Shown: piece by piece, positions 1-64,000 of the stretch
Layout: each line of letters starts with the position of its first letter
Numbering within the stretch: position 1 is the first letter of the stretch
Notes under the pieces: generated by a model
Databases searched by the model: none
What the model saw: the letters and a program-made list of their open reading frames with translations, nothing else
What the model was told of the DNA's origin: nothing
Made by a program: the position numbers and the translations under genes
IMG/VR virus record: IMGVR_UViG_3300021478_000022
Coordinates: 1 to 64,000 of that record
From: a virus
Strand: one strand, 5' to 3'
DNA length: 64,000 bases

Positions 1-24
1 GAGGTTGGGCAGCGTCAGGGCCAT
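1..24 (-). CDS. 5' end of gene downstream of capsid (MALTLPNL...), truncated by window edge
   Basis: ATG at 24, just after the capsid stop, preceded by a purine-rich RBS; open to the window edge. Confidence 0.5.
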
Positions 25-34
25 GTCCCACCTC

Positions 35-1240
35 TTACGGGAAGACCACGGTCCCCGGAGCCAAGACCTTGGGTATGAAAAGCAGCGGGACACAGTTGAG
101 GAGCGAGATCAAGTCAATCGCCCCCGGCTGTGTCACATATTCCTTCCAGAAGTAGTAGCCCCTCCTGAGCACACCCGGCATACCGGGGTTCTCGACCACG
201 TGTTCGCCGCCGTGGTACATGCGCGCCCAGAGCGGATCGGGCTCGGTGCAGAAGAAGGCCAGCTTGTCCGGCACCATCTTGACGATGGTCGCCCCGGCCG
301 GCGCCGTGCCGTAGCTGGGGTCGATGTCCGAGTTCGTCACCAGCACCTGATCGTTGATGTGGAACTTGATCGACGGGTCGGCCTTCAGCACCCCGTAGTA
401 ACCCCCCGTGGGGTGGCCGTCTGCGCCCTTGTCGGGGAGCTTGTCGAACTCCGCGAAGGGGGTCGCCGCCGTGCCGGCCAAGTTCCGGATTTCGGTGTTC
501 GTGATGATGTTGTACCACACCCCGCTGTTGACCCAGATGTCCGTCAAAGCGTAGCCCGAGAGCTGCGCGTAGGCCATCTTGATCTGGGTGATGTGGTTGT
601 AAATCTGGGCCCCGACGTTGTTCCACGAGACGTTGATGATGTTGCCCGTCCCGAGCATGTTGAGCTGGCCCTTGTTGCCGCTCGGCACGTTGAACGAAAG
701 CTGGAAGGCCACACCCGTCGCCGGGGCACCTAGGACGGGGAGCCAGTTGTCGCCGGACTGGAGGAAGTAGAGGTTGTCCTGCATCATGCCCGAGGACATC
801 AGCTCAACGACGTTGTTGTTCTGCGTCGCCAGGAACCTGGCCTGCCGCATGATGTAGTCCTGACCGCCCGGATCGATGTTCGAGTTCGGCCCGATGATCG
901 GAGAGAGGTTCCCCAACTCCTCGTAGTTCAGCGGGATCTTGTTGTGGAAGCGTGCACAGGACACCCGCACGTCCGCGAGTGGGTTCTGGGCCACCGTCGC
1001 CGGTCCGGTCCCCGGAGCACGTCCCTTGGCCACCACACGGGTGTAGTCGAAGTACCGGAACGTCGCGTAGCGCGTGTCCCCGGCAACCGTGTTGGGGCCT
1101 TCGAGGGACACGCTGGTCGGATTATACTTGGTGGGCTGAAACCCAAGCCACCTGCCCAAGAACCCTTGGCGCTCTCGGATACGCGAGACAACACTTAACA
1201 CAACCTGGGGAAGGAGTAACTCGTGCAGGTTAGCAGCCAT
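35..1240 (-). CDS. Major capsid protein (HK97 fold, phage capsid E-like)
   Basis: ~400 aa; follows protease/scaffold and decoration genes; capsid-like segments such as 'AKGRAPGT' and C-terminal 'EYVTQPGAIDLISLLNCVP'. Confidence 0.8.
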   Translation of the reverse strand: MAANLHELLLPQVVLSVVSRIRERQGFLGRWLGFQPTKYNPTSVSLEGPNTVAGDTRYATFRYFDYTRVVAKGRAPGTGPATVAQNPLADVRVSCARFHNKIPLNYEELGNLSPIIGPNSNIDPGGQDYIMRQARFLATQNNNVVELMSSGMMQDNLYFLQSGDNWLPVLGAPATGVAFQLSFNVPSGNKGQLNMLGTGNIINVSWNNVGAQIYNHITQIKMAYAQLSGYALTDIWVNSGVWYNIITNTEIRNLAGTAATPFAEFDKLPDKGADGHPTGGYYGVLKADPSIKFHINDQVLVTNSDIDPSYGTAPAGATIVKMVPDKLAFFCTEPDPLWARMYHGGEHVVENPGMPGVLRRGYYFWKEYVTQPGAIDLISLLNCVPLLFIPKVLAPGTVVFP

Positions 1241-1254
1241 GTTTCTCAACCTTT

Positions 1255-2076
1255 CTAACCAGTTGAAACTACTTCGCTTGCGAACTCAGAAGAAAGTCTC
1301 TTCTGGTTAAGGGCGATTACCTGAATCAATGCGAGAAACTCCGCCTCGGTCAGTTGCCGTTTCGCCAAGTTCACTTCCAACGTGCAGGGCACGATGTTGT
1401 CGTGGTCGCGCCTTTTCTCCGGGAAGCGACTGATCGGGTCCAAGTGATCGAATGACAAGTTCTTGCCAAGGATCAACTCCTGCCCTGTGTAATGGCATCG
1501 CCACTTAGAAGCCTCCAGCTTCTCCAGCAACACCACCCAAAACTTTCCGAGTCCGAACACCGTCCGAGACATCACTTTCAAAAAGCAGTCGCGGCAGTAT
1601 TTAGATGTCCGCAAACCTCCAGGTGTATGCCGTTTCGTCATCACCTGATCTATCACTGCTTCCCCACCACAATCCCTGCACCGCCCCTGCTCAATAAGTT
1701 TGCGACGGCTTTCATTTGTGGCCGCATTGCATTTTGTCTTGCACTTTTCGCATCTTGACTCGCCACATGGTATGCCGCACGAATAGCATCGCCCGGCAGC
1801 TCTCTTTCTTTCTCGCTCGCTTTTTCCCCACACCAAATGCTTTGCAAGACATCCAGCACAATGAACTCTTCCTTCTACAGTGACTTCTCCGCATTTGCGG
1901 CAGCGGCCCTCCTCAGCAAACTTTCCCTGCCTCGCCTTTTGATCCTTCAGTCCTTTGGCTAAACATTCAAGGCATCTCGCCTTGCCAGCGTCCTTAGGGC
2001 CACCGCATTGGATACAAAGCCCTGCCGCCCGCCGCTGATCCCTTCGCTGCTTCTGGTAAGCCTTCGCGTCGAACAT
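1255..2076 (-). CDS. Free-standing HNH endonuclease with tandem CxxC zinc-finger repeats
   Basis: Repeated CxxC..CxxC units, then CHYTG..LSFDHLDP..NIVPC..N HNH core; AT-richer than flanks. Confidence 0.85.
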   Translation of the reverse strand: MFDAKAYQKQRRDQRRAAGLCIQCGGPKDAGKARCLECLAKGLKDQKARQGKFAEEGRCRKCGEVTVEGRVHCAGCLAKHLVWGKSERERKRAAGRCYSCGIPCGESRCEKCKTKCNAATNESRRKLIEQGRCRDCGGEAVIDQVMTKRHTPGGLRTSKYCRDCFLKVMSRTVFGLGKFWVVLLEKLEASKWRCHYTGQELILGKNLSFDHLDPISRFPEKRRDHDNIVPCTLEVNLAKRQLTEAEFLALIQVIALNQKRLSSEFASEVVSTG

Positions 2077-2103
2077 GCTTGCTTCTCCTGAGAGTGGATG
2101 TTG

Positions 2104-2145
2104 ATAACTTACTCTAGTTATAACATCCAACAGATCAGTTTGCAA
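2104..2145 (-). promoter_or_regulatory. Sigma70-like promoter for the HNH gene with overlapping inverted repeat
   Basis: Minus strand TTGCAA-N17-TATAAC; ATAACT-N6-AGTTAT inverted repeat at 2104-2121. Confidence 0.55.
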
Positions 2146-2155
2146 GCATTTAGTA

Positions 2156-2950
2156 TTAACTCGTCGTGACCGTATTGGCGCCCGCCGAGCGGTTCTCGAC
2201 GATCCACTTGGTCGAGCCGGGGTTGTTGTAGATCGCGAAGAACCCACCCGCGATGGCACCGCCGGACTGGAACGCCACCGTGTTCGCCGTGATGTTGTTG
2301 AACCCGATGATGTTGCCGCCCTCGGCACTGGTCACCAGAAGGTTCTGGGCCAGCACCTCGGAACTGAACCCGAAGTAGTAGGCGTTACCGCTCGCGATGG
2401 CCGGCAGCGTGAACGTCACCGGGACCACGGCTCCGAAGTTGTTGAACAGCGTGAAGTTGTCGGTGGCCAGGATCTGGTAGTTGGCCGTCTTCGTGACGAT
2501 TTGCCTCCACGGGAACCAGTGGTTGCCCGAGAAGTTGTCGTCGAACATGAACGAGTCGGCCATCTGCTGCCTAGCAACCATGTCCAGGCCCAGCAGCTTC
2601 GATGCCTGCACCGGGCCCCCAACCAGCATCGCGTAGAACCGCTGCAAAGCGACGCCTGTCAAGAGGTCGGTGGTTCTCAGCCCGACCGGGAGGATGCCCT
2701 GCGCCACACCGGAGCCATCGGTGGCGGTCGCGGCGTAGTTCGTCCACTGGCCGGTGGCCGTGATGATGCCCATGACCAGGCCCACCCGGAGTTCCGAGGT
2801 CGGTGTGTTGGTTGGGTCGACGGCAGCCGCCGCGATGAGCGCGCCCGTCAGGACGCCCATCGTGTCGTTGCCCCAGCGCAGAGCGGACTCGTAGGTCTCG
2901 GTGGCCGTGGTGAGACCCGGAATCGCCCCGTATTGCGAACTGTAAAGCAT
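2156..2950 (-). CDS. Head decoration protein with C-terminal beta-rich extension
   Basis: Lies between scaffold and capsid; 'LRVGLVMGIITATGQW..Y...ATDGS..A.GIL' resembles lambda gpD-type decoration proteins. Confidence 0.7.
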   Translation of the reverse strand: MLYSSQYGAIPGLTTATETYESALRWGNDTMGVLTGALIAAAAVDPTNTPTSELRVGLVMGIITATGQWTNYAATATDGSGVAQGILPVGLRTTDLLTGVALQRFYAMLVGGPVQASKLLGLDMVARQQMADSFMFDDNFSGNHWFPWRQIVTKTANYQILATDNFTLFNNFGAVVPVTFTLPAIASGNAYYFGFSSEVLAQNLLVTSAEGGNIIGFNNITANTVAFQSGGAIAGGFFAIYNNPGSTKWIVENRSAGANTVTTS

Positions 2951-2962
2951 GGCTGTCCCTCA

Positions 2963-4456
2963 CTAGGCGGCGCCTGCCGCAGCGTCGGGTTTCACATGAG
3001 CCGCCTTCATTGCCTCTGCGGTGATCTCGGCGAGCCGTTCCGGTGTCACTTCGTCCGCCGCCTGCTCCTTGGGGTGCGGCTCGACCGTGAACTTGCCGTT
3101 GGGCGCCTGGAGCAGCATCGGTACATCCACAATCGCCTTTTCGAGGATGTCCAGCATCGGCGCCATGGGGTCAATGACGGCGCCGTCGTCGCCCAGCGCG
3201 AACTTGATGCCGGGATTGGCCAACTGGAGTTTGAGCGCGTCCGCTGCCTCCTTGGGCATGCGCTTCAGGATGCGGTTCACACGCTCCTGCCGCTTGTCCT
3301 GGGCATTCTTGAAGAGGTTGTTCCTTAGCGCGATCATCGACAGCGCCACAGAGCGAGTGGCGGGGTCGGGCAGCTTCTGCGCTTCCTCCAGCGACATGTT
3401 CGCGGACATCATGAGCGGCGGCTGCTCCTGGATGATGGGATTGGTCTGACCGGGAGCCTTCGGCGTCTCGGGTGGTTTGGGTTCGGCCATAGGGTCTCCC
3501 ATCGTGCTTTTCTGTTTGATGTGGTTCATCAGCGCGTTGTAGACGCGCTCGTGGAAATTGGACTCATCACCCGACTCGATCATGATGGGCGGTTCCAGCG
3601 CCTCGAACAAATCGCAGATCACGTCGTAGACCGAGATGTCCCCGTCCCCGTCCACCAGCGACTCCGGGACCAGCCCCGTCATGTCGTCCGCCGGTTCCAT
3701 CGGGGTCCCCGACTGCTCCTCGTGCTCCGCTCCGTGCGGCTTCTCGCCCGGCTTGGACGGCGGCGCCTTGTCGTCGCGCTTGGCTTCCGGCTTCTCTTTG
3801 GACTTGTCCTTCTTGGGCGGCATCTCGTCCTCGGCGAGGCGGATGCCCGTCCACAGGGAGAAGGCCATCGGGTAGAGCGGCTTGTTGTCCTGCACCAGTC
3901 CTGCGCGCGACAGGGCCAATCCCTTGGGGAAGGTCGTCTGCGGCTTCAGGTGGGGCAAGAGTGACAGCGCCGCCGCCATGCTGGTGAAGGGCTGCTGCTT
4001 CGTGATGCGCGGGCGCGTGGTCAGAGCCAGATGCGTGATGACGCCGTTCCAGTTCTTGCCGTTGCCGTCCGTGAAAGACTTGATCCAAGGGGAAGTCCAC
4101 TTGATGGTGCCGGGAGCCTTCTTCGCAATCTCCGGGTCTTGAATGTCGACTTGCCCGAACAGCACGTCCTTGACTGTCTCTCCCTTTTCAACGATGTCCC
4201 TGACTTCGTAGCCTGTCACCCAGCCAGCGTTGTCGCGCAGCATCTGCGCTGCCCGCTGGGCTTTGGTCATAGGCAGAGCTTCGAGTTGGTGTTCGAGAGG
4301 AACCGGGATGCTTAGCCCATCGGCCAGCATCGCCTTGCCGTCGTTGAAAAGACGGTGGACTTCCGCAGGAGTGGCTTCGTACTTGGCAGGTAACCCGGTA
4401 TCCTCGTCGATGTACGAGTAGGTTCCGGGTCGAATGATCTCTTTGGAGACGAGCAA
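2963..4456 (-). CDS. Mu-like prohead protease/scaffold
   Basis: IPVPLEH, AGWV, WTSPWI, ITHLALTTRP motifs of Mu gpI-type proteases; charged helical scaffold C-terminus. Confidence 0.8.
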   Translation of the reverse strand: MLVSKEIIRPGTYSYIDEDTGLPAKYEATPAEVHRLFNDGKAMLADGLSIPVPLEHQLEALPMTKAQRAAQMLRDNAGWVTGYEVRDIVEKGETVKDVLFGQVDIQDPEIAKKAPGTIKWTSPWIKSFTDGNGKNWNGVITHLALTTRPRITKQQPFTSMAAALSLLPHLKPQTTFPKGLALSRAGLVQDNKPLYPMAFSLWTGIRLAEDEMPPKKDKSKEKPEAKRDDKAPPSKPGEKPHGAEHEEQSGTPMEPADDMTGLVPESLVDGDGDISVYDVICDLFEALEPPIMIESGDESNFHERVYNALMNHIKQKSTMGDPMAEPKPPETPKAPGQTNPIIQEQPPLMMSANMSLEEAQKLPDPATRSVALSMIALRNNLFKNAQDKRQERVNRILKRMPKEAADALKLQLANPGIKFALGDDGAVIDPMAPMLDILEKAIVDVPMLLQAPNGKFTVEPHPKEQAADEVTPERLAEITAEAMKAAHVKPDAAAGAA

Positions 4457-4491
4457 CGGTGCCGTCCGGCAAAGGCCCCACAGGCAGAATC

Positions 4492-4520
4492 ATCTTGAAC
4501 AGGTGATGGGGAAAGGTCAA
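4492..4520 (-). promoter_or_regulatory. Putative sigma70 promoter for head operon
   Basis: TTGACC-N17-CAAGAT on minus strand, directly after a terminator. Confidence 0.4.
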
Positions 4521-4524
4521 GCGC

Positions 4525-4565
4525 AAAAGAAAAACACCGCTCGGGAGTGTAAGTCCTGAGCGGTG
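4525..4565 (-). terminator. Intrinsic terminator
   Basis: Minus strand CACCGCTCAGGA-loop-TCCCGAGCGGTG then TTTTTCTTTT. Confidence 0.75.
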
Positions 4566-4640
4566 CGCCCTTGAGCCCGATCCGCGATTGCTCGCTGAAA
4601 GGAGCCGTCGCCAATCCTACCAGAAACGGCGGTTCTGCGT

Positions 4641-5084
4641 CTAGCCCATCTTCGGGAAACGCGGCGGCATCGGGCCGTTGGGCAAGACGATCTGCTTCTC
4701 GGCTTTCTTGGCCGCTTCCTGTGCCTGCGCCATCGCAGCCTGCATCATCGACTGCTGGATGATCTGCGCCTTGAGCATCTCCATGTGCCCCAAGAGGAGG
4801 TTGATGGGGTAGGCGCCTTGAATCGTCGTGGCGAAGGTGCCGTCCGGCTGGAGCACCAGCGTCACGAAGGGCTTGCCTTCGGACTTGGCCTTGGCTTCCG
4901 CTTGTTCTTGGCTCACTTGCATCCTGAAATCTCCCTTGGGCGCATGGCAATGCTTGAACTTCTTGCCGCTGCCGCAGAAGCACGGCTGGTTGCGGCCGAT
5001 CCCACCCTTGAAGCGAACGGGTTGATTATGTGTACTCACAGTTGCACCCGCACACGGGACATCCGGCTTGCTCCCATGCTTCAA
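4641..5084 (-). CDS. SEC-C motif protein (start may be GTG 5039)
   Basis: [19 protein letters not shown] is a canonical SEC-C motif. Confidence 0.85.
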
Positions 5085-5358
5085 GTCTCAATTCCATGTT
5101 GGTTGATGGGAACGCTTCATCCAGTGCGTCGGTGCATGAATCGTGTCTCACATACCTGCCGTGTCCGCAAGTCGGCCAAACCCAATCGCGATGGTGAAAC
5201 ATCGGCTGCGGCGAACCAGCCGGTCGCTGACACAGTACGCACAGTGGCTCGTCCTTCTGTGGAGGCGGTTCGGGCGGAATCGGCTCGACTGGCACCATCA
5301 AGCCGTTGCGCATCTCGAATACAATCTCAGGCACCAGAGCCTCCTGAGGCGGCAGCAT
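5026..5358 (-). CDS. Hypothetical Cys-rich protein
   Basis: ORF in operon with CxxC motifs. Confidence 0.5.
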
Positions 5359-5520
5359 GAGCAGCCTTGGCTATGTCGTCGCGCCGCGCGATCTTCAAGG
5401 CTTCTTTGGCTGCCCAGACGCGGCCACGCATGTCGCATTCGTTGCAGATCCAATCCGTGGGTGTCGTGAAGTTGTAATCGACATCCTCTTTGCCGCACAC
5501 CACACATTTCCTTTCCCCCA

Positions 5521-5907
5521 TCACGCCACCGCCTTTTTCTTCAGGCACTCCACGTGCGCCGGGATACGCGCCCCGCCCACAGGGGCCATGTAGTCCACCT
5601 TTGCCCCCACCTCGATTGCTTTGTTGCACAGCGGACACTCGGTCGCCTTCTCCACCGGGTTGGGAATCTGGGACCATTTCTTGAACCACGTCAGGAGTCG
5701 CATCCCCTGCGGCGTCAGCACCGCGCCCGTGCCCCGGCATTCCTCGCATGGCACGCGCTTGCCGAACTCCCCCTGCACGAAGGCGCCATTGCACTTGGGA
5801 CAGGAATACTCAAGGGGAATGCGGAACTCGCCCGCGTCGTTCTCCAGTATGATCTGGACGGTCGGCTGGCGGACGGTCATCTTGTCGAGTTGTACGGACT
5901 GCATCAT
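5521..5907 (-). CDS. Anti-TRAP/DnaJ-type zinc-finger protein
   Basis: LEYSCPKC...PCEECRGTGAVLTPQGMRLL resembles Bacillus anti-TRAP CPKC...PCPACSGKGVILTAQG; second CxxC..H..C domain follows. Confidence 0.6.
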   Translation of the reverse strand: MMQSVQLDKMTVRQPTVQIILENDAGEFRIPLEYSCPKCNGAFVQGEFGKRVPCEECRGTGAVLTPQGMRLLTWFKKWSQIPNPVEKATECPLCNKAIEVGAKVDYMAPVGGARIPAHVECLKKKAVA

Positions 5908-5950
5908 ATGTTTTCTCCTGACATATGTTAGAACGTAAGCTTTTGTTTGT

Positions 5951-6349
5951 TTAAGACGCATCTCCCGGAGACTGTCCGACCGAGCCGCCAATATAACCAT
6001 GCCACTTGCAATGCTCATCTTCTTCTTGAATCGAAGGCTGCAAACACAAATCATCAAGGCCGGTCCCGCTCGTTATTCTCCATCGAACTGTTTGCCCGGC
6101 TTTGTTCTTGCCTATATGAGGCGGAACTGGCGAACCCTCAAACCAAATCATAGTGTGGTGGTCATTATCAGCCGCTTTACTCTTAGGGCAGATAAAAGTT
6201 ATGCCATGTGCCTCAGCCAACGTCGCTACGGGTTGAAAGGCATCCTGCATATAATCGGCTGGCCACTTAGGATTCAAAGCGCGCGCTTCGTCATCAGGCG
6301 CTCGGCTAACATGCCTTAAAAAGGTAGCTTCCAAATCCCTGAGTCTCAT
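5951..6349 (-). CDS. DUF6527-like metal-binding protein
   Basis: FICP..H..W..LCLQPSI..CKWHGYI pattern; ATGA overlap with upstream gene; AT-richer DNA. Confidence 0.55.
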   Translation of the reverse strand: MRLRDLEATFLRHVSRAPDDEARALNPKWPADYMQDAFQPVATLAEAHGITFICPKSKAADNDHHTMIWFEGSPVPPHIGKNKAGQTVRWRITSGTGLDDLCLQPSIQEEDEHCKWHGYIGGSVGQSPGDAS

Positions 6350-7641
6350 GTAATCCTCAAACTCCGTCCCGTCCCAAGGATGATGGGGCCGGAGGCCAAG
6401 TTGTTGTTCAGCGTCACCTGTCCCGTCCAGGTGATGGTATTGTACGGGTCGTTGATCGTGCACGTATCCGCGTCCATCGTCACCGCGCCTAACTGCATCG
6501 GACGCAGGTCTTGCGACTTGTCGAGGTTCGAGGAGGTTTGCAGGATCAGGGAGTTGATGTTCGAGCCTGAGAGCCAGGTGATCGTACTCCCCGTCTTGGC
6601 GGTGACGGAGGGGTAGTTGAGGATGGGGGACGAGGCCACCGTACCTTGGATGACGGTGCCGCCGTTGGTGATCGTGACCGAGGCCGGGGCGCAGTTGAGC
6701 ACCACGGTCCCACCGGGGACACTCAGGGCGCCCACGAAGGTCACGGCCGGTCCTAGCGCCAGCGTGCCGCCGGAGTCGACCTGCGCCGAACCGACGATGG
6801 CGGATTCGTTGGGCAGCATGGCGATGCCCACGGAGGTGTTGATGATGCTCCAGGCGCTGGCCGTGTTGTTGTTGAGGATGCGGATGGCGTAATCGTCGGC
6901 GGCGCTCCCGGAGTTGAGGATGGCACCCTGCACCTGCGTTCCTTGGAAGTCGTATCGCTCGCGGGATGGACCGCTCCCCGTCTGGCCCACGCCCAGCATG
7001 ACCTGCGTGTACGTGCCAGGACCAGAGGAGCCGCTAGAGGACGACCCGGAGCCTCCCAGGAGCTTCAGGTAAGTGGGACGGTACTCGTAGTAGCCGCCCG
7101 GGTTGTTCTCCGGGAGCCCCACCGTCGCCGTGAAGGACTGCCAGCGCGTGAAGGAGTTCAGGGGGATATTGGCCAGCGCCAGGAGGTCCCAGAGGATCGG
7201 GACGGCGGAATCCGCGAGCACGAAGTCGTCGCCCGGCTGAGGTAGAGATGGCACTCCCAGACGCAAGTAGTTCGCGGCGTTGGCAGCGCTGGACTGCGAG
7301 ACGTTGGCCTGCGTCGTGGCTTGGGTCAGGGTGGCCCCACCGGATCCGCTGGAGGTCATGGTGAAGGGCTGACCCGGTGTCTGAGCGGTGGCGGTGATGG
7401 TGTTGGTCGATGCGGCCCAGTTTTGCTCATTAAATTCCGGGGGCGCGGTCGAGGAGTTGCCCAGGAGTGCAGCCAGGGCCGCGGCGGCGGTTGTGGTGGT
7501 GTCGGTGACCAGACAGGTGTAGGAGATCACCTTGCCGTTCATCGTCACGGACAAAACGCCACCCGTGGCAACCCCGGTGATCGTGAGTACGACGACCTGC
7601 GAAATTTGTTGCCCGTTGCCGGTCCACGCGACTATGGCCAT
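6346..7641 (-). CDS. Probable virion structural protein (Thr/Ser/Gly-rich, beta-rich)
   Basis: 431 aa, few charged residues, beta-helix-like C-terminal half, GSGSSSSGSSG tract. Confidence 0.6.
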   Translation of the reverse strand: MAIVAWTGNGQQISQVVVLTITGVATGGVLSVTMNGKVISYTCLVTDTTTTAAAALAALLGNSSTAPPEFNEQNWAASTNTITATAQTPGQPFTMTSSGSGGATLTQATTQANVSQSSAANAANYLRLGVPSLPQPGDDFVLADSAVPILWDLLALANIPLNSFTRWQSFTATVGLPENNPGGYYEYRPTYLKLLGGSGSSSSGSSGPGTYTQVMLGVGQTGSGPSRERYDFQGTQVQGAILNSGSAADDYAIRILNNNTASAWSIINTSVGIAMLPNESAIVGSAQVDSGGTLALGPAVTFVGALSVPGGTVVLNCAPASVTITNGGTVIQGTVASSPILNYPSVTAKTGSTITWLSGSNINSLILQTSSNLDKSQDLRPMQLGAVTMDADTCTINDPYNTITWTGQVTLNNNLASGPIILGTGRSLRIT

Positions 7642-7644
7642 GAG

Positions 7645-7875
7645 TTAGTCCTTTGCGGCGCGCCGACTGAGGATTTCGCTTTGAGCGGCAATACGGTCGC
7701 AAGCAGCTAACAGGTCTACCTTCAAGGCTTCGATCTGCTCCAGAGCATCCCGGAATCCGCAGCACACCGCAGTGCGCTCCTTGGGAAGAAAGTTGTGGCC
7801 GCAGCGCTCACTCCGCCAATCATATCCGGGCGGCGCTGGAGGTGGGCGCCGTTCGTCCGTCATGGGCCAACTCAC
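7645..7875 (-). CDS. Hypothetical phage protein
   Basis: Coupled ORF in small-gene array. Confidence 0.5.
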   Translation of the reverse strand: MSWPMTDERRPPPAPPGYDWRSERCGHNFLPKERTAVCCGFRDALEQIEALKVDLLAACDRIAAQSEILSRRAAKD

Positions 7876-8162
7876 TTCTTCAACTCCTCTAGTCTCAGGT
7901 CAGGTTCCAGCAAATCTCCCGCATCCATCGGTTCATGATACTTGCCGTTTACAACGCGGTCTCGGATGCGGTAGCGGCGCATCTCTCCTTTGTGGAACAA
8001 CTCGACCAGCATCCCTTTCGGTCCAGCAGGCGACAACGTAGGATTGGGGCTTACTTCAAGGACTGTGTAATCGCCAAAGGCATCCGTTGGCTGCGCGCGG
8101 TTGACGTTCGGTCCCGTGACGATGCGATACCACTGCACGCTGTTGATTTCAGGGACACTCAC
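7872..8162 (-). CDS. Hypothetical phage protein
   Basis: Coupled ORF with RBS. Confidence 0.55.
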   Translation of the reverse strand: MSVPEINSVQWYRIVTGPNVNRAQPTDAFGDYTVLEVSPNPTLSPAGPKGMLVELFHKGEMRRYRIRDRVVNGKYHEPMDAGDLLEPDLRLEELKK

Positions 8163-8171
8163 TTCTTCCCC

Positions 8172-8372
8172 TTAGATTCGGTCCTGCCGCTCTAGCCACT
8201 GCTCCACCATGCGGCAAATCAATTCGCCTGCCCTGGTTGGAACGACGCCTCTTTCGCTGCACAAGTAGCACTTCCGGCCATTGCCCTTACACTCTGGGCA
8301 GACATCCAACATCTGCACCCATCCTTTGCCGCCAGACGACAGCATAACATCAATGCCCATGTCGCCATTCAC
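8172..8372 (-). CDS. Small anti-TRAP-like zinc-finger protein
   Basis: CPECKGNGRKCYLCSERGVVPTRAGELI. Confidence 0.55.
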   Translation of the reverse strand: MNGDMGIDVMLSSGGKGWVQMLDVCPECKGNGRKCYLCSERGVVPTRAGELICRMVEQWLERQDRI

Positions 8373-8569
8373 TTCTTCCTCCCCTTCTCCAGTTCCTCGA
8401 TCCGCTTCTGCTGCGCCTCACAGATCCGCAGGAGCGCCTCCACATGTTCGAACGGCTGACAGCCGGCGTGCAGGCGCAGGGGCACGGTCGTGGTATCGGT
8501 CCAGCCTTGGACGGTGAAGTCGTACTCCAAGGTGCGCTCGTCCACGCGGCGGAAGGGCAACTCGGTCAT
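8369..8569 (-). CDS. Hypothetical protein
   Basis: Overlapping start/stop coupling at both ends. Confidence 0.5.
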   Translation of the reverse strand: MTELPFRRVDERTLEYDFTVQGWTDTTTVPLRLHAGCQPFEHVEALLRICEAQQKRIEELEKGRKK

Positions 8570-8904
8570 CCGTATCCCCTCCTTGGAATGGCACCCGAAT
8601 CATCGCCTGGCATTTCTGGTTCCTCGACTACTACGGGGGTGTCGGTGTCGTCGTCAGGCTCCAGCAGCAACGCGATGTCGCCGGGGCGGTGTTCACCCAA
8701 GCCGACGCGGAAGGCGGCATTCATTTTGGCACTGGCAAGCGAACCTTCTTGGCGGGGCTGCTGGAACTCCAAGGAGTATCGCACTCGCGTCAGGCCATGG
8801 CCAACGTGCAGCACTTCGCGGTGCATCTTCACAAGCGTATGCGTGGCCGCTTCGGGCGCTTGCATGGCAAAGGTGAACTGAGGGCCGATTGCTAAATTGC
8901 TCAT
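8566..8904 (-). CDS. Hypothetical protein
   Basis: Start MSNLAIG coupled to upstream stop. Confidence 0.5.
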   Translation of the reverse strand: MSNLAIGPQFTFAMQAPEAATHTLVKMHREVLHVGHGLTRVRYSLEFQQPRQEGSLASAKMNAAFRVGLGEHRPGDIALLLEPDDDTDTPVVVEEPEMPGDDSGAIPRRGYG

Positions 8905-9230
8905 TTCATCCTCTCCTTGCACACGGGGCACGTCACGAGGTCTTTGTCCAAGGTGCCCCCATCCACGAGACGCGGGGGACGGCCGCAGAGGGACTCGCCC
9001 ACGTTCATCGAGCACGCCGGGTTGTTGATCGGCCGTGCCTTGATGAAGCACGTCCTCGGAGGTCCCGCCTGCGCCACTGCTTCCTCCGCACGCCGCTGGA
9101 TGTCCGCCATCAGCGCCGCGCCCGTCAGGGGCTCCGCTGGGCCGACGTAGATGGCCTGCGGGGGTGGGTCCTCATCAACAGAGGACGGCCACTCGCGCGG
9201 ACGGAACAATCTCCGCAGTAACCCCAGCAT
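8901..9230 (-). CDS. Hypothetical Cys-containing protein
   Basis: GAGG RBS; C-terminal VTCPVC. Confidence 0.5.
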   Translation of the reverse strand: MLGLLRRLFRPREWPSSVDEDPPPQAIYVGPAEPLTGAALMADIQRRAEEAVAQAGPPRTCFIKARPINNPACSMNVGESLCGRPPRLVDGGTLDKDLVTCPVCKERMK

Positions 9231-9278
9231 GTCTCACCTCCGCCCCACTGTACGCCGCTCATCCCGGTGGAACAAGCG

Positions 9279-9695
9279 CTAATCCGACACGCAAGGAATC
9301 GTCCTGAACAGCGTCGGCCGCTGCCGCGAGTGCACCTTGAAGCATAGCGGCCTTCTGGGCGCATGACTGCCTTGTGGAGGAATGATGCCGCAGTGCAGTT
9401 CCAAGAAACAGTCGTGGCAAATCGCTCCGGCAAGGCCAGATGGATCAAGAGCGGTAGCAGGGTCGCCGCAATGCTTGCAAACGCTCCATATCCAAGAACG
9501 ATGCTTCCAGAATATGGGATTGGCCCAACTGCCATCACCGCGAGAACAGGTTCCGATCCTGCCGTACCACTCGCCATGGTGCCGTCGCAAGATCATGGTT
9601 TCACTGTTCCAAGCAGTCTTCGTTTCCACAGGCACATCTTCGGGAGGCATTTCTTCGCAGCACCTTATCCACACCGCTAATCCTCCCGCTCGCAC
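9279..9695 (-). CDS. Hypothetical protein (DUF551-like N-terminus plus zinc finger)
   Basis: WIRCCEEMPPED N-terminus; CKHC...CHDC. Confidence 0.45.
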   Translation of the reverse strand: MRAGGLAVWIRCCEEMPPEDVPVETKTAWNSETMILRRHHGEWYGRIGTCSRGDGSWANPIFWKHRSWIWSVCKHCGDPATALDPSGLAGAICHDCFLELHCGIIPPQGSHAPRRPLCFKVHSRQRPTLFRTIPCVSD

Positions 9696-9819
9696 TCATA
9701 CGACGGCCACACCCAGGCGTGACCGTCCGTGCACAGCACCACCAGATGGTTCTCGCCCTCGCAGAGCAGTTCCCCGCGCTTCTTGAGACGGACGTTGCGG
9801 ACGTAGATGCGCAGGTCGT

Positions 9820-10605
9820 TCATGGGGACTCCTTCACGGCTTCCATAATCCTTTCGCCCAGCCACTCGGCCACTTGCGGCACTACGGCGTTGCCGAGCCC
9901 TCTATTTCGGTCCACCCCAAAGGGAAGCCCATCAACCACTCGGTCCACACCGGGCTCAACGTTCCAGGAACCGTCTGCCCCATAGCCTTGAACTCCATCA
10001 AGCGGACCCACTGCGTAAGGGTGAGTCCAAAGCCGTTGCCATTGCCATGCTTCTGCTTGAATTGCTTGCGTCGGTCGAGCAATAGGGGCACGTCTCGACA
10101 GCCGAAGCCGCTGGCTGACGGTGTAGGCAAGAATGAACACCCGATCCCGGATATGGGGGGCACCAACGGCGGCAGCCGGAAGGCAATGCCACTCTGCATC
10201 CATCCCGAGCGAGGCCAAGTCTCCGAGAATTCGTCCCATTCCGCGAACAAGTAACTTGGCAACGTTTTCCACGAGGACGAAGCCCGGTCGTAATCGGCGA
10301 ATGATACGAATGTATTCGGCCCACAATCCCGAGCGCTCGCCACTGATGCCGTGTCGTTCACCTTGGACGTGGCCGGCCTTGCTGATGTCTTGGCAAGGGA
10401 AGCCGCCGCAGATGAGGTCGCATGACCAGTCGCCTTCGGGCGGGAAGGTCCGCACGTCATCATGGCGGGGCACGCTGGGCCAGTGCTTTTCAAGAACTCG
10501 CCTCGCGTAGGGGTCGATTTCAACTTGCCATGCACACTGCATTCCTGCTCTTTCAAGTCCAAGGTCCATCCCTCCTATGCCAGCGAACAGACTGCCGAAC
10601 CTCAT
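9820..10605 (-). CDS. C5 cytosine DNA methyltransferase, alpha-type chain lacking motif IX
   Basis: SLFAGIGG (I), GGFPCQ (IV), ENV (VI), RDRVF (VIII), GNAVVP (X). Confidence 0.92.
   Translation of the reverse strand: MRFGSLFAGIGGMDLGLERAGMQCAWQVEIDPYARRVLEKHWPSVPRHDDVRTFPPEGDWSCDLICGGFPCQDISKAGHVQGERHGISGERSGLWAEYIRIIRRLRPGFVLVENVAKLLVRGMGRILGDLASLGMDAEWHCLPAAAVGAPHIRDRVFILAYTVSQRLRLSRRAPIARPTQAIQAEAWQWQRLWTHPYAVGPLDGVQGYGADGSWNVEPGVDRVVDGLPFGVDRNRGLGNAVVPQVAEWLGERIMEAVKESP
9882..10562 (-). CDS. Overlapping alternate-frame ORF, putative beta chain of the C5 methyltransferase (true start uncertain)
   Basis: Long stop-free frame nested in the methylase gene, ending LSPVWTEWLMGFPLGWT, a motif IX-like sequence. 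Confidence 0.6.
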   Translation of the reverse strand: MDLKEQECSVHGKLKSTPTRGEFLKSTGPACPAMMTCGPSRPKATGHATSSAAASLAKTSARPATSKVNDTASVASARDCGPNTFVSFADYDRASSSWKTLPSYLFAEWDEFSETWPRSGWMQSGIAFRLPPLVPPISGIGCSFLPTPSASGFGCRDVPLLLDRRKQFKQKHGNGNGFGLTLTQWVRLMEFKAMGQTVPGTLSPVWTEWLMGFPLGWTEIEGSATP

Positions 10606-12062
10606 ATCTGCCCCCTCCCCTCATAGAGCAAGATTGGTCCCTCACCCTCACCTTCCTTGCGGGTCGGTCTCAGGTCCTGCGCCATGAGGCACAGGTAGGC
10701 CAGCATGTCCACCATGTCGTCCTCCTCGCTACGCTCCAGCCCCGTGAAAGCCGCGAGCTGCGTCTTGAAAGGTTCCACCCATGGCGCGAAATCATTCGGA
10801 AGGAAGATGCGCTTGTTCTGACCCATGAGGACGGCAGGCTGAGCGCGGATACGCTTTGCGTGTTTGACGCTCCCAGGCTTGAGGCGCCGCACCTCTGGTA
10901 TCTCTCGGTGTCTCCGGCACTCGTTCGCTAGCGACGCCTGAAACCCGGACGCCTCGCATCCCACGAGGTTCGGTTTCCACTTCCTGCAAAATTCAGCCAG
11001 GTGAGGTACGACATGCTCCAGATCGATGCGCACGTTCAAAACATCCATGAGCAGGATCGTGTTGTCGGGCGTCAAGGCCCCGCAGCCCATCGCTGTGCAA
11101 TCCGCCTTGCCGTTCTCGCTCGTCGCCCAGTCCACAGCGATGATGAAAACCAATTCATCCTGCCGAAAGACCTTGCGCTGGTCCCCAATCGGAACGGCCC
11201 AAGCCTGCGCTCTCAGATCCCAAAAGAACGGCCACGTATCAGGCGTGAAACAGTCGCCCTTGAAATCCGACCAATCTCCCTCGTGCTGCCGGCGCTCTTG
11301 ATCCGGCATCTCTCCCAAGCTCTCTTCATATTCCTCCTTGTCCGTCGTCGGGTTGTCCTCCAGCTTGGCCGGTATCCATCGCCGCTTGCCACCCACCGGA
11401 GGCCCGCCCGTCGCTATCTCGAATCGCCTCTTGGTCCACGCATGCCCTCGACCGCCAGGCGTTGTGCTGCTCCGCATCCGCAGTGGTATCTCGGCTTTCT
11501 GTCCTTCCGCCGGCTTCCGCAAGCACCGATACAAGTACCTGTACTCGCGCTCGTCGAAGTCAGTCAATTCGTCGAAGCCTATAAACTGGTAGGCGGCGCC
11601 TCTGTACTTCTGAGGACCGTCCTCCATCGTGCCGAATGACAGCGTGGCCCCCGCTGGGAACCGCCATTTATGCGAAGTCCCATCCCAGCGCGCCTCCGTC
11701 GCATCGAGCCACCCATGCGCGCGCTCGATCAACCCTTCCGACTCCATTAGCTGGGTGAACGTCCGCCTGAAGAGGATGGCCGCATACTCCGGCACGTCCA
11801 CGAACTGGAGCGCCGCCATGAGGAGCGCGTCAGACTTGCCCCCTGCGGCTGCACCTCCATACATGACCTCCTTGACGTCTGCCAAAGACAGGAACTCAGC
11901 CTGCCGTGGATGGGGCTTGTGCTTGATCCACTGGTTCTCAAGGACTGTCCTGCGAAAGAGCGCCATGCGCCAAACCACCTTCTTGCAGTTGGCACACGAT
12001 GCCGTTCCCGATTTACGGCAAACTGCGCATAGCGATGATAAGACTAGCTCATTCCAGTCCAT
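10602..12062 (-). CDS. terL: Terminase large subunit
   Basis: Walker A YGGAAAGGKS, Walker B FIGFDE, coupling motif STTP, nuclease AVDWA / DCTA / DDMVD; N-terminal CxxC-x6-CxxC. Confidence 0.93.
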   Translation of the reverse strand: MDWNELVLSSLCAVCRKSGTASCANCKKVVWRMALFRRTVLENQWIKHKPHPRQAEFLSLADVKEVMYGGAAAGGKSDALLMAALQFVDVPEYAAILFRRTFTQLMESEGLIERAHGWLDATEARWDGTSHKWRFPAGATLSFGTMEDGPQKYRGAAYQFIGFDELTDFDEREYRYLYRCLRKPAEGQKAEIPLRMRSSTTPGGRGHAWTKRRFEIATGGPPVGGKRRWIPAKLEDNPTTDKEEYEESLGEMPDQERRQHEGDWSDFKGDCFTPDTWPFFWDLRAQAWAVPIGDQRKVFRQDELVFIIAVDWATSENGKADCTAMGCGALTPDNTILLMDVLNVRIDLEHVVPHLAEFCRKWKPNLVGCEASGFQASLANECRRHREIPEVRRLKPGSVKHAKRIRAQPAVLMGQNKRIFLPNDFAPWVEPFKTQLAAFTGLERSEEDDMVDMLAYLCLMAQDLRPTRKEGEGEGPILLYEGRGQI

Positions 12063-12169
12063 CACTGACCCCCCACCCATACCCCCACCGCCACCCCCAT
12101 CACAAACGACCCCAGAAACACCAGGAGGATACCCAGCCACGAGGTCGAACACCAAGAGCTGTGTTTCAT
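12062..12169 (-). CDS. Small single-pass membrane peptide
   Basis: MKHSSW..LGILLVFLGSFVMGVAVGVWV; TGATG overlap with terL. Confidence 0.45.
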   Translation of the reverse strand: MKHSSWCSTSWLGILLVFLGSFVMGVAVGVWVGGQ

Positions 12170-12194
12170 GTCGTCTGTCCTTGCAGGGTGGCAG

Positions 12195-12425
12195 TCACGG
12201 CGTTCCCATGCGCCGGCGCCGCGCCAGCTCTTGTCGCGCCCAAGCGCCGGCATCCATTGCCGCCTTAAAAGCCTTCTTGCGTTGGGCGCCGTCAAGCCCT
12301 TGAATCATGGCTTCGCCGCCGGCCTCAATCATGTTGGCCATGTCGGAAATGGCACTGAGCATCAAAGCGGTTAGCCTAATACGCTTCATCGCTTGCCTTT
12401 CCTGGGACGCCGCTGTTTGGCCCAA
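12195..12425 (-). CDS. Hypothetical protein
   Basis: ORF in operon. Confidence 0.4.
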   Translation of the reverse strand: MGQTAASQERQAMKRIRLTALMLSAISDMANMIEAGGEAMIQGLDGAQRKKAFKAAMDAGAWARQELARRRRMGTP

Positions 12426-12530
12426 CTCGGCACGAAGTTGAGCGCCTTTGCAAGAGCCTTTTGTCGGACTGCCGATTGCTTCTTGGCTCGCTTTTTGGTC
12501 GCCATGTTACCTACCGTCACCGCAAGGCAT

Positions 12531-13019
12531 TCATTTCCGATGACACCGACAAGGGCACGTCGGCGAAGTGCAGATCGGGTAGTGCTTCCCCTGCGAACAT
12601 GCCACCGACGCCACCGTGGACTTCCCACCTACCCGACCCGCACTCTCGGATGGCATCAAAGCCTCCCGTATAGCCGCCTTCCTCGCGGCTTGTGACTTTG
12701 CTTGCTCGGGAGTCATGCCAGGAAGCACCGATGGTACGTGTGCGGCACCCCTTTCAGGCACCGTGTAGACCTTCTCTCCAGTCGGCGCCGCCACCCGCCT
12801 CTCCGCAGGCTGGGGAGGCTTGCGGCCAGAAACAGCAGCCTTGACCTGATCCTCCACTTCGGGTGGCGTATCTGAGATCTCGCCGACTGTGACCACATTC
12901 CCGGACATCGGTCCACACCGAGCACGAATCCACGCCGACAGCGAAAGCCCACTCGCCTCCGCCGCCTTCCGCCACTTCGCCAACTCCTCATCCTCTACAC
13001 GGAAATTGATCTGTCCCAT
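12531..13019 (-). CDS. Ribbon-helix-helix DNA-binding protein with C-terminal Cys/His cluster
   Basis: MGQINFRVEDEELAKWRKAAEASGLSLSAWIR fits the RHH pattern; GGAGG RBS. Confidence 0.7.
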   Translation of the reverse strand: MGQINFRVEDEELAKWRKAAEASGLSLSAWIRARCGPMSGNVVTVGEISDTPPEVEDQVKAAVSGRKPPQPAERRVAAPTGEKVYTVPERGAAHVPSVLPGMTPEQAKSQAARKAAIREALMPSESAGRVGGKSTVASVACSQGKHYPICTSPTCPCRCHRK

Positions 13020-13034
13020 AACACCCTCCCACGT

Positions 13035-13081
13035 TGCTATACATGACGGTGCTAGACTAGCATGCGAGGTAGTGCTATACA
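13035..13081. promoter_or_regulatory. Repeated TGCTA(T/G)AC operator-like sites upstream of the RHH gene
   Basis: tgctataca 13035-13043, tgctagact 13050-13058, tgctataca 13073-13081. Confidence 0.5.
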
Positions 13082-13139
13082 AGACCGATTTGTGCAAAAA
13101 TTTCGGGAGAGAGTGCCACTGCTCGACACTAGACCTACG

Positions 13140-13262
13140 TTCACATTGGAATGGTTTTCGTCAAAAATTTGGTGTGAGGACGCCCGACCCCTCCCCCCAC
13201 TGGGGCCCCCCTTCTGCGCGCCCACCCCTCCCCCGTGGGGGGGTATGGGCCACATGGCCGCG
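13140..13262. other. Candidate packaging/terminus (cos/pac-like) region
   Basis: Non-coding, immediately downstream of terS, with C/G homopolymer runs and AAAAATTT tracts. Confidence 0.4.
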
Positions 13263-13282
13263 GCGTAAGTAGGGCATTTTTA

Positions 13283-13756
13283 CTAGGGTTGTGGCGGAAC
13301 CGGTGTGGACTGGTCGGGCTGGGCCGGCGACACGTCCAGGCTAGGCTTGGCCGGCGCAACTATGGCATTTTCATTGGGGTTAGGTGCGGACTCGCCGAAT
13401 ACACCAGCGTAGGCGCTGACGTCTCCGAAGATGTTGATCTGCGTGGCTGGCGTCGCCTCGCGGACGGCATTGGCCTCGCGCTTCACGTTCAGGCTATCGG
13501 CCAGGGCCAGGAGTCGGCCGGCTGCTATGATCTGGCCTACTGACGCATCCCCATAGGCCAGCACTTGATGCGCTCGCCTTACCACGTCCTCGCGTATCTC
13601 TTGGGTGATGGGCCAGCGATCCCGCAGCGCTCGCTCTGCCAGGCGTAGCTCAGTCGTCTGCGGCAGCCCGTCCTCTGTCCGTGGTAGTTGTCGACCGTGG
13701 GGAGTCGCCACCCGATTCCCCCCACCCCGAGAAACCATGTCGGTCGTGTCGGCCAT
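13283..13756 (-). CDS. Terminase small subunit-like protein
   Basis: 157 aa helical protein upstream of terL, ending in a 'TQINIFGD' beta-strand and disordered tail. Confidence 0.55.
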   Translation of the reverse strand: MADTTDMVSRGGGNRVATPHGRQLPRTEDGLPQTTELRLAERALRDRWPITQEIREDVVRRAHQVLAYGDASVGQIIAAGRLLALADSLNVKREANAVREATPATQINIFGDVSAYAGVFGESAPNPNENAIVAPAKPSLDVSPAQPDQSTPVPPQP

Positions 13757-13905
13757 GGGATTTGTACTATTGGGCGATTGCTGGGCTTGTATTGGGCCTT
13801 GCAGTCGATTGGGCTAGCGCTGGACATCGTAGCACCGTTTGGGCATCGGCGCTTGTCTGTGGGCATTGTGGACGTGTTAGCGGGGATTGTCTAGGGGAAA
13901 AGGGA

Positions 13906-13941
13906 AAGGGCCAGCACGTTTTTGATTGGTGCTGGCCCTTT
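13906..13941. terminator. Hairpin, probable bidirectional terminator
   Basis: AAAGGGCCAGCAC-loop-GTGCTGGCCCTTT. Confidence 0.6.
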
Positions 13942-13975
13942 GTCTAGTTGGGTTTGCTGTCTCTGATTAGCCCTT

Positions 13976-14332
13976 CTATCCGCTGGTTGGATCGACCAGG
14001 CTTTTGACGTTCACCCAGTCAGGGCAGTAGTAGCAATTGTGAGCAAAGACCGCTGCGGGCTTGTAATAGTGCGGCAAGCTGGGATGCCTGCTCTCTAGCG
14101 TGATAGGGAAACGGCATTGCTCTCCCCTGCTCTCGCCGACGAATAGCCAGCGTCGCGGGATTGCTGGCACGTGCCCGTTGTCCAGCGCGAAAGGCAATTC
14201 TGTCCAGATGTTGGCGTCGCGCGTCCCTCGCTCAGTCACGATCATATCTTGCCCTTTCCGTGACACCATTCGCAGCCGATTTTGGTGAGCTGCGCTTGTG
14301 TCCCGACGTAGAAAAACCCATCGAACACACAA
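13976..14332 (-). CDS. Hypothetical protein
   Basis: ORF; start uncertain. Confidence 0.4.
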   Translation of the reverse strand: MCVRWVFLRRDTSAAHQNRLRMVSRKGQDMIVTERGTRDANIWTELPFALDNGHVPAIPRRWLFVGESRGEQCRFPITLESRHPSLPHYYKPAAVFAHNCYYCPDWVNVKSLVDPTSG

Positions 14333-14420
14333 AACCCGTAGTACAAGCCGCGCTCTTTGGCGATGGCTGCGGCATCAGCCTCGCTTCTGCACTTGCTCAT
14401 CGCCAGGTCTCCTCTTGGGG

Positions 14421-14738
14421 TTAGAACTCAAAATCGCCGCCGCTGTCTAGCTTTGCAGGGCAAATCGGCGGCGCGTGATAGACCTCGCTGCCTTTCACTC
14501 GCTCTCTCTCACCACACCTTGGACAGACTACCCAATCGTTCACTTGGATCGTGCGGTTTGCCAGGACGTCTTGCGCTCGCTCTAAAGCAGCTATTGCCCT
14601 TGCGATGCGCTCATTGTCGCCATGTCTGCACCCTGCGATGCATCGCACTTGGCCTAGCGCGTAGGTGACGTCGGTTAGGATGCTGTCGAGCTGGTTCACT
14701 TCACCCTCCGAATAAGGTACATTTTGACAACTTGGCAC
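14421..14738 (-). CDS. Hypothetical zinc-ribbon protein
   Basis: WVVCPRCG...H..ICP. Confidence 0.45.
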   Translation of the reverse strand: MPSCQNVPYSEGEVNQLDSILTDVTYALGQVRCIAGCRHGDNERIARAIAALERAQDVLANRTIQVNDWVVCPRCGERERVKGSEVYHAPPICPAKLDSGGDFEF

Positions 14739-14922
14739 GTTACTGGATCAATAAGCAACATCTGGGTTTGCGTAAACCTCTTTCCATTTCGGCGGTTAAC
14801 TGTATCGGTAGCCCTCGACGTCGCTGCTGATGCGTGCTTCGGGTAAGCAAAAGGTCCGAGCAATGCCGCTTGGCCAATCGCAAGATCTTTCAAAGGATAG
14901 GCTTTCAAGCCTAGTGAATTTC

Positions 14923-15105
14923 TCAAGCTCCCTCCAGTCGTTCGCGGATCATGTCCGCGTTAGTAGTGGTTTCGGACTCACAACAACTGCTGCCCTCACC
15001 CCAGCTATCCCGGTGCTGCTCATGGTCTTGCCTTGTGACCGGACCATAGCAGACCGGGACCACGGAGCAGGGGCGCAGGCAGTTGAGGCAGTAGGTTTGC
15101 TTCAC
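14923..15105 (-). CDS. Small Cys-rich hypothetical protein
   Basis: YCLNC...SSCC; coupled to upstream methylase stop. Confidence 0.45.
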   Translation of the reverse strand: MKQTYCLNCLRPCSVVPVCYGPVTRQDHEQHRDSWGEGSSCCESETTTNADMIRERLEGA

Positions 15106-15749
15106 GATAATAGCTCCATCAAGCGTCGGCCGATCAGTTCCGTATAGGCTGGTGGAATCGCCTGCGCCAGCTCGTCGCAGCTCATCCAGTCAATCCCCAT
15201 CGCCTCGCGCCACTCAGCCAGGCTATGCCGTCTCAAGTGCGGGTTGCGCCGCTCTGATCCGCCAGTGTGCCCGTAAACCCCTACCATGCGGCGCGAACGG
15301 CAGCCCAGGCAGTAAGGCGCTCCCAGGGCGTCAAATAGCGGCTCATTACACTCGAAAAACCGATGGCGCTTCACTCCCAAACCAAACATCGAACCGCACA
15401 GCATCACCGCATCCCGCAGCGGAGCCATTCGCACGTTCTCTATCACCCAGGGTGCCGCATAACCCGCCAGCATGTCCCGCGTCCTCTCCACCAGCTCGGG
15501 ATGCCTGCGCGATCGCCAGCGGCTTTTCAGGGCAGTGTGCGCTTGGCAAGGCGGCGATGCGTGGATCGCGTCATACTCCCGACCATGAGCAGCCAGGTAG
15601 GACAGCGCGTCACCCAGGACAAAGGCGAAGGGATAGCGTGGCTGCGGGCGCCTGTCAACGCCCACAACGTCAAACCCGGCGCGGGCGTACCCCACGGAGC
15701 AACCGCCCGCGCCGCAGAACAGGTCAAGTAGCTTTGGCGCCATCTTCAA
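15102..15749 (-). CDS. Compact phage C5 cytosine methyltransferase
   Basis: LDLFCGAGG, SPPCQ, IENV, RHRFF, AQAIPPAY. Confidence 0.85.
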   Translation of the reverse strand: MKMAPKLLDLFCGAGGCSVGYARAGFDVVGVDRRPQPRYPFAFVLGDALSYLAAHGREYDAIHASPPCQAHTALKSRWRSRRHPELVERTRDMLAGYAAPWVIENVRMAPLRDAVMLCGSMFGLGVKRHRFFECNEPLFDALGAPYCLGCRSRRMVGVYGHTGGSERRNPHLRRHSLAEWREAMGIDWMSCDELAQAIPPAYTELIGRRLMELLS

Positions 15750-15981
15750 TCATCGCCTTGAATTGCTGGGCCAGTGCCAGAGTGTCATACACGAACGTCT
15801 GACCGTTGCGATTGTCGACCACTGCCCACTGCCCAGGCTCCTCTGCCGTCGCTGGCCGCAGCTCTGCCACGCAATCGCAGGAATCCGTGGTCTTGTCGCA
15901 CTGGTCGCATATCCAATCGCTGCGGGCATTGTCGTAATGGCTGCTCATTTGTGCGGCCCTTTCATCTTCCAGGCTATCCAC
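15724..15981 (-). CDS. Hypothetical protein
   Basis: ORF in early operon. Confidence 0.45.
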   Translation of the reverse strand: MDSLEDERAAQMSSHYDNARSDWICDQCDKTTDSCDCVAELRPATAEEPGQWAVVDNRNGQTFVYDTLALAQQFKAMIEDGAKAT

Positions 15982-16130
15982 CGTACACGATAAGGCGATT
16001 CACCATCACACCACGTTTCGAGACTCAGCAGCGGTCCCGGTGCCCCAGTGGGATTGAGCCAAGCGCAGAGGGACGGTAAGAGACCGTCTATCACTCCGGG
16101 GAGGATCCAGGTCAGGATGTTACGCATGGG

Positions 16131-16781
16131 TCAATCCTTGCTCAGCGGCACGATCAAGCCGCTGAACGTCTGGCCGTTGCCCGCATCCTTCGCGTCGAGG
16201 CGAATCGGCTTCATGCCATTCGCATCGTAAAAAGACAACGTGACGGGCGCGTGGTCTTTGTCCTCGCTAAACCCCGCCGCGATGCCCAGCAGTTCCGCCA
16301 GCATCTTGGCATTGATCCGAACCGTCATGGTCGGCGAACCCTTGGGGAACACTTCGTCAGTCGACGGCCAGCGCCCTTCCAAGTTCAAGATCGGTCCCAC
16401 GACGCTGGCGCTTTCCAGGTTCGTCGATCCCATCGCGGATTCCTTGTCGCTGAGCTGGACGGCCACGCTTTTCAGGATCGGCCGCGCGTGCGCCTTGATC
16501 TTCTTGGCCGCTGCTTGCGCCTCACAGAAAGCCTTGACCGGAAGGATAGCGGCTTTCGCGCTGTTGGGCGCCGCTTCAATGGCGGGAATGCTGGGATAGT
16601 CGTCCGCGCTCCCAGGGCAAACCCCGTCGACGCGAGCGAGGACTCGCCCGTTAGTTGCTTCCACGCGATACGATCCCCCTTCCAACTCGCTCACGCGGAT
16701 ACCCGCCGTTCCCCCGAAGCGTGCATTTTCCTCGTTGACCACTTTCGTAACCGCCGCCAGATTGCTGTGGATCAGAAACAT
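16131..16781 (-). CDS. DNA polymerase III beta-clamp-like protein (two-domain)
   Basis: VEATNGRVLA, EGRWPSTDEVFP, VRINAKML, GLIVPL resemble DnaN domain motifs. Confidence 0.7.
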   Translation of the reverse strand: MFLIHSNLAAVTKVVNEENARFGGTAGIRVSELEGGSYRVEATNGRVLARVDGVCPGSADDYPSIPAIEAAPNSAKAAILPVKAFCEAQAAAKKIKAHARPILKSVAVQLSDKESAMGSTNLESASVVGPILNLEGRWPSTDEVFPKGSPTMTVRINAKMLAELLGIAAGFSEDKDHAPVTLSFYDANGMKPIRLDAKDAGNGQTFSGLIVPLSKD

Positions 16782-16875
16782 GCCAGGTCCCTTTCATTGG
16801 GCGATGCCAGGTCAGAGCGGTAAGTCCGCTCTCAACTCCACCGAATATCGCATCGGTAGCACCGCGCCGCGACGG

Positions 16876-17055
16876 TCATGCACCATGAGGCCGATAATCG
16901 CGCTGGTAGTCAGCGGCGTTGTACTCGCAGGCGGCGCATTCGACGTTCAGCCCATTCGCGGTCGCGTGACAGTGGTACTGGCAAAAGCGCTCACCGCACG
17001 TTTTGCACGTCCACAATTCGCCTTCGCATTCGTCAGTATCGAAGTAGCATCCCAT
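16876..17055 (-). CDS. Small zinc-finger protein
   Basis: MGCYF..CKTCGERFCQYH..ECAAC after the repeated RBS-containing motif. Confidence 0.5.
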   Translation of the reverse strand: MGCYFDTDECEGELWTCKTCGERFCQYHCHATANGLNVECAACEYNAADYQRDYRPHGA

Positions 17056-17072
17056 TGCCAGGTCCCTTTCGC

Positions 17073-17300
17073 TCACAGTGAAGGAAAAACACATGTCACG
17101 ACGTACAGCACCGCGATTGCTCCACCCAGGATAACCGGAGAGGCAATCTGCCAAGCTAATTGGCCCCAAGAAAGCCTCGCAGGCGCCACAATGGCTATTG
17201 AGTCGCTGATAGGCGTCCAAAGCGGCTGGCGCCCCATGCCAGTCAATCTGTGGGCAGGTCTCAGCGTATCTTGGGGTAGGTTTCGCCATTCAGTGTTCAT
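17073..17300 (-). CDS. Hypothetical membrane protein
   Basis: GGAG RBS; C-terminal hydrophobic helix. Confidence 0.45.
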   Translation of the reverse strand: MNTEWRNLPQDTLRPAHRLTGMGRQPLWTPISDSIAIVAPARLSWGQLAWQIASPVILGGAIAVLYVVTCVFPSL

Positions 17301-17319
17301 AGGTATTACTCCGTTTGAA

Positions 17320-17348
17320 CAAAAACCGCGCTGCTGGGCCAGCGCGGC
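17320..17348 (-). terminator. Intrinsic terminator after DUF932 gene
   Basis: CCGCGCTG-loop-CAGCGCGG then TTTTTG on minus strand. Confidence 0.65.
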
Positions 17349-17358
17349 TTGCGACGTG

Positions 17359-18450
17359 TCAAGACACCATGTCCATCAACTTGCCTGCCTTCGTTTCCAG
17401 GGCAATGCGATCATCGGTGTGCGGAACGGAGCGGGCATAAGCGGTAATGCCGTTGACGATATCCCACACTGACCGCGCCTGCCCTTCCTCCGCCGTCGCC
17501 GTCTGTACGCTGGCCACTGCCTGCGCCTTCGTAAAGCCGCGCGACTGTAGCCAACCCTCCACGGTGTCGCCCTTGCCGACGTTCAAGGGGATTTCAGCAT
17601 TCTTGGCCGCAGTGATCTGCGCGGCCACTTTCGCCGTTCCTTCGTCGCCATACTGGCGCAAGTACTTCTCGCCCTCATAAGCGAACCGCTCGGGGGCTCC
17701 GCCAGTGTGCCGGATACGCAATTCCTTGATATCCGTCGCGCCCCACACAATGCGGTTGTCGCAAATGTAGCGGTACAGGAACGTGGTAAGCCCAAACACC
17801 GCTGATCCGACTTCGCTATTCCAGGTATAGAACCCTCGGAAGAGCTGCTCGCCAGCGACTTCAATCGGGTTCTTGGGGTCGACCAGGAAGATAAACACGT
17901 CCCGGTCGGAAGCGTACAGCGTCGTGGCGCGCTTGGGGTTAGTCGTTGTGTAGCTCGCCGCCGGAATCTGCCAGCGGCCGTCGCCGTTGACCTTCTCCAC
18001 CGCTTCCACTACCTGATGATCCCAGATGCGCCCGTAGCTGGTCGACGTCATGGCACGCAATTCATTGCTGCCATTGGAGCGCGCCAGCACCAGCGCATCC
18101 TCGCGCTGGGCATTCTTTTCCAGGCCCCATTGCAGATTGATCGCCGCCAGTTCGGCAGGCAGCTTGCGCAGATAGCTTGCCGGTGCGCCAGCGTATCCCG
18201 CAAGCTGGGAGAATGACCAGTTCGACGGGGTGAGACTGCGCCGCTCGCCGTGGGACGGATCGTAAACCTCAACCGCCAGGTCATTGTCGCCTTGCGGCAG
18301 AACGCGCATATCGGCCGCAAGCGGCGTCGCCGTCCATGACTCATGTTTGCGCTGTAGCACGTTTGCCTTGAGATCGGCCAGCGTCAGAAAGCGCTGATCA
18401 TCAGGCCGACTTGCCCACTGCCGCGACGCAACCACAAGATTCTCAGACAT
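17359..18450 (-). CDS. DUF932-family phage/plasmid protein
   Basis: QWASRPDDQRF, WNSEVG, RYICDNRIVWG, IRHT, SVWDIVNGITAYA. Confidence 0.8.
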   Translation of the reverse strand: MSENLVVASRQWASRPDDQRFLTLADLKANVLQRKHESWTATPLAADMRVLPQGDNDLAVEVYDPSHGERRSLTPSNWSFSQLAGYAGAPASYLRKLPAELAAINLQWGLEKNAQREDALVLARSNGSNELRAMTSTSYGRIWDHQVVEAVEKVNGDGRWQIPAASYTTTNPKRATTLYASDRDVFIFLVDPKNPIEVAGEQLFRGFYTWNSEVGSAVFGLTTFLYRYICDNRIVWGATDIKELRIRHTGGAPERFAYEGEKYLRQYGDEGTAKVAAQITAAKNAEIPLNVGKGDTVEGWLQSRGFTKAQAVASVQTATAEEGQARSVWDIVNGITAYARSVPHTDDRIALETKAGKLMDMVS

Positions 18451-18556
18451 GGTAGACTTTCTGCCCGCGTACAAAGCCCTCGGGCCGGCATAGGTAAATG
18501 GCGAAGTTAACTCCCAAGTTAAACCCGGCGCGCTGGGCCGCGCCGGGCACCACAGG

Positions 18557-18730
18557 TCACACGATCCGGTTGCTACCAGCCTTCTTGCAGGTGTCAATAC
18601 GACGCATCCCCTGCGCGTCGAAAGCGCGGTCGAGCGCTTCCTCGCGCGAGTTGGCCGCAACGTAGGTTGTCACCTTGCGTTCGGTCCCATCGTTCCGCAG
18701 CATGATGCCAGTTGCCTTGTAACGGTACAT
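18557..18730 (-). CDS. Small hypothetical protein (57 aa, MYRYKATG...)
   Basis: Translated by hand; GGAG RBS next to the 17-bp repeat. Confidence 0.5.
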   Translation of the reverse strand: MYRYKATGIMLRNDGTERKVTTYVAANSREEALDRAFDAQGMRRIDTCKKAGSNRIV

Positions 18731-18927
18731 CGTTCATTCTCCCTTTGGGCGATGCCAGGTCTCAACACGGCGGGGAGATAATGCAACCCCTATGCCATAA
18801 TGCACGCTGAGTCGCATTATGGTCAGAAGTTACAAGGTGATATAGACTTGAGATTAAACCGTTGTCTTGTGCTGGTGTGCCAAGCTAGGTGAACTGGTAG
18901 AAAACTTGCCCAGCGCTGGCAGAAAAG

Positions 18928-19140
18928 TTACCCGGCTGGCAAGTTTTCTGCCACACTCACGCGCGTATACTTCCCCCGTCGTGGACGCAAGGCGATGCAA
19001 TCCAGGTCGGCCGCGCGTACGATCCTCCGTCCGCCGATCATGGTGTAGGGGAGCAGCTCATTCTCACAGAGGCGCCATACCTGTGACCGCGACAGACCAC
19101 AGCGCGCCGCTACCTGCCCCGTCGTGAGCAGCTCATCCAC
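18928..19140 (-). CDS. Excisionase-like helix-turn-helix protein (HTH_17)
   Basis: LLTTGQVAARCGLSRSQVWRLC..LPY..IGGRRIV. Confidence 0.8.
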   Translation of the reverse strand: MDELLTTGQVAARCGLSRSQVWRLCENELLPYTMIGGRRIVRAADLDCIALRPRRGKYTRVSVAENLPAG

Positions 19141-19306
19141 CTTGCGACTCCTTCTTAGCCTTCGCCTCTCCCCCTTTGCGTGCGATGTCGCTACGCTGGC
19201 CCTTCGTCAGCGCGCGGGCGCGAGCCGGCCCGCCCTTCTTGCCACCCTTTGCCCCCAGCAGCTTCGCCGCTGCCGCCAGGGCTCCCTCTTTGCTTCGCTT
19301 CGGCAT
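19133..19306 (-). CDS. Small basic KGG-repeat (histone H1-like) protein, 57 aa
   Basis: Translated by hand: LLGAKGGKKGGPARARALTKGQRSDIARKGG; TAAGGAG RBS. Confidence 0.75.
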   Translation of the reverse strand: MPKRSKEGALAAAAKLLGAKGGKKGGPARARALTKGQRSDIARKGGEAKAKKESQGG

Positions 19307-19357
19307 GGTGTCTCCTTATAGCGTGGTTCTGCTTGAGCGCTCTTACGATGCCCTCGC

Positions 19358-19406
19358 ATTATAGACTGGGGAGATTGCTTGACCGTTCAAAAAACTCCCC
19401 TAAAAT
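19358..19406. promoter_or_regulatory. Divergent promoter region
   Basis: Plus strand TTGACC-N16-TAAAAT (19379-19406); minus strand TATAAT at 19358-19363. Confidence 0.5.
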
Positions 19407-19467
19407 AAAAATGCCCTGAACGGGTTGCGTCCGCTCAGAGCACACACCACAACGGGAGATATCCGTC

Positions 19468-19986
19468 ATGGCTACGGGCAATTCTATCGAAGGGTTTGTC
19501 TACTTCGTTCTTTCTGACGCTGGTTATTACAAAATCGGCAAGGCTCGCAATTGTCAGCAGAGGTTCATGAACCTTCAAGCAAGCACCACTATGGCACTGC
19601 GTATTGTCCACCAAATCGCCAGCAACGACGCGCTTTGGCTCGAAGCAAAATTCCACAGGTTCTTCGCATCCAAAAGACTCAAAGGTGAATGGTTCGACCT
19701 CAGCAGCGAGGACTTGGCGGCAGTGAAGACAATGAGGCACCATGACCGATTGCTGACTCACTCCAGAGACTTCGATGAAACAGAGTGGGGCGACACAGAG
19801 CCGATAGGCAACCATGCGGCCGCGCTGGGCAAGCGTGGCGGACTGAAAGGTGGCCCCGCCCGTGCTGCCATGCTGACTCCTGAGCAACGGTCGGAAATAG
19901 CTCGCAAGGGCGGACTGGCGCGAGCCAAGAAGTTGAGCACTTCTTTCCCTCCGCCTAGCTCGGACTTGATGCCACCACGAACGTGA
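19468..19986 (+). CDS. GIY-YIG (T5orf172-type) protein fused to a KGG-repeat tail
   Basis: FVYFV..YYKIG..R..LQ..E..H..GEWF; C-terminal LGKRGGLKGGPARA..LTPEQRSEIARKGG. Confidence 0.85.
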   Translation: MATGNSIEGFVYFVLSDAGYYKIGKARNCQQRFMNLQASTTMALRIVHQIASNDALWLEAKFHRFFASKRLKGEWFDLSSEDLAAVKTMRHHDRLLTHSRDFDETEWGDTEPIGNHAAALGKRGGLKGGPARAAMLTPEQRSEIARKGGLARAKKLSTSFPPPSSDLMPPRT

Positions 19987-20269
19987 TGGGTTTGCTGACT
20001 TGCGTGAGTCCGGTCGAGTCGGTCGCCTTCCAGGCCCTGACCCATTGGCCAGCCGGCGCCGCCACCGTCCACGCCACCCGTGCCACCCCGTCCGCACCGA
20101 TGGTCGCAGGGTAGGTATAGCTGTTCCCCTGCGAGTCGGTCATCAGCAGGCTGGCCAAGCCGCCCGCGAGGTTCCACGCTAGACCGTTCAGGTAGCCCAG
20201 GTGCACGAAGGTCTCGACACTGCCGATAGTGAGCGGCGCCAGTCCAGTAGTGACCAGGCCGACTTGCAT
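19955..20269 (-). CDS. Ig-like/BppU-like beta-sandwich protein, possibly structural
   Basis: Beta-rich 104 aa, WNLAG..A.L..D..G...GVA..W..G.W pattern. Confidence 0.4.
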   Translation of the reverse strand: MQVGLVTTGLAPLTIGSVETFVHLGYLNGLAWNLAGGLASLLMTDSQGNSYTYPATIGADGVARVAWTVAAPAGQWVRAWKATDSTGLTQVSKPITFVVASSPS

Positions 20270-20361
20270 CAGGGATACCTCACCACGTCCACGACCTGAC
20301 TCAGGTAGTACACCGTGTCCACGATGGGATTGCCCACACTGGCCGATGAGGATGATGCCAT
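20269..20361 (-). CDS. 30-aa peptide MASSSSASVGNPIVDTVYYLSQVVDVVRYP
   Basis: TGATG overlaps at both ends. Confidence 0.45.
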   Translation of the reverse strand: MASSSSASVGNPIVDTVYYLSQVVDVVRYP

Positions 20362-20573
20362 CAGTCTTTCACCTCTTGGCACACCACCGTGACGTAGTTG
20401 CCCGCCGCTTCGAGGGTGTGCTTCAGGGCCAGGATTTCCTTCTCAAGGAGCACGTCTAAGACCTCCAAGCCGGTTACCGTGTTCCTCCCCGTCTGCGGCT
20501 CGTGCACGAAGATGCTCGTCTTGCCGCTGGGCAGCTTCCTGGCGATGATCCGTGTCTCGGGCTTCTGTTTCAC
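20361..20573 (-). CDS. Hypothetical protein
   Basis: GGAG RBS; coupled to downstream ORF. Confidence 0.5.
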   Translation of the reverse strand: MKQKPETRIIARKLPSGKTSIFVHEPQTGRNTVTGLEVLDVLLEKEILALKHTLEAAGNYVTVVCQEVKD

Positions 20574-20687
20574 GTTGGCTCCTGCACTGACTGCGGCACT
20601 GGATGACCTTGCCGCGAATGTAGAACATCTGGGTCATTTGCACCGCTGTCATGCCTTCGTCGGTGCGTCCGCAGAGGTCGCAGTGAA

Positions 20688-20981
20688 TCATCGCAGTTTA
20701 ACCTTGGGCCTTCGGTGGCACACTGGTGCAGTTTCTGGTTCTTCCTCAGCTTCGTCTAGGTGCCCTTCCTCAGCAGCGCAACACTCGCAAATGATGAGTG
20801 GCCGATTGTCGCCGTATTCATCCGACGTCCTCTTGTACGAGTTGAGTCCTTCCATCAATTCGATCACCGCGCCGCATCCGTTCTCGCAGTAGATGGGCGC
20901 GAAGAACTCTGGGTGAGCGTACATCAATTCGTGCATTCGCCTGCTCATCGTCCCCTCCACCAGCGCCACAGCCGGCGCCAC
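20688..20981 (-). CDS. Hypothetical zinc-binding protein
   Basis: CENGC...ICECC. Confidence 0.45.
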   Translation of the reverse strand: MAPAVALVEGTMSRRMHELMYAHPEFFAPIYCENGCGAVIELMEGLNSYKRTSDEYGDNRPLIICECCAAEEGHLDEAEEEPETAPVCHRRPKVKLR

Positions 20982-21093
20982 CAGCGACTATGGGCCTTGT
21001 GCTGGGCCAGCATCCGCTTCGTGTCCTCGTTGAGCAACAGGACAGTGCCCTTGCCTATCTGCACTGTCTTGGGGGGCTGGCGCTTGAAGAACA

Positions 21094-22461
21094 TCACTTG
21101 TTCTCGTTGTCGACAATCGTGTCCACGATGGACAGTTCCAGGTCGCTACAGTGGGCCGGGAACGGGCTCTCCGGTGAAAACCGCACGTCCTTCACCAGAT
21201 CGTCACCAGGCACCCGCTGGCCCGCATATTCCGGCCCCTTCGTCAGCACGTCCGGCTGCAACATGCGGATGGCCTCGATGGGTTCTTGAGCGCTGAACGT
21301 GACCACCCAGTCCACCGCTTCCATGCTCTCCAGTATCTGCACCCGCTCTCCCTCCGACAACACAAAATCCGCAGGGCGCAGTGACCGTGCCGATTCGTCT
21401 GAGTTCACCCCCACCACCAGCACGTCCCCCTGCTGCTTCGCCCAGCGCATCAGCCACGCATGTCCCGCATGGGCGCCCAGCCTGAACACCCCATTGGTGA
21501 ACACGATGCGCTTACCCGGTAGGGACTCGCGCAGGTGGCGCAGGTCGGTGAAGTCGATGCGCTTGCTGCCGGTCATGTCCTTGCGGACCTCGAATGGGTA
21601 TGGCGGTCGATTGTGCTGGTGCTGCACGTAACAACGTCCTGCTGCGTGGGCCACCTGTGCGGCTTCTCCAAGTCCCAACCCGTGCGCTAGCCCAAGGACC
21701 AAATGCGCTGCGAAGCAATCGCCTGCCCCCACGTGGTTCCTGCAATGCACCGGCCCCGTCACAACAGGCTCAACAGTCCAGACGGAATCGTCAGGCCAAT
21801 GAATCGTCGGCACAAGTCCACCATGCGTCACGACACGTCGAATACCAAGCGTCTCCTTGTGGCAATCGTATTCACCATTGCACTTCAAGAGTGCCCCGTC
21901 GTATGTGATCGGCTTCTGCTTTGCGTCCGCCACCACAGGCATGCGCTGCACTGTGCATTCAGCGATGATGCGCTTTATCGTGTCGCGGTCCAAGAACCCC
22001 TTGTCGTAGTCCGAGATCAGCACCGCATCGAACCCCATCGTCCGCACGGCCTTCACGGTCAGGTCACGGATTTCGGTGAGTTCGGCAGTGGCCAATCCGT
22101 AGTTGGCTGACTCGTGGTCCCTCCGGAACACGATGCGGCCTGTTGCATCGTCGATGTAGCGGGTCTTGCGAATGTAATCGCGCGTGTGGTGGCAAAGACT
22201 GGCATCGAAAGCGGCGGGGTGCGAGCCGCGATGCCAAGACGCAATCAGGAAGGCATCCGCATTCCAGTGTGCCAACTGATGAGCAGCATTCGCGGCACCA
22301 CCCGGACAAACCGCCGACCGAGAAGCGATAAACTTCTGGCAGCCATCCTGAGATGGCTCAAGGCGACCGTGATAATACTCATCAACCATCGCGTCGCCGA
22401 TGACAGCGATCTTGAGCCGCTTCGCCCGGTCCCTCTCGGTCAGCTTCTGCACTGCGTCCAT
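21094..22461 (-). CDS. hldE: Bifunctional heptose-7-phosphate kinase / heptose-1-phosphate nucleotidyltransferase (HldE/RfaE-like)
   Basis: PfkB kinase: VIGDAMVDEY, PGGAAN, ISDYDKG, VGAGD; transferase: IVFTNG..HAGH, LVVGVNSDES, AVDWV, PDVLTKG. Confidence 0.88.
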   Translation of the reverse strand: MDAVQKLTERDRAKRLKIAVIGDAMVDEYYHGRLEPSQDGCQKFIASRSAVCPGGAANAAHQLAHWNADAFLIASWHRGSHPAAFDASLCHHTRDYIRKTRYIDDATGRIVFRRDHESANYGLATAELTEIRDLTVKAVRTMGFDAVLISDYDKGFLDRDTIKRIIAECTVQRMPVVADAKQKPITYDGALLKCNGEYDCHKETLGIRRVVTHGGLVPTIHWPDDSVWTVEPVVTGPVHCRNHVGAGDCFAAHLVLGLAHGLGLGEAAQVAHAAGRCYVQHQHNRPPYPFEVRKDMTGSKRIDFTDLRHLRESLPGKRIVFTNGVFRLGAHAGHAWLMRWAKQQGDVLVVGVNSDESARSLRPADFVLSEGERVQILESMEAVDWVVTFSAQEPIEAIRMLQPDVLTKGPEYAGQRVPGDDLVKDVRFSPESPFPAHCSDLELSIVDTIVDNENK

Positions 22462-22631
22462 TCTTCCTCCCTCTCGGCTCGCTCACGACACTCACTGTGC
22501 TCCCCCTGCTGCACGCGCAGCCGGGGCAATGGTACATCAGGGGGCCAGTCCATCTGCTGCTCGGACAGGCCGATCACACGCTTGCAGTAGCGGCAGACGA
22601 TCTTAACCCGCAGTGTTGCCGTTGGGCCCAT
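22440..22631 (-). CDS. Small zinc-ribbon protein
   Basis: IVCRYCK...H.EC. Confidence 0.45.
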   Translation of the reverse strand: MGPTATLRVKIVCRYCKRVIGLSEQQMDWPPDVPLPRLRVQQGEHSECRERAEREEEWTQCRS

Positions 22632-22800
22632 ACTTGTCCTCCGGGATGTCTGCCGTCATTTCCAGTTTCCACCGCTTCACCACCCGCCTGCCGTCCACGT
22701 ACAGCACCGGGAAAGACAGGCCGTCCTTGCCGATGCAGAACATCAGCGAGTAGTGGTGCATCTCACGCTGGAGGATCGGATGGCCGTCAACGGTTAGCAT
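22603..22800 (-). CDS. Hypothetical protein
   Basis: Coupled ORF. Confidence 0.45.
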   Translation of the reverse strand: MLTVDGHPILQREMHHYSLMFCIGKDGLSFPVLYVDGRRVVKRWKLEMTADIPEDKYGPNGNTAG

Positions 22801-23147
22801 AGCGCCCTCTTCAAGAGTTCAAACACGGCACCACTCTCGATGTCCTGTGGAGTGCATCGCAGCACCAGCCACCCTGCGAGCTGCGCCTCGTTCATCTTCT
22901 CCATGTCGCTGATGAAACCCTTACCGCGCACGTGCCTCCCGCTCGTCCACACCCCACCATCGACCTCCAACGCAACCCGTCTAAACGCTTCGTGGTAGTG
23001 CTGCCCCCAAGCAAAGTCGAACCGCCACTGCCTGACCTCGTGGAATCTTACCTCACGATCAGGCTTCTTTATCCCATGCGCCAAGCACATCGCCTCGAAC
23101 ATGGGGTACGGTTTGCCGAAGGTCGTTTTCGCTCGTGCTGGCATCAT
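22794..23147 (-). CDS. PD-(D/E)xK endonuclease (DUF559/Vsr-like)
   Basis: EVRFH..RQWRFDFAW..VALEVDGGVW..RH..D.EK.N.AQ..GW.VLR. Confidence 0.85.
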   Translation of the reverse strand: MMPARAKTTFGKPYPMFEAMCLAHGIKKPDREVRFHEVRQWRFDFAWGQHYHEAFRRVALEVDGGVWTSGRHVRGKGFISDMEKMNEAQLAGWLVLRCTPQDIESGAVFELLKRALC

Positions 23148-23500
23148 CCATCCCTCCGCACTTCCAACCCCCTGCGCGTCCGCAGCAGACGGTAGATTTC
23201 CAGTTCCACCTGCTCCGGTGTGCGCCCCTCACGTCCCGCCACAATCTCCAGCAACTTTGCCTTGGGCAGGGTCCCCGCCTCTGCCTTGATGTGGCAAGCG
23301 CAATCGAAGGCCGACCCCAGAGCGATGAGGTTGATGGGGATGTCTAGACGACTGCCACCGCCCAGCCCGCGCTTCTTGATGTGGTGCGGCTCACGACGAC
23401 GGCAGGGCTTGCCGCAACCTTCGCATCGGCCGGGGCCTCGAAAGAGGTCGAGCATGGGTTCGTCTATGACGATCATCAGGCCCATCCTGTTCCGCCGCAT
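23144..23500 (-). CDS. HNH-like nuclease (recombination-associated)
   Basis: CEGCG..EPHHI..RG.GG..NLIAL..CH. Confidence 0.7.
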   Translation of the reverse strand: MRRNRMGLMIVIDEPMLDLFRGPGRCEGCGKPCRRREPHHIKKRGLGGGSRLDIPINLIALGSAFDCACHIKAEAGTLPKAKLLEIVAGREGRTPEQVELEIYRLLRTRRGLEVRRDG

Positions 23501-23651
23501 TCGGGGCAGTCAAAACAAATACGACCGTTGCCTTCCCACGCACACGTCGTTTGCCCGGTGCCATCACAGAAGTCGCATTCGATCAGCATTTCGTATTCTT
23601 CTGGTTGGTCGGGCGGGTCATCGTATTCCGGTGGACGCTCCCATGCCTCGT

Positions 23652-23897
23652 TCATTTCTTCCTCCAAGCCGCTTGCTTCTCAGGGCACCAGTTCTCGGGC
23701 GCATGGTTTTTCTTGCAGTAGTAGCACCTTTTGTTGTTCCGATGCCGTGCCGCGACCTTCTCTTTAATGTGCTCGATGGCGTGGTGCAAATCGGCCCAGT
23801 CCTCTTCCGTCCAGTCGTTGGCATCGCGCGGCAGCCCCTCGACGGTCATTCGCTTCTGGTTCTCACGCCGCGCAGCCTTTTCCTTCATGCCGTTCAT
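23652..23897 (-). CDS. Hypothetical protein, paralog of 38653-38832
   Basis: EGLPRDANDWTEEDWADLH shared motif. Confidence 0.6.
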   Translation of the reverse strand: MNGMKEKAARRENQKRMTVEGLPRDANDWTEEDWADLHHAIEHIKEKVAARHRNNKRCYYCKKNHAPENWCPEKQAAWRKK

Positions 23898-23900
23898 TGG

Positions 23901-24086
23901 TCAATCCTTCAGGATTTTCAGGCTGAATTGCAGGCCCAGCGTCTTGAGCAACTGCCGTTTCAGGTTAGGCGAATCGAACTGCTCCTGCGTGACATCGTAC
24001 ATGGCTTTGATTAGCTGATCCACCGTCGCCCTTTGCGCGAAGACGTGCAGCTTCAAGACCAGTTCTTCCGGGGTCGGTGCGTTCAT
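23901..24086 (-). CDS. Hypothetical protein
   Basis: Coupled ORF. Confidence 0.5.
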   Translation of the reverse strand: MNAPTPEELVLKLHVFAQRATVDQLIKAMYDVTQEQFDSPNLKRQLLKTLGLQFSLKILKD

Positions 24087-24415
24087 CCCGCAATCCTCTT
24101 GGCCAGTCGGTCCTGCATCTCCGCCAGCCCATCCATGCGCTTCTCCAGCACGTCCAGATCCTTGTGCACCTGATCCACCAGCGACCGCACTTCCGCTGCC
24201 GTCTCGCGTGCCTGCGCCTGGACGCTGCTCAGCACAACCATGATCCTTGAGGTGCAGTCCTCCACGGCGGACAAGTCGAAGACCTTGCCCAGGGCCTCGC
24301 GTAGCTGCTCCGGGTGCAGTTCCGCAGCGATGCCGATGACCACGGTCAGCACCTCGGATAGCTGGCGCTGGTTGGCCTTGCAGGCTGCCAAGAGGAGGTC
24401 GTCTTGAGCGGTCAT
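24083..24415 (-). CDS. Coiled-coil hypothetical protein
   Basis: MTAQDD start overlaps helicase stop. Confidence 0.55.
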   Translation of the reverse strand: MTAQDDLLLAACKANQRQLSEVLTVVIGIAAELHPEQLREALGKVFDLSAVEDCTSRIMVVLSSVQAQARETAAEVRSLVDQVHKDLDVLEKRMDGLAEMQDRLAKRIAG

Positions 24416-26022
24416 GCGCGCTTTCGCCTCACGTACTGCGGGAACAACTCTGCCACAGGCGTTTTCCATTGTCCGCGTGCTGGCACGTTCGGCAGGTTCC
24501 GTACTTCCCACGGCATGACGCCAAACTCCTTCTTGAACATCTGCGCCGCCATGCCAGGAGTCCGCCCCATGTTCGCAGAAATGGCCATGCACCTGTGCCA
24601 TTCTCGCACCATAGCCTCATGCACCACCATTTCGTTCTCGCCGCCGCTGACCTCAACAAGCTGTCCGTTCTGCACGGCCTCCCTCTTGGCTTGCCTTGTT
24701 TGCTCGGACAGCTTGTGGCCGCAAGCCGGGCAAACCAGCCCGGAGAAGATGGCGTGGCACTTAGGGCAATGCACGAGACCTGCCCTGCCGTCCTTGGGCT
24801 TCACCCTGTCCTGTATCTTCTCCCCTTCCTTCAGTTGCCAGTCAATGTCAGCATCGGGAAGCCCGTGGACGTAGACATTCCCGGAATGGTCAATCAGGAT
24901 CGCATCGGTCTTGCCATCCGCTGGGCGTTGGATTCGTCCAGCACGCTGGCGGAACTTGACGTAGCTCTTGGTCGGACCAGCGTCGATGCAGCACGAGGCG
25001 ATGGGACAATCGTAGCCCAAGGTGAGCACGTTGCAGTTCACCAGGATCATCGTGTCGCCCATGCTGAACCGCTCCAAGATGGCGTCCCGTTCTTCGTCAG
25101 GCGTCTTGCCGTCGAGGTGCTCCGCTTTGATCCCGGCTGCGAGAAACTGGTCGCGAATGTGCAGGCTGTGCTCGATGCCGCTGGCAAACGCTATCGTCTT
25201 GCGACCTGCCGCCAGTCGCTTCCAATGCTCCACGATGTCGCCCACCAACTTGGGCTGATCCATCCGCTTCTCTAGAGGTCGTGGCGCGTAGTCTCCAGTC
25301 GCCTTGGAGGTCGGCACGCCCTTTAAGTCCGGCCTGTAGGGGGCAAAGACCTTCGTCGGCACAAGGTAGCCGTCTGCAATCAGCTTGGACGTCGGCACGG
25401 CCTGCACCATCCCCTTGTAGGCCATGCCCAGCGGCTTACCGTCCCCGCGCGCCGGCGTGGCGGTCAAACCGATCACCACGGCATTGGGGAAATGCTTGAG
25501 GAGGAAGAACCACGTCTTACTCAGGCTCAGGTGGCATTCGTCCGCGATGATGAGGTCGAACGCTGGCAGCGGGATGGCTAGTTGCTCCAACCGCTGGATC
25601 TGCTCTCTGGCCTTTTCGGTGAAGTGCATCTCCAGATCGGTCGCCCCTTCAATCGCCTTCTCTATGGCTTTGATCCGGCCGGGCAGCCGGAAGGCACGCG
25701 AGATGAGCGTGTCCTTGCTGGCCACCTGCACCAGCTTGTCGAGATTGTAACCGTGGCCAGCCATGATGATGCCGTGCTCGACGTCGAACCGGCTGAGCTT
25801 GTCCGAGCACTGGTGAATGAGTTCGCGGGACGGAGCCAGGAACAGGCAGCGCTTGCCCTTGTCGGCGCACCCCTTGATGAGCATAGCTGCCATCACCGTC
25901 TTGCCGGCCCCTGTCGCTGCTTGCAAGATGACCCACTTCTCCAGGCGCCGCTGGATCAAGTCGGCCAGAACCCGCCGCACCCGCTCGACGGTATCGACCT
26001 GATAAAAGCGTGGGACGATCAC
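24412..26022 (-). CDS. SF2 DEAD/DEAH helicase (RadD/YejH-like) with C-terminal zinc finger
   Basis: ATGAGKT, DECH, TATP, LTLGYD, QRAGRIQR; CPKC..CPACG. Confidence 0.92.
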   Translation of the reverse strand: MIVPRFYQVDTVERVRRVLADLIQRRLEKWVILQAATGAGKTVMAAMLIKGCADKGKRCLFLAPSRELIHQCSDKLSRFDVEHGIIMAGHGYNLDKLVQVASKDTLISRAFRLPGRIKAIEKAIEGATDLEMHFTEKAREQIQRLEQLAIPLPAFDLIIADECHLSLSKTWFFLLKHFPNAVVIGLTATPARGDGKPLGMAYKGMVQAVPTSKLIADGYLVPTKVFAPYRPDLKGVPTSKATGDYAPRPLEKRMDQPKLVGDIVEHWKRLAAGRKTIAFASGIEHSLHIRDQFLAAGIKAEHLDGKTPDEERDAILERFSMGDTMILVNCNVLTLGYDCPIASCCIDAGPTKSYVKFRQRAGRIQRPADGKTDAILIDHSGNVYVHGLPDADIDWQLKEGEKIQDRVKPKDGRAGLVHCPKCHAIFSGLVCPACGHKLSEQTRQAKREAVQNGQLVEVSGGENEMVVHEAMVREWHRCMAISANMGRTPGMAAQMFKKEFGVMPWEVRNLPNVPARGQWKTPVAELFPQYVRRKRA

Positions 26023-26894
26023 GGCATGGCCTCCAGTTCCACGTCTCTCCACTGCGGGACAAATCCGCAGTTCCTGCACTCCCCACACCCTTTCCCTTCA
26101 CACTTGCGATGCACGCAAAATGGCTTGCACAGACCAAGATGCCGTGCCGCCGTCTCTAGTGCCGGGACGATCTCGCTCAGGAGCGCCCACGGGTACAGTG
26201 TCTGATTGTTCTTGAGGTGCTTGACCCATGACTCCAGGCGATCAACGCAATCGCTCAGGAAGGGGTCGCCAAACGTGTCGCGGAGCTTCTTGGGCAAAGT
26301 GTAGCCCTTGGCGTCTCGCGCCTCCTCAGCGGCCTTCTGGGCGGTTTCCTCGGCCTCTGTAGGAGGTTCCCAGGATTCACCCGCATCGGGAGGAACGTGT
26401 ACCTTTTTGGGTGCCTTTTTCGCCTTTTGGTGCACTCCGTTGGTGCCCACTACGGTGCCGTTTTTAGGCGCAGGTGCGCACCCCCCCTGCGCACCCACAA
26501 GTTGAAGATCATTACGTACTTGCGACTCGCTGATTTTTTCGGCTTTGGCGATAACCCGCAAGCTTTCGCCATTCCGTCGCCGCGCGGCTACTCGCTCAAC
26601 CCGCGCCTGTTTTTCAGCGTCCGTTTGGTGCCTCCGGTCATCGTTCAGGCTTTCAGCCATCGCTATGGCTTCCGTCTCGGTGCCGACAAAGTGAACCGTT
26701 GGGAATGTCTGACCCAATTCCCCACACAACTCGACACGATGCTTGCCGTCGATGCACCAGACTGAACCATCATTGGGGTTCTTCCACAATACCACCGGCA
26801 TACGGCACTGAAGTTTTTTGATGGAAGCCTTGAGCTTGGCTCGCTGCTGGGGAAGAAGTGGGTCAAACGTCGCGCAGATGGGGTGAAACTGCAT
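26019..26894 (-). CDS. ParB-like N-terminal domain protein with HTH
   Basis: LKASIK..PVVLW..IDGKHR..C; SLNDDRRH; SLRVIAKAEKISESQV. Confidence 0.75.
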   Translation of the reverse strand: MQFHPICATFDPLLPQQRAKLKASIKKLQCRMPVVLWKNPNDGSVWCIDGKHRVELCGELGQTFPTVHFVGTETEAIAMAESLNDDRRHQTDAEKQARVERVAARRRNGESLRVIAKAEKISESQVRNDLQLVGAQGGCAPAPKNGTVVGTNGVHQKAKKAPKKVHVPPDAGESWEPPTEAEETAQKAAEEARDAKGYTLPKKLRDTFGDPFLSDCVDRLESWVKHLKNNQTLYPWALLSEIVPALETAARHLGLCKPFCVHRKCEGKGCGECRNCGFVPQWRDVELEAMP

Positions 26895-27034
26895 CGCATT
26901 CCCTCGCAAGAAAGAGACGCGCGCCCCTGGTTCAATCCGACCTGGCAGGGAAAGATGTGCCAGCGGGCGCGCGTGTTTCGTGTTGTTTCGACCTGCCAAG
27001 TGAAAGAGGAGTATCACCGCAGGCATCACCCATG

Positions 27035-27145
27035 TCAAACAGAATCTTCATCATCCTCGGGCCACGGCAGACCCAGCCCGGCGACCTTGTAGATCGCCCA
27101 CACGATGAAGGCCGCGATCAATGCAAGGCCCATGATGCAGTCCAT
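27035..27145 (-). CDS. Small membrane peptide
   Basis: MDCIMGLALIAAFIVWAIYKV; GGAGG RBS. Confidence 0.5.
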   Translation of the reverse strand: MDCIMGLALIAAFIVWAIYKVAGLGLPWPEDDEDSV

Positions 27146-27158
27146 TGCCAGACCTCCG

Positions 27159-28241
27159 CTAAGCCACCGCGCTGAACACCTTCAGGTTCTGGTCGAACGT
27201 CAGTCCCTGCTCGGACGCCAGCGACTCGAATGCGCCCCACACCGCCTTGGCCAGCACCGGCTGGTAGTCTCCGGGGACAGTCTTGGCCAGCGCATTGAGC
27301 GCGTCCAAATCCTGGCAGGTGGTCAGCGCCTTGTTCCACTTGGCCATCACTTCGCCCGCATCGTACTTGACCGGCTTGGCCTCTTCCTTGGGGAGGAGCC
27401 CCCGGACGTGCAGGATGCACTTGCCTAGTGCTTCGGCCGGGAACTCCATCCACGATTCGGCCTTAGCCTTGGCCTTCCACCGCTCCAGCGTCTCCTCGGG
27501 GATCTTGACCACTTCGAGGAGGTCGGTGAGTTCCTTGACCTGCTCAGGGCTCGCCATGACGATCTCCTGGCGCACGCCCTCCAGAGGGTAGCCGTGGATC
27601 TTGACGAAGTTCTCCAAGGTGAACGGGAACCGCGCCGGGACCTTGCCCCGAGCGTCCTCCGGGTCCCTGCGCCACTTGAACACGCGGCATTCCTTCGGGA
27701 AGTGATCGAGGTTGCCGTCGTTGTAGACGTGCAGTACCTGCATGAAGTCCGCTTCGATCTTCTTCGCGGCGTCCGCTTGATCGCCGACCACCTTCTCATC
27801 TTCCCACTTGCCCTTGAGGTGTGCCGTGCAGATCAGATGGAAGTCGCCCCAGCGCACCAGCTCCCTGACCTTTCGCCATTCCTTGGCTGCTTTGTCTCCG
27901 GCAGCCCCGAAGTCTTTAATCATCTTCGGATTGTGCCGGATCACCGCCTCTTGATGCAGCGTGCTCAGGTGGTCGATGGCCACGGTGGTCATCTTAGCCA
28001 TCTGGCCCCGGCGCTTGCCCATCTCCTCGATCACGTCGATGTAGGACCCCACCTCGACCCGCACTGACCCGTTCCGTGCGATGCGGGCGTCAGCGTAGGC
28101 CAGTCCCCCTCCGATGTCGGTGTCGAAGATTAGCGCGTTCTTGAGGCAGGCGACGTTGAAGGACTTGCCACTGCCCGATTCGCCGGCCCAGAGGGCAATG
28201 ACACGCTCGGGCTTCACCACAGGTTCTTGCTTTTTCGTCAT
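27159..28241 (-). CDS. AAA/RecA-like recombination ATPase (Sak4/AAA_24-like)
   Basis: Walker A GESGSGKS, IFDTD, Walker B VAIDHLS, ICTAH. Confidence 0.8.
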   Translation of the reverse strand: MTKKQEPVVKPERVIALWAGESGSGKSFNVACLKNALIFDTDIGGGLAYADARIARNGSVRVEVGSYIDVIEEMGKRRGQMAKMTTVAIDHLSTLHQEAVIRHNPKMIKDFGAAGDKAAKEWRKVRELVRWGDFHLICTAHLKGKWEDEKVVGDQADAAKKIEADFMQVLHVYNDGNLDHFPKECRVFKWRRDPEDARGKVPARFPFTLENFVKIHGYPLEGVRQEIVMASPEQVKELTDLLEVVKIPEETLERWKAKAKAESWMEFPAEALGKCILHVRGLLPKEEAKPVKYDAGEVMAKWNKALTTCQDLDALNALAKTVPGDYQPVLAKAVWGAFESLASEQGLTFDQNLKVFSAVA

Positions 28242-28420
28242 GGCTGTTTCACCCCGCCGGCGTACCGGCTCCACAGGTAGCACACACACCTCGACCTTGC
28301 TCCATCGTCCATCCCGTCCAAGGCGCGGATGATCTGGCCGAGCTGGCGCAGTTCCGGGTCCAGTCGGCGGTTGCCGCCTTCGGGTTCTTCGGTCTCGGGT
28401 TCTTGCACGTCGTTGCTCAT
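28238..28420 (-). CDS. Hypothetical protein
   Basis: ATGA coupling at both ends. Confidence 0.55.
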   Translation of the reverse strand: MSNDVQEPETEEPEGGNRRLDPELRQLGQIIRALDGMDDGARSRCVCYLWSRYAGGVKQP

Positions 28421-28656
28421 TGCTTGACCGCCTCGTAGTGTCTCTCCCTGCCGAACTGCCGACTGCGTGCCAGCCCGAACCGTTCGAGCGCCGCCAGCCG
28501 GTTGAGAACCGCCGTGGGGTTCGCGTTCATCTCTTTGGCCAACGCCGTACCTGTCACTTCACCCCGCTTACGCAGAGCCTTCAAGGTGACGGCGTAAACC
28601 CCAGTCAGTTCAATCTCGCCACGACCGCCGCAGCGAGAGCATTTGATCTTGGCCAT
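28417..28656 (-). CDS. Winged-helix DNA-binding protein with N-terminal CxxC
   Basis: VTGTALAKEM....TAVLNRLAALERFGL. Confidence 0.7.
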   Translation of the reverse strand: MAKIKCSRCGGRGEIELTGVYAVTLKALRKRGEVTGTALAKEMNANPTAVLNRLAALERFGLARSRQFGRERHYEAVKQ

Positions 28657-28660
28657 GCGG

Positions 28661-28690
28661 GTATTATTTCATGTCTCTCACAAAAGTCAA
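28661..28690 (-). promoter_or_regulatory. Sigma70-like promoter, probably leaderless transcript
   Basis: TTGACT-N16-AATAAT, 6 nt before the ATG at 28656; no RBS. Confidence 0.55.
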
Positions 28691-28755
28691 TGAGATAGCC
28701 GAAAAAACATTCCCGGCTTGACCTATGGGGCTACCCTGATTAGTCTTGTGGGTGG

Positions 28756-28812
28756 AAAAAGAAAAACACCGCCGATCTGAGTTCAGCTTCTACTGAACAG
28801 GATCGACGGTGG
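28756..28812 (-). terminator. Long-stem intrinsic terminator
   Basis: CACCGTCGATC..GTTCAG-loop-CTGAAC..GATCGGCGGTG then TTTTTCTTTTT. Confidence 0.7.
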
Positions 28813-29199
28813 AAGAATCAACCACAGGCATTGTACGTAAAGCCACGAGGCAGTGCAATGCTTGCTACAATTCTTCACTTTCTCTTCCCGTAGCTGCAAG
28901 ACGTGGATACCGGCAAAACTCCGGCAGCGTGAAAAACTCGCGCGGAGAGGCCCACGGACTACGTACCTGCTGACAGGCCAAAAGCGTCGCGCCTCCAACC
29001 CGGCCACATGAGACGACAGCGGGGAGGGCGATGTCCTCTACCGATGGCCCCAGCCTCGGCACGGCTGCCTGCGGCACACATTAGGGGATTCTCTGCGCGC
29101 TTCCCCGAAGGGTCCGTGCGAAGCGAAGCGGTAGCACGTTGACCACTAGCGCGCCGCGCGTCAGTAATCAAAAACCGCCCCGAAAGAGAGAAGTGTTTC

Positions 29200-29439
29200 A
29201 TGTCTCGGAAGAAACGCCGCTGTGCCACGATTGACCGAGAAGAACTGCTGGACATGCACCAAGAGGCAATGGTCTATCGCACGCTGGGACTTCCCGAAGC
29301 GAACTCGCTGGTCTGTTCGGTAGGAGCCTGTCTAGGGAATTGGCCGCGTGTCCGGCGAGTGAAGGTAGCGGAGTTGAGGCGTCGAATCGGTGACTTCAGG
29401 CGGCTGTACGAAAAGCATCGGGTTGGGGTCCGGGTCTAG
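29200..29439 (+). CDS. Small basic hypothetical protein
   Basis: Purine-rich leader; one of the few plus-strand ORFs not shadowing a gene. Confidence 0.45.
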   Translation: MSRKKRRCATIDREELLDMHQEAMVYRTLGLPEANSLVCSVGACLGNWPRVRRVKVAELRRRIGDFRRLYEKHRVGVRV

Positions 29440-29544
29440 GGCCTCCTCATCAGAAACCCCAGGTCCCATCCGGACCCCGGCGCCCCTTCCCGCAACAAGC
29501 GGGTGCCAGCGCTGGACACTCGGCAGGGCGCGCTACCCGAAGAC

Positions 29545-30840
29545 TCACTCGACTTCGTGGGCTTCGACCGCAGCCGTCTGCTCTGGCACCACGTCGTCCT
29601 TCCCGACCGGGATATTGACGGGCGCCGTGAACTGCACCTTCCGGCCGGCTGGGACCGCGCGGGTGAAGTTCAGGGTAAACAGCTTGGCAGACGGCGGTGT
29701 GCCACCACCTCCACCAGGGGGTCCGCCACCCGGAGGGGTGCTGCCGCTAACCAGAGCCGATACGAGCGTTCCCAAGGGCCTTCCCAGCCCGGTGCACGGA
29801 TCTGGGCCTACAGTGGCGTTAAAGCCGCTGTTGTTGCCGCTGGTGATGTCCAGGAACGATCCTGTGTTGCTCCAGAGCAGGGGGTTCATCTGGGCTATCA
29901 TCGGCATCCCGATTTTGACTCTGGCCCCGTTGATGACACAGAAGAGCCCAGCGATCAGCGGTGCCACGGCAGAAGTCCCACCGATGGGTTCCCACTGACC
30001 ATTAATCAGCACCATCCACCCCGTCGCTGGGTCAGCATTGGCGGCGAGGTCGGGGTCCATCAGCATGGTTCCCTGACTGTTCGGAAGCTGGTAGCTTGGT
30101 CGCGGGTAGAACTTGGAGAATCCCCCGCCCGTACCTTCACCGGGACCGTCGTTCCATACCGTCTCAGGACCTCCCAGCGGCTTGGAGGTGCCACCGCAGC
30201 CGGTGATGTAGGGGCTGCACGACGGGAAGTCGGTCGTTGGGCTGCCCTCGCCATCGTTGGCCAGGTTGTCGCCGGAAGCAGCCGTGATGGGGAACGGGCA
30301 AGACTGGGCCGAGCTGTCGACGGCAGTGCGGTCGCTGGCGTTCCACTGGTCCTCCGGGCTGCCCCAACTCCACGAGAAGGCGCCGACCTTGAGACCGAGT
30401 GTCTGCGAGGCATAGTCTTGGCAGTCCGCGAACGCTTGCCCGCTGTTGGGACCATAGACGATGAGAATGTTGGCTGGCGTCCCGGTCATGTAGGACCAGA
30501 CCGCTGCCGCCAACTGCCAATCGAGGGCCACCTCGCCATCAGCATCAGACGAAGAATCGTCGGCACCGGGCAACAGATGGGTCTTGACGGTCGGTGCCGC
30601 GAACCCCGTCTTGGCGGACCACTCAGCAAGGTCGGCTGGGTAGAACTTGCCGCCCAGTTCCCCGATCACGATGGTCAATGGCGTGACTGCCGTCCCGGTA
30701 GGCCAGTTGTATGCCTTGAGCAGATCGGCGGGGTAGTAGGGCTGCGAGGCGGCATGCGGTCGCCTGATCTGGGTATTGGCGAACCGGCGGATATGGGACT
30801 TGGCGAATGGCGTGCTCAATTCAGGCTCCTTGTTAGGCAA
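29545..30840 (-). CDS. Sedolisin/kumamolisin-family (S53) serine-carboxyl protease
   Basis: DGEVALD (Glu, Asp), SWSWG, AASGD (oxyanion), PDLAANADP, GGTSAVAP (Ser), DPCTGLG. Confidence 0.92.
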   Translation of the reverse strand: MPNKEPELSTPFAKSHIRRFANTQIRRPHAASQPYYPADLLKAYNWPTGTAVTPLTIVIGELGGKFYPADLAEWSAKTGFAAPTVKTHLLPGADDSSSDADGEVALDWQLAAAVWSYMTGTPANILIVYGPNSGQAFADCQDYASQTLGLKVGAFSWSWGSPEDQWNASDRTAVDSSAQSCPFPITAASGDNLANDGEGSPTTDFPSCSPYITGCGGTSKPLGGPETVWNDGPGEGTGGGFSKFYPRPSYQLPNSQGTMLMDPDLAANADPATGWMVLINGQWEPIGGTSAVAPLIAGLFCVINGARVKIGMPMIAQMNPLLWSNTGSFLDITSGNNSGFNATVGPDPCTGLGRPLGTLVSALVSGSTPPGGGPPGGGGGTPPSAKLFTLNFTRAVPAGRKVQFTAPVNIPVGKDDVVPEQTAAVEAHEVE

Positions 30841-31021
30841 ACACCTTCATAATGTCGGCGAAGATTGTGGCCCCTTCCGAAAGATCCTTGCTGCGCAAAG
30901 CTGTCACAGCAAGAGACACCGCTTGGAGTTTCAGTTCAGCATAGACAACGGACGACGTGTCTTGATGTTTCATTTGCTGCTGGATAATTCCCATCTGCTT
31001 GGCAAATTCTACTGGGTCCAC
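30833..31021 (-). CDS. Hypothetical protein
   Basis: GGAG RBS; coupled ORF. Confidence 0.5.
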   Translation of the reverse strand: MDPVEFAKQMGIIQQQMKHQDTSSVVYAELKLQAVSLAVTALRSKDLSEGATIFADIMKVFA

Positions 31022-31024
31022 GTC

Positions 31025-31255
31025 TCAGTCTCCTTCAGGAGTTATCAGCTCCTTGGTGTAGGTTTTTTCTATTGCTGCCTTATACTCACCGGCAGTAATT
31101 ACACCTTTTTCTATGAGCAGCGACACCAGAGCATCAAACCTGATATTAGCGTAGTCTGGGGCTCCATCATCGAGAGAGGGCATTGGATCAGTCTCCCTAT
31201 CGGTCGTACCTCGTGAACGGTTCGGTGACGAGCCCCCACAGAATAGCGGGGACAA
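31025..31255 (-). CDS. Hypothetical protein
   Basis: ALVSLLIEKGVITAGEY motif; start uncertain. Confidence 0.5.
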   Translation of the reverse strand: MSPLFCGGSSPNRSRGTTDRETDPMPSLDDGAPDYANIRFDALVSLLIEKGVITAGEYKAAIEKTYTKELITPEGD

Positions 31256-31297
31256 TGATCCACGGGCTCGATTCGATCAGCTCCCACATCGCGCGGA

Positions 31298-31480
31298 TCA
31301 TGCGTCGCTCTCTTGAACTTCAATCGTGACGCGGACAACCTGTCCTACCTTCAACTGACACCCTGCAATGTGCTCGCCGGAAAGGTTCAACTGCTCGCCC
31401 TTGAACTTGGGTGCGGTGCCAACTTGGCAAAGCTGCACCTCGTCACCGGCAGCGTAGATTACCTCATAATCGCGCGTCAC
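31298..31480 (-). CDS. Hypothetical protein
   Basis: GAGG RBS after terminator. Confidence 0.45.
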   Translation of the reverse strand: MTRDYEVIYAAGDEVQLCQVGTAPKFKGEQLNLSGEHIAGCQLKVGQVVRVTIEVQESDA

Positions 31481-31490
31481 GGTTCACCTC

Positions 31491-31531
31491 AAAAAGCCGG
31501 CCGGGGCCTTACCATCCGTATCCCGGCCGGC
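31491..31531 (-). terminator. Intrinsic terminator
   Basis: GCCGGCCGGG-loop-CCCGGCCGGC then TTTTT. Confidence 0.7.
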
Positions 31532-31550
31532 ATCCTCGACAACGTGTCGA

Positions 31551-31775
31551 TTACGAGCCTGTACCGCCCACACCGGGCAGAGTCGGGCTAGTGCCACCAC
31601 CGCCAAAGATGCCGCCAAGGCCACCGAGGACTGGACCCAGGAGACCGATCAATGTCTGGATCAGCGCCAGCCACTGCGCCAGCGTCAGGTTGGGATTGGC
31701 CGCTGCGGTATCCATTGCATCAACGTGGGCCTTGAGGGCACTTACGGCGTTCTTTGTTGCTGCATGAGCGTTCAT
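31551..31775 (-). CDS. Small amphipathic/membrane protein
   Basis: LAQWLALIQTLIGLLGPVLGGLGGIFGG. Confidence 0.55.
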   Translation of the reverse strand: MNAHAATKNAVSALKAHVDAMDTAAANPNLTLAQWLALIQTLIGLLGPVLGGLGGIFGGGGTSPTLPGVGGTGS

Positions 31776-31854
31776 AGTCTGCCTTTCAAAGTGGAAGAGG
31801 AGGAGCCGGTCCCAGATTCTCGCAAAGGTGGGAGACCGGCTCCCGTGGGAAGGG

Positions 31855-32235
31855 TTAGAACCGACGAACTGTGTGGATAAATCCACCACGCGGACCGACA
31901 ATCAGCGATTCACGAGAGAATCGCTGACCTCCGACAAAGAACGGGCTGACGCCGTAACCACCAAAGCCACCGTAAACGCCGAAGGGGCTGAACCGGCTGC
32001 GGAACGCCGAACCGAAGTAGCCGCCATATCCCGCGCGGAAGGCGAAGTTGGCCCCGACCCCGCATCCGGTGTATCCCGTAGCGAAGTAGGTCGGCGGTGT
32101 CACGTCCACCACGACCGGCGGCGCGGTCTGCACCTGCTGCTGGGTGGTCGTGGTCTGGGAGAAGAACGAACTGGTTTGCGCGTCGGCGATGCCGGGCAGG
32201 CACGCCAGGAGGGCAATAGCGAGTAGCTTACGCAT
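31855..32235 (-). CDS. Secreted Gly/Phe/Tyr-rich protein
   Basis: Signal peptide MRKLLAIALLACLPGIADA; low-complexity aromatic-Gly body. Confidence 0.65.
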   Translation of the reverse strand: MRKLLAIALLACLPGIADAQTSSFFSQTTTTQQQVQTAPPVVVDVTPPTYFATGYTGCGVGANFAFRAGYGGYFGSAFRSRFSPFGVYGGFGGYGVSPFFVGGQRFSRESLIVGPRGGFIHTVRRF

Positions 32236-32419
32236 GTGAAGTCTCCTTAACAAATTGTTCGACGAACCACTGTCGCTTTATGTTCAAACTCTCGTGTCCG
32301 GTATCGTCGACAAACTGCATCAGGCCCCCCGACATGGTCGCGGTTACTGTAACCAGGCGACCGGTTTTGCGGTGGCGCCAGACTTGGTCAATACCGAGTA
32401 GCAACGGTTGCTCGTTCAT
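32228..32419 (-). CDS. Hypothetical protein
   Basis: Coupled ORF. Confidence 0.45.
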   Translation of the reverse strand: MNEQPLLLGIDQVWRHRKTGRLVTVTATMSGGLMQFVDDTGHESLNIKRQWFVEQFVKETSHA

Positions 32420-32437
32420 TTCTTCACCCGTAGGTTG

Positions 32438-32758
32438 TCACTTCTTCTTCGCCGGCGTCGCTGGCGGCGTCAGGGTAGCCGTCACCTCGGCTTGCGTGTC
32501 GGTGATGGTTTTGTCGAGCGCGTCGATCTGCGCCTGAGTCACCTGTCCGGTTTGCAGGGCCGCGACCTGAGCCTGAAGCGCGGTGAAGCCGGCAATAAGT
32601 TGCTCGACCGCCGTCTTGAGGGTCGCCTCGTCCGCCGTGATCTTGCTGATGTCAACCGCCATTGCTTTCTCCTGTGTTGAGAGTTGCCGGACGGTCGCCT
32701 CCAGTTCGTGGACGCGCCGTTCGATGTTTTCCATCCAGAATGGGTCACTGATGGGCAT
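32438..32758 (-). CDS. Coiled-coil protein
   Basis: Heptad Ala/Thr/Gln-rich sequence; possible second start at 32662. Confidence 0.6.
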   Translation of the reverse strand: MPISDPFWMENIERRVHELEATVRQLSTQEKAMAVDISKITADEATLKTAVEQLIAGFTALQAQVAALQTGQVTQAQIDALDKTITDTQAEVTATLTPPATPAKKK

Positions 32759-32761
32759 GGG

Positions 32762-33850
32762 TCACTTCGTTTCCACTGCCGGTGCTCTGAGTGATTCCGC
32801 AGGGACCGAGACGATTTGCCACAGGGACAAATTCTGTGGGCTCATCGGCGTGCCCGGTACACCCTTCACGTCGTTGGCGTCCACCTTGCCATCAGCTGTC
32901 AGGCGCTGCTTGCGCGGCATACGGAAGTTGTCAGCCGCACTTGGATCAATTCGCGGATATACGCGGCGTTCTCGCTCCGCTTGGCTCATAGCCGGGTAAT
33001 CGTCCAAGTCGAATCCGCCAGCCACGGTAGCCCCTGCCGGTAAAGCTGCCCGCAGATGACATGCCGTGCATCCATCCGCTCGCGCCGCCGCCACCCACGC
33101 CTTGAGGATATCCTGCTTCGTTGCTGTGGTCGCGCCGCTAGTGTTGATCTGCGGGTACTGGCCGATAGAGCCACTGTAGGTGATTCCCGTAGTCGTGACT
33201 ACACCGGGGTTGTTGAGCGCGTTCAGGAACGCCACCGCCGCCTGTCCCTTGGCCTGAATCTTTGCCACCTCCACCGCACCCGATGTGGCGAGGGTGATGT
33301 TGCTGCTGAACAGGCTGTGGCGCTTGCTGGCGAAGTTATCCGCCCGCTCCACCGACTGCGCCTCCAGCAGCCCCAGCTCGCGGAGGTTGAAGGCATCCCC
33401 GAAGATGCTCGCTTGAGCGTTCACCGTGGAGGCCGACACCGGGGTCACGGTGCGGTAGTAGTTGGCGCTGTAGGGACCGTAGGGGCCGACCTGCCCCATC
33501 GGTGAGTACGCGAATAGTTCTTCCTTGGTCAGCGTCAGACCCGCCGCCCTCAGGAGAGTGGCCTTGCCCTCGTAAGTCGCTTTGATCTTGAGAGCGGCCC
33601 CGATGTTGTCCTCAAGGCTTGGTGCAGCCGGCGCTACGTATGCCGTCGGTGCGTAATAGGGAACGTAATCGTAGTAGCCCGGATAGTAAATCCCACACGA
33701 CCAGTACCCGGCATGGTACGACCCCAGCGTGTACGGCTGAGCGTTGTAGGCATACGAGTTATAGTAGTAGCCGTCGCTGTGACGGTACCAAGCCGACGCT
33801 GCGGTTGCGAACGCCAGCACGAGCACGATTGCCGCAAAGAGTCGGGTCAT
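32762..33850 (-). CDS. Secreted protein with Tyr-rich N-terminus and C-terminal cytochrome-c-like domain
   Basis: Signal peptide ending ASA; CTACH, GGFDL and RMP, as in planctomycete-type cytochrome c domains. Confidence 0.7.
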   Translation of the reverse strand: MTRLFAAIVLVLAFATAASAWYRHSDGYYYNSYAYNAQPYTLGSYHAGYWSCGIYYPGYYDYVPYYAPTAYVAPAAPSLEDNIGAALKIKATYEGKATLLRAAGLTLTKEELFAYSPMGQVGPYGPYSANYYRTVTPVSASTVNAQASIFGDAFNLRELGLLEAQSVERADNFASKRHSLFSSNITLATSGAVEVAKIQAKGQAAVAFLNALNNPGVVTTTGITYSGSIGQYPQINTSGATTATKQDILKAWVAAARADGCTACHLRAALPAGATVAGGFDLDDYPAMSQAERERRVYPRIDPSAADNFRMPRKQRLTADGKVDANDVKGVPGTPMSPQNLSLWQIVSVPAESLRAPAVETK

Positions 33851-33864
33851 TGAGCAGTCTCCCT

Positions 33865-34191
33865 TCATTTGTCTGCGTGCATTGTTACTTTACCGTCGTC
33901 GATGTTGAAATGGCTCCTGCAACCGCCAGTGCACTTCACAGACGGACTAAGCGTCGGCCCGTTTGGACCCTTGGAGTAGTTCCACAAGTGACGCTCCGGC
34001 GAACGCTTCCTAGTCTCCGTCTCAAAGTACGTCGGGTGTGGTGATCCACAGCCGCATGGGCACAGGTACTCGCACATCTCTGGAATGCCGTTCACAAATA
34101 GAACGTGCATAACCCCCGGCTCCAAGTGCGGAGGTTGCCAGCAGCCTTCTGCATCAGCGTCGAATCGGACTTCTCTGTACGTGTCGATCAT
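33865..34191 (-). CDS. DUF6527-like protein
   Basis: CPCGCG..W..GPTLSPSV..GCRSHF.I.DG.V. Confidence 0.75.
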   Translation of the reverse strand: MIDTYREVRFDADAEGCWQPPHLEPGVMHVLFVNGIPEMCEYLCPCGCGSPHPTYFETETRKRSPERHLWNYSKGPNGPTLSPSVKCTGGCRSHFNIDDGKVTMHADK

Positions 34192-36143
34192 CCGGCCTTC
34201 CTCTTGAGTGCCGCGAACCTTGTAGCCATGAACGAGTACCACAAATCATAGTCCGATCTCACCAGCGCCTTCCCCGACAACAGCAGACCGCCCCGAGCGT
34301 CCTCAATCCGCAGCGTCGGGTCGCCCTGCCTGAGCGGATACACCCAGATGGTCCCCGCCTGGACCGCGTGTTCGTCGAGCGCCAGCACCTCTCCCAGCTT
34401 CTTCCCCGCCGCCTTGGGGTCTTTGCCCTGCCACGCCACTCCGAGGTCGTGCAGGGCATCCACGGCGGTCAGGGTCGTGTAGAACTCCGACGCGAAGATA
34501 CCGGACACCTCACCCGACGCCAGCCGCACGATGTCGGTCTGGTCCTTCGAGCCCGGCCAAGGTCCGGTAGCCCGCAGGATGGCCCTGGCGTAGTCCTCGC
34601 GGGCACGGGGCAGGGCGGTGACTTCGGGGTCGCCCGCGTACAGTCCGACGATGCGGGTGATGGCCTCCTGCCGATTGTACTCCCGTCCGTGGTACTTTAC
34701 CGTATTTTTCCGAGCGCCGATGTCGTCGATGATGTCTAGTTGCTTGCGGAGGTCGGTGACGTCGTTGTGGACGATGCGCCATCCGGCTTCGTTGGCGTGA
34801 CACCGAATACACCCAATGGCAGGTTCGAGCACGGTTCCAAACGGGGACGGAATCGTAGTGTCTACAGCGACGTCGTCGGTCGCCTGATCGAGAAGTGCAC
34901 CGTCACCGTTCCAGAGAGCGAATTCGTTAAGCCCGTTAGTAAGTTCACGGATTGACTCCTTCGCGTCGAACCTGACCACGCTGGCCGGGTCGAGATTCAT
35001 CAGGGGGTGCGTGTCGATGTCGATGCTGTCCCGCTTGAGGTCTTGGGTGATGCTGAGGAAGCTGGTGTTGGTGTTGATGTGTCCTGAGAGAGTGCGGAGG
35101 AAATCAACACGCCGAGGACGACCAGTAATAGCAGACTGAGACAGAGCCACCCTAGCGTCAGACTGCTGTTGGTTAAACACATCTCTCGCACGCACTCCGC
35201 GATCAGCGTCACCAACACCAAGCAGTGAAAAATAGTTGTCTTCATCGGTTCCTTTCTTGAATCCCTTGCGGATGCCCCGGAACCTGTAGTACAGGCCCCC
35301 GTAGATGGTCCGGTACGCACCCTTGTCTTGCACCTGCCTGAGCGCACGGCCGACAAAGTAGGGCAACGACACCACCGGGGCTTGCGATTGTGTTCCGTCC
35401 ACCAGCGACTCGACCAGCCGGAAGTCCAAGTGCGGCGACACCTGACGAATGACGTCGGTATCGTCGAGGGCGTCGACTTCGACGGTCTCCTTGACTTCCT
35501 TCTTTTCCCATCGGCTGTAGTACGTCTTGCCATCGGTGTGGACCCATCCGTTTGGTACGGGAACCTTCACGTCCTCGAACCTTGACCGCGTGACCTTCTT
35601 CTTGGGGATCTGGATGCCCACGGCAAACTCGATTGTACCCTTGGTGAGCAGCAAGGAAAAGCGCGGGTCGTATTGTAACTCCTCCCACGTCTGCACCAGC
35701 TCCTCGAGATGTTGCTCGGTGTCGGCGAGCTGCTGGAGGTCCACCCGCAGGACCATCAGCGGTCCCTTGCCAAGCGGGACGGGTCGGTAGATGATCGGGG
35801 CTCGGCTGATGAGGTTCAGGGTGTAGGATGCGGCGCGGGCGTGGTTGACGGACCCTGACGGTATCCACAGGTAGCGGGTGTAGTAGGCGTCGTCGGGGGG
35901 AAGGGTGAGGAGATCGGCCGCAGAGAGGCGAAGGGCGTCATTCTCAGTTGCCTGAGCCGCTGCTTCTTGGGGAAGTGGCGGTTGCCGCCCTCCGCCCTCT
36001 CTGGGGCCTACGGGTTGGGCAGACAGCGGAGCCGGCTCCTGCTCGTACCCGAAGAAAGGCAGCGCCATCATGGGCATCAACAGTGCGATGCCGATGAGAT
36101 TGCGCAAGCCCACGAAACCACGACGCATTTGCCACTCCCCCAA
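34188..36143 (-). CDS. Large exported protein with CxxCH heme-c motif
   Basis: N-terminal hydrophobic anchor; IGCIRCH motif. Confidence 0.65.
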   Translation of the reverse strand: MGEWQMRRGFVGLRNLIGIALLMPMMALPFFGYEQEPAPLSAQPVGPREGGGRQPPLPQEAAAQATENDALRLSAADLLTLPPDDAYYTRYLWIPSGSVNHARAASYTLNLISRAPIIYRPVPLGKGPLMVLRVDLQQLADTEQHLEELVQTWEELQYDPRFSLLLTKGTIEFAVGIQIPKKKVTRSRFEDVKVPVPNGWVHTDGKTYYSRWEKKEVKETVEVDALDDTDVIRQVSPHLDFRLVESLVDGTQSQAPVVSLPYFVGRALRQVQDKGAYRTIYGGLYYRFRGIRKGFKKGTDEDNYFSLLGVGDADRGVRARDVFNQQQSDARVALSQSAITGRPRRVDFLRTLSGHINTNTSFLSITQDLKRDSIDIDTHPLMNLDPASVVRFDAKESIRELTNGLNEFALWNGDGALLDQATDDVAVDTTIPSPFGTVLEPAIGCIRCHANEAGWRIVHNDVTDLRKQLDIIDDIGARKNTVKYHGREYNRQEAITRIVGLYAGDPEVTALPRAREDYARAILRATGPWPGSKDQTDIVRLASGEVSGIFASEFYTTLTAVDALHDLGVAWQGKDPKAAGKKLGEVLALDEHAVQAGTIWVYPLRQGDPTLRIEDARGGLLLSGKALVRSDYDLWYSFMATRFAALKRKAG

Positions 36144-36190
36144 GAATCAGGGGGAGCGTACCACGAAATGGGGGCGAATGGAAGAGATTG

Positions 36191-36343
36191 CTACTTGGGC
36201 GGCAGACTGCGGCCCAGAGCGTTTGCCATCATGCCCACGATCAATTCGATGAGACCCCAGCCGATGCGGAGGCCCATGCCTGCGAAAATCCAGCAGACGA
36301 AGCAGATGAACAGACTTTCCAGCGATAGCGAAGTTGGAATCAT
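36191..36343 (-). CDS. Small membrane protein (holin-like)
   Basis: Translated by hand: SLFICFVCWIFAGMGLRIGWGLIELIVGMM. Confidence 0.5.
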   Translation of the reverse strand: MIPTSLSLESLFICFVCWIFAGMGLRIGWGLIELIVGMMANALGRSLPPK

Positions 36344-36346
36344 GGG

Positions 36347-36862
36347 TCACCCCTTCTTGGTCGTGGTCGTAGTCGTGGTCGTCACACCACCACCGGCGTC
36401 TATTTCCGCCTGCTTGGCCTTGTGCTCGGCCAGTAGCTTCTCGGCCTTCTCGGCAGCCGCTTCGGCAGCGCCGGAGTCCATCCCCATCTTCTTTTTCAGG
36501 TCGGCGACCTCTCTCAGCGCCACCGCTTCCGCCCCAAGGTGAATCTCAAGCCCGGAGTTCACCAGCTTGTGGATGACGTCCAGCTTGGCATCGGCCCTAT
36601 CGGTAGTCTCCTCCAACTGGACCTTGACCATCTTCACTGCCCGAGCGGCTTCGTCGATGTCCTTCTTGGCCTGTGCCTCCGCCGCTGCCCGTTCGTCGGC
36701 AATCCTGTCAGCCCGCCTGCCGTTTTTCCAGCTGATGTAGGACGCAGCCAGTCCAGGGGAGGCGATGATGAGCGCCACCAGGATATTCGTGGTGGGAACC
36801 CCTGCCTGCTCGGGTTCGCCGAGTAGCAGCAGCAATGCGGGTAACAGGATAAACCACTTCAT
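36347..36862 (-). CDS. Membrane-anchored coiled-coil protein (lysis-module-like)
   Basis: Two N-terminal hydrophobic segments; KLDVIHKLVNSG. Confidence 0.6.
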   Translation of the reverse strand: MKWFILLPALLLLLGEPEQAGVPTTNILVALIIASPGLAASYISWKNGRRADRIADERAAAEAQAKKDIDEAARAVKMVKVQLEETTDRADAKLDVIHKLVNSGLEIHLGAEAVALREVADLKKKMGMDSGAAEAAAEKAEKLLAEHKAKQAEIDAGGGVTTTTTTTTKKG

Positions 36863-36882
36863 GACTCACGGTCCCACCTCGG

Positions 36883-37155
36883 TTACTGATTTCCACCACC
36901 TGCCTGCTGATAGCCCTGCCGTGCGTTCAGGAGGGCCTGCCACGCCGTCGTCAGGGCGGAATTGGCATTTGATGCGGCAAGCACGGCGTTCGCCAGGGCG
37001 GTGGCATTGGTATCGGTCGGGTTGGCCGCGTAGGTCATGAGCGCCAGTGCCTCGGCGTTGTTCGCTGCCGTGGCGACACCCAAGGCCAGCCCGTAGTTGA
37101 TGATGGCCTCGACGTAGGCGTCGTGAGCGCTCTGCTGGTCCTGCGGCTTTTTCAT
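36883..37155 (-). CDS. Ala-rich helical protein
   Basis: Coupled ORF. Confidence 0.55.
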   Translation of the reverse strand: MKKPQDQQSAHDAYVEAIINYGLALGVATAANNAEALALMTYAANPTDTNATALANAVLAASNANSALTTAWQALLNARQGYQQAGGGNQ

Positions 37156-37400
37156 TCATCACCCTTGAGTTGGCGCTTGATCCTGCCGATCTCGACCGCG
37201 ATGTCGGCGAGGTCCCGCATTTCCTTGGCACGCATCGCCTCGACCGCCTGTCCCCGCTTGGCGTCCTGCTCGCGGGCCTGCATCAGTCTATCAGTAGAAT
37301 CCTGAATGGTGGGAATGGCAACGAAAAAGATGAGGCAGGCGGCAGTCACCTGAATCCCGGTGAGTGCCGCATCGACGATCAGCTTCCACCAGTCGCTCAT
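37152..37400 (-). CDS. Single-TM protein
   Basis: Hydrophobic N-terminus plus coiled coil; ATGA overlaps. Confidence 0.6.
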   Translation of the reverse strand: MSDWWKLIVDAALTGIQVTAACLIFFVAIPTIQDSTDRLMQAREQDAKRGQAVEAMRAKEMRDLADIAVEIGRIKRQLKGDE

Positions 37401-37591
37401 GGGTGGGCCGGGATAGGGGGAGGAGCCTTGGTCGTCTCCTTGACCTCGCTGCTGGGGGGTTTGGGCTGAGGGGTTGGCTCGGCGGCTGCCTCGGCCTTGC
37501 GCAGTCGGCGGCGCAGATACCAGCCAAAGGTCACGACCAGGCCGATGGTGGCCAGCATCCCGGCGATCAGTATGGCCCAGGTGAACATCAC
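37397..37591 (-). CDS. Single-TM protein
   Basis: TM helix followed by RRRLRK and Pro-rich tail. Confidence 0.6.
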   Translation of the reverse strand: MMFTWAILIAGMLATIGLVVTFGWYLRRRLRKAEAAAEPTPQPKPPSSEVKETTKAPPPIPAHP

Positions 37592-37848
37592 CGTTTCTCC
37601 TGCTCCTTCATGGCCTTAGCGATGGCGTGGGCTCCTGCGCTCACGAACCCCTTCATCTTCTCTTTGCTGAGCTTGTCTACTTGATCTTCGAGGTAGGCGT
37701 TCCTCTCTCTCTCCTGTGCGAGTTGCGTGCCATGAAATTCATCGACCTTTTGCAGATGGCGTATGAACATCTTGCAAATGGCGATCATGCCGCCCAGCGC
37801 GACAGCCACCAGCCCCATCGCCGCATGTTCCGTTTCGATGGCGAACAT
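37588..37848 (-). CDS. Single-TM coiled-coil protein
   Basis: GLVAVALGGMIAIC TM segment. Confidence 0.6.
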   Translation of the reverse strand: MFAIETEHAAMGLVAVALGGMIAICKMFIRHLQKVDEFHGTQLAQERERNAYLEDQVDKLSKEKMKGFVSAGAHAIAKAMKEQEKR

Positions 37849-37885
37849 GGTGTGAGTCTACCCTATACCACCTGTGGCGTCCCAT

Positions 37886-38494
37886 TTATTCCCGCTGCGT
37901 CCAGAACATCACCTCACGCATCAGACCGAGCCCATCCACCGTGGATTCCGCCTGAACCTCCCGGTCAACGATCCGGTGCCCCGCCGCTGCGACGGCGCGC
38001 TCCAGGTGATCCCCGGTGAGGTAGACGTGGTGGAACTCGGTGCCGTTGTCGTGGTCCCTCTCGGCGATCTGCATGTCGAAGCAGCCAAAGCGCCCGTGGG
38101 AGAGCAGCTTGGCAAGGATCTGGTCCCACTCGTGCAGCCCGAAGTTCTTGAGGAAAAAGAAGGCGCAGGAGAGGTCAGGTTCAAAGGCAAAGCAAGAGAT
38201 AAGGCGGATGTCATCGTGCCAGAACTGGTGGGCGCGTGTGTCGTTTCTCACCCTTGCCTTTCCCCAGAAATACTCGTTTTTCTCCACTCCCACATAGCGC
38301 ACGTGACATGGCATCCCCTTGGCCACCAGCCCCACCCCACACCCGAACTCCACGACACTCTCGACCTTCTCTCGCTCCATCCGGGGCAAGAGGAACCGCA
38401 GGTGCACCTTGGCGGACTGGTTGAGCAGCCACGTCACCTCCTCGGCCATGGCGCGCTCCTTCGTGTACCAACAGCTACTGTCCGGTAGAGGCAT
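37886..38494 (-). CDS. Class I SAM-dependent methyltransferase
   Basis: VVEFGCGVG, YVGVE. Confidence 0.8.
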   Translation of the reverse strand: MPLPDSSCWYTKERAMAEEVTWLLNQSAKVHLRFLLPRMEREKVESVVEFGCGVGLVAKGMPCHVRYVGVEKNEYFWGKARVRNDTRAHQFWHDDIRLISCFAFEPDLSCAFFFLKNFGLHEWDQILAKLLSHGRFGCFDMQIAERDHDNGTEFHHVYLTGDHLERAVAAAGHRIVDREVQAESTVDGLGLMREVMFWTQRE

Positions 38495-38652
38495 GTTGAA
38501 TCGTCCTCCAGCACAAATGAAGCGGCAGCATGGGAAGAAGGCAAACCCACACATCCCAGCGATGCCACCAGTTTTCGTCTGGCGAAAAGTGCGGTCTGCC
38601 CTCGATGGTCATTTTCCAGAAGACGCCGACCCAGCAATCTTGCGGCTTAAAC

Positions 38653-38832
38653 TCAAGGCGAACCGTCACGGTGCCTCCTTGCCACTCGGCGTTTGACTTC
38701 TTCCATCGCCACATGCAAGTCTCGCCAGTCCTCTTCGGCCCAATCCTTGGCATCGCGTGGCAATCCCTCGTCCGTCCAGCGCTTGGCGTACTCACGCTTT
38801 GTTTTCTTTCGCTTCATTCCGTTCTCTGGCAT
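38653..38832 (-). CDS. Hypothetical protein, paralog of 23652-23897
   Basis: EGLPRDAKDWAEEDWRDLH. Confidence 0.6.
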   Translation of the reverse strand: MPENGMKRKKTKREYAKRWTDEGLPRDAKDWAEEDWRDLHVAMEEVKRRVARRHRDGSP

Positions 38833-38970
38833 GGGACCTCTCCTCGCAGGCTTCCACGTTCTCCACGGCCTCCCTGAGCAGGCACAGGCCACACCGCTCG
38901 TGAGGGGACCAGCACCAGCACCGCTGCTCAGCAAGGACGCGCTTGGCCGATTCGAGAAGCGCGGAGGCCA

Positions 38971-39327
38971 TCAGGCGGTAGTTGGGACGGGACATGGTTG
39001 TTCCTCCAGCCACAGGATTTTCTTGCCTTTGTTCAGCGCGTGAGCTAGTTCGCTGCGTGTCGATTCGCCCACGTACCCGCCGACGTTCAGAATCAGCACT
39101 TCGTCGGCCAGGTCGATTTTGTCCTTGTGCAAGGCATCCAGAGCGATCTTTTGCTCAAGAGTGCAGCCGAATGCCTCGCCGTGGGTTTCTCCAGCAGCGT
39201 GCGGGTAAAAGCCAACGGACAGCACGATCTTGCCAGCCATCGTCTGGCGATAGTTCGCTTCTTGGAATGCCTTCCAGAAGCGAGTCGAGCCACAGAGACA
39301 GACAATCGTTCGTTTCACTTCAGCCAC
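38971..39327 (-). CDS. Conserved phage protein, nucleoside deoxyribosyltransferase-like fold
   Basis: VCLCGSTRF..H..KIDLADEVLILNVGGYVGEST..E. Confidence 0.7.
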   Translation of the reverse strand: MAEVKRTIVCLCGSTRFWKAFQEANYRQTMAGKIVLSVGFYPHAAGETHGEAFGCTLEQKIALDALHKDKIDLADEVLILNVGGYVGESTRSELAHALNKGKKILWLEEQPCPVPTTA

Positions 39328-41193
39328 CTCTCAATCCAGGTAAATATTTCGCTCACATTCTCCCTGCCGTATACGCAGCCTTTGTAGCGGTCCTGATAGG
39401 CCGGATTCGTCCACGAGTCCTTCATCGCCTCGGAGAAGCTGACCAGCCGTTCCTTGTGGGCACTATTTCCAGCTGGCCTCCACCAGGTCACAACGGGGAC
39501 GCCCATGTAATGGGCCATGATTCCTAATCCGCATTGGTAACTCACCACCACCTTGGCCTTCTTCAGGAACGCCAGCGTCTCCCCTATCTCCATCTTTCCA
39601 ATCAAGTCCATCCAGACCATCCCCGCCTCCGCCACCCCCTGTTTGACCCACTTGTCCCAGAACGACCTGTCGTAAGGTGCCCCCACCACGGCGATGTTCA
39701 GCCCCCGCTCCGTGAGACGCTGGCCCAGCTCGACCCAGTGCTTGGGCTCCCACAGCCACCCCATGTTGTGCCCTTCCTCCGTGTGCCCCGACTCCGGGCC
39801 CAGGTAGAAGGCCGCGAACGGCGCCGCCGCATCCCCGACGTCCGAACCACGCTCGGTCCCGGTCCAGTCGAACTCGTCAATGACCGCCCAGTCGACGGGA
39901 TGCTCCGGCAACCACGTCTCCAGTCGCTCTCCACGCTCCAGGACCGTGTTAGGGATCAAGAAGTGATAGCCACCCCTCTCCCCGTCCGGGACGTAGCGGT
40001 AGCGGCCTTTCTCGTCGTTCTTCGGCCCCGTCTCCAGGATCGGCACGTCGAGCAGGTTAACGCTCTTGATGAACGGGAATCGGGACAGGAAGGGCACGCT
40101 CCTCCGGTCCACTTCCTTGTTGGCGTCCCCGTTGAGCAGGACGTTGATGGGTTTGTCCCCGGCGATGGACTTGATCTTCATGAGGGCCCACATGCAGTCA
40201 CCGATACCCTGCGGGAGAACGAAAGGAACCACGGAAGGACCCTCGGGGGGAGTGAAGTGCAAGACCTCGCACAGCCACCGTCTGACCTCACCCGGCAGCC
40301 CCCACTCCCCATCGTAGGTGCGGTACTGGTAGTGCCGGACGAAGTATTCCGCCACCCCACCATGATCGGCCGGGGAGAGGCTTCTCCAGTCCTTGGGGAT
40401 GAGATGGAGGGTGTTCTCGGCAGGGTCGTGAAACTGGATGGGGTGGTGCCCGACCCAGCAGATGAGGGAAGGGGTGTTGGTCGCCGACGCCACCTTGCCG
40501 GGGCCGGAGTCGATACCCACGAACGCCTCGGCGCAGTGGATGAGCGCCGCGATCATCTCCGCGTCCCCGGTCCCGAACCCGCCCCAGATGTCGTCACTGG
40601 CAGGTCGGGGGCAGAAGATGGTCTTCTGGTCGGGCAGGGGGGAGCGGTTGTCCCAGTCGAGGATGACGGGGATGCGACCGGAGGCGCGGATCAGGTCGGT
40701 TATTGATTGCATCTGGAAGTGGTGTAAGTTCTTACGCCAATTCGAGGTATTGCCCTCATAATGGCAAATCACGACGGCTGCCTTCTCTCCGTTGATCGAG
40801 GCGCCGATGGACTGGTAGTAGTCCATCGCCTTCTGACGCGCGACGGCACCAATGCGGATTTCGTAGCGCCCAAGGTCGAGGTCGTAGTTCAGGCCGAAGT
40901 TCTCCGCTAGGCAGTTGGTGATCTTGCTGTTGGGACGGTCGGTGTACTTGCAGTAGTTCTCGTAAAATCCGGCATGATGCACGGAGTCGTAATCCGACTC
41001 ATTTAGCTCCGGCTCCTGATCGTGCGAGACGCGATGGCACAGACCGATCAGCGCCGTGTGCTTGCCACGGCCGACCCTGATGGTGACTTGCCAGTCGGGA
41101 CGGTGACGGGCAAGGTGCTTGAGAACGACGCCCATTTGCACAACGTCGCCTTCAGCCCAAGCCGTGGCTGAACCGGATTAGCAGTTTGACCAT
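39315..41193 (-). CDS. Tandem double GT9 (heptosyltransferase-like) enzyme; 5' end interrupted by 7 extra nt at 41148-41157
   Basis: Domain 1 (HGLG|GDVVQM ... FVGIDSGP); domain 2 (QGIGDCMW ... DLIGK..IGET ... CGLG.MAH); main ORF 39315-41141. Confidence 0.8.
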
Positions 41194-41201
41194 GACTTGG
41201 A

Positions 41202-41390
41202 TTAACCTCCTTTCGTCGCGTAATCGATGATTTCTTGCACCCTTGCCTCAGGCAACGGTGGCTGCTCAGGAATGGAGTCCCATGCACACTGCGCACAGAC
41301 GAAGATGCCGTTCCAGTCCGGTATCGGCTCTGGCGCCAAGATGGCGCTCACCACTGTATCCATTGCTCGTTGGCAGCGAGGGCAGTTCAT
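41202..41390 (-). CDS. Small zinc-ribbon protein
   Basis: MNCPRC...FVCAQC. Confidence 0.55.
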   Translation of the reverse strand: MNCPRCQRAMDTVVSAILAPEPIPDWNGIFVCAQCAWDSIPEQPPLPEARVQEIIDYATKGG

Positions 41391-41539
41391 TCCTGCACCT
41401 CCTGCTTGAGCGCCTCGATCACCTGATCGAACGCCTCTTGGAGTGGTTCGGCCTGTTCGGCATCGTCAAGGTGGATGCCCAGTTCCAAGGCCAGTCCGAC
41501 CTTCTCGATCAGGTTCTCCATCGCTTCGCTTGTGGTCAT
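41387..41539 (-). CDS. Small acidic helical protein (50 aa)
   Basis: Translated by hand; ATGA overlaps at both ends. Confidence 0.5.
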   Translation of the reverse strand: MTTSEAMENLIEKVGLALELGIHLDDAEQAEPLQEAFDQVIEALKQEVQE

Positions 41540-42696
41540 CGCTTCACCTCCTCCAGAATCGGCAGTGGAAACGTCAGCGTCCCGCCCCCGTCCAAGAACG
41601 CCTTCTCGCGCTGGATCAACTCATCGCGGAACGCCCACGGACCTACAAGGTACACGTCGGGCTTCGCTGCCCGCGAGGACTCCTCCGAGACAATCGGGAT
41701 GCGTGACCCCGGTGTCATGTGCATGATCTTCCGTGGGTCACGGTCGGATGCTGCCATGATGTGGTCTTGGTCGATTCCGCAATACTGGAGCACCGTGTTC
41801 ATCTTCGTGGAGGCGCCCAGAAGGTGCACGATCTTGTTCTTGTGCCAGCACTCGTCCAGATAGGCCACCAGCCGCTCCCGGCACGTCCTGACCACCTCCG
41901 GGAAGGCCAGAGGGTACGGGATGGGGTACGGCGTGGGCTGCAAAACCTTGGGCGGCTCCAGCCCAGCGTACAACCGGATCGACCCACCGTTGCACTGGTT
42001 GTAGCTGACCTTGTGCGTGTGCATCCCGGCCTTGCGTACCACGTAATCCAAGGTGTACGCCGAGAAGTAGGACAGGTGCTCATGGCAAACCGAGTCCCAC
42101 GCGCCGTTGTACAGGGCGCGCAGGTCGGCAACCTCGACGCACCACAGACCACCCGGCGCCAGGTTGTCGCTGACGGCCTTGGCAAAGCCCACGGGGTCGG
42201 GGGTGTCGTAGAAGCAGGCGATGGTGAAGATAAGGTCGAACTTCTCACGAGCAAGAAGATGAGTCGGGTAAAAGGCTTTGATGCGGACATGGGTCACCGG
42301 CAAAAGCACATCGCTAGGATCAACCCCTACTAAGTTCTGGTCGTAGGTCTGCGGTCCCCAGGAAAAGAAATTGAGCAGCGTGCCATCGTTGCAGCCGATG
42401 TCCAGGACTCGTTTCGGCCATTCTCCCAGAAGAGTCCTTGCTTCTCTTGCGATTCCTTCCAAGTGTTCTCGCATCGTCTGCGTCACCCCGCTCCTGTACC
42501 AGTAGTTCCGGTACATCAACTCCGGGTCCACCGCATCGCGGAGCTGCACCAGTCCGCACCCCAGATGGCACCGCGACAGCACCAGCGGGAACCGGGGTGG
42601 GTCGGGTTCGCCGATCTTGGGAAACTGACCGCCGAGGCACTGCTCCCCGAAGTCGAGGATGGTTTCCAGGGGTCCACCGCAGACGCGACAGGTCAT
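41536..42696 (-). CDS. NDP-sugar C-methyltransferase (Methyltransf_13/14 type)
   Basis: CRVCG..LDFG..FPL.L..C..CGLVQL zinc domain, LDIGCNDG, HEHLSYF, GGSIR, GASTK.N, PGSRIPI. Confidence 0.9.
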   Translation of the reverse strand: MTCRVCGGPLETILDFGEQCLGGQFPKIGEPDPPRFPLVLSRCHLGCGLVQLRDAVDPELMYRNYWYRSGVTQTMREHLEGIAREARTLLGEWPKRVLDIGCNDGTLLNFFSWGPQTYDQNLVGVDPSDVLLPVTHVRIKAFYPTHLLAREKFDLIFTIACFYDTPDPVGFAKAVSDNLAPGGLWCVEVADLRALYNGAWDSVCHEHLSYFSAYTLDYVVRKAGMHTHKVSYNQCNGGSIRLYAGLEPPKVLQPTPYPIPYPLAFPEVVRTCRERLVAYLDECWHKNKIVHLLGASTKMNTVLQYCGIDQDHIMAASDRDPRKIMHMTPGSRIPIVSEESSRAAKPDVYLVGPWAFRDELIQREKAFLDGGGTLTFPLPILEEVKR

Positions 42697-43616
42697 AGAT
42701 TCGCCCTCCAGTACCGCTCCGTCAGTTCCGTCAGAACTCCCACGTACTGCTCAGGCCCCCAGACCGTGACGGGGGGCAGCAAGTCATCGATCTTCGCAGG
42801 GATCGCGTCCAGCGAACTGTAGACGTGTATCCGGTCCTCACGCATGGTCCCCTCGTCGTCCACCACCATCACCGGCCTTGCGAACGCCGTGGCGAATCGT
42901 GGCGATGTCGGGGACCCACCCTTGCCGCCTTTCGAGGGAGGAAGGACGAACAGGAAGTGGCTGATGTCCTCGACCAAGGGTGCCAGCCCTTCGACCCAAG
43001 CCGACCAGGAGTGCATGACGACCTTGCCGCCCAGAGTTTCTATTTGCTTGACGTATTCTCGGTGCAGTTTAATCCGGTCGGGACACCACATGACTGATAC
43101 GTCAGGGCAGAAGGCCGTGAATGGCACATGTCTGAACAAAGCCCACTTCGCCATCTCCAGCGTGTACTTCTTCGGCTCGCAGTACCCGAACGTCCCGATG
43201 TGCATGGGCCGCTGCTTGGGAACCACGCAGAACGGCAGCACCGGCTGGCGCAGCAGGACTGGCCGGTAGGCATCCAGCTTCTCCTCGGCCTGCTGGGTCC
43301 AGACGAAGGAGGGATAGTCCCCCGGAGTCGGCACACCGGGGTTGTCGTTGTTGTGGACGACGCCGAACTTGATCCGCCGCTCTCGCAGAAAGGAGATGTC
43401 GGCGTCGATCCTGTCGCGCGGGTAGTTCTTGCCCTCGGTGATGAGGAACACATAGTCCGCCTCGGACTCCCCCTTCTCGCCAAGGAACACCTGTGGCCAA
43501 CGACTGAGGCTGACGCGCCAGGCTTTGCAGTGCCGGGCGATGGTGAGCGCCCAGTTGTCCAGGGCCTCGAAGGGGGAACTGCCGGGGAACAGGAAGTGGA
43601 CACGGTTGTGCTTCAT
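42693..43616 (-). CDS. Putative GT-B glycosyltransferase
   Basis: Cluster context; IGTFGY..PKK and S..P.FA.A..RPV.V resemble the GT4 C-terminal domain. Confidence 0.5.
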   Translation of the reverse strand: MKHNRVHFLFPGSSPFEALDNWALTIARHCKAWRVSLSRWPQVFLGEKGESEADYVFLITEGKNYPRDRIDADISFLRERRIKFGVVHNNDNPGVPTPGDYPSFVWTQQAEEKLDAYRPVLLRQPVLPFCVVPKQRPMHIGTFGYCEPKKYTLEMAKWALFRHVPFTAFCPDVSVMWCPDRIKLHREYVKQIETLGGKVVMHSWSAWVEGLAPLVEDISHFLFVLPPSKGGKGGSPTSPRFATAFARPVMVVDDEGTMREDRIHVYSSLDAIPAKIDDLLPPVTVWGPEQYVGVLTELTERYWRANL

Positions 43617-44350
43617 CGGATGAACTCCTCCCACATCGGTCGCCACAGTTGCGGTTGCTCCAGCCACCCCCAGTACACCCCAGGCTTGGAGTCGATGCGT
43701 CCCGTCAGGGGAGGGTCGGACATCTCCTCCATCTTGCGGAAGAACGCAGGCCACTTGGGGTGACGGAGGCACTCATCTAGTGCAAATGTATGCGGATGCC
43801 GACCGAACTTCTTCTGAAGCACTACTAGGCAATCTGCGCGGTCGTAAGACTCATGCGCGTTCCGCTGATTGCACTCCCCGTAGACGTACTCACGGTCCTT
43901 GCCCCACTGCCCGAACTCCTCCGGGTGCTCATCCGTGAGAATGTCCTCGATGAAGTAGTAGCCCCCCACCTTCAGGTTCGGCCAGAGGATGTCCCGGCTG
44001 ATGCGCTGCCACTCCGCCCGGTGCCCGCAGTCGTCGATGATGACGTCGAAGTATTCGGGAGGGAACAGCAGCGCGATGCCGGGGTCCTGCTGGAAGCGCT
44101 GGTAGATGGTCAGGCGCGGATCAGTGACCTCGCGGCAGTCGTGCAGGTCGATGGCGTGGACTTCCCCCAGCGGGAACATCTTGAGCCAGAACTTCAGGGA
44201 GTTGCCGTGGTCGATGCCCAGCTCCAGAATCTTTGCCGGGAAGGCGGTCATGGGACCGAGGAATCGCTCGTATACGGGCATATAGGTATGTTGGCCCTTG
44301 TCTGTGCCACATTCCCTCGCAACTCTTTCCCATTCGCAAGAGAACGTCAT
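43613..44350 (-). CDS. Sugar O-methyltransferase-like (MycE/TylE-like)
   Basis: GTDK..H.Y..YERF, ILELGI..G.SL..W, DVIIDD.GH, LKVGGYYFIEDI. Confidence 0.8.
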   Translation of the reverse strand: MTFSCEWERVARECGTDKGQHTYMPVYERFLGPMTAFPAKILELGIDHGNSLKFWLKMFPLGEVHAIDLHDCREVTDPRLTIYQRFQQDPGIALLFPPEYFDVIIDDCGHRAEWQRISRDILWPNLKVGGYYFIEDILTDEHPEEFGQWGKDREYVYGECNQRNAHESYDRADCLVVLQKKFGRHPHTFALDECLRHPKWPAFFRKMEEMSDPPLTGRIDSKPGVYWGWLEQPQLWRPMWEEFIR

Positions 44351-44922
44351 TGCACGCTCCTCCAGTTGTTCCCGTTCCTTATCTCTTTGATGGCACCATA
44401 AGTTACACCAAACTTGTCAGCGATGGCTTGCAAGGCACCCTTGGGCAATCGCTTTTGACGGCCAACCATTCCTTGAGCTATGACGCGACGTATTTCAACA
44501 ACAGCATCACGGCTTAGCTTTGCCATGCCATTGCGTTCTCCGGCATTGTCGGTGCCGTGGAACGCGCGGTCGTCCTTGTTTTGCTTGGACGTTCCCCATT
44601 GCAGATTGTCGAGTCGATTGTTCGCTGGATTCCGGTCGGGAAAGTGCCGACATTCCATGCCTTCGGGGCAAGGGCCGACGAAAGTTTCCAGAACTAGCCG
44701 ATGGATGTAAGTCGCGATACTTTTGCCCTTTTTGCAAAGGCTCACGAATACGTGGCCGTACTGCTTCAATGCTTGCAATTTCATTATCCGTTCTGGGATG
44801 CTGTAAGAATGCGTCCTGAAGCCACCTCGCGGAACGGAGCGGGCCAAAGATTTCACCCGTCCAAGATTCGACACTTGGTACAGCCCTTCGTAGCCCTTGA
44901 CGTCGCGCCATTCTTCGTTCAT
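44347..44922 (-). CDS. NUMOD4-HNH homing endonuclease
   Basis: EEWRDVKGYEGLYQVSNLGRVKS; IHRLVLETF..CRH..NNRLDNL.WGT..N. Confidence 0.92.
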   Translation of the reverse strand: MNEEWRDVKGYEGLYQVSNLGRVKSLARSVPRGGFRTHSYSIPERIMKLQALKQYGHVFVSLCKKGKSIATYIHRLVLETFVGPCPEGMECRHFPDRNPANNRLDNLQWGTSKQNKDDRAFHGTDNAGERNGMAKLSRDAVVEIRRVIAQGMVGRQKRLPKGALQAIADKFGVTYGAIKEIRNGNNWRSVQ

Positions 44923-45968
44923 AGCATCCCCATCACTTTCAGGAGTTTCGTTGCCCTCGCCGCAGTGGTGTGATTCTTCCTCGCATACTCCAAGAGCGCC
45001 TGCCTGCGTGGAGTCTGATCGTTCGACAGAGCATGGTCGATACAGTCGGCCAGTCCGTCCAGGCCGCACTCGAAGCACGTCTCCGGTGGGAACCACGGCT
45101 CCCTCCGGTAGGCCGGGTAGCAGAGCAGGATCGGGATGGCACCAGCTGCCGCCGCCTCGTAGCACCTGAGCGATTCGCAGTCGTCCGCCCCCGGAGGGAC
45201 CAGGGCCAGCTTGGACTGCTTCATGATCTCCCAGTAGGGCTCCCAGCCTCCCAGCGTGCCCGTGCAGGCGATGGAGTGGTGCATGGTGTGCGTGGAGAAC
45301 AGTTCCCGGAGCATCCGCCAGCGTACGGGCCGGTCGGGATGGCACGACCGTGGATTGCCTGCGAAGAACACGTCGAACGGTCGGTCGCCTTCCCACCATT
45401 TGTCGTCTTTTGTGGGCCAATAATTTCCAAGTACGGCCTGTTCGACTATCTCGCGTGCTTGTTCTCGCGCCGATGGTTTCGGAGTTTCTTGCGGGAACAT
45501 CCGCTCGGGCATGGCGAACGACAGGTGATGCGGACGCATGGGGTAGGGGATGGCGTCGTTGATCTCCCGGCGGAAGTAGGCGTCCACGGGGATCTGCGGT
45601 GGCTCGTGGTGCCATGCCGCATCCCATCCCTCGACGTAGGCGACTTTGCCGTTGGGAGCGAGCAGTTCCTTGATGACCCATTTGGCCCAATCCCAGTCAT
45701 GTTCACGCACAAAGCAGGCGTTCACCACGATCAGATCGAACCACGGGCACCAGTCCTGAAGCACCTCTCCTTCCCTCGACCCACTGATGGCCCGCACCTC
45801 GGGATGCGGTCCCGTGCCGTACATCGCGTCCAGGCTGCTCTTGTGCAGCCAGGGCGAGTTCACGGCGTCCACGACATTGGGCTCGCCTAGAACCTCCTGT
45901 AGGCCGTCCCAGAGGCAGGCAGAGATGTAGTCGGGGTCGTTCTTGCATGTGACGAACAGGCACTTCAT
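44919..45968 (-). CDS. GT-B glycosyltransferase (exostosin/CgeB-like C-terminus), paralog A
   Basis: DVFFAG, SKLALVPPG..SLRCYEAAAAGAIP, HTTAARA. Confidence 0.75.
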   Translation of the reverse strand: MKCLFVTCKNDPDYISACLWDGLQEVLGEPNVVDAVNSPWLHKSSLDAMYGTGPHPEVRAISGSREGEVLQDWCPWFDLIVVNACFVREHDWDWAKWVIKELLAPNGKVAYVEGWDAAWHHEPPQIPVDAYFRREINDAIPYPMRPHHLSFAMPERMFPQETPKPSAREQAREIVEQAVLGNYWPTKDDKWWEGDRPFDVFFAGNPRSCHPDRPVRWRMLRELFSTHTMHHSIACTGTLGGWEPYWEIMKQSKLALVPPGADDCESLRCYEAAAAGAIPILLCYPAYRREPWFPPETCFECGLDGLADCIDHALSNDQTPRRQALLEYARKNHTTAARATKLLKVMGML

Positions 45969-46651
45969 GCTTTTCTCCGCAGGACCAGAGAAGCGAAATT
46001 GTAGAGCCCGAAGATAGGCGTGCCGTAGTCGCCATAGTCGGGGGAGCCGACCGGCTTGAAGTCAGACTTGGCCTGCTCGATGAGTTCCAGCATCTTGGCG
46101 GCACTATAGCATTGACAGTGCGCTGTCAATTTCGCTGTGCCGGTTGGATGGAAGTCGGTCGTGATGGCCAGCGTGCCACCTGGAACAACAGCCACCAGGA
46201 GCCCATCGAAGAACTTCCGATCCTCACCGACGTGCTCGATGACCGACACGCACGTCACCAGATCAAACTGGCCATCCGGGAAACTGCCGTCGAAGTAAGT
46301 GAGTGACCCACCCGGTGTCGCTCCATTGCCAGCTAGTGCCCGCCTGCCCATCTCTTCTTGCTGCGCCTGGTGGTCGCCTATGTCCGACGTGGTGACGTGC
46401 GCCCCGCTCCACGTCAACAACCCAGGCAGCACCGAGTAACTGCCTCCCACGTCCAGGCATTTCTTGCCCGCCAGGTCGCTCCTGGTGCCGGCGGCAGCAA
46501 GGCAGATCGAGTATTCCCACGCCCTGTGCTCGTGGTCGAAGTTGTGACAACCGACGAACAGGTTCCGCGCATGGCCGACGCGCGCCAGCTCGTCCCCCAG
46601 GTGGTGGTAGTCGTCAGGGTGAAACGCCTTGCAGAGAGAGTGGAGCATCAT
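45965..46651 (-). CDS. Class I SAM-dependent methyltransferase
   Basis: R.WEY, LDVGGSYS, FDLVTCVSVIEHV, PGG. Confidence 0.82.
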   Translation of the reverse strand: MMLHSLCKAFHPDDYHHLGDELARVGHARNLFVGCHNFDHEHRAWEYSICLAAAGTRSDLAGKKCLDVGGSYSVLPGLLTWSGAHVTTSDIGDHQAQQEEMGRRALAGNGATPGGSLTYFDGSFPDGQFDLVTCVSVIEHVGEDRKFFDGLLVAVVPGGTLAITTDFHPTGTAKLTAHCQCYSAAKMLELIEQAKSDFKPVGSPDYGDYGTPIFGLYNFASLVLRRKA

Positions 46652-47508
46652 TTGGCCTCTTCGATGTAGTTCAGCAATTCCTGATATTCCGCAGCGCGTG
46701 GATAGAAGTTCTTCTCCGATTTCGTGCAATGGCGCAGATCGACGTCTCCCTGATAAACGCCGATGCGAATAACGTGCGGAAACGCATCTGCTACCACCAG
46801 AGGCGCCGAGATGTTCCCGATGTAATACTTGCACTTGGAGATGACTCCAGCCATCTCCAGAAACCCATCCCGCGCACGGTCGATGCTGCCAAGGTCGAGC
46901 GCGCACGTCCTCCCCGGAGGGCAGACCTCGACTACCGGGATGGGGCAATGCTTCACGAAGTCCCTGAACACGTCCCACCACCCCGTTCTCGTGGCCTCGG
47001 GCTTGTACTTGCCCTCCAGCGCCACAAAGGGGCCTTCAGGGACCGGCTCTTTAGGGCAGTCTGATGGCAGGTCGAAGTAATGGCTCTGGCGCCCGACGCC
47101 GGCCAGGTCGCAGAAGTAATCCAGGAGAGTACCGTTGAGTTCCTTCGTTTCGCTGAAGCCAAGATTGTAGACCATCTCGTAGCCGTGCTCTGGCCTGAAC
47201 GCATTGTGAATGATGTGCGACTTGCCGCGCAGCGTTCTGACCTGGACGCCATCGACGACCTCGACGGTCGAGCAGTCCCCATCCATGTACCATGACTTCT
47301 CCACTATGGCATGGCGAACGAACGATTGCGCTTCCAGCAAATCTGCGGCGTTGCCTCCCCGGTGCGAAATCCAGAAGTCCGCGCGGCAGCCATGTCGCGC
47401 CGCGAGAGCGCGAGCGGCAGGGACCGACCACAGCATGTCACCGTGGAGTTCAGGGCTACAGATGGCGATGATGCGTTCGCTCATTTTCAAACCCGGCCCG
47501 TTAATCAT
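46648..47508 (-). CDS. GT9-like glycosyltransferase
   Basis: ELHGDMLWSVPAARAL; I..CKYYIGNISAPLVVADAF. Confidence 0.7.
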   Translation of the reverse strand: MINGPGLKMSERIIAICSPELHGDMLWSVPAARALAARHGCRADFWISHRGGNAADLLEAQSFVRHAIVEKSWYMDGDCSTVEVVDGVQVRTLRGKSHIIHNAFRPEHGYEMVYNLGFSETKELNGTLLDYFCDLAGVGRQSHYFDLPSDCPKEPVPEGPFVALEGKYKPEATRTGWWDVFRDFVKHCPIPVVEVCPPGRTCALDLGSIDRARDGFLEMAGVISKCKYYIGNISAPLVVADAFPHVIRIGVYQGDVDLRHCTKSEKNFYPRAAEYQELLNYIEEAK

Positions 47509-48461
47509 GCTTCCATTCCCATGACCTTCAAAAGCTGCTTGGCCCTTGCCGCCGTCGTGTGATATTCCCGCGCATATTCCTGAAGGGCGCGACTCTTGGC
47601 GGTTGCGTCATGCGCCAAGGCTTCATCAATGTGCTCGGGCAGCGTATCCGCAGTGCAGTTGACAATCAGTTCCGCCGGGAACCAGGGATCGCGCACATGA
47701 TCGGGATAGCCCACGAAAATGGGAATGGTCCCGCACGCCGCCGCCTCGAAGGTGCGCAGCGAATCTGCCAAGTCTGCCGCTGAAGGACAGAGCGCGAACT
47801 TGGCACGCCGCAGCATAGCCAAATATTCGTCTTGGCCCAGTCCCAAGCCGCATGTGGCAATGACCGACCGATGCTTCTTCGCAGTCCGAAAGACATTCCT
47901 TAGCATCGGCCAGCGGACTTCGTGTCCCGGTAAACACGTCGCCGGATCGCCAACGAAGAACAAGTCGATGGGGCGAGACGACGATTCTGCAAACCACCGG
48001 GACGGCGCTGCGAAATTCAAATGGTGCGGCTTCATGGGATAGGTCACTTTGCCAGAAATCTCTTTGCGGAAATAGGCGTCGACGTGAATCTTGGGACGGG
48101 TGATCTGCCATGCCGCGTCCCAGCCTTCCACGAAAGCCACCTTGCCGCCCTTGCTCAAATTCCGCTGCCATTCCTTCGCCCACGTCCACGACCAGTCCAC
48201 GTTCTTTTTTCGATTGAAGCAAGCATTGAAGATTATGAGGTCATATTTGCCAGTCGGCCATCTTATACCATTCCTTGTGCCACTGATCGCCGCCACGGCC
48301 GCTTCTCGTACTCCATCGGGCTCTATATCGGACTTGTGCAGCCACGAGGCATTGATCGCATCAATGATGTTCTCCTCGCCTAGAACCTCCTGCAAACCAT
48401 CCCAAAGACAGGCGCTCAAATAATCGCACTCCCCTGACGAGGTTACGAAGGATACCCGCAT
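47505..48461 (-). CDS. GT-B glycosyltransferase, paralog B
   Basis: DYLSACLWDGLQEVLG, SLRTFEAAACGTIP, HTTAARA shared with 44919-45968. Confidence 0.75.
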   Translation of the reverse strand: MRVSFVTSSGECDYLSACLWDGLQEVLGEENIIDAINASWLHKSDIEPDGVREAAVAAISGTRNGIRWPTGKYDLIIFNACFNRKKNVDWSWTWAKEWQRNLSKGGKVAFVEGWDAAWQITRPKIHVDAYFRKEISGKVTYPMKPHHLNFAAPSRWFAESSSRPIDLFFVGDPATCLPGHEVRWPMLRNVFRTAKKHRSVIATCGLGLGQDEYLAMLRRAKFALCPSAADLADSLRTFEAAACGTIPIFVGYPDHVRDPWFPAELIVNCTADTLPEHIDEALAHDATAKSRALQEYAREYHTTAARAKQLLKVMGMEA

Positions 48462-48462
48462 C

Positions 48463-49020
48463 AATCCCTCGGAAAGCAGTAGATACTCATTTCCACACCG
48501 CCCAGCACATGTCCCTCAGCTTGAGGAGGTCCTTGCCCTTGGCAAATTCATCCACGGCATGGTTCACACCAAAACCAGGGTCGTCGCCGTAGTCATGCCC
48601 GCAGAGAAGACCGCCCGGCCTGATCTTGGGCCAGTAAAGGTCGATGTCCTTCTTGATGTAGGCGTAATCGTGGTTACCGTCGATCCAGACGAAATCTAGG
48701 TCGTTCGGCAGAAACCGAGGAGCCTCCGCACTGGGCATACGCAAGATCGCGAAGTGCCTGCCGTCATCGTAAGGATGGAGACGCCCACGGCAAATCCTGA
48801 GATTGTGCTCCTCGGCAGCAGCCTCATTTGCCCCGACTATCCCGTAGCCCTCGTAGGTGATCCACGGATCGACCAGAAAGAGGAAGCGCACTCCTTTTTC
48901 CAGAAGCGCCAGCGAGCTGATGCCCCACTGGACGCCGATCTCCACACCCACCCAGCCGGGCTTGATGAATGGCAAAAGGTTGTCAACGGATGCCATTTAA
49001 TCCCTCGGGAAGCAGTAGAT
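48463..49020. repeat. 22-bp direct repeat flanking a methyltransferase gene
   Basis: aatccctcggaaagcagtagat (48463-48484) vs aatccctcgggaagcagtagat (48999-49020). Confidence 0.85.
48487..48996 (-). CDS. Methyltransf_24-type SAM methyltransferase
   Basis: GVEIGV..G.S, VDPW, DFVWIDGNHDY, PGGLLCGHDY. Confidence 0.88.
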   Translation of the reverse strand: MASVDNLLPFIKPGWVGVEIGVQWGISSLALLEKGVRFLFLVDPWITYEGYGIVGANEAAAEEHNLRICRGRLHPYDDGRHFAILRMPSAEAPRFLPNDLDFVWIDGNHDYAYIKKDIDLYWPKIRPGGLLCGHDYGDDPGFGVNHAVDEFAKGKDLLKLRDMCWAVWK

Positions 49021-49575
49021 GCACTGCTCCTTGATGAACAGGTCGTACTTGTTATCCACAGCCCCCACCACGTCGTAAATCTGCTGGAAGGTCGGGTTTT
49101 GCTTGCGGTCCATCCCCTGCCCGTGCGCCCCTCTGTCCCACCACACGTCGGAGCAGAACGTCGAGGCATCGTCGATCAGGATGAACGGCCGCGACTTCCA
49201 GGGTACGGCAAGGATGAGGCGCAGTTCCTCCAAGAGAACACACTGCCCGTGGCGTGGGTCGAAGGAGGTGGGCTTGGCCCCGTCGTAGTGGGCGTCGAGC
49301 CAGAAGACGGTTTTCTTGTGCGGCGTGAGGATTTCCGGCAGCACGTCGAGGCTGGAGCCGTGGTGGATGCTCAGGCGGGTGGTGTCGAACCGCTTGCAGG
49401 CTTTGTCCACCATCTCCGCATCTACCTCGATGCCGTGCAACTCCATGAATCGCGGCGCCGCGAACGCCAGCGCCACGGCCATCGACGTGCCTTCGGACAG
49501 GCCGGTCTCGATGTACACGTCCCCCCAGATATGGGGGAGGTAGGTGGCTCGGGGAGTCAGGGGTACGGTGCCCAT
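48997..49575 (-). CDS. SAM methyltransferase-like protein
   Basis: YIETG..G, GIE, G.S..LP, FWLDAH, ILIDD. Confidence 0.7.
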   Translation of the reverse strand: MGTVPLTPRATYLPHIWGDVYIETGLSEGTSMAVALAFAAPRFMELHGIEVDAEMVDKACKRFDTTRLSIHHGSSLDVLPEILTPHKKTVFWLDAHYDGAKPTSFDPRHGQCVLLEELRLILAVPWKSRPFILIDDASTFCSDVWWDRGAHGQGMDRKQNPTFQQIYDVVGAVDNKYDLFIKEQCIYCFPRD

Positions 49576-49799
49576 TATTGAGATACCTCTTTGAGCAGAC
49601 GATCGCGCAACTGACAAGCCTTCTCAAAGGTCGCCGTCTCGTACCAGCGCCGGTCGCCACCGAGCAGGTGAACTATGACTCGTGGAGCTATTGAAGCCCG
49701 GCAGGACGCTATTTCACCATCTCTGCCTTCCGCCGCCTCGATGGCTAGGATGTAGTCGCTTCGGAATTGGTCGCCGCTGGGCATTGCAATGAATTTCAT
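49575..49799 (-). CDS. Hypothetical protein
   Basis: Coupled at both ends. Confidence 0.5.
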   Translation of the reverse strand: MKFIAMPSGDQFRSDYILAIEAAEGRDGEIASCRASIAPRVIVHLLGGDRRWYETATFEKACQLRDRLLKEVSQ

Positions 49800-50713
49800 G
49801 GGAAGTTGATGTCCTCCAATTTTCTGAGTCTGTCCACGAGATTATTGATTTCGTTCAACTTGCACGCCACCTGACAATTCTCGTGCACCGGCACTGACTG
49901 CGGAGCCCGGTCGAGGATATCCTTGAGGGAGTCCTTGTAGATGTTGCCCAGCACGAACTCCGGTCCATGCTTCCGCATGTACGCGCACACGTTCACGCTG
50001 CCGTCCTCGAAAATGAAGGGGACCATGTGGAACCCTTCGCACCGCGCGTACCCGTGCTTCTTCCGGGCCTCCTCGAACTTGTACCCCGTCACCTGCATCA
50101 GCGGGTGCGTGAAGTCCGGTGGCTTGATGTCCACCGTTTCCCCGTGGAACTTCAGAGCGGGCCTGCACTGGACGTAATCGGCCCCCACCTCCTCCGCGAG
50201 CCTGAGCGTCTCCAGCAGGTAGGCCCCATCTTCCTTGGCCCCCCGGTAGTTGAACGCGAACCCCAGCGTCTTGCAGGGCCGCAGGGCGCGGATGCACTCC
50301 GGTTTGTAGGGTCGGTCGGTCATGGTGACCCTGATCCACTGGAGCAGGGAGGGGTCGAAGCGTGGCATGGCCAAGGCGTTGGTGAACATGCCTTGATCGA
50401 GACCATGCACCTTCGCACTTTCGACCAGCGTTCCGATGTCGGGGTGAAGGGAAGGGTCGCCGCCTCCCGTCCACGTCACGGCTTTGACTCCCAAGGGTTC
50501 GCACTCTTCCAAGAGAACGCACGCCCGGAACGTCTCTAAAAACACCTTCCTAAATCCCCCAAGGTCTCCATTTGAATAAAAACATTGTGGGCAGTGCGCC
50601 TGGCAAACCCCGCTAGGGCTAATCTCTATCCCCACCGGGTAGACGCGCCGTCCCGCCATGTGCTCAGCGAGTTGGGGATGCAGCGCCAGTTTGTCTTGGG
50701 GGGAAAAACGCAT
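49796..50713 (-). CDS. Radical SAM enzyme with C-terminal SPASM/Twitch-like Cys cluster
   Basis: CQAHCPQC (CxxxCxxC), TGGGDP, FTNA; C..DG.V..C..GNI..CQVAC. Confidence 0.9.
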   Translation of the reverse strand: MRFSPQDKLALHPQLAEHMAGRRVYPVGIEISPSGVCQAHCPQCFYSNGDLGGFRKVFLETFRACVLLEECEPLGVKAVTWTGGGDPSLHPDIGTLVESAKVHGLDQGMFTNALAMPRFDPSLLQWIRVTMTDRPYKPECIRALRPCKTLGFAFNYRGAKEDGAYLLETLRLAEEVGADYVQCRPALKFHGETVDIKPPDFTHPLMQVTGYKFEEARKKHGYARCEGFHMVPFIFEDGSVNVCAYMRKHGPEFVLGNIYKDSLKDILDRAPQSVPVHENCQVACKLNEINNLVDRLRKLEDINFP

Positions 50714-50741
50714 CAGGTAATCCTAATCGACAAGCTGGACG

Positions 50742-51059
50742 TCATCGGTCGTCATCATCGAAAACCTCGTCATCGCTGGTCCCCGTAGGTCCAGCCAACG
50801 CACGCGGCAAATCCCACGGGCTGATCGGCTGCACCTTCGCCGCCTTGGCAACGAGCCGCGCCGCTTCCTCGGTGACGGCCGTGATGCGGTAGACCGAGCC
50901 GCCGCCGAAAAACTGCGTGACGAAAGAGCCGTCCTCCTGCGGGATTTCGATGCGTCCCATCTTGGCGCCGAACCGCTCCTCTTCGCTGACGCGCCCCGCC
51001 ATCTTGACGTGGCCCATCAGTTCGACCACGGCCCACATTTCTTGCTTGGCTTCGCTCAC
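50742..51059 (-). CDS. Conserved phage hypothetical protein
   Basis: WAVVELMGH..AGRVSE..FG..RIEIP. Confidence 0.65.
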   Translation of the reverse strand: MSEAKQEMWAVVELMGHVKMAGRVSEEERFGAKMGRIEIPQEDGSFVTQFFGGGSVYRITAVTEEAARLVAKAAKVQPISPWDLPRALAGPTGTSDDEVFDDDDR

Positions 51060-51083
51060 TTTTTGGCTCCGTAAATCAACTGT

Positions 51084-51419
51084 TTAAGCCGGATCTTGGG
51101 TTTCCCGATACCAACGGTCGGCCTCGATCAGGGCTGTGAAAGGGTCGTCATCGACAAAACCACCACCTTGCTCAAGCCGGTTCACGTCGGGAATAACAAC
51201 GAGCCATTGCGTTCCGGGACCTTGGCTGATCGGCCACCATCCCCGCCGCATCATCACGTCGAAGGCGTTGCGGGCCAAGGCCGCGAATTGCAAATCGGCC
51301 ACGTTGTCCTCTTCCGACAACAGGATCGGGAAGCCAGTCTGTTTGACAACCGCAGGGAACTGGTCTGAGGCGGGCGCCGAAATAAGCCACGGCGCCGGCG
51401 TTAGCTTGTTCAGGTCCAA
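51084..51419 (-). CDS. Hypothetical phage protein
   Basis: TPAPW...D.QF.ALARN pattern. Confidence 0.55.
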   Translation of the reverse strand: MDLNKLTPAPWLISAPASDQFPAVVKQTGFPILLSEEDNVADLQFAALARNAFDVMMRRGWWPISQGPGTQWLVVIPDVNRLEQGGGFVDDDPFTALIEADRWYRETQDPA

Positions 51420-51472
51420 GGCTTTCCCCTTTACTGGATGTCACGATTGCCAATGTGGGCAGTAGGACGTTG

Positions 51473-51679
51473 CTACTTGAATGCCGCGATTCGCTCGCCG
51501 AGAACCCCGGATAGGGCGGTCATCAGGCTCCACTGTCTTTCGAGCCTGCCCTTCTCTTCCCCATCCAGCCCTGCAAACATGGCTGAGGTAAGAAAGGCGG
51601 TGAGTTTGCTCAGCTTGTCGTCAAGTTCCCTTTTCTCACTCACGACGTGCTCTCGATGCGGTTGCATGTAATCCTCCAT
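51473..51679 (-). CDS. crAss001_48-like small helical protein
   Basis: EKRELDDKLSKL..F...L.RQ...M......L.ERI. Confidence 0.7.
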   Translation of the reverse strand: MEDYMQPHREHVVSEKRELDDKLSKLTAFLTSAMFAGLDGEEKGRLERQWSLMTALSGVLGERIAAFK

Positions 51680-51691
51680 TGGAGTTGGGCG

Positions 51692-51889
51692 TCACTCGCT
51701 GCCCCACTCGGGGCCGTCGTCCTCGTAATCCCAATCGTCGCATGGATCGCACCCGCAATCTCCGTCTATGATTGGCTGCCGACAGCCGTGGCAGACCTCG
51801 ATCATTGGCTCCGTGCCGCGCGTGCGCATGCAGCCAGCCGCATGGCAAATGTCGTCACAGCACGGCTTGAAATCAATCGGGCATAGCAT
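51692..51889 (-). CDS. Small Cys-rich protein
   Basis: Many Cys in 65 aa. Confidence 0.45.
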   Translation of the reverse strand: MLCPIDFKPCCDDICHAAGCMRTRGTEPMIEVCHGCRQPIIDGDCGCDPCDDWDYEDDGPEWGSE

Positions 51890-51913
51890 CGCAATCCCCG
51901 TAAAACAGCTTTG

Positions 51914-53056
51914 TCAGTTGCCTTGCGACCACCGATCCCACCCCGCGTCCGCGTACAACCGCACCGCGCTCAACTGCCGACCAATATCCTCCAACTCCCC
52001 TTCCCTGAAGCATCGCCTTGCCAGTGCAGCCATGTCCTTGTGATCCACCCCATTGCACCCGAAGTCCCTTTCGAGTATCCCGTCCGGTCCGTCCGGCGGT
52101 TCATGGTGCCGGGGCTGTTTCTGCGAGTCCTTGATCCTGAACGCCAACCCGCTCATGTGCAGCCAGGGCGGACATTCGCAGTTGATGCACAGGTAGCCGT
52201 TCTGCGCCATCCTGACCCCCAGGTGCCCCTCGTAGAACGTGCACCCGTCCCGCCAGCGCCCCACCGCACGCCACGCATCCATGTTGATGAGCGCCCACGC
52301 GGACGGACCCATTGCCCACGATGCGCCGCGCGTCCGGGGCCAGCCCCCCATGGCCTGCCAGCCCCATCCGAACTGCATCTCGGACCACACCATCGCCCCG
52401 ACCTCATGCCGCAGGATGGGGTCGCGCCATGTGCGGCGGATGATCTCGGGCCAGGTGTCCCCAAGGCCGGGTTCTTTGCACGTCTCCAGCGCCTTGTCGT
52501 GCATCCGCTGCCAACACCAGTAGCCGTCGTTCCAGTTGCCATCGTGATGCTCCGACCCGTAGAAACAGTCGCGCTGGGTGTCCCCGTTCTGGCCGAAGAA
52601 CCCCTCCAGCCCGAGTTCGCACGGCATCACCTTGGCGCAGGCCAGATGCCACGCCTCGAAACTGGTGGTCATGCCAATGGCCCCGACCTTGCGCCCTGAC
52701 CACGTGCGCTCACCGATCTGGTCGAGGGCATCCATCGCGGTTTCAAGCCACCCCATGCTGGGCCTGACGGCATCTTCAATGAGGAACGCCCATGGGGTCG
52801 TCACCAGACTCATCAGGTAGTTGAGGTTGTAGCTTATGCCGTAGGTCGGGCCGGGGTTATCAACCCATTCAACGTCATTGGGCTCGCAGACGCTAATCTG
52901 CCGCAGTTGGTCGTTGGGGTCGCTGCTGCCGTCGTCCGATACGATCTGCCGGTAGGGCAGCTTCGTGAACTTGCGGAGTTCCCGGAGGGAGACGCCAAGG
53001 TGCTTGTAGCTGTCGCCCAGCGTGGCGGTGACGACGGTGATGCGGTCGAGTGTCAT
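51914..53056 (-). CDS. GT2 (GT-A) glycosyltransferase
   Basis: ITVVT, IVSDDGS, G.S..LN, FLIEDA (DxD-like), G..L....W..VG. Confidence 0.8.
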   Translation of the reverse strand: MTLDRITVVTATLGDSYKHLGVSLRELRKFTKLPYRQIVSDDGSSDPNDQLRQISVCEPNDVEWVDNPGPTYGISYNLNYLMSLVTTPWAFLIEDAVRPSMGWLETAMDALDQIGERTWSGRKVGAIGMTTSFEAWHLACAKVMPCELGLEGFFGQNGDTQRDCFYGSEHHDGNWNDGYWCWQRMHDKALETCKEPGLGDTWPEIIRRTWRDPILRHEVGAMVWSEMQFGWGWQAMGGWPRTRGASWAMGPSAWALINMDAWRAVGRWRDGCTFYEGHLGVRMAQNGYLCINCECPPWLHMSGLAFRIKDSQKQPRHHEPPDGPDGILERDFGCNGVDHKDMAALARRCFREGELEDIGRQLSAVRLYADAGWDRWSQGN

Positions 53057-53071
53057 ATTTGGCCTAATCCT

Positions 53072-53437
53072 CTAATTCAAAGGCGATGTCATGGGACCGT
53101 ACCACTTGGTCTTTCCGTCAAGGTTCGCTTTGTCGACTGTTATCTCGTCGCCATTGCCAAAACGGACCACGCCGTTAGCAACGCAGACTATGGTGGAACA
53201 TGGGTCGAACGGGCGCTTTATCCAGTACCAGCCACTTGCGAACCGTTTCCCATCGGCGGACGCTTGTCCCTTTAGCTTCTCGACCTCTGCCTTCAGTTCG
53301 CTGTTCGTCCTGTAAAGCCTTGTCAACTCAAGCTGCGATACCGCATAATTTCGGCACATAATCTCAATCGACTTGGCCAGCGTAAGCGGCTCGATGGTTT
53401 CCGGTTCGTCCATTGCTTGTCGGTCGGGTTGCATCAT
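53072..53437 (-). CDS. Hypothetical protein
   Basis: Coiled coil plus SGWYW..WYGP. Confidence 0.55.
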   Translation of the reverse strand: MMQPDRQAMDEPETIEPLTLAKSIEIMCRNYAVSQLELTRLYRTNSELKAEVEKLKGQASADGKRFASGWYWIKRPFDPCSTIVCVANGVVRFGNGDEITVDKANLDGKTKWYGPMTSPLN

Positions 53438-53577
53438 ATCCCAGACTTCCTCTTCTTGTCCCAGTAGGGACTACGGCACTTGGCGCAACGTGTCGGTCTG
53501 CCATTTCTGCGAGGTGTCCACGAGCACCCGCAGCGCTGACATTTCACCTTCGGCAGCTTTACGCTTGTGGTGTCCAT
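53434..53577 (-). CDS. 47-aa zinc-ribbon protein
   Basis: Translated by hand: KCQRCGCSWTPR..PTRCAKCRSPYWDK. Confidence 0.7.
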   Translation of the reverse strand: MDTTSVKLPKVKCQRCGCSWTPRRNGRPTRCAKCRSPYWDKKRKSGI

Positions 53578-53588
53578 ATCTGGATACC

Positions 53589-53618
53589 ACTATACGCCAC
53601 GTCCTATCCCTTCGTCAA
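53589..53618 (-). promoter_or_regulatory. Internal sigma70-like promoter
   Basis: TTGACG-N18-TATAGT. Confidence 0.55.
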
Positions 53619-54880
53619 GCCTGATACCGCAAAATCGCTGACGCCACTTCTTCCGACGGGATCATGGCCATACATTTTGGCGCAGGCGGCTCGGTCAGCA
53701 CTGGGTTCATGCACAGGTCACCGTCCTTCTCCGACCCGTCGTTCAGCGGCACCGTGCGCGACTTCCAGCAGGCTGTGGTGCGGCAGCAGTCCAGCGCCCC
53801 CACGGTCGAGAACAGCGTCTGGAGCGGGTAGGTCGTCCAGTGCCGTGGTTCCCTTGCCCCTCCGATGGTCACGGCAGGTTTCTCCAGAGCTGCCGCGAGG
53901 TGCTGGAGCATCGTCACCCCCGACAAGACCCCCTGTGAGTGGTAAACGAGCCGCACGAGCTGTCTGAGGCTGGTCTTGCCCAAGAAGTCGATGACCCCGC
54001 GCAGAGGCTTGTGGATGTGCTCGTGCGACCCAACCTGCACGAACAGCACCTTCCCTTGCAAGCGATCCACCACCTCCTGATAGAAGGGGTACTGCTTGGC
54101 AGTGTAGTCGGACTTCACTCCGGCGTTGACGAGCCAGAATTTCTGGTCGCGCTTGGTCGCCTCGGTCACCTGATTCATCCACGACTTCTCCTCCGGCGAG
54201 AGCCACAGCATCGGCCGATTCGTGTGGCACTTCAGCGGCACCTGTAGCGCCTCCCCCAAGAACTCGGTGTACGCCTCAAGGAAGTGGATGGCGCGCTGGT
54301 TCGACTCGTGGATCGCCGGGTAGTGTACGACCACCTCCTCGGCGCCCATCGCCTTGGCCGTCTCCACCGTAACCACGTCGGGGTTGTGCTCCCAGAACTC
54401 CGGGGCGCTCGTCTCCACAGCCGTGATGAACCTTCCGGGGTGCTGCTTGTGGAGGCTGTAGACCCCGGCCGTCATGCACAAGACGTCGCCGGGTGAGAGC
54501 ATGTGACGGAGGAGGAGGACTCGTGGTGCTTGGGTCATGACTTTCGGCCTGTAAATGCACTGGGAACAGTCGGTCAGGGTCACATGGTCGTTGCGGTTGG
54601 GCTGGCGGCGCCCCGGACACTTGCACTCGAACAGGTCGAGGAACTTCGACCCGCCGCACTGGACGCACTCGCGCTTCTGGATCTCGCCCTTCTCATCGCG
54701 GACGCGCTTCCAGAGGTAGGGGCAGCGTTCCACCTTGACACCGTGGACGCCGCTGCCGCCCCAGAGGCGGTTGTAGTCGGGATTGGTGTGGTACAGGTAG
54801 CAAAGGCGGCAAAAATCCGTGCTGTACGGCTGGCCGTCTGGCGGTATCCGGTCGCAGGCGCAGGGTCTCACAGCGTCCAT
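53615..54880 (-). CDS. GT9 heptosyltransferase-like enzyme with N-terminal Cys-rich domain
   Basis: SPGDVLCMT, NPDV, FVQVG, DFLGKTSLRQL, HLAAAL, C-terminal CC..ACW..C..KCM.MI. Confidence 0.85.
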   Translation of the reverse strand: MDAVRPCACDRIPPDGQPYSTDFCRLCYLYHTNPDYNRLWGGSGVHGVKVERCPYLWKRVRDEKGEIQKRECVQCGGSKFLDLFECKCPGRRQPNRNDHVTLTDCSQCIYRPKVMTQAPRVLLLRHMLSPGDVLCMTAGVYSLHKQHPGRFITAVETSAPEFWEHNPDVVTVETAKAMGAEEVVVHYPAIHESNQRAIHFLEAYTEFLGEALQVPLKCHTNRPMLWLSPEEKSWMNQVTEATKRDQKFWLVNAGVKSDYTAKQYPFYQEVVDRLQGKVLFVQVGSHEHIHKPLRGVIDFLGKTSLRQLVRLVYHSQGVLSGVTMLQHLAAALEKPAVTIGGAREPRHWTTYPLQTLFSTVGALDCCRTTACWKSRTVPLNDGSEKDGDLCMNPVLTEPPAPKCMAMIPSEEVASAILRYQA

Positions 54881-55566
54881 GTCAGGGTCCCTGAAACGTT
54901 GCCGCAGAGGCACGGCGATTGGCCTAGTTCCTTCACCTGATCGAACCGAACCAGGAATGACTGTGGGGTGTCGCAGTTCGCCACCGCAGGCGGCTCAGCG
55001 ATGTACTGGATGTTGCTGAAGTCGACGGCGCAAGTGAAAGCCCTCCACTGACTCCCGGAGCACTGCAAGCCCACCCGACACTGGCTTATGAGCCCGCTGG
55101 TCTGGTTGGACACCCAGGCGTTCAGGGACGGCTGGAACGCTGCGGTGAGGGTCTGGTTGCAGTTGAAGGTGTTGCCGATGGTCACATGGATGGTTCCCGG
55201 CAGGCTGCAGTTGCACGACAGGCTCGACGCGCTGGGGAACGACCCCACCGAGGTCGCCGACGAACTACCCACCGAAGCACAGCAGAGTGAGTTGTTCAGG
55301 ATCTGGAACTGACACGTCGTCCCGGAGATCACCACGGGGGGCCAGAAGATGTTATCGCAGGTCGAGCGCGGATCGTCGTACACCAGCTGGTTCGTGCCGT
55401 CCGAGCCGATGATGGACAGGACGTACCCTCCCGGCACTCCGGTGGCGTTGGTGATCTGGATGACGTACAGGACACCGCCGACCAAGACGTAGCCGTTGTA
55501 GTTGCCGTCCGAGTCGACAATCATGCAAACCTGAAAGGGGACGCAGGGTAGCGCCATGGGGAACAC
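54868..55566 (-). CDS. Cys-rich virion-like protein with Ser-rich linker
   Basis: CCASVGSSSATSVGSFPSASSLSCNC; C-terminal domain similar to that of 55567-56607. Confidence 0.6.
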   Translation of the reverse strand: MFPMALPCVPFQVCMIVDSDGNYNGYVLVGGVLYVIQITNATGVPGGYVLSIIGSDGTNQLVYDDPRSTCDNIFWPPVVISGTTCQFQILNNSLCCASVGSSSATSVGSFPSASSLSCNCSLPGTIHVTIGNTFNCNQTLTAAFQPSLNAWVSNQTSGLISQCRVGLQCSGSQWRAFTCAVDFSNIQYIAEPPAVANCDTPQSFLVRFDQVKELGQSPCLCGNVSGTLTWTL

Positions 55567-56607
55567 TCAGAAGGTTATTCTAACGTCGATACCAGCAATC
55601 GTTGGTATACAGTTGCAGGCCACCGGCAAACTGGTGGCCTCAAGAACGAACGGGCTACAGTTGGACACCAGTCCGGTAGACTCCTGTCCGTTGATAATCA
55701 GATGCCATATCCCACCACCACTGGTCGGTTGACACTTCACTGCAAAGGTGGGAGCGCTCGACGTTGGGCACAATCCCAGCACCGAGAAGTTTTCCCACTG
55801 GTTGGTCGTCGGGTTGTAGGTCAGGGTATAAGTCCCATTGCAGTTTGTCGTGCCCGTGACCGTGGCGAAGATCGTGTTCGGGACCGTCAATCCTGGACAG
55901 CACGTCTGGTTACCGCTGCTGGACGAGGACTGGCTGGGCAAGCTGCTCTGGAAGCTGCTGGACGAACTGAGCAGACTGCTTGGCTGACTACTGACACTCG
56001 AACTGGACGATGAACAGATCGGTGTCACCAGCAGGCAAAACTGGGTCCGCAGGTTGCAACTGCTCGCAGAAAACTGACTGGAAATCTTGCTGGTGACGCT
56101 CGACACGACGCTGGTCACCGAACTCGACGGCTGGCCGCTCGTGATGGACGTAGGGGACGAAGGCACCGACACGGCACTGCTGGGTTGGCTGGGCTGACTC
56201 ACCTGACTCGACGTCACACTGGAGACGTGCGACACGACCGAACTGACAGATGACAGAGCCGACGAGACGAACGATGACTTCTGCGAACTGGCACTCGACC
56301 CCGATATGGACGAGAACGACCCCCGTCCCACACAGCAGATCAGCGAGACGACGTAGAGCGGCAGTCCGTTGAAATTCCCCACCAGTCGCGCCCGGTAGGT
56401 GCCGCGCGGGACAGGTACGCCATTCGGCTCGAATACCCAGCCTGCCTCCCGGTCCCTGAGCGTTGGCACCCCACCAGCAGCCTGCTGGTTCTGGCATGGG
56501 TAGACGGAGCCTTGTGCCGGTCCCGTGACGCGGATGACGCTCGGGACGACCGGATAGACGGGCTGGCGCGGTCCGAAGAACGGGGGGACAAGGTTGGTTG
56601 ACAGCAT
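55567..56607 (-). CDS. Mucin-like Ser-rich virion-like protein
   Basis: ~135-aa central region dominated by Ser (SSV repeats) between two folded domains. Confidence 0.7.
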   Translation of the reverse strand: MLSTNLVPPFFGPRQPVYPVVPSVIRVTGPAQGSVYPCQNQQAAGGVPTLRDREAGWVFEPNGVPVPRGTYRARLVGNFNGLPLYVVSLICCVGRGSFSSISGSSASSQKSSFVSSALSSVSSVVSHVSSVTSSQVSQPSQPSSAVSVPSSPTSITSGQPSSSVTSVVSSVTSKISSQFSASSCNLRTQFCLLVTPICSSSSSSVSSQPSSLLSSSSSFQSSLPSQSSSSSGNQTCCPGLTVPNTIFATVTGTTNCNGTYTLTYNPTTNQWENFSVLGLCPTSSAPTFAVKCQPTSGGGIWHLIINGQESTGLVSNCSPFVLEATSLPVACNCIPTIAGIDVRITF

Positions 56608-56608
56608 G

Positions 56609-57562
56609 TCATTTGAAGGTCGTCACGATTCCCGCCCACGATGCTTGGGTCAGTCCCGACAGGGAGGCACTTGGCGCCGTGGTGTTCGACAGGACGCGAT
56701 AACCCTCCGCCACCGCTATCGCTGTCCCGGTGATGGATTCGGTCACGTCTTCCCCACCGGGCGTGAACCCGCCGCCCCACGAGTACGCCCCAGAATACCC
56801 CATCAGGAGGAAGGATGCCTCCACATATTCGCTCGGAGTGGTCGTCGTGCCCGTGCCAGCGGTGGGAGTAGAGGTCATGCCGTTGCCGACGCCGTTCAGG
56901 TCCTTGACGCCAGTGATGCCTTTCACCTGAACCGCTTGGATCGTGATAGCCGCGGCGATGCCGCTGGCGGCGAATGCCTCTATATCCCCCGTCAGACCTC
57001 CCCCTATCGTCCAGCAGCCTATCAGCGATGTTTGCGATGGTGTGTTGACGGCGTTCTGCAAGGTCATCGGCAGACCGCCGTAGTAGAGCTGCAAGCCCTC
57101 GTTCTGTCCCACCAGCGTCGCTGTGACCAGCAGCATCGTCCCTGGCGCTGTGGTGATGCTCGGCAGCGTCAGTTGGGTCACAGCGACAGCCTGAGCCGTG
57201 CCAAGGTTGGTGCGAACGATGCCGGGGAGCGCCGCTGCGGAGGAAGTGCTGCTGGACGAGGAGCTGGCACTGCCGCCCAGCGGGCAGCAATTCGTGACGT
57301 AGAGGGGCAGCCCGGCGTAGTTGGTCACAAGGCGACCATCGTAGTAACCGGGTCCCAGCACGATGCCGTTGGGCTCCATGACGTACACAGGCACCCGGTC
57401 GCGCGGGGTCAGGCCGTTGAACTGCACAATGAAGGCCGGGTAGACGTTGGCCCCCAAGATGGCTGGAGCGTAGATGCGCAGGATCTCGTTCACCTGCGGG
57501 TAGATGGGCTGCTCTTGCCCCAAGAATGGCTGCGTCAGGTCGGTGGAGTCGGCGATCTGCAT
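56609..57562 (-). CDS. Virion-like protein: shared N-terminal domain, poly-Ser linker, beta-sandwich
   Basis: N-terminal domain paralogous to 55567-56607 (RDR..EPNG..Y..RLV..GLPLYV..CC). Confidence 0.65.
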   Translation of the reverse strand: MQIADSTDLTQPFLGQEQPIYPQVNEILRIYAPAILGANVYPAFIVQFNGLTPRDRVPVYVMEPNGIVLGPGYYDGRLVTNYAGLPLYVTNCCPLGGSASSSSSSTSSAAALPGIVRTNLGTAQAVAVTQLTLPSITTAPGTMLLVTATLVGQNEGLQLYYGGLPMTLQNAVNTPSQTSLIGCWTIGGGLTGDIEAFAASGIAAAITIQAVQVKGITGVKDLNGVGNGMTSTPTAGTGTTTTPSEYVEASFLLMGYSGAYSWGGGFTPGGEDVTESITGTAIAVAEGYRVLSNTTAPSASLSGLTQASWAGIVTTFK

Positions 57563-58806
57563 TACACGAACCCTGTGAGCCCCTTGAGATTGATGGGGAA
57601 AAGAGCCTCATCGAATACGAATCCCCTGATTATCTGGGTCCGCCAACCAGCCCGCCGTTCGTCCTCAATGCCCAGCTTGTAGGTCTGGTAGTACCTGACC
57701 CCATCGACCTGACTTCCAGTCACGAACGGCAGCACCCCCGTGTACACTTGGCTCATGAACCCCGCCGTGGCGCGATAAATCCGGTTGTAGAAGTTCGACA
57801 CGTCCTGCGCCGCGATAGCCGCTGCCGTAGCCACATCCGCCGCCAGAGGCAGGCCGTTGACGTCGTACCGGACCGTGAAATACGACCACAGATACCCCGT
57901 CCCCGCTGCACTGGCGAACTGCGCCGGGGCCGGGACGTTGAGCGAGTAGAGCGGCGTCAGTTGCCACTGGAGCGAGTCACTCCGCACAGTTTCTTCGGTT
58001 CCGTACCATTGATTCCTGCGGTGGAAGTAGACCGTCACGGACGATGGGGCGCGTCCCGACCCCACGTCGATGTACTCCATGTCGTCTTCGAGGTCGCCGA
58101 AGAACTGCGTCTGCTTCGCCGTGAAGGCCCCATCCGGCGCGCCAGCAGCGACGATGGTGTAGGGGGCCGCTTTGGTCAGGTCCTCTGCGATGGTGAACCC
58201 GAGGTAGTCCATGATCTGGTTCAATGCTTCCCAGGCTGAAACCCCCGGAAAGATGAACCCTTCTGGGGTCCCGGTGACCGATTGGGGTAGGCCGGGGAAA
58301 GGCCCCAGGAACTGCACCATTTGCGCCCAGAGGTCAGCTATCATCGAAGCCCAGGTCCAGTTCACCCCTCCGTAGAACGTGCCCGGATAGGCCGGCGCCT
58401 GCACGTTGTACTGGCTCACCGTGGGGAACTGAAACCAGGGGTTGTAGAGCACCCCCTGCTGATCGGTGATCTGCACGAGGTAGAGCGCATCGGGGTCCGC
58501 CGCCTGCCCCCGGCTGACACAGCGCGACTGCACGATGGTCAGACCCGTGAAGATCAGCGGCGGGTTGTGCAAGTCGTCGAACTGGAGTTCGAGGTTCGTG
58601 AAGTAGGGGTTGATGGTGTTCAGGTCGGATCGCTTGAGAAGTATCCAGCCCACGGTGGGCCAGCGCCCGGAGGGGATGTAGAGGGAGTTGGCCTTGTCGA
58701 GGTCGGGTAGGGCATCGCGGTGGTAGTAGGACCGGGCTTCGCGCACGAGGCGCGGGTCCTGTAATTCCACCCCCTGCGTACCAGCGAACCCGAAAGTATT
58801 GGCCAC
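57562..58806 (-). CDS. Probable tail/baseplate hub protein
   Basis: ~414 aa; LYLVQITD..G and SAWEAL..IMD.LG hub-like segments; directly upstream of fibre-like genes. Confidence 0.5.
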   Translation of the reverse strand: MANTFGFAGTQGVELQDPRLVREARSYYHRDALPDLDKANSLYIPSGRWPTVGWILLKRSDLNTINPYFTNLELQFDDLHNPPLIFTGLTIVQSRCVSRGQAADPDALYLVQITDQQGVLYNPWFQFPTVSQYNVQAPAYPGTFYGGVNWTWASMIADLWAQMVQFLGPFPGLPQSVTGTPEGFIFPGVSAWEALNQIMDYLGFTIAEDLTKAAPYTIVAAGAPDGAFTAKQTQFFGDLEDDMEYIDVGSGRAPSSVTVYFHRRNQWYGTEETVRSDSLQWQLTPLYSLNVPAPAQFASAAGTGYLWSYFTVRYDVNGLPLAADVATAAAIAAQDVSNFYNRIYRATAGFMSQVYTGVLPFVTGSQVDGVRYYQTYKLGIEDERRAGWRTQIIRGFVFDEALFPINLKGLTGFV

Positions 58807-58816
58807 ATGCCATTCC

Positions 58817-60748
58817 TCAGACTGTCGGCCCATCCGCCTCAAGCTGCGCCACCGCCGCCGTGACGGCACCGGACTTCACCTTGAAGTGTTCTACCAGAAG
58901 TTCGATGCCCGTGTTCGCCGACATGAGAGCGGCGTTCAAGGTCGAGTCAAAGAAGTAGTCCCCCACCAAAAAGATGCCGGGGTGCTCAACGGGTTCCGGG
59001 CTGTGTTCGCCCCGCAATTCCTCCGCTGGCCATGAACCCGGCTGCGCATTGATTGCCCCGACGTACCTATCAACCTGCGCCTCGACCAGTTGATCCTCCG
59101 CATCGTCGCGCATGAACGGTGGTAGGGATTCGAGGACGTGGTTCACGATGCACTCGTCGTCCTGATTCGCCGAGCACATGAGCAGCGCGTCCCCGCCCGC
59201 CAAGAGGAAGCTGAGGACGTGACCACCTTGCGCCGCACGCTGCCTCAGCACCTTCTCCTGCCTGTTGGCGCGCTCGTGGGCCTTGGCGTAGGAGGAGTCG
59301 TTTTCCGCCATGTCGCGGCGCTCGACGGCCTCGTGGTAGCAGATGTACTTCCAGTCCTCAAGGTCCAGCCGGTCGTCGATCCAGATGTGCATGGGCGGCA
59401 TGTAGTCCTCGCCGCGTGCGAGCAGTTCGAGGTCGTTGGCCCCTTCCACCATGTCCATGTCGTGCTCGATCTTCACCTTGTCGCCGTCCACGATCTGCAC
59501 GGTGATGCCTTCCAGTGCCCCGACCGTGTGCGGCAGGTTCTCCGGTTTCTCTCCGGGCATCATCGCCACGATCTCCTGCCACAGCTTCTCATCCACCTTC
59601 ACCTTCGTGGACTTCTGGTGCTTGGCCCAGCGCGTCGAGTCGTCGTAACAGCACAGGCCGTTCATCATGTCCATCATCCAGAACTCGCCCGGCAGCTTCA
59701 GCTTCTCCCACCACTTCGTCCGGAACAGCATCGACACCCGGAGGTAGTGCGCTGGGAGGTCGTAGTGGGCGCAGACCTCGTGAATCGCGTCCGCCAGTTT
59801 CCCTTCCCACTGGATGGTCCTGAGCCAGTGGTTCGGGAGAGCGACCACCACCGCGTCGAAGTCCTCGAAATGCTCCGCGATGTAGTCCTGACCCGACTCG
59901 CGAGTGAACACCCGGTAGTTCCCGTCGATCTTCGCTATCCGCGTGACCCGATGGCAGGTCTTGACCTCCGCGTCAATCTTCGCGGACAGCGCCTCCGGGA
60001 TGCGGCCGATGCCACCGACGACGTGGTAGAGCTGCATATAGTCGTCGTTGTCCATCAAGATGTTCTTGATCCCGTTCAGGCCGTTGCAGGTGTGACTCTC
60101 GGTGGCCAGGTCGGTATGCACCGCCGTCTCGATGAAGTCGCGGGCCACCTTGTCGTCCCCAACCTCCTCCATCAGGCACTCGCGGAAGGTCTTGGGCGCC
60201 CACGGATGCTCGTTGTCCGGCTGCCAGCGGTGGGCGTACTTTTCCAGGGGCATCAGTTCGACCATCTTCGCGTGGAACGCCTCGATCCGCTTCCGCGTGT
60301 CGTAGCCGTGTACCTTCTCCACCTCGTCCAGGTCCCTCAGCACCTCGCCCTTCAGGATCACCGCGCCACCGGCTATGTCTACCGTTTCCAGTCCCAAATC
60401 CTTCTCGATCAGGAGGCGCATGGGGTCCTTGCCACCGGGTCCCAGGTACTCGTACAGTTCCGCGACACCCGCCTCGAAGAGGGTGCCGTCCGAGAACTCG
60501 TCGGTCATGATCTTGCCGCCGACCTCCTCGTCCGCCTCGAAGATGGTCACGTTGGCGTCGGGCAGGCGCTGGTTGATGATGTAGGTCGCGAACAGCCCAC
60601 CCGGTCCCCCTCCGATGACGGCAACGCGGGGGCCGTCTTTCTGTTTGGGGGCGCGCTTCTTGCGCGGGGCGATGCGGGTCCAGCGGCCTGGGCCTGATGC
60701 GGTCCAGCCTGAGCCGGTGGGAGGTTCGGAGCCGTAGTGCTCATCCAA
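58817..60748 (-). CDS. Flavin-dependent amine oxidase-like enzyme with an inserted HExxE domain
   Basis: VAVIGGGPGG, IFEA..VGGK, EAG, VVGG, FDAVVVALP, IFLVGDY..LNAAL. Confidence 0.82.
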   Translation of the reverse strand: MDEHYGSEPPTGSGWTASGPGRWTRIAPRKKRAPKQKDGPRVAVIGGGPGGLFATYIINQRLPDANVTIFEADEEVGGKIMTDEFSDGTLFEAGVAELYEYLGPGGKDPMRLLIEKDLGLETVDIAGGAVILKGEVLRDLDEVEKVHGYDTRKRIEAFHAKMVELMPLEKYAHRWQPDNEHPWAPKTFRECLMEEVGDDKVARDFIETAVHTDLATESHTCNGLNGIKNILMDNDDYMQLYHVVGGIGRIPEALSAKIDAEVKTCHRVTRIAKIDGNYRVFTRESGQDYIAEHFEDFDAVVVALPNHWLRTIQWEGKLADAIHEVCAHYDLPAHYLRVSMLFRTKWWEKLKLPGEFWMMDMMNGLCCYDDSTRWAKHQKSTKVKVDEKLWQEIVAMMPGEKPENLPHTVGALEGITVQIVDGDKVKIEHDMDMVEGANDLELLARGEDYMPPMHIWIDDRLDLEDWKYICYHEAVERRDMAENDSSYAKAHERANRQEKVLRQRAAQGGHVLSFLLAGGDALLMCSANQDDECIVNHVLESLPPFMRDDAEDQLVEAQVDRYVGAINAQPGSWPAEELRGEHSPEPVEHPGIFLVGDYFFDSTLNAALMSANTGIELLVEHFKVKSGAVTAAVAQLEADGPTV

Positions 60749-62972
60749 TGTCCACTCTCCACTTCCGCGCCGCGCGAGTCACCCGCTTGCGCCGTCCCCG
60801 TCTTCCCTTGGACTTGCCAGGCTTCTTCGTGTGCTTGCCCTCGACCGCAAAATCCCCCGGAGTTGCTGGGAGCCCACCACCCGACCCGGCCATGTCGATG
60901 GTCGCGGTGTCCTCGTGCAGTTCGGGACCAGTGGGAGCGGAAGGCAAAGTTGCCGCAAGACGGATAGACAAGGGCGCTGATTCCAAGGCCCTCTGGAAGC
61001 CCGGTGGCGGCTGGAAAGACGGCATAGGGACAAATGCCGGTGGGGACGGTTCCACGCCAGTCCTGAGCCATTCCTGCGCTTCTGTGATGCCCCTCTCGGC
61101 AGCTTGGCGGATGGTGATGGGTGTGTCGGCGCAGCGGTCGTTGTAATCCCACGGAACTCGGAACATCTGCCAGACTGGATCGCCAGCGCGGTAGATGTTG
61201 GTCCCCTGTATGCCTAGCTTTTCCAGCGCCAGATGGTTCTCGCGTACACGGTTGTCGTGGATGGCATCGCGTGCCCGATAGGGAAACCCACTGCGAACGA
61301 AGGGATGGGACAACACCGTCTCCTGCCCGTCCGAGAAGGCACGCTGGATGTTCGTCCGCGCCACGTTTTCCAGATGCCCTTCCGAGAGAAACGTCCCCGG
61401 CGCGACTTGCTCCAGCACCTTCTCGCGGAACGCCTCTACGTCCGCGCCCTCAGCGACGTTCTCCGCAAGCGCATCCCGGATCTTCGTCAGCGTCTCCTGT
61501 GCATCGACCCCGGCGACCGTGAACGCCTTCTGCCGCGCCGCATCGTCCAGCTTGTCAAAGACAGGCCGCGTCACCACGTTCTTCCGCGCCAGTTCCCGCG
61601 CCGCTTCCTCGATGATCGGGTAATGGACCCGCTCCCCTCCCGGTGGCGCTTGCGGAGTGAAGGGCCTTGTCGGCGGGATGCTCTCGCTGGAACCCAGCGA
61701 TTGCTGGACATAGTGCTGCTCCGCAGGTGGCAATTCGTAGATGGCCCGATCGCGCTCCCCTTGCGGCATGGCGCGGAGTCGGAACAGAAGGGATTGGGCT
61801 TCATCGGGAGGGAGGGTTGGAGGTGGCGGGGGCGCACTCCCCGCCTGTGGTAACGGTGGCAACCTCTCCGCCACCTCCGACGCTCCCGCCAGTAGTGCCG
61901 CCAGCTGGGTCGTCCCCAAGAGGTCGGCCAGTTGCAGACGGTACTTGTTCACGAACGTCACGACCTGATGCCCCATCTCGCTGGGGTCGGCTGATTGGAG
62001 CGCGTCCCTGAGTTCGCGCTTGGCCGTGGCGCTGAGCTGCTTGGCCACAGTCATGGTGCGGTTGAGGATGCCCTGCGCACGACGGTCGAAGATGTCGTGG
62101 GCGAAGTAGGCGGATAGGGACAACGGCGCTGCAAACAATCCTTTGTCCCTGTTCAGGATGGCGCGCGCCAGGGACGGTCTGTCTGTGGCTTTGTATTTCT
62201 CCTTGAGCTGAGTGAGATAGCCAGGATTTACACTGCCAAGCGCATTAGCCATCTTCTGGGCGACATCTTCATCCGGTTCGCCCTTGTGCATCTTGTATTT
62301 CACGAACTCGTGCAAATCCTCGAAGCGATCCGGCAATTGCCGCGATACGGCTGGCGCTGCTACCGCCTGTTGAATGATGGGCTGTGCTGCTACCGGAACT
62401 GTCGTCTGCGCAGCGATTGGAGTCGCCTTCGGTTGTGCAGGTGGCTGGGACGCTGATGCCGGTTCAGGTCTAGCTGACTCCAAGTCGATGGCTATCTTTG
62501 ACCCTGTACGAGCGCGAACGATTATCTTGTTGCCACTAATGTCAAGTATTGGCCCACGGAGCGGTGGCAATCTCGACCCGCCGCCCTCACCGTCATAATA
62601 GAGAATCTGCTGGCCGACTTTAGGAGGGTTGGCTGGTCCGAATTTAGGCAGCTTGAAGAAGTCATCGTCTGTCGGTGGAGACGGACGTGGTGCCGTTTGT
62701 TGTTGTGGTGTCGGCTGTTGAGGCGCCTGCTTCTGCCCACTCTGTCTCCATACCTTACCTCCTTGCGGTCCCACTCCGACCTGAACCCATCCCGGCCCCG
62801 GCGGCTGAGGACCGTGAAAGTTCCCCTGCGCATCGAGCGCCAGGGCAATGTCGTCCTGCATCGCCAGTTCGGCAACGGCCAGCGCCTCGTCAAGATCGCG
62901 CGTCTCCGGGTCTTCGATGGCGCGCAGAAGCAACTGGGCAAAGCGGGCGCCGCGTTCCTTGGTGATGCTCAC
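60741..62972 (-). CDS. MuF-type head morphogenesis (minor head) protein with long N-terminal extension
   Basis: AFTVAG, RTNIQRAF..G, FPY, DNRVRENH, DPVW..PWDYNDRC; follows portal. Confidence 0.88.
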   Translation of the reverse strand: MSITKERGARFAQLLLRAIEDPETRDLDEALAVAELAMQDDIALALDAQGNFHGPQPPGPGWVQVGVGPQGGKVWRQSGQKQAPQQPTPQQQTAPRPSPPTDDDFFKLPKFGPANPPKVGQQILYYDGEGGGSRLPPLRGPILDISGNKIIVRARTGSKIAIDLESARPEPASASQPPAQPKATPIAAQTTVPVAAQPIIQQAVAAPAVSRQLPDRFEDLHEFVKYKMHKGEPDEDVAQKMANALGSVNPGYLTQLKEKYKATDRPSLARAILNRDKGLFAAPLSLSAYFAHDIFDRRAQGILNRTMTVAKQLSATAKRELRDALQSADPSEMGHQVVTFVNKYRLQLADLLGTTQLAALLAGASEVAERLPPLPQAGSAPPPPPTLPPDEAQSLLFRLRAMPQGERDRAIYELPPAEQHYVQQSLGSSESIPPTRPFTPQAPPGGERVHYPIIEEAARELARKNVVTRPVFDKLDDAARQKAFTVAGVDAQETLTKIRDALAENVAEGADVEAFREKVLEQVAPGTFLSEGHLENVARTNIQRAFSDGQETVLSHPFVRSGFPYRARDAIHDNRVRENHLALEKLGIQGTNIYRAGDPVWQMFRVPWDYNDRCADTPITIRQAAERGITEAQEWLRTGVEPSPPAFVPMPSFQPPPGFQRALESAPLSIRLAATLPSAPTGPELHEDTATIDMAGSGGGLPATPGDFAVEGKHTKKPGKSKGRRGRRKRVTRAARKWRVDIG

Positions 62973-64000
62973 GCCGCCCTCCTGATGCGCCACGCAATCT
63001 CTTTGATCCGGTCAGGCAATGACCCCAGACTGAACCCTTGCGACTGCATCGGCAAGGGGCCAGTTGGCTGCGTGTCGGGAGCGGCGCCCGGCGCTATGGG
63101 CATCGGTTGCCCCGGTGCCTGATTCATGGCCTGCGCCGGGTCCTGACCCATCTGCGTCTGCCGCTTCGTCTGGAGCAGCGGCTTGACCTTGCACTCGAAC
63201 CGCACCTCCCCGTACCGCCACCGCACCAGCGGACGCAGGACTTGCTTCAGGAACAGCGTCAACATCGCATCCGCCAAGCGCTGCTGGAGCATCAGGAACC
63301 CTTCGAGCGGGATGGCGCGACCGCTATAGCCTGACCCCGATTCCGCCGCCTCGAACAACTCAGACGGCACCCCGATGCCCTCGCGGATTTGCTTGATGAG
63401 GTACTGGATGTACTCGATCAACCCAGCGACGTTCAGGGTGTTCTTGGGGATTTCGACCGACCACTTCTCCCCACCGCCCTGATCGGACGGGTAGGGCGTT
63501 GACGGCAGACCAATGCCGGCCCCAGCCTTGAACAACTCCGCCATCTGACGTGCCGAGTCGCGAGCGTACTTCCGTGGTCGCCCTTGCGAGTCCAGCGTGG
63601 TCGCCACCGACCCCAGTTGCCCCTGAATGTCCTCTTCCGGGTACTTCACCACCACCCCGGAGTAGGCGAACCGATAGATACCTCCGTCCACCACCGTTTC
63701 CGCTGCGTCCTTCCACGCCAGACGCCTCCACGGGCGCCAGGCGCCTAGTAGTTGGCTTTGCCCGTAGTAGAGGCTGTAGCGTGGATTGTGGGCGTACCAG
63801 ACACCCTTCGCGGGGATGTCCTCCGTCGCCATCCACAGGTCCCTCGTTCCACCGTGCTGCTGGTTGTCCGAGGCTGGGTTCTGGGGAGGTGGCGCTTCCC
63901 GTGGCGCCTCGTGGATTTGCCTGACCCTGACCCCAATCGGTTTGTTGCTTTGGGTGAGCAGGAACACGTCCCGTGGGGAGAACTGCACGAAGTCCTCCCA
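62969..64000 (-). CDS. Portal protein (Mu gp29/DUF935-like), 5' truncated
   Basis: Directly upstream of MuF gene; I..GIGVP..GS.YS..KQVLRPL C-terminal portal pattern. Confidence 0.7.
   Translation of the reverse strand, partial: WEDFVQFSPRDVFLLTQSNKPIGVRVRQIHEAPREAPPPQNPASDNQQHGGTRDLWMATEDIPAKGVWYAHNPRYSLYYGQSQLLGAWRPWRRLAWKDAAETVVDGGIYRFAYSGVVVKYPEEDIQGQLGSVATTLDSQGRPRKYARDSARQMAELFKAGAGIGLPSTPYPSDQGGGEKWSVEIPKNTLNVAGLIEYIQYLIKQIREGIGVPSELFEAAESGSGYSGRAIPLEGFLMLQQRLADAMLTLFLKQVLRPLVRWRYGEVRFECKVKPLLQTKRQTQMGQDPAQAMNQAPGQPMPIAPGAAPDTQPTGPLPMQSQGFSLGSLPDRIKEIAWRIRRAA

Follow-up and report, generated by a model that had tools for sequence, protein, structure and literature searches.

A GT9 glycosyltransferase cluster adjoining serine-tract tail-tip genes in an uncultured phage: a candidate system for glycosylation of virion proteins

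Introduction

The locus described here raises the question of what a phage does with about 17 kb of sugar-modifying genes that begin directly behind genes for serine-tract proteins, and whether these proteins are the substrate. It belongs to an uncultured IMG/VR phage (IMGVR_UViG_3300021478_000022; 78,687 bp, CheckV completeness 100%), whose first 64,000 nucleotides are the window considered here. The host probably belongs to the Planctomycetes and presumably has a Gram-negative-type envelope. A preliminary description of the window proposed that the phage heptosylates its own Ser-rich proteins; no published description of such a module was found.

Results

All genes of the locus are coded on the minus strand, in the order hub gene, three Ser-tract genes and GT9 gene, the latter being the first of a co-oriented cluster that ends at 37886 (Table 1). 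The GT9 gene begins with an ATG at 54880 and shares 13 nt with the end of the preceding Ser-tract gene. Both the passage of the Ser-tract genes (54868–57562) into a GT9 gene and the cluster of about 17 kb behind it, as reported in the preliminary description, are confirmed. The cluster comprises two GT9 genes (one of them two-domain), two GT-B genes, a weak GT2-like gene, a C-methyltransferase, four other SAM methyltransferases and a radical SAM/SPASM enzyme. The order of hub, anchor proteins and GT9 is syntenic in three related phages (L003–L005), and the gene content of the cluster differs between relatives.

Table 1. Features of the locus and of the putative sugar supply
Feature	Coordinates	Strand	Basis
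Baseplate hub protein (gp27 / P2 gpD / Mu gp44 / VgrG-N fold)	57562..58806	-	AF2 + Foldseek
Tail-tip protein 1: N-terminal anchor, short Ser tract, beta-rich C-terminal domain	56609..57562	-	Translation, anchor alignment
Tail-tip protein 2: anchor domain, two long Ser-rich tracts, Cys-rich tip	55567..56607	-	Translation, anchor alignment
Cys-rich protein 3: Ser tract, without anchor domain	54868..55566	-	Stop codon overlaps GT9 start
GT9-fold glycosyltransferase, N-terminal Cys-rich domain, C-terminal Cys cluster	53615..54880	-	Pfam PF01075, AF2
Possible GT-A (GT2-like), weak	51914..53056	-	Pfam E 0.0011, 19.4 bits, below cut-off 23.3
Radical SAM / SPASM enzyme	49796..50713	-	Pfam + NCBIfam
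Methyltransf_24 (TylF-like) methyltransferase	48487..48996	-	Pfam E 1.3e-13
GT-B glycosyltransferase (Glyco_trans_1_2 / exostosin-like)	47505..48464	-	Pfam E 4e-10
SAM methyltransferase (Methyltransf_11/23)	45965..46981	-	Pfam E 5e-6
GT-B glycosyltransferase (Glyco_trans_1_2 / exostosin-like)	44919..45968	-	Pfam E 6e-6, 2e-6
NUMOD4 + HNH homing endonuclease, inserted	~44347..44930	-	Pfam E 3.9e-15, 2.7e-11
Methyltransf_24-like methyltransferase, weak	43613..44350	-	Pfam E 4e-4
NDP-sugar C-methyltransferase (Methyltransf_13, _23, _14)	41536..42696	-	PF08484 E 1.6e-30, PF08421 E 3.7e-13
Two-domain GT9	39315..41210	-	Pfam 54.3 bits, E 1.6e-14, two stretches (39315-41141)
Methyltransf_23-like protein, cluster end, weak	37886..38554	-	Pfam E 8e-4
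HldE-like bifunctional sugar kinase / nucleotidyltransferase	21094..22461	-	NCBIfam, both domains

The AF2 model of the hub protein (pLDDT 84.6) matches contractile-injection-system baseplates, VgrG1, the Mu gp44 hub, the pyocin R2 hub and T4 gp27 in the PDB (Foldseek E 3e-12 to 1e-7), and members of its family (324 proteins) begin at residue 22 of the 435-aa ORF. The label “virion-like”, at first unproven for the Ser-tract proteins, is now based on this fold. Tail-tip protein 1 (317 aa) consists of an anchor of about 95 aa with CC at its end, the Ser tract GGSASSSSSSTSS after residue 93 and a C-terminal domain whose proximity to viral LamG-like clusters in the ESM Atlas (TM 0.57) is a lead only. 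Serine makes up 22% of tail-tip protein 2 (346 aa) and 11.6% of protein 3 (232 aa), the genome mean being 5.8%. The tracts are encoded by TCN and AGY codons alike, which points to selection at the protein level.

The anchor domain shared by the first two proteins is joined to widely differing C-terminal parts across 364 protein clusters. Of 116 long representatives of its family, 54 have a Ser tract behind it; no such tract occurs in 120 members of the hub family or in 120 of the GT9 family. Since the Ser-tract genes lie directly after the hub-fold gene and two of their products carry the anchor, their assignment to the tail tip is supported.

The ORF that contains the first GT9 gene (53615–54913) scores 39.6 bits against PF01075 (cut-off 22). 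The AF2 model of the enzyme (pLDDT 88) is closest to 3TOV (VIA Z 23.2), followed by WaaF (20.7), TibC (20.0) and WaaC (19.7), other GT-B folds giving about 11, and its top Foldseek match is TibC (E 1e-11). D143, K267, K273 and C376/C382/C401/C414 are invariant in the subfamily; D143 aligns with the MGD motif of WaaC and has the same offset as Asp-110 of TibC, and the conserved cysteines match the TibC iron finger in their offsets. The GT9 fold expected from the preliminary description thus stands. However, TibC, WaaC and WaaF tie structurally, and because of this tie the fold cannot separate a protein-acting from an LPS-acting enzyme. The analogy with TibC/AAH holds for structure, but the sequence is no closer to TibC, which a profile search of PDB sequences did not recover. 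In NCBIfam, the models for LPS heptosyltransferases I and II match best, which counts against a role in protein glycosylation, although these models score 33 bits, far under the equivalog cut-off of 185. We regard the enzyme as a candidate for O-glycosylation of the Ser tracts.

The genomic surroundings of its relatives carry this suggestion. Among 38 IMG/VR loci picked by GT9 alone, 18 have a poly-Ser ORF (at least 50% Ser over 30 aa) at most 4 kb from GT9, in 16 cases upstream and on the same strand (near 21 versus far 4; binomial p 2e-5). These GT9 loci span a GC content of 33–68% and genomes of 45–548 kb, including some jumbo phages. As the distant loci lack the anchor domain, the common element is the Ser tract itself. 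Among 12 chromosomal GT9 loci from the family to which a Gemmataceae MAG belongs, 8 show the same linkage. Against the proposal, about half of the GT9 loci lack a poly-Ser ORF within 10 kb. Because GT9 stands beside poly-Ser proteins in many unrelated phages, it probably sugar-coats their Ser tracts, as far as genome comparison can tell.

A source of activated sugar may be provided by the HldE-like enzyme, proposed in the preliminary description and found here with both domains (PRK11316 E 9e-38, rfaE_dom_II E 3e-29, rfaE_dom_I E 5e-21; best PDB match 5X9Q, E 5.5e-19). It is a candidate ADP-heptose synthase; against this, its NCBIfam scores fall far under the equivalog cut-offs (130 versus 521 bits), its gene lies about 15 kb off in the replication region, and GmhA-like and GmhB-like genes are absent from the phage. 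Of 41 genomes from the presumed host family, 39 have GmhA-like genes, and heptose phosphate is therefore plausibly available. HldE-domain-II-like nucleotidyltransferases often accompany the GT9 subfamily; they lie at most 2 kb from GT9 in phages (L004, L024/25, L036) and in four chromosomal loci.

Sugar O-methyltransferases often accompany the GT9 subfamily and are sometimes fused to it. The TylF-like enzyme of our phage, probably a sugar O-methyltransferase, has relatives fused in other phages to GT9 (GT9–Methyltransf_24) or to a nucleotidyltransferase. The C-methyltransferase combines a zinc-binding N-terminal domain, a SAM domain and a C-terminal domain. Its annotation and that of the radical SAM enzyme (63% identity to a homologue in L006) agree with the preliminary description, as do two of the “two or three” further GT-B enzymes and, in place of “about five” SAM methyltransferases, four besides the C-methyltransferase. 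Two of these four are weak; the Methyltransf_24-like one has relatives in six loci (jackhmmer), and the one at the cluster end is syntenic in L002 and L003. Two earlier calls were reduced: the GT2 assignment is sub-threshold, the protein having no match among PDB sequences and homologues in the IMG/VR loci L002 and L006, and three GT9 stretches rather than four GT9-like domains are supported. Relatives of the two-domain GT9 occur in eight loci, most of them also with poly-Ser proteins; its 5′ end is, however, broken by 7 nt in the assembly as compared with homologues in L003 and L011. The homing endonuclease is outside the sugar pathway.

Discussion

We suggest, with a probability only slightly better than even (about 0.55), that the phage encodes a system which glycosylates its own tail-tip proteins; in outlining it, we infer the acceptor, the sugar, the building of a single glycan by the whole cluster and the biological role. 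Late in infection, the first GT9 enzyme would transfer a sugar in the host cytoplasm to hydroxyls of the Ser tracts, situated right behind the anchor domain of proteins encoded immediately upstream. The likeliest donor would be ADP-heptose, which the HldE-like enzyme would produce out of heptose phosphates of the host. Extension of the glycan may fall to the second GT9, both GT-B enzymes and the possible GT-A enzyme, and its decoration to the O- and C-methyltransferases. Sitting at the tail tip close to the baseplate hub, the proteins would carry a mucin-like, methylated glycan brush on their fibre linkers, for which the preliminary description suggested protection or adhesion as a role. For heptosylation of the Ser tracts as previously proposed, the comparative data thus offer partial support: tail-tip placement, GT9/poly-Ser recurrence and the HldE-like nucleotidyltransferase partners.

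Possibly the linkage is real and the chemistry different: the Ser tracts may receive another sugar or group, or the remaining 15 kb or so may serve the synthesis of a separate glycoconjugate or small molecule that has nothing to do with the fibres. Both the C-methyltransferase and the radical SAM/SPASM enzyme are typical of deoxysugar and natural-product pathways, the cluster content varies among relatives, and many loci pair GT9 with a nucleotidyltransferase domain without the kinase. The phage encodes neither a dehydratase nor an RmlA-type enzyme, although C-methyltransferases normally need an NDP-4-keto sugar, which also counts against our scheme. We nevertheless hold this explanation unlikely: the nucleotidyltransferase matches heptose-1-phosphate adenylyltransferase (E 3e-29) far better than glycerol-3-phosphate cytidylyltransferase (E 1e-7), with 5X9Q as its best solved relative, and other phages have methyltransferases fused to GT9 and to the nucleotidyltransferase.

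DNA and LPS are less likely targets than the Ser tracts. The glycosyltransferases might have the host envelope as their target, either the LPS core or some other lipid-linked glycan, for receptor masking or phage exclusion, the Ser tracts being unmodified flexible linkers. Most functionally characterised GT9 enzymes are LPS heptosyltransferases, in line with the NCBIfam matches and the structural tie, and the subfamily is also present in bacterial chromosomes. We find this improbable: a tyrosine integrase was not found in the phage, which makes lysogenic conversion unlikely, translation of the GT9 gene is coupled to that of a tail gene, and an LPS target poorly explains poly-Ser adjacency across unrelated phages.

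Hypermodification of phage DNA with heptose-containing glycans, as in 5-hydroxymethylcytosine clusters, is very improbable: clusters of glycosyltransferases with a nucleotidyltransferase are documented, one making heptosylated 5hmC by a phage cytidylyltransferase and a GT-B enzyme (bioRxiv 10.1101/2023.12.21.572611), and our phage has a C5 DNA methyltransferase segment (10102–10605), but such clusters need a C5-methyltransferase, a TET-like oxidase and T4 beta-GT-like enzymes, which GT9 does not resemble, a search of the phage for Tet/JBP dioxygenases gave none at E <= 0.1, and the cluster lies in the tail module with a lead enzyme that tracks poly-Ser genes.

Glycosylation of tail-tip proteins would have its closest parallel in the BAHT enzymes TibC and AAH (PDB 4RAP/4RB4), which have a GT9-type GT-B core and O-link heptose to serines of cytoplasmic proteins, with ADP-heptose as donor (PMC4358343). 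In both systems the enzyme gene adjoins that of the acceptor (in the phage, a candidate acceptor), and an extra N-terminal domain precedes the core; the phage family has conserved cysteines whose offsets match those of the four-Cys metal finger inserted in the C-lobe of TibC. However, the BAHT acceptors are beta-helix repeats of an autotransporter, whereas the phage candidates are low-complexity poly-Ser tail tracts, and the N-terminal domain of the phage enzyme is rich in Cys and not present in most of the distant members of its family. WaaC and WaaF (PDB 2H1H, 1PSW) share the fold (Z 19.7–20.7) and the N-terminal GD catalytic-type motif, but their acceptors are Kdo2-lipid A or heptose and poly-Ser gene linkage is lacking.

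Another example is GtfA/GtfB of Gram-positive serine-rich-repeat adhesins, a dedicated GT-B system for cytoplasmic O-glycosylation of long Ser-rich repeats, whose gene adjoins that of the substrate and whose glycan is then lengthened by further transferases. It differs in using a GT4-family enzyme, UDP-GlcNAc and accessory Sec export, and it serves bacterial surface adhesins, not phage parts.

In mycobacteriophages, glycosyltransferases encoded alongside structural genes act on virion proteins of the phage itself (Freeman et al. 2023, as summarised in PMC12619734). There, the glycans lie at C-termini of capsid and tail-tube subunits in phages of Actinobacteria, and GT9, HldE or a poly-Ser acceptor is not reported; here, the candidate targets are tail-tip proteins, and the host is presumably of Gram-negative type. 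Giant viruses such as chlorovirus PBCV-1 likewise bring their own glycosyltransferases and sugar methyltransferases, with which they modify structural proteins in the cytoplasm (PMC4691112), but they are eukaryotic viruses, their enzymes belong to other families, and the major capsid protein carries N-linked glycans of an atypical kind.

Serine-tract genes and the tail tip

The preliminary description had noted three consecutive virion-like genes with Ser tracts running directly into a GT9 glycosyltransferase gene and a long co-oriented cluster, and this observation could be confirmed apart from small corrections. The last Ser-tract gene and the GT9 gene share 13 nt, the GT9 start codon being the ATG at 54880, and all genes of the cluster keep the same orientation from the GT9 gene down to 37886. 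Ser accounts for 7.9%, 22.3%, and 11.6% of the 317-, 346-, and 232-aa proteins, respectively, the genome mean being 5.8%. Since TCN and AGY codons are mixed in these tracts, the Ser runs cannot be put down to a simple DNA repeat read in a particular frame.

Immediately upstream of the three genes lies the hub gene, for which no family match was found and whose protein family has 324 members in metagenomes. Its AF2 model (pLDDT 84.6) shows a baseplate-hub fold over about 400 aligned columns (Foldseek E from 3e-12 to 1e-7), matching contractile injection system (CIS) baseplates, VgrG1, Mu gp44, the pyocin R2 hub, and T4 gp27, and the structural neighbours of the protein in the ESM Atlas agree with this fold. 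The 317- and 346-aa proteins share an N-terminal anchor domain of about 95 aa, which ends in an invariant CC and is directly followed by the Ser tract. In the 364 representative clusters of the anchor family this domain is always N-terminal, total lengths ranging from 90 to 1112 aa; such mixing and matching of C-terminal parts is what receptor-binding or fibre proteins show. As a lead, viral LamG-like clusters are neighbours of the C-terminal domain of the 317-aa protein in the ESM Atlas; Pfam and PHROGs searches with the Ser-tract proteins of this phage and of ten other loci gave a single match, to LamG in the phage locus L007. The hub fold and the anchor pattern make it likely that the Ser-tract proteins sit at the tail tip.

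Positions of the main features in the window and the adjoining part of the source record
Feature	Position	Remark
Major head protein	35-1249	
Lambda-D-like decoration protein	2156-2950	
SEC-C-motif and Anti-TRAP-like proteins	4641-6057	147 and 178 aa
C5 cytosine DNA methyltransferase segment	10102-10605	first half of the profile
Large terminase	10602-12155	
HldE-like enzyme	21094-22461	
Two-domain GT9	39315-41210	608-aa ORF at 39315-41141; start broken at 41139-41210
NUMOD4 + HNH homing endonuclease	44347-44930	
crAss001_48-related small protein	51473-51679	68 aa
Lead GT9	53615-54880	432-aa ORF at 53615-54913
Ser-tract protein	54868-55566	232 aa
Ser-tract protein	55567-56607	346 aa
Ser-tract protein	56609-57562	317 aa
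Hub protein	57562-58806	
FAD amine-oxidase-like protein	58817-60748	643 aa
MuF-like minor head protein	60741-62993	
Mu-type portal	62969-64528	
Head-tail adaptor and Neck1-like genes	past base 64000	
LamG/beta-propeller protein	past base 64000	1264 aa

Linkage of the GT9 subfamily with poly-Ser proteins

The lead GT9 has 1399 homologues, many of them on contigs of about 75–82 kb. Single-protein scans of IMG/VR with the hub protein and with the GT9 found nothing, and loci were obtained by alignment-based scans, the GT9 alignment giving 38 of them. Co-occurrence of Ser-rich genes, GT9, and HldE in related phages had been proposed as a check, and both partners do appear beside the GT9. A poly-Ser ORF (at least 50% Ser over 30 aa) is located within 4 kb of the GT9 gene in 18 of the 38 loci, in 16 of them upstream on the same strand; in the fetched DNA, 21 such ORFs are near the GT9 and 4 are far from it (binomial p 2e-5). 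In L004, L024/25, and L036, the GT9 has an HldE-like or nucleotidyltransferase gene at a distance of no more than 2 kb. The close group of phage loci (L002–L006) retains the gene order of hub, anchor proteins with Ser tracts, GT9, and further transferases. The loci outside it lack the anchor domain, vary in GC content from 33 to 68%, and reach 548 kb.

The same neighbourhood occurs in bacterial chromosomes, with loci drawn from GTDB. The idea of a phage-specific subfamily, derived from a pattern-limited scan of genome contigs with 4 loci, was dropped, as 16 of the 151 genomes in the family of a Gemmataceae MAG proved to carry the subfamily in an HMM search. There, a poly-Ser protein adjoins the GT9 in 8 of the 12 chromosomal loci examined, which often also hold a 164-aa nucleotidyltransferase resembling HldE domain II and a second GT9 of the 608-aa type. 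A 12.2-Mb genome of this family (G093) possesses six copies of the subfamily (loci L053–L057), several of them beside poly-Ser proteins of 574 to >1200 aa and the 164-aa nucleotidyltransferase; some of these loci are not prophage-like in appearance. Loci L058 and L061, by their looks, are prophage tails.

Of 116 long representatives of the anchor family, 54 reach 40% Ser or more in the 20-aa window just after the anchor; windows of this kind were found in 0 of 120 members of the hub family and 0 of 120 members of the GT9 family. Among the hub-group records, Ser tracts are present in 8 of 11 with a GT9 and in 0 of 3 with no GT9 match, a difference too weak to count (Fisher p ~0.055), the latter three records being 42–80% complete. 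The element common to the phage, chromosomal, and anchor-family contexts is the Ser run itself, and this is our main argument for considering it the acceptor.

Gene fusions extend the picture to partner enzymes. A nucleotidyltransferase is fused to a methyltransferase in L024 and to a TylF-type O-methyltransferase in L004, and the GT9 is fused to Methyltransf_24 in L022 and L023. Together with gene proximity, these fusions suggest that sugar activation, transfer, and O-methylation are linked in one pathway. In L014 (7805-11320), a 1172-aa fusion located right after a poly-Ser protein combines two GT9 stretches, an FkbM methyltransferase, and an Erv1/Alr sulfhydryl oxidase. A possible implication is disulfide formation in the cytoplasm alongside the module, which would suit the Cys-rich tips and CC motifs seen in the Ser-tract proteins.

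Composition of the cluster and the predicted sugar donor

Four GT9-like domains had been counted in the cluster; three GT9 stretches in two genes are supported (PF01075 scores of 39.6 bits for the 432-aa protein and 54.3 bits for the 608-aa protein, cut-off 22), while no signal of a fourth emerged when hhalign compared the 359- and 286-aa proteins and the 608-aa GT9 with the GT9 alignment. Two Glyco_trans_1_2/exostosin-like genes bear out the additional GT-B enzymes, and the proposed GT2 stays sub-threshold. The NDP-sugar C-methyltransferase (E 1.6e-30) and the radical SAM enzyme, of the SPASM type, hold; where about five other methyltransferases had been counted, four are supported, two of them weak. 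PDB sequence searches with the genes at 51914-53056, 42693-43772, and 46648-47508 returned nothing meaningful.

The HldE-like gene encodes both domains in one chain and has HldE as its best family match (PRK11316, E 9e-38; NCBIfam rfaE_dom_I, E 5e-21, and rfaE_dom_II, E 3e-29), but it scores far below the NCBIfam equivalog cut-off (130 bits vs. 521) and below those of the domain models (102 vs. 181.5 and 75 vs. 345). The best solved relative of its transferase half is PDB 5X9Q. GmhA-like, GmhB-like, RmlA-like, and dehydratase genes were not found in the complete phage genome, and 39 of 41 genomes from the family presumed to be the host's have GmhA-like genes, so the precursors would come from the host. 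By analogy with characterised members of the family, ADP-heptose is the predicted donor of the GT9. A less probable option is that the poly-Ser linkage is real but a sugar other than heptose is transferred, or that the bulk of the 17 kb serves another product; it would agree with a C-methyltransferase lacking a dehydratase, with the SPASM enzyme, and with the variable content of the cluster.

Several peculiarities of the cluster may be mentioned. A homing endonuclease gene (NUMOD4 + HNH), absent from the preliminary description, separates a GT-B gene from a methyltransferase gene. The two-domain GT9 gene is broken at its start: MVKLLIRFSHGLG runs into TGA, and DVVQM resumes the reading frame 7 nt further on. 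The homologues in the phage loci L003 and L011 are unbroken there (HGLGDVVQ and HGLGDVMQ), so the 7-nt break splits the HGLG|D motif and cuts off the catalytic-type Asp of the first domain; a frameshift, an assembly error, or recoding could be the cause. Small ORFs of the cluster include the crAss001_48-related gene (E 1.9e-14) and one for a 65-aa protein with 15% Cys.

Fold of the GT9 and its possible acceptors

The AF2 model of the lead GT9 (pLDDT 88) has an unambiguous GT9 fold. Its VIA Z values are 23.2 for 3TOV, 20.7 for WaaF, 20.0 for TibC, and 19.7 for WaaC, and about 11 for other GT-B enzymes and epimerases; the top Foldseek match is TibC (E 1e-11), only about tenfold ahead of WaaF. 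The best NCBIfam matches, which are weak, are LPS heptosyltransferases I and II. In profile searches of PDB sequences, the GT9 family had no match at E 0.01; the only matches obtained were marginal ones to WaaF and WaaC, and TibC was not retrieved. The proposed comparison with TibC/AAH and WaaC/WaaF hence establishes the GT9 fold and leaves the three enzymes unseparated; because of this tie, the fold does not tell the acceptor.

Asp143 and Lys267/Lys273 are invariant in 26 sequences, and a PGD motif aligns with the MGD motif of WaaC. Asp143 is found 13 residues into the core, as are TibC Asp110 and WaaC Asp13, and the Lys for the beta-phosphate was matched to Lys267/Lys273 by offset only. A C-lobe insertion of the GT9 subfamily would carry the conserved Cys376/Cys377, Cys382, Cys401, and Cys414, whose offsets from TibC Cys339/342/358/370 (37–44) match the range of the structural alignment (34–44), as an offset comparison only. 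In TibC, the four Cys form an iron finger (TibC residues after PMC4358343). The Cys cluster and Asp143 may recall TibC.

Action of the glycosyltransferases on LPS or the envelope is the usual role of the GT9 family; here we regard it as unlikely, because it leaves both the poly-Ser linkage and the coupling of the GT9 to a tail gene unexplained. Heptosylation of phage DNA is highly improbable: it does exist in phages and a C5-methyltransferase segment is encoded here, but known DNA transferases are T4 beta-GT-like, and DNA hypermodification clusters need a TET/5mYOX oxidase beside the C5-methyltransferase, whereas no TET-like gene was found in the complete genome (Tet_JBP, no match at E <= 0.1).

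Protein O-heptosylation is described for the TibC/AAH heptosyltransferases (BAHTs), and E. coli makes ADP-heptose. The acceptor of BAHTs is an autotransporter passenger encoded beside the enzyme, whereas the neighbours here are probable phage tail-tip proteins with poly-Ser tracts and no autotransporter; the lead GT9 is closer to the LPS heptosyltransferases by sequence and equally close to both by Z. To our knowledge, a few E. coli-type autotransporters are the only documented cases of protein O-heptosylation, and phage virion glycosylation has so far been documented mainly in mycobacteriophages. Accounts of virion glycosylation exist for mycobacteriophages (cited in PMC12619734) and for giant viruses (PMC4691112). 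Full-text literature searches found no description of this phage heptosyltransferase/poly-Ser module.

The interpretation as phage virion glycosylation is partly supported, comparative genomics and fold being its evidence. In its specific form, to which we assign a probability of about one in three, poly-Ser runs would be portable glycosylation tags read by a widespread GT9 subfamily of phages and prophages with a TibC-like metal finger, and ADP-heptose provided by phage HldE-type enzymes would give many unrelated phages methylated, heptose-based, mucin-like fibre brushes. If true, protein O-heptosylation would for the first time be known outside autotransporters, and phages of Gram-negative-type hosts would have a general way of glycosylating their virions. 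The GT9 following poly-Ser across GC contents of 33–68% and genomes of 45 kb to >500 kb would then represent an unrecognised common sugar coating of virions, with possible consequences for host recognition, protease resistance, and environmental persistence. A simple Ser-run tag with its cognate enzyme could also serve glyco-engineering.

Genome layout

The source record, an IMG/VR virus record of which the window covers bases 1-64000 (78,687 bp, GC ~60%), is 100% complete according to CheckV, and its minus strand carries essentially every gene. Tyrosine integrase, tape-measure, sheath, and tube genes were not recognised in it. A look-up of sequencing runs gave no RNA run with the phage and a single DNA run, at a word share of 0.05. 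The structural genes lie in two blocks: terminase, decoration, and major head genes are at the low end (35-12155), and the portal, MuF, hub, adaptor, and LamG/propeller genes at the high end (62969-78639 of the whole record), an arrangement compatible with circular permutation of the genome.

The C5 cytosine DNA methyltransferase segment, which adjoins the large terminase, covers only the first half of the profile (E 1.6e-43), the second half not being located. Between the MuF and hub genes lies the gene of a protein whose N-terminal half is FAD amine-oxidase/protoporphyrinogen-oxidase-like; it is kept at the same place in the phage locus L005. Genes for a SEC-C-motif protein and an Anti-TRAP-like zinc-ribbon protein are situated between the terminase and head genes.

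Follow-up and report, generated by a model that had tools for sequence, protein, structure and literature searches.

What are the products of three neighbouring modular genes in an uncultivated tailed phage, and where on the virion might they sit? The genes, here called A, B and C, lie in IMGVR_UViG_3300021478_000022 (79 kb), of which the window analysed is the first 64,000 nt. Stop/start coupling runs through the locus: TAATG joins an upstream gene (hereafter the hub gene) to A, the TAA stop sharing one base with the ATG of A, TGAcATG joins A to B, and C is in the reading frame of B and begins directly past its TGA (Table 1).

Table 1. Positions in the window of the genes and protein parts discussed in the text
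Feature	Positions	Strand	Residues	Remarks
Major capsid protein	35-1249			
Lambda gpD-like decoration protein	2156-2950			
GT9-family glycosyltransferase	53615..54880	(-)		Cys-rich N-terminus; PF01075, E 4.9e-10
Gene C	54868-55566	(-)		
C, B-type Cys-rich tip	54871..55218	(-)	117-232	similarity to module HMM
C, Ser-rich linker	55219..55278	(-)	97-116	ASVGSSSATSVGSFPSASSL
C, N-terminal domain	55279..55566	(-)	1-96	ends NNSLCC; unlike A/B anchor
Gene B	55567-56607	(-)		
B, Cys-rich tip	55570..55905	(-)	235-346	CCPGLTVPNTIFATV at start, CNC...IDVRITF at end
B, long Ser-rich stalk	55906..56331	(-)	93-234	Ser 65/142
B, Cys island in stalk	56014-56058	(-)		15 aa, CNLRTQFCLLVTPIC
B, anchor	56332..56607	(-)	1-92	ends GLPLYVVSLICC; similarity to A and to ortholog P0139
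Gene A	56609-57562	(-)		
A, tip	56609..57226	(-)	113-317	all-β sandwich; model pLDDT 91-98
A, Ser-rich linker	57227..57283	(-)	94-112	PLGGSASSSSSSTSSAAAL; pLDDT <50 for residues 93-111
A, anchor	57284..57562	(-)	1-93	ends GLPLYVTNCC; similarity to B
Baseplate hub, P0009	57562..58806	(-)	414 aa	gp27/VgrG/Mu gp44-like by fold match

Domains of the three proteins

A preliminary description of this DNA had read a common N-terminal domain of about 90 aa, ending GLPLYV..CC, in A and B, and a common Cys-rich C-terminal domain in B and C. Both similarities proved significant. First, the N-termini of A and B are 46% identical over 92 residues (BLASTP, E 9e-19), with a local alignment score of 181 against 29.2±5.6 in 2000 shuffles, and GLPLYV(T/V)..CC closes the domain in both. 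This domain, which we call the anchor, has no Pfam or PHROG match. In the model of A, residues 22-92 form a five-strand β-barrel (strands within 25-90, pLDDT 83-95); for residues 1-22, which are conserved, the model has low confidence. The fold matches of the barrel are all OB-folds (S17, S12, IF1, eIF1A, S1 and TRAM domains) at Z 5.3-6.6, which, for so small a domain, lies within the scores of the tool for unmatched models; the OB domains of gp5 and VgrG were absent among the fold matches listed. We describe the anchor, from its predicted structure, as a small OB-like β-barrel.

Second, B and C match at the start of their Cys-rich C-terminal module (BLASTP, E 6e-6), and with the Ser tracts removed the module scores 83 against 32.2±6.0, a value matched by 0/2000 shuffles, the firm similarity covering about 40-70 residues, less than the whole tip. 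The iterated module HMM takes in B and C (E 5e-16 and 2e-15) and matches 27 anchor-bearing proteins besides C and the ortholog of C. The tip of B was also said to be AT-richer, which holds mildly: its GC is 0.548 (GC3 0.67) where the genome averages 0.606±0.037, and a GC as low occurs in 5.9% of genome windows of that size.

The remaining parts are different. Pairwise scores against shuffles gave no relation of the A tip to those of B and C. Residues 115-216 of A resemble jelly-roll, TNF/C1q-like and carbohydrate-binding domains and the heads of phage and predator fibres, at Z 6-8, which is the noise range of the tool; the A-type tip HMM matched 26 proteins in the set searched, 25 besides A. 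The N-terminus of C scores 33 and 31 against the A and B anchors, where shuffle means are 27-28, and has no match within the anchor-family set or this genome; the single homologue found is 97% identical.

The third element of the preliminary description is present in A, B and C alike: two adjacent Cys and, after them, a Ser-rich stretch of about 19, 142 and about 20 aa, respectively.

The hub gene and the anchor family

By its AF2 model (pLDDT 85.6), the gene directly upstream of A is a gp27/VgrG-type baseplate hub. Foldseek matches to the PDB reach E 1.7e-11 to 1e-8 with probability 1.00, and the fold comparison (VIA) gave Z 19.2 with the Streptomyces CIS spike 9gtr_q (313 residues aligned, rmsd 3.9), 17.6 with VgrG1 7q5p, 16.6 with the Mu baseplate protein gp44 (9ki1_G) and 14.1 with T4 gp27 (1k28_D). 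These matches span model residues 1-397, which pair with the gp27-like part of VgrG alone, its first ~350 residues, and the model has the gp27-like four-domain fold of ~350-400 residues. Since Pfam, PHROG and PDB sequence searches gave no match, the hub is placed in the gp27/VgrG/Mu gp44/P2 gpD family by fold alone. It has at least 324 homologues, the 120 among the matches listed being 49-72% identical. Its gene stands in an odd place, downstream of portal, MuF and amine oxidase genes, and no sheath, tube or wedges were recognised among the remaining tail genes of the genome.

The anchor itself defines a new and widespread protein family, as judged from sequence. Profile searches found it in 316 protein clusters (50% identity) of 85-1112 aa; among the proteins examined, 147/163 matches begin within the first 40 residues, and the C-termini beyond are very diverse across the family. 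Besides the tips of A and B, they include some domains of kinds that phage adhesins typically have: Gly_rich_2, fn3, TIG and the C-terminal β-sandwich of a phage depolymerase. In 11/14 IMG/VR relatives, one or two anchor genes lie immediately behind the hub gene. Moreover, five clusters with mutual identity below 50%, known from protein sequences, have hub and anchor on the same polypeptide, with the match to the hub HMM at residues ~8-440 and the anchor at 411-549, on the C-terminal side of the hub; these fused chains keep the domain order of VgrG. The anchor is thereby found in the position of gp5, directly after a gp27-like module, in the same chain or the next gene. One single chain, P0271, even combines hub, anchor, CC, B-type module and A-type tip. 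Because of these fusions and the synteny, we infer that the anchor docks on the hub, the proposed platform for A and B; the same two observations lend indirect support to a place for A and B on the virion. The gp27-like hub would give this large tail-tip family (316 clusters), which neither Pfam nor PHROG matches, a testable location on the virion.

Anchors and tips are mosaic. A and P0007 have anchors that are 66% identical and are otherwise unrelated, whereas A and P0271 have anchors only 32% identical and tips 36% identical over 202 aa. A comparison of tips across homologous phages had been proposed; for B, alignment with its ortholog P0139 gave 89% identity for the anchor, 63% for the stalk and 41% for the tip, the Cys island of the stalk being identical in the two. 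On the anchor tree (109 leaves), tip type switches at least 28 times, with 58/107 branches at SH-aLRT ≥80 and about half of all branches weakly supported. As the observed count is below all shuffles, it may reflect part tree error and part true inheritance. The notion of an appendage family with exchangeable tips is borne out by these scattered tip types together with the diverse C-termini and the link to the hub, and the family offers a clean natural example of anchor/tip reshuffling. In an abundant clade of uncultivated phages (longest contigs ~75-80 kb), searching for the anchor could reveal host-recognition genes, and hub and anchor together might be used as a scaffold to study the mounting of different tips on one platform.

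Probable tail-tip adhesins, less probably a central spike

We consider it fairly likely that A and B are hub-docked tail-tip, probably receptor-binding, proteins with reshuffled tips. The ~92-aa OB-like anchor would dock on a trimeric gp27/VgrG-like hub from the adjacent upstream gene, occupying the place of the gp5-type OB domain in T4 and VgrG. The CC pair would stand at the barrel exit, and a flexible Ser stalk (19 aa in A, 142 aa in B) would present an exchangeable C-terminal tip, a β-sandwich in A and a Cys-rich module in B. Recombination shuffling anchors and tips would let host recognition change without loss of attachment to the virion. C, which has a B-type tip behind a CC pair and a Ser linker but a different, lineage-specific N-terminal domain, may be an accessory fibre attached elsewhere or an extension of B. 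Receptor binding by the tips is suggested by their weak fold resemblances and by analogy. Points that speak against this scheme are the odd place of the hub gene, the lack of a recognised sheath, tube or wedges, and the presence of two paralogous anchors, which would be competitors for the three positions that a single hub trimer offers.

The likeness to eukaryotic virus spikes drawn in the preliminary description is a loose one. Closest in architecture are prokaryotic spikes built of a hub plus an OB domain (T4 gp27-gp5, VgrG), along with adaptor-type phage receptor-binding proteins (RBPs). As in T4 gp27-gp5 and the T6SS VgrG, with which the hub fold is common (Z 14-19), a small OB-like barrel comes after the hub, in the next gene or fused, and then a variable C-terminal extension. 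Unlike those systems, to which sequence searches detected no similarity, the present one has neither a triple-stranded β-helix nor a lysozyme nor a PAAR partner, the barrel of A and B is followed by CC, a disordered Ser-rich stalk and a globular tip, and there are two paralogous barrel proteins per genome. Because no trimeric β-helical needle follows the anchor (there is a linker and β-sandwich in A, and the Ser tract in B), we keep A and B outside the gp5/VgrG spike members and regard them only as working like a hub-capping part.

In another reading, A and B are a central spike or cargo carrier whose OB domain caps the hub, as in 'evolved' VgrGs and T4 gp5, and their variable C-termini are delivered or ejected effectors or envelope-degrading or penetrating devices rather than adhesins. 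VgrG and gp27-gp5 have precisely this order of hub and then OB-like domain, the C-terminal extensions of VgrG also vary, and one family member has a depolymerase-type β-sandwich. Nevertheless, we find this improbable: none of the three proteins was found to have a β-helix, lysozyme or other catalytic domain, a long and disordered Ser stalk has just the opposite properties to a stiff piercing needle, the A tip is weakly like lectin, TNF-like and fibre-head sandwiches, and rapid divergence of the tip behind a conserved anchor is the pattern expected for host-recognition modules.

Adhesins on the hub would follow a design principle well known in phages, with a protein family that is new. Lactococcal RBPs (shoulder-neck-head), T7 gp17, K1-type tailspike adaptors and the C-terminal extensions of siphophage Tal illustrate RBPs with a conserved N-terminal adaptor. 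The A/B family is like them in pairing a conserved virion-attachment module with recombining host-recognition modules, and in a tip that diverges far faster than the anchor. It is unlike them in the anchor family, in the proposed attachment (central hub versus Dit, wedge or nozzle) and in the linker, a low-complexity Ser tract between Cys pairs rather than a coiled coil or β-helix neck.

Ser-rich stalks and the neighbouring glycosyltransferase

Within the anchor family, CC was found in 114/147 anchors, and CC and a Ser-rich continuation co-occur (43/85 versus 3/31, p 4e-5, odds ratio 9.6). The ATG of the GT9 gene overlaps the end of C by 13 bases, and the PF01075 match lies within 53615-54913. 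The enzyme contains Cys clusters. Homologues stand behind the fibre genes in six relatives (L007, L009, L010, L011, L014 and L019), and long Ser stalks are limited to loci with GT9 in that position. Among PDB sequences, only the LPS heptosyltransferases WaaC/WaaF were listed for it, with marginal E of 0.07-0.6, and TibC was not among its matches at E ≤1. The phage also has a second GT9, and an HldE-like kinase/adenylyltransferase gene lies elsewhere in the genome.

GT9-like, GT-B-type enzymes can O-heptosylate protein Ser, as TibC/AAH, which have a four-Cys iron finger, do on TibA/AIDA-I (PMC4358343). According to Freeman et al. 2023, as cited in PMC11600133, mycobacteriophage capsid and tail-tube proteins have glycosylated Ser/Thr-rich extensions. 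Like the TibC/AAH system, the locus has a GT9/GT-B heptosyltransferase domain adjoining a putative substrate gene, and the phage encodes an HldE-like enzyme; like the mycobacteriophages in that citation, it has a phage glycosyltransferase beside structural genes. Unlike the capsid and tube proteins described there, or autotransporter passengers, the proposed targets here are tail-tip stalks.

The preliminary description had suggested disulfide or metal stabilisation and glycosylated stalks. The co-occurrence of CC and Ser, the adjacency of GT9 in six relatives and the restriction of long stalks to such loci speak for these ideas; disulfide knots and O-heptosylated stalks are plausible, and the GT9 is a candidate modifier of the stalks. 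CC, poly-Ser, CC stalks beside heptosyltransferase genes are a concrete place to look for adhesin glycosylation by phages. A bolder proposal, which we put forward tentatively and as rather doubtful in its entirety, is that the stalks are mucin-like tethers with inter-chain Cys-Cys knots at both ends, like the collagen cystine knot, O-heptosylated and tailored by the phage's own enzymes, and that A and B anchors compete for one hub, giving mixed-tip virions. If true, no phage tail appendage that is glycosylated and binds receptors would have been described before this one. The enzymes named for the tailoring are the GT9 overlapping C, the second GT9, the HldE-like ADP-heptose enzyme and methyltransferases.

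Past the fibre genes, the GT9 gene is followed by a large, 17-kb glycosylation and methylation cluster. That the three genes lead straight into it would fit A, B and C being non-virion, mucin-like glycoprotein carriers that the infected cell produces, with an incidental hub neighbourhood. Such proteins would be substrates of the glycan cluster and might, for example, serve in superinfection exclusion or matrix binding once the host displays or releases them. We judge this very unlikely: inspection of the N-termini by eye showed neither signal peptides nor membrane anchors, and five clusters have the conserved N-terminal domain joined to a structural hub. In addition, GT9b and HldE-like genes are present in relatives that have no anchors (L012, L017 and L018), and therefore the glycan cluster is independent of the anchor proteins.

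Least probable of all is that A, B and C are capsid decoration or head-fibre proteins whose shared domain binds the capsid lattice, which among prokaryotic readings comes closest to the virus-spike picture of the preliminary description. Their position downstream of portal and MuF and the mycobacteriophage extensions cited above could be adduced for it, but the major capsid and decoration genes lie elsewhere (Table 1), and both the fusions and the synteny of the anchor involve a baseplate hub and no capsid gene.

At the DNA level, no tandem repeat was found in the long stalk of B, whose Ser codons are mixed (TCG 20, AGT 16, AGC 15, TCC 9).

Gene order around a gp27-type hub

The virus record spans 78,687 bp, of which the window covers bases 1-64000; it is rated complete by CheckV and carries nearly all its genes on the minus strand (see the table). 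The genes for the portal, MuF, the amine oxidase and the hub, a 414-aa protein, form one compact block, distant from the terminase and capsid genes. The hub gene is followed by three putative tail-tip or fibre genes, A, B and C, and then by a GT9 glycosyltransferase gene (GT9a, 53615-54880), and every junction is tight: TAATG joins hub and A, TGAcATG joins A and B, TGA-GTG links B and C in frame, and C and GT9a overlap by 13 bases. The amine oxidase lies between MuF and hub in six relatives too (56-65% identity) and may be a virion-borne or ejected enzyme. Neither Pfam nor PHROGs recognised a sheath, tube, tape-measure or wedge protein genome-wide.

Features of the phage record and of related loci
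Feature	Coordinates	Strand	Remark
Major capsid protein	35-1249		
Lambda gpD-like decoration protein	2156-2950		
Large terminase	10602-12155		
HldE-like kinase/adenylyltransferase	21094-22461		away from the glycan-synthesis island
Glycan-synthesis island	39315-54913		directly behind the fibre genes
NUMOD4 + HNH_3 ORF	44347-45690		
GT1/GT47-like ORF	44919-45968		
C	54868-55566	-	232 aa
TGA of B and GTG of C	55564-55569		
B	55567-56607	-	346 aa
15-aa island in the stalk of B	56014-56058		residues 184-198
A	56609-57562	-	317 aa
Hub	57562-58806	-	414 aa
Flavin amine oxidase	58817-60748		643 aa
MuF protein	60741-62993		
Mu-like portal	62969-64528		
Portal, MuF, amine oxidase and hub block	57562-64528		
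Head-tail adaptors			recognised genes
LamG/β-propeller protein			1264 aa; outside the window
Anchor-only ORF	L015:11242-11547		
Anchor-only ORF	L019:11865-12194		
Anchor-only ORF	L013:12848-13246		
Split anchor	L014:11215-11970		

The hub has at least 324 homologues and thus marks a sizeable clade of uncultivated phages; the 120 listed were 49-72% identical to it, and their longest contigs measured about 75-80 kb. Blastn gave no match to the locus among GenBank phages, and a search of viral contigs with the single hub protein found no related loci. The hub alignment found none in GTDB genomes either, which leaves no prophage or host clue. A sequencing-run search returned two soil-metagenome runs with only 6% of the sampled words, bearing on neither habitat nor expression, and listed no RNA runs containing these words.

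By comparing an AlphaFold model of the hub (38 homologous sequences, pLDDT 85.6) with known structures, we found matches to the spike of a Streptomyces contractile injection system (Z 19.2, 313 residues aligned), VgrG1 (Z 17.6), Mu baseplate gp44 (Z 16.6) and T4 gp27 (Z 14.1). The part of VgrG that aligns is restricted to its gp27-like portion, the first ~350 residues. Judged by its predicted fold, the protein is clearly a gp27-type baseplate hub. It is far closer to hubs of contractile systems (Z 15-19) than to siphophage Tal proteins (Z 8-9). The possibility that it is the major capsid protein was rejected, as its fold is that of a hub and the capsid gene lies elsewhere.

An anchor domain family linked to the hub

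As the preliminary description had proposed, A and B share an N-terminal domain of ~92 residues, which we call the anchor (46% identity with E 9e-19; alignment score 181 against 29±6 for shuffles). Searching 1.84 billion cluster representatives with a profile of A, the four homologues of A and the first 95 residues of B retrieved 316 proteins at E ≤1e-3, of which 180 reached E ≤1e-10; they are 85 to 1112 aa long. Among the family proteins collected, the anchor started within the first 40 residues in 147 of 163 matches. Pfam and PHROGs gave no match for the hub, A, B or C; the anchor family and the Cys-rich module of B described below, both without a match there, are new. Sequence and profile searches of the PDB likewise returned nothing for the hub alignment or for the anchor/A alignment.

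Two observations link the anchor to the hub. First, in five mutually distant clusters (P0250, P0252, P0258, P0270 and P0271) the protein sequence carries an anchor at residues ~411-549, directly behind a full hub domain that the hub HMM detects at E 1e-75 to 1e-119. Second, of 14 related IMG/VR contigs, all found through the hub, 11 have one or two anchor genes immediately behind the hub gene. Metagenome contigs searched with the fusion P0271 yielded only two distant hub loci, both without an anchor.

AlphaFold, given a 41-row alignment, modelled A with pLDDT 89.2: residues ~22-92 form a confident five-strand β-barrel, residues 93-111 are disordered and residues 112-317 make up a very confident all-β tip. 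Structural matches to the barrel were all OB-folds (ribosomal S17/S12, IF1/eIF1A, S1 and TRAM domains; Z 5.3-6.6 over 57-82 residues); this class is consistent but the Z scores are within the noise range of the tool, so that we tentatively call the modelled anchor OB-like. Foldseek found no PDB match to the A model at E ≤1e-3. The first 22 residues rank with the best conserved ones (P12, Y21, P22) yet are poorly modelled in isolation, which fits an arm that would become ordered only on a partner.

In VgrG and in T4 gp27-gp5, too, the hub comes before an OB-like barrel, whether the two are fused or separate chains, and it is mainly for this shared order that we propose to place the anchor on the hub. 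A complex prediction for the hub and anchor residues 1-100 scored 0.00, which, without controls, weighs neither for nor against binding. We infer that three anchors would cap the distal face of a hub trimer; the fusions imply one anchor for each hub monomer. CC pairs at the end of the anchors would emerge together near the three-fold axis, the Ser-rich stalks that follow would act as flexible tethers, and the tips would bind the host surface.

Two anchor genes are present in six of the 12 loci that carry anchors, this phage included, and the order A-type then B-type is the same in this phage and in the related locus L010. If a hub has three equivalent sites, A and B would have to occupy them together in mixed trimers, or else the virion population would be mixed. 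Pairing a conserved virion-attachment module with recognition modules that recombine is a textbook principle of phage biology. What is new is the presence of two paralogous plugs per genome and, according to the models, the mounting of globular tips on a central hub through an OB-like plug.

Some anchors depart from this layout. Anchor-only ORFs of ~100-132 aa (about 22 of 150 listed cluster representatives) end at the CC pair or in a short Ser run, and some adjoin a full-length anchor gene. Plugs without a tip that set the stoichiometry would be one reading, frameshifts or assembly breaks in Ser tracts another. In L014, an insertion of ~145 residues splits the anchor between N-terminal arm and barrel. 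P0176, P0180 and P0200 have the barrel part only, C-terminal, behind ~180-250 unrelated residues without a hub match, and look like the same kind of variant.

Exchangeable tips

Anchor, CC, Ser linker and variable tip is a pattern found family-wide. Of 147 complete anchors, 114 have the CC pair, and in 85 of these at least 10 Ser-rich residues follow. CC and a Ser-rich continuation go together (43/85 against 3/31, Fisher p 4e-5). Both are missing from four of the five hub-fused forms.

The claim that B and C share a Cys-rich C-terminal module holds for the start of the module, with a score of 83 against 32±6, computed with the Ser tracts cut out and reached by 0 of 2000 shuffles. Among the collected proteins, 27 that have an anchor carry this B-type module (consensus CCPN..P.TL.AT, with C.C and a last β-strand at its end), and C and its ortholog are its only carriers without an anchor. 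The tip of A defines a second class, whose HMM recognises 26 of the collected proteins including A. Both meet in P0271, an 867-aa chain of hub, anchor, CC, B-type module and A-type tip. Other tips in the family include a phage depolymerase β-sandwich, Gly_rich_2, fn3 and TIG; in a further case the sequence reads like a LamG domain.

Exchange of tips, also put forward earlier, is borne out by pairwise comparisons. The anchors of A and the family member P0007 are 66% identical and the remainder is unrelated; A and P0271 share 32% in their anchors and 36% over 202 aa of their tips. Between B and its ortholog P0139, identity falls from 89% in the anchor to 63% in the stalk and 41% in the tip. On a 109-leaf anchor tree, in which only 58 of 107 branches have SH-aLRT ≥80, tip class needed at least 28 changes, and shuffled labels gave 39.9±1.8; thus, some inheritance is visible, yet there were many switches. 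The tip of B is indeed AT-richer (GC 0.548, GC3 0.67; genome 0.606±0.037), but the signal is weak, as about 6% of windows are equally low.

Residues 115-216 of the A tip resemble jelly-rolls, TNF/C1q-like lectins, carbohydrate-binding modules and fibre heads (Bdellovibrio Bd2439 fibre, Tuc2009 RBP head, HFTV1 tail fibre, PM2 P1) with Z of only 5-8, so that the modelled tip is compatible with an adhesin, no more. The ESM Atlas gave no usable match for the B tip, whose model is itself poor, and was uninformative for a neighbouring 474-aa protein. The earlier analogy with eukaryotic virus spikes is not needed.

The N-terminal domain of C was rejected as a diverged anchor, its similarity to the anchors of A and B being not significant. 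Its sole known relative is one ortholog (97% identical), and metagenome contigs searched with gene C contained no related loci.

Ser stalks, Cys pairs and possible glycosylation

In all three proteins CC is followed by a Ser-rich stretch, as first described: ~19 aa in A, 142 aa with 65 Ser in B and ~20 aa in C. Replication slippage was ruled out as the origin of these tracts, since TRF found no tandem repeat and the six Ser codons are in mixed order. In B-type proteins Cys pairs lie at both stalk ends (LICC-stalk-TCCPG in B, LCC-stalk-CNC in C, HCC-stalk-CGC in P0007). From their sequence positions, these pairs may clamp the chains to one another through disulfides or metal, for which the cystine knot of trimeric collagens offers a parallel. 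It is new for a CC, poly-Ser, CC stalk to take the place of a β-helix or coiled-coil neck. The stalk of B also holds a 15-aa island, CNLRTQFCLLVTPIC, identical in P0139 whereas the surrounding stalk is 63% identical; this island could serve as an additional clamp or in recognition.

B and C form a single 579-codon frame with one stop, the GTG of C being the next codon after the TGA; the C ortholog, P0276, was called from an ATG three codons downstream of the GTG. If the TGA of B were read through, the product would be a two-module fibre like P0194 or P0224.

That the Ser stalks are glycosylated is a hypothesis with circumstantial support. Downstream of GT9a lie a second GT9 (GT9b), a GT2, two GT1/GT47-like enzymes, a sugar C-methyltransferase, about four other methyltransferases and a radical SAM/SPASM enzyme, and the HldE-like kinase/adenylyltransferase is encoded at a separate site. 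GT9 and HldE homologues occur near the hub in 12 of 14 relatives, and in six a GT9a homologue stands behind the fibre genes. Long Ser stalks (>50 aa) were found in 5 of 7 GT9a-positive loci compared with 0 of 5 others (one-sided p≈0.03), in a small sample of phylogenetically non-independent loci. The GT-B heptosyltransferases TibC/AAH O-heptosylate protein serines (PMC4358343), and mycobacteriophages are cited for phage-encoded glycosylation of capsid and tail-tube proteins (Freeman et al. 2023, as cited in PMC11600133). Against stalk glycosylation, GT9b and the HldE-like gene are also found in the anchor-less relatives L012, L017 and L018, and sequence comparison detects no closer tie of GT9a to TibC than to LPS heptosyltransferases. 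Within the island, an ORF with NUMOD4 and HNH_3 homing-endonuclease domains overlaps a GT1/GT47-like ORF in a different frame.
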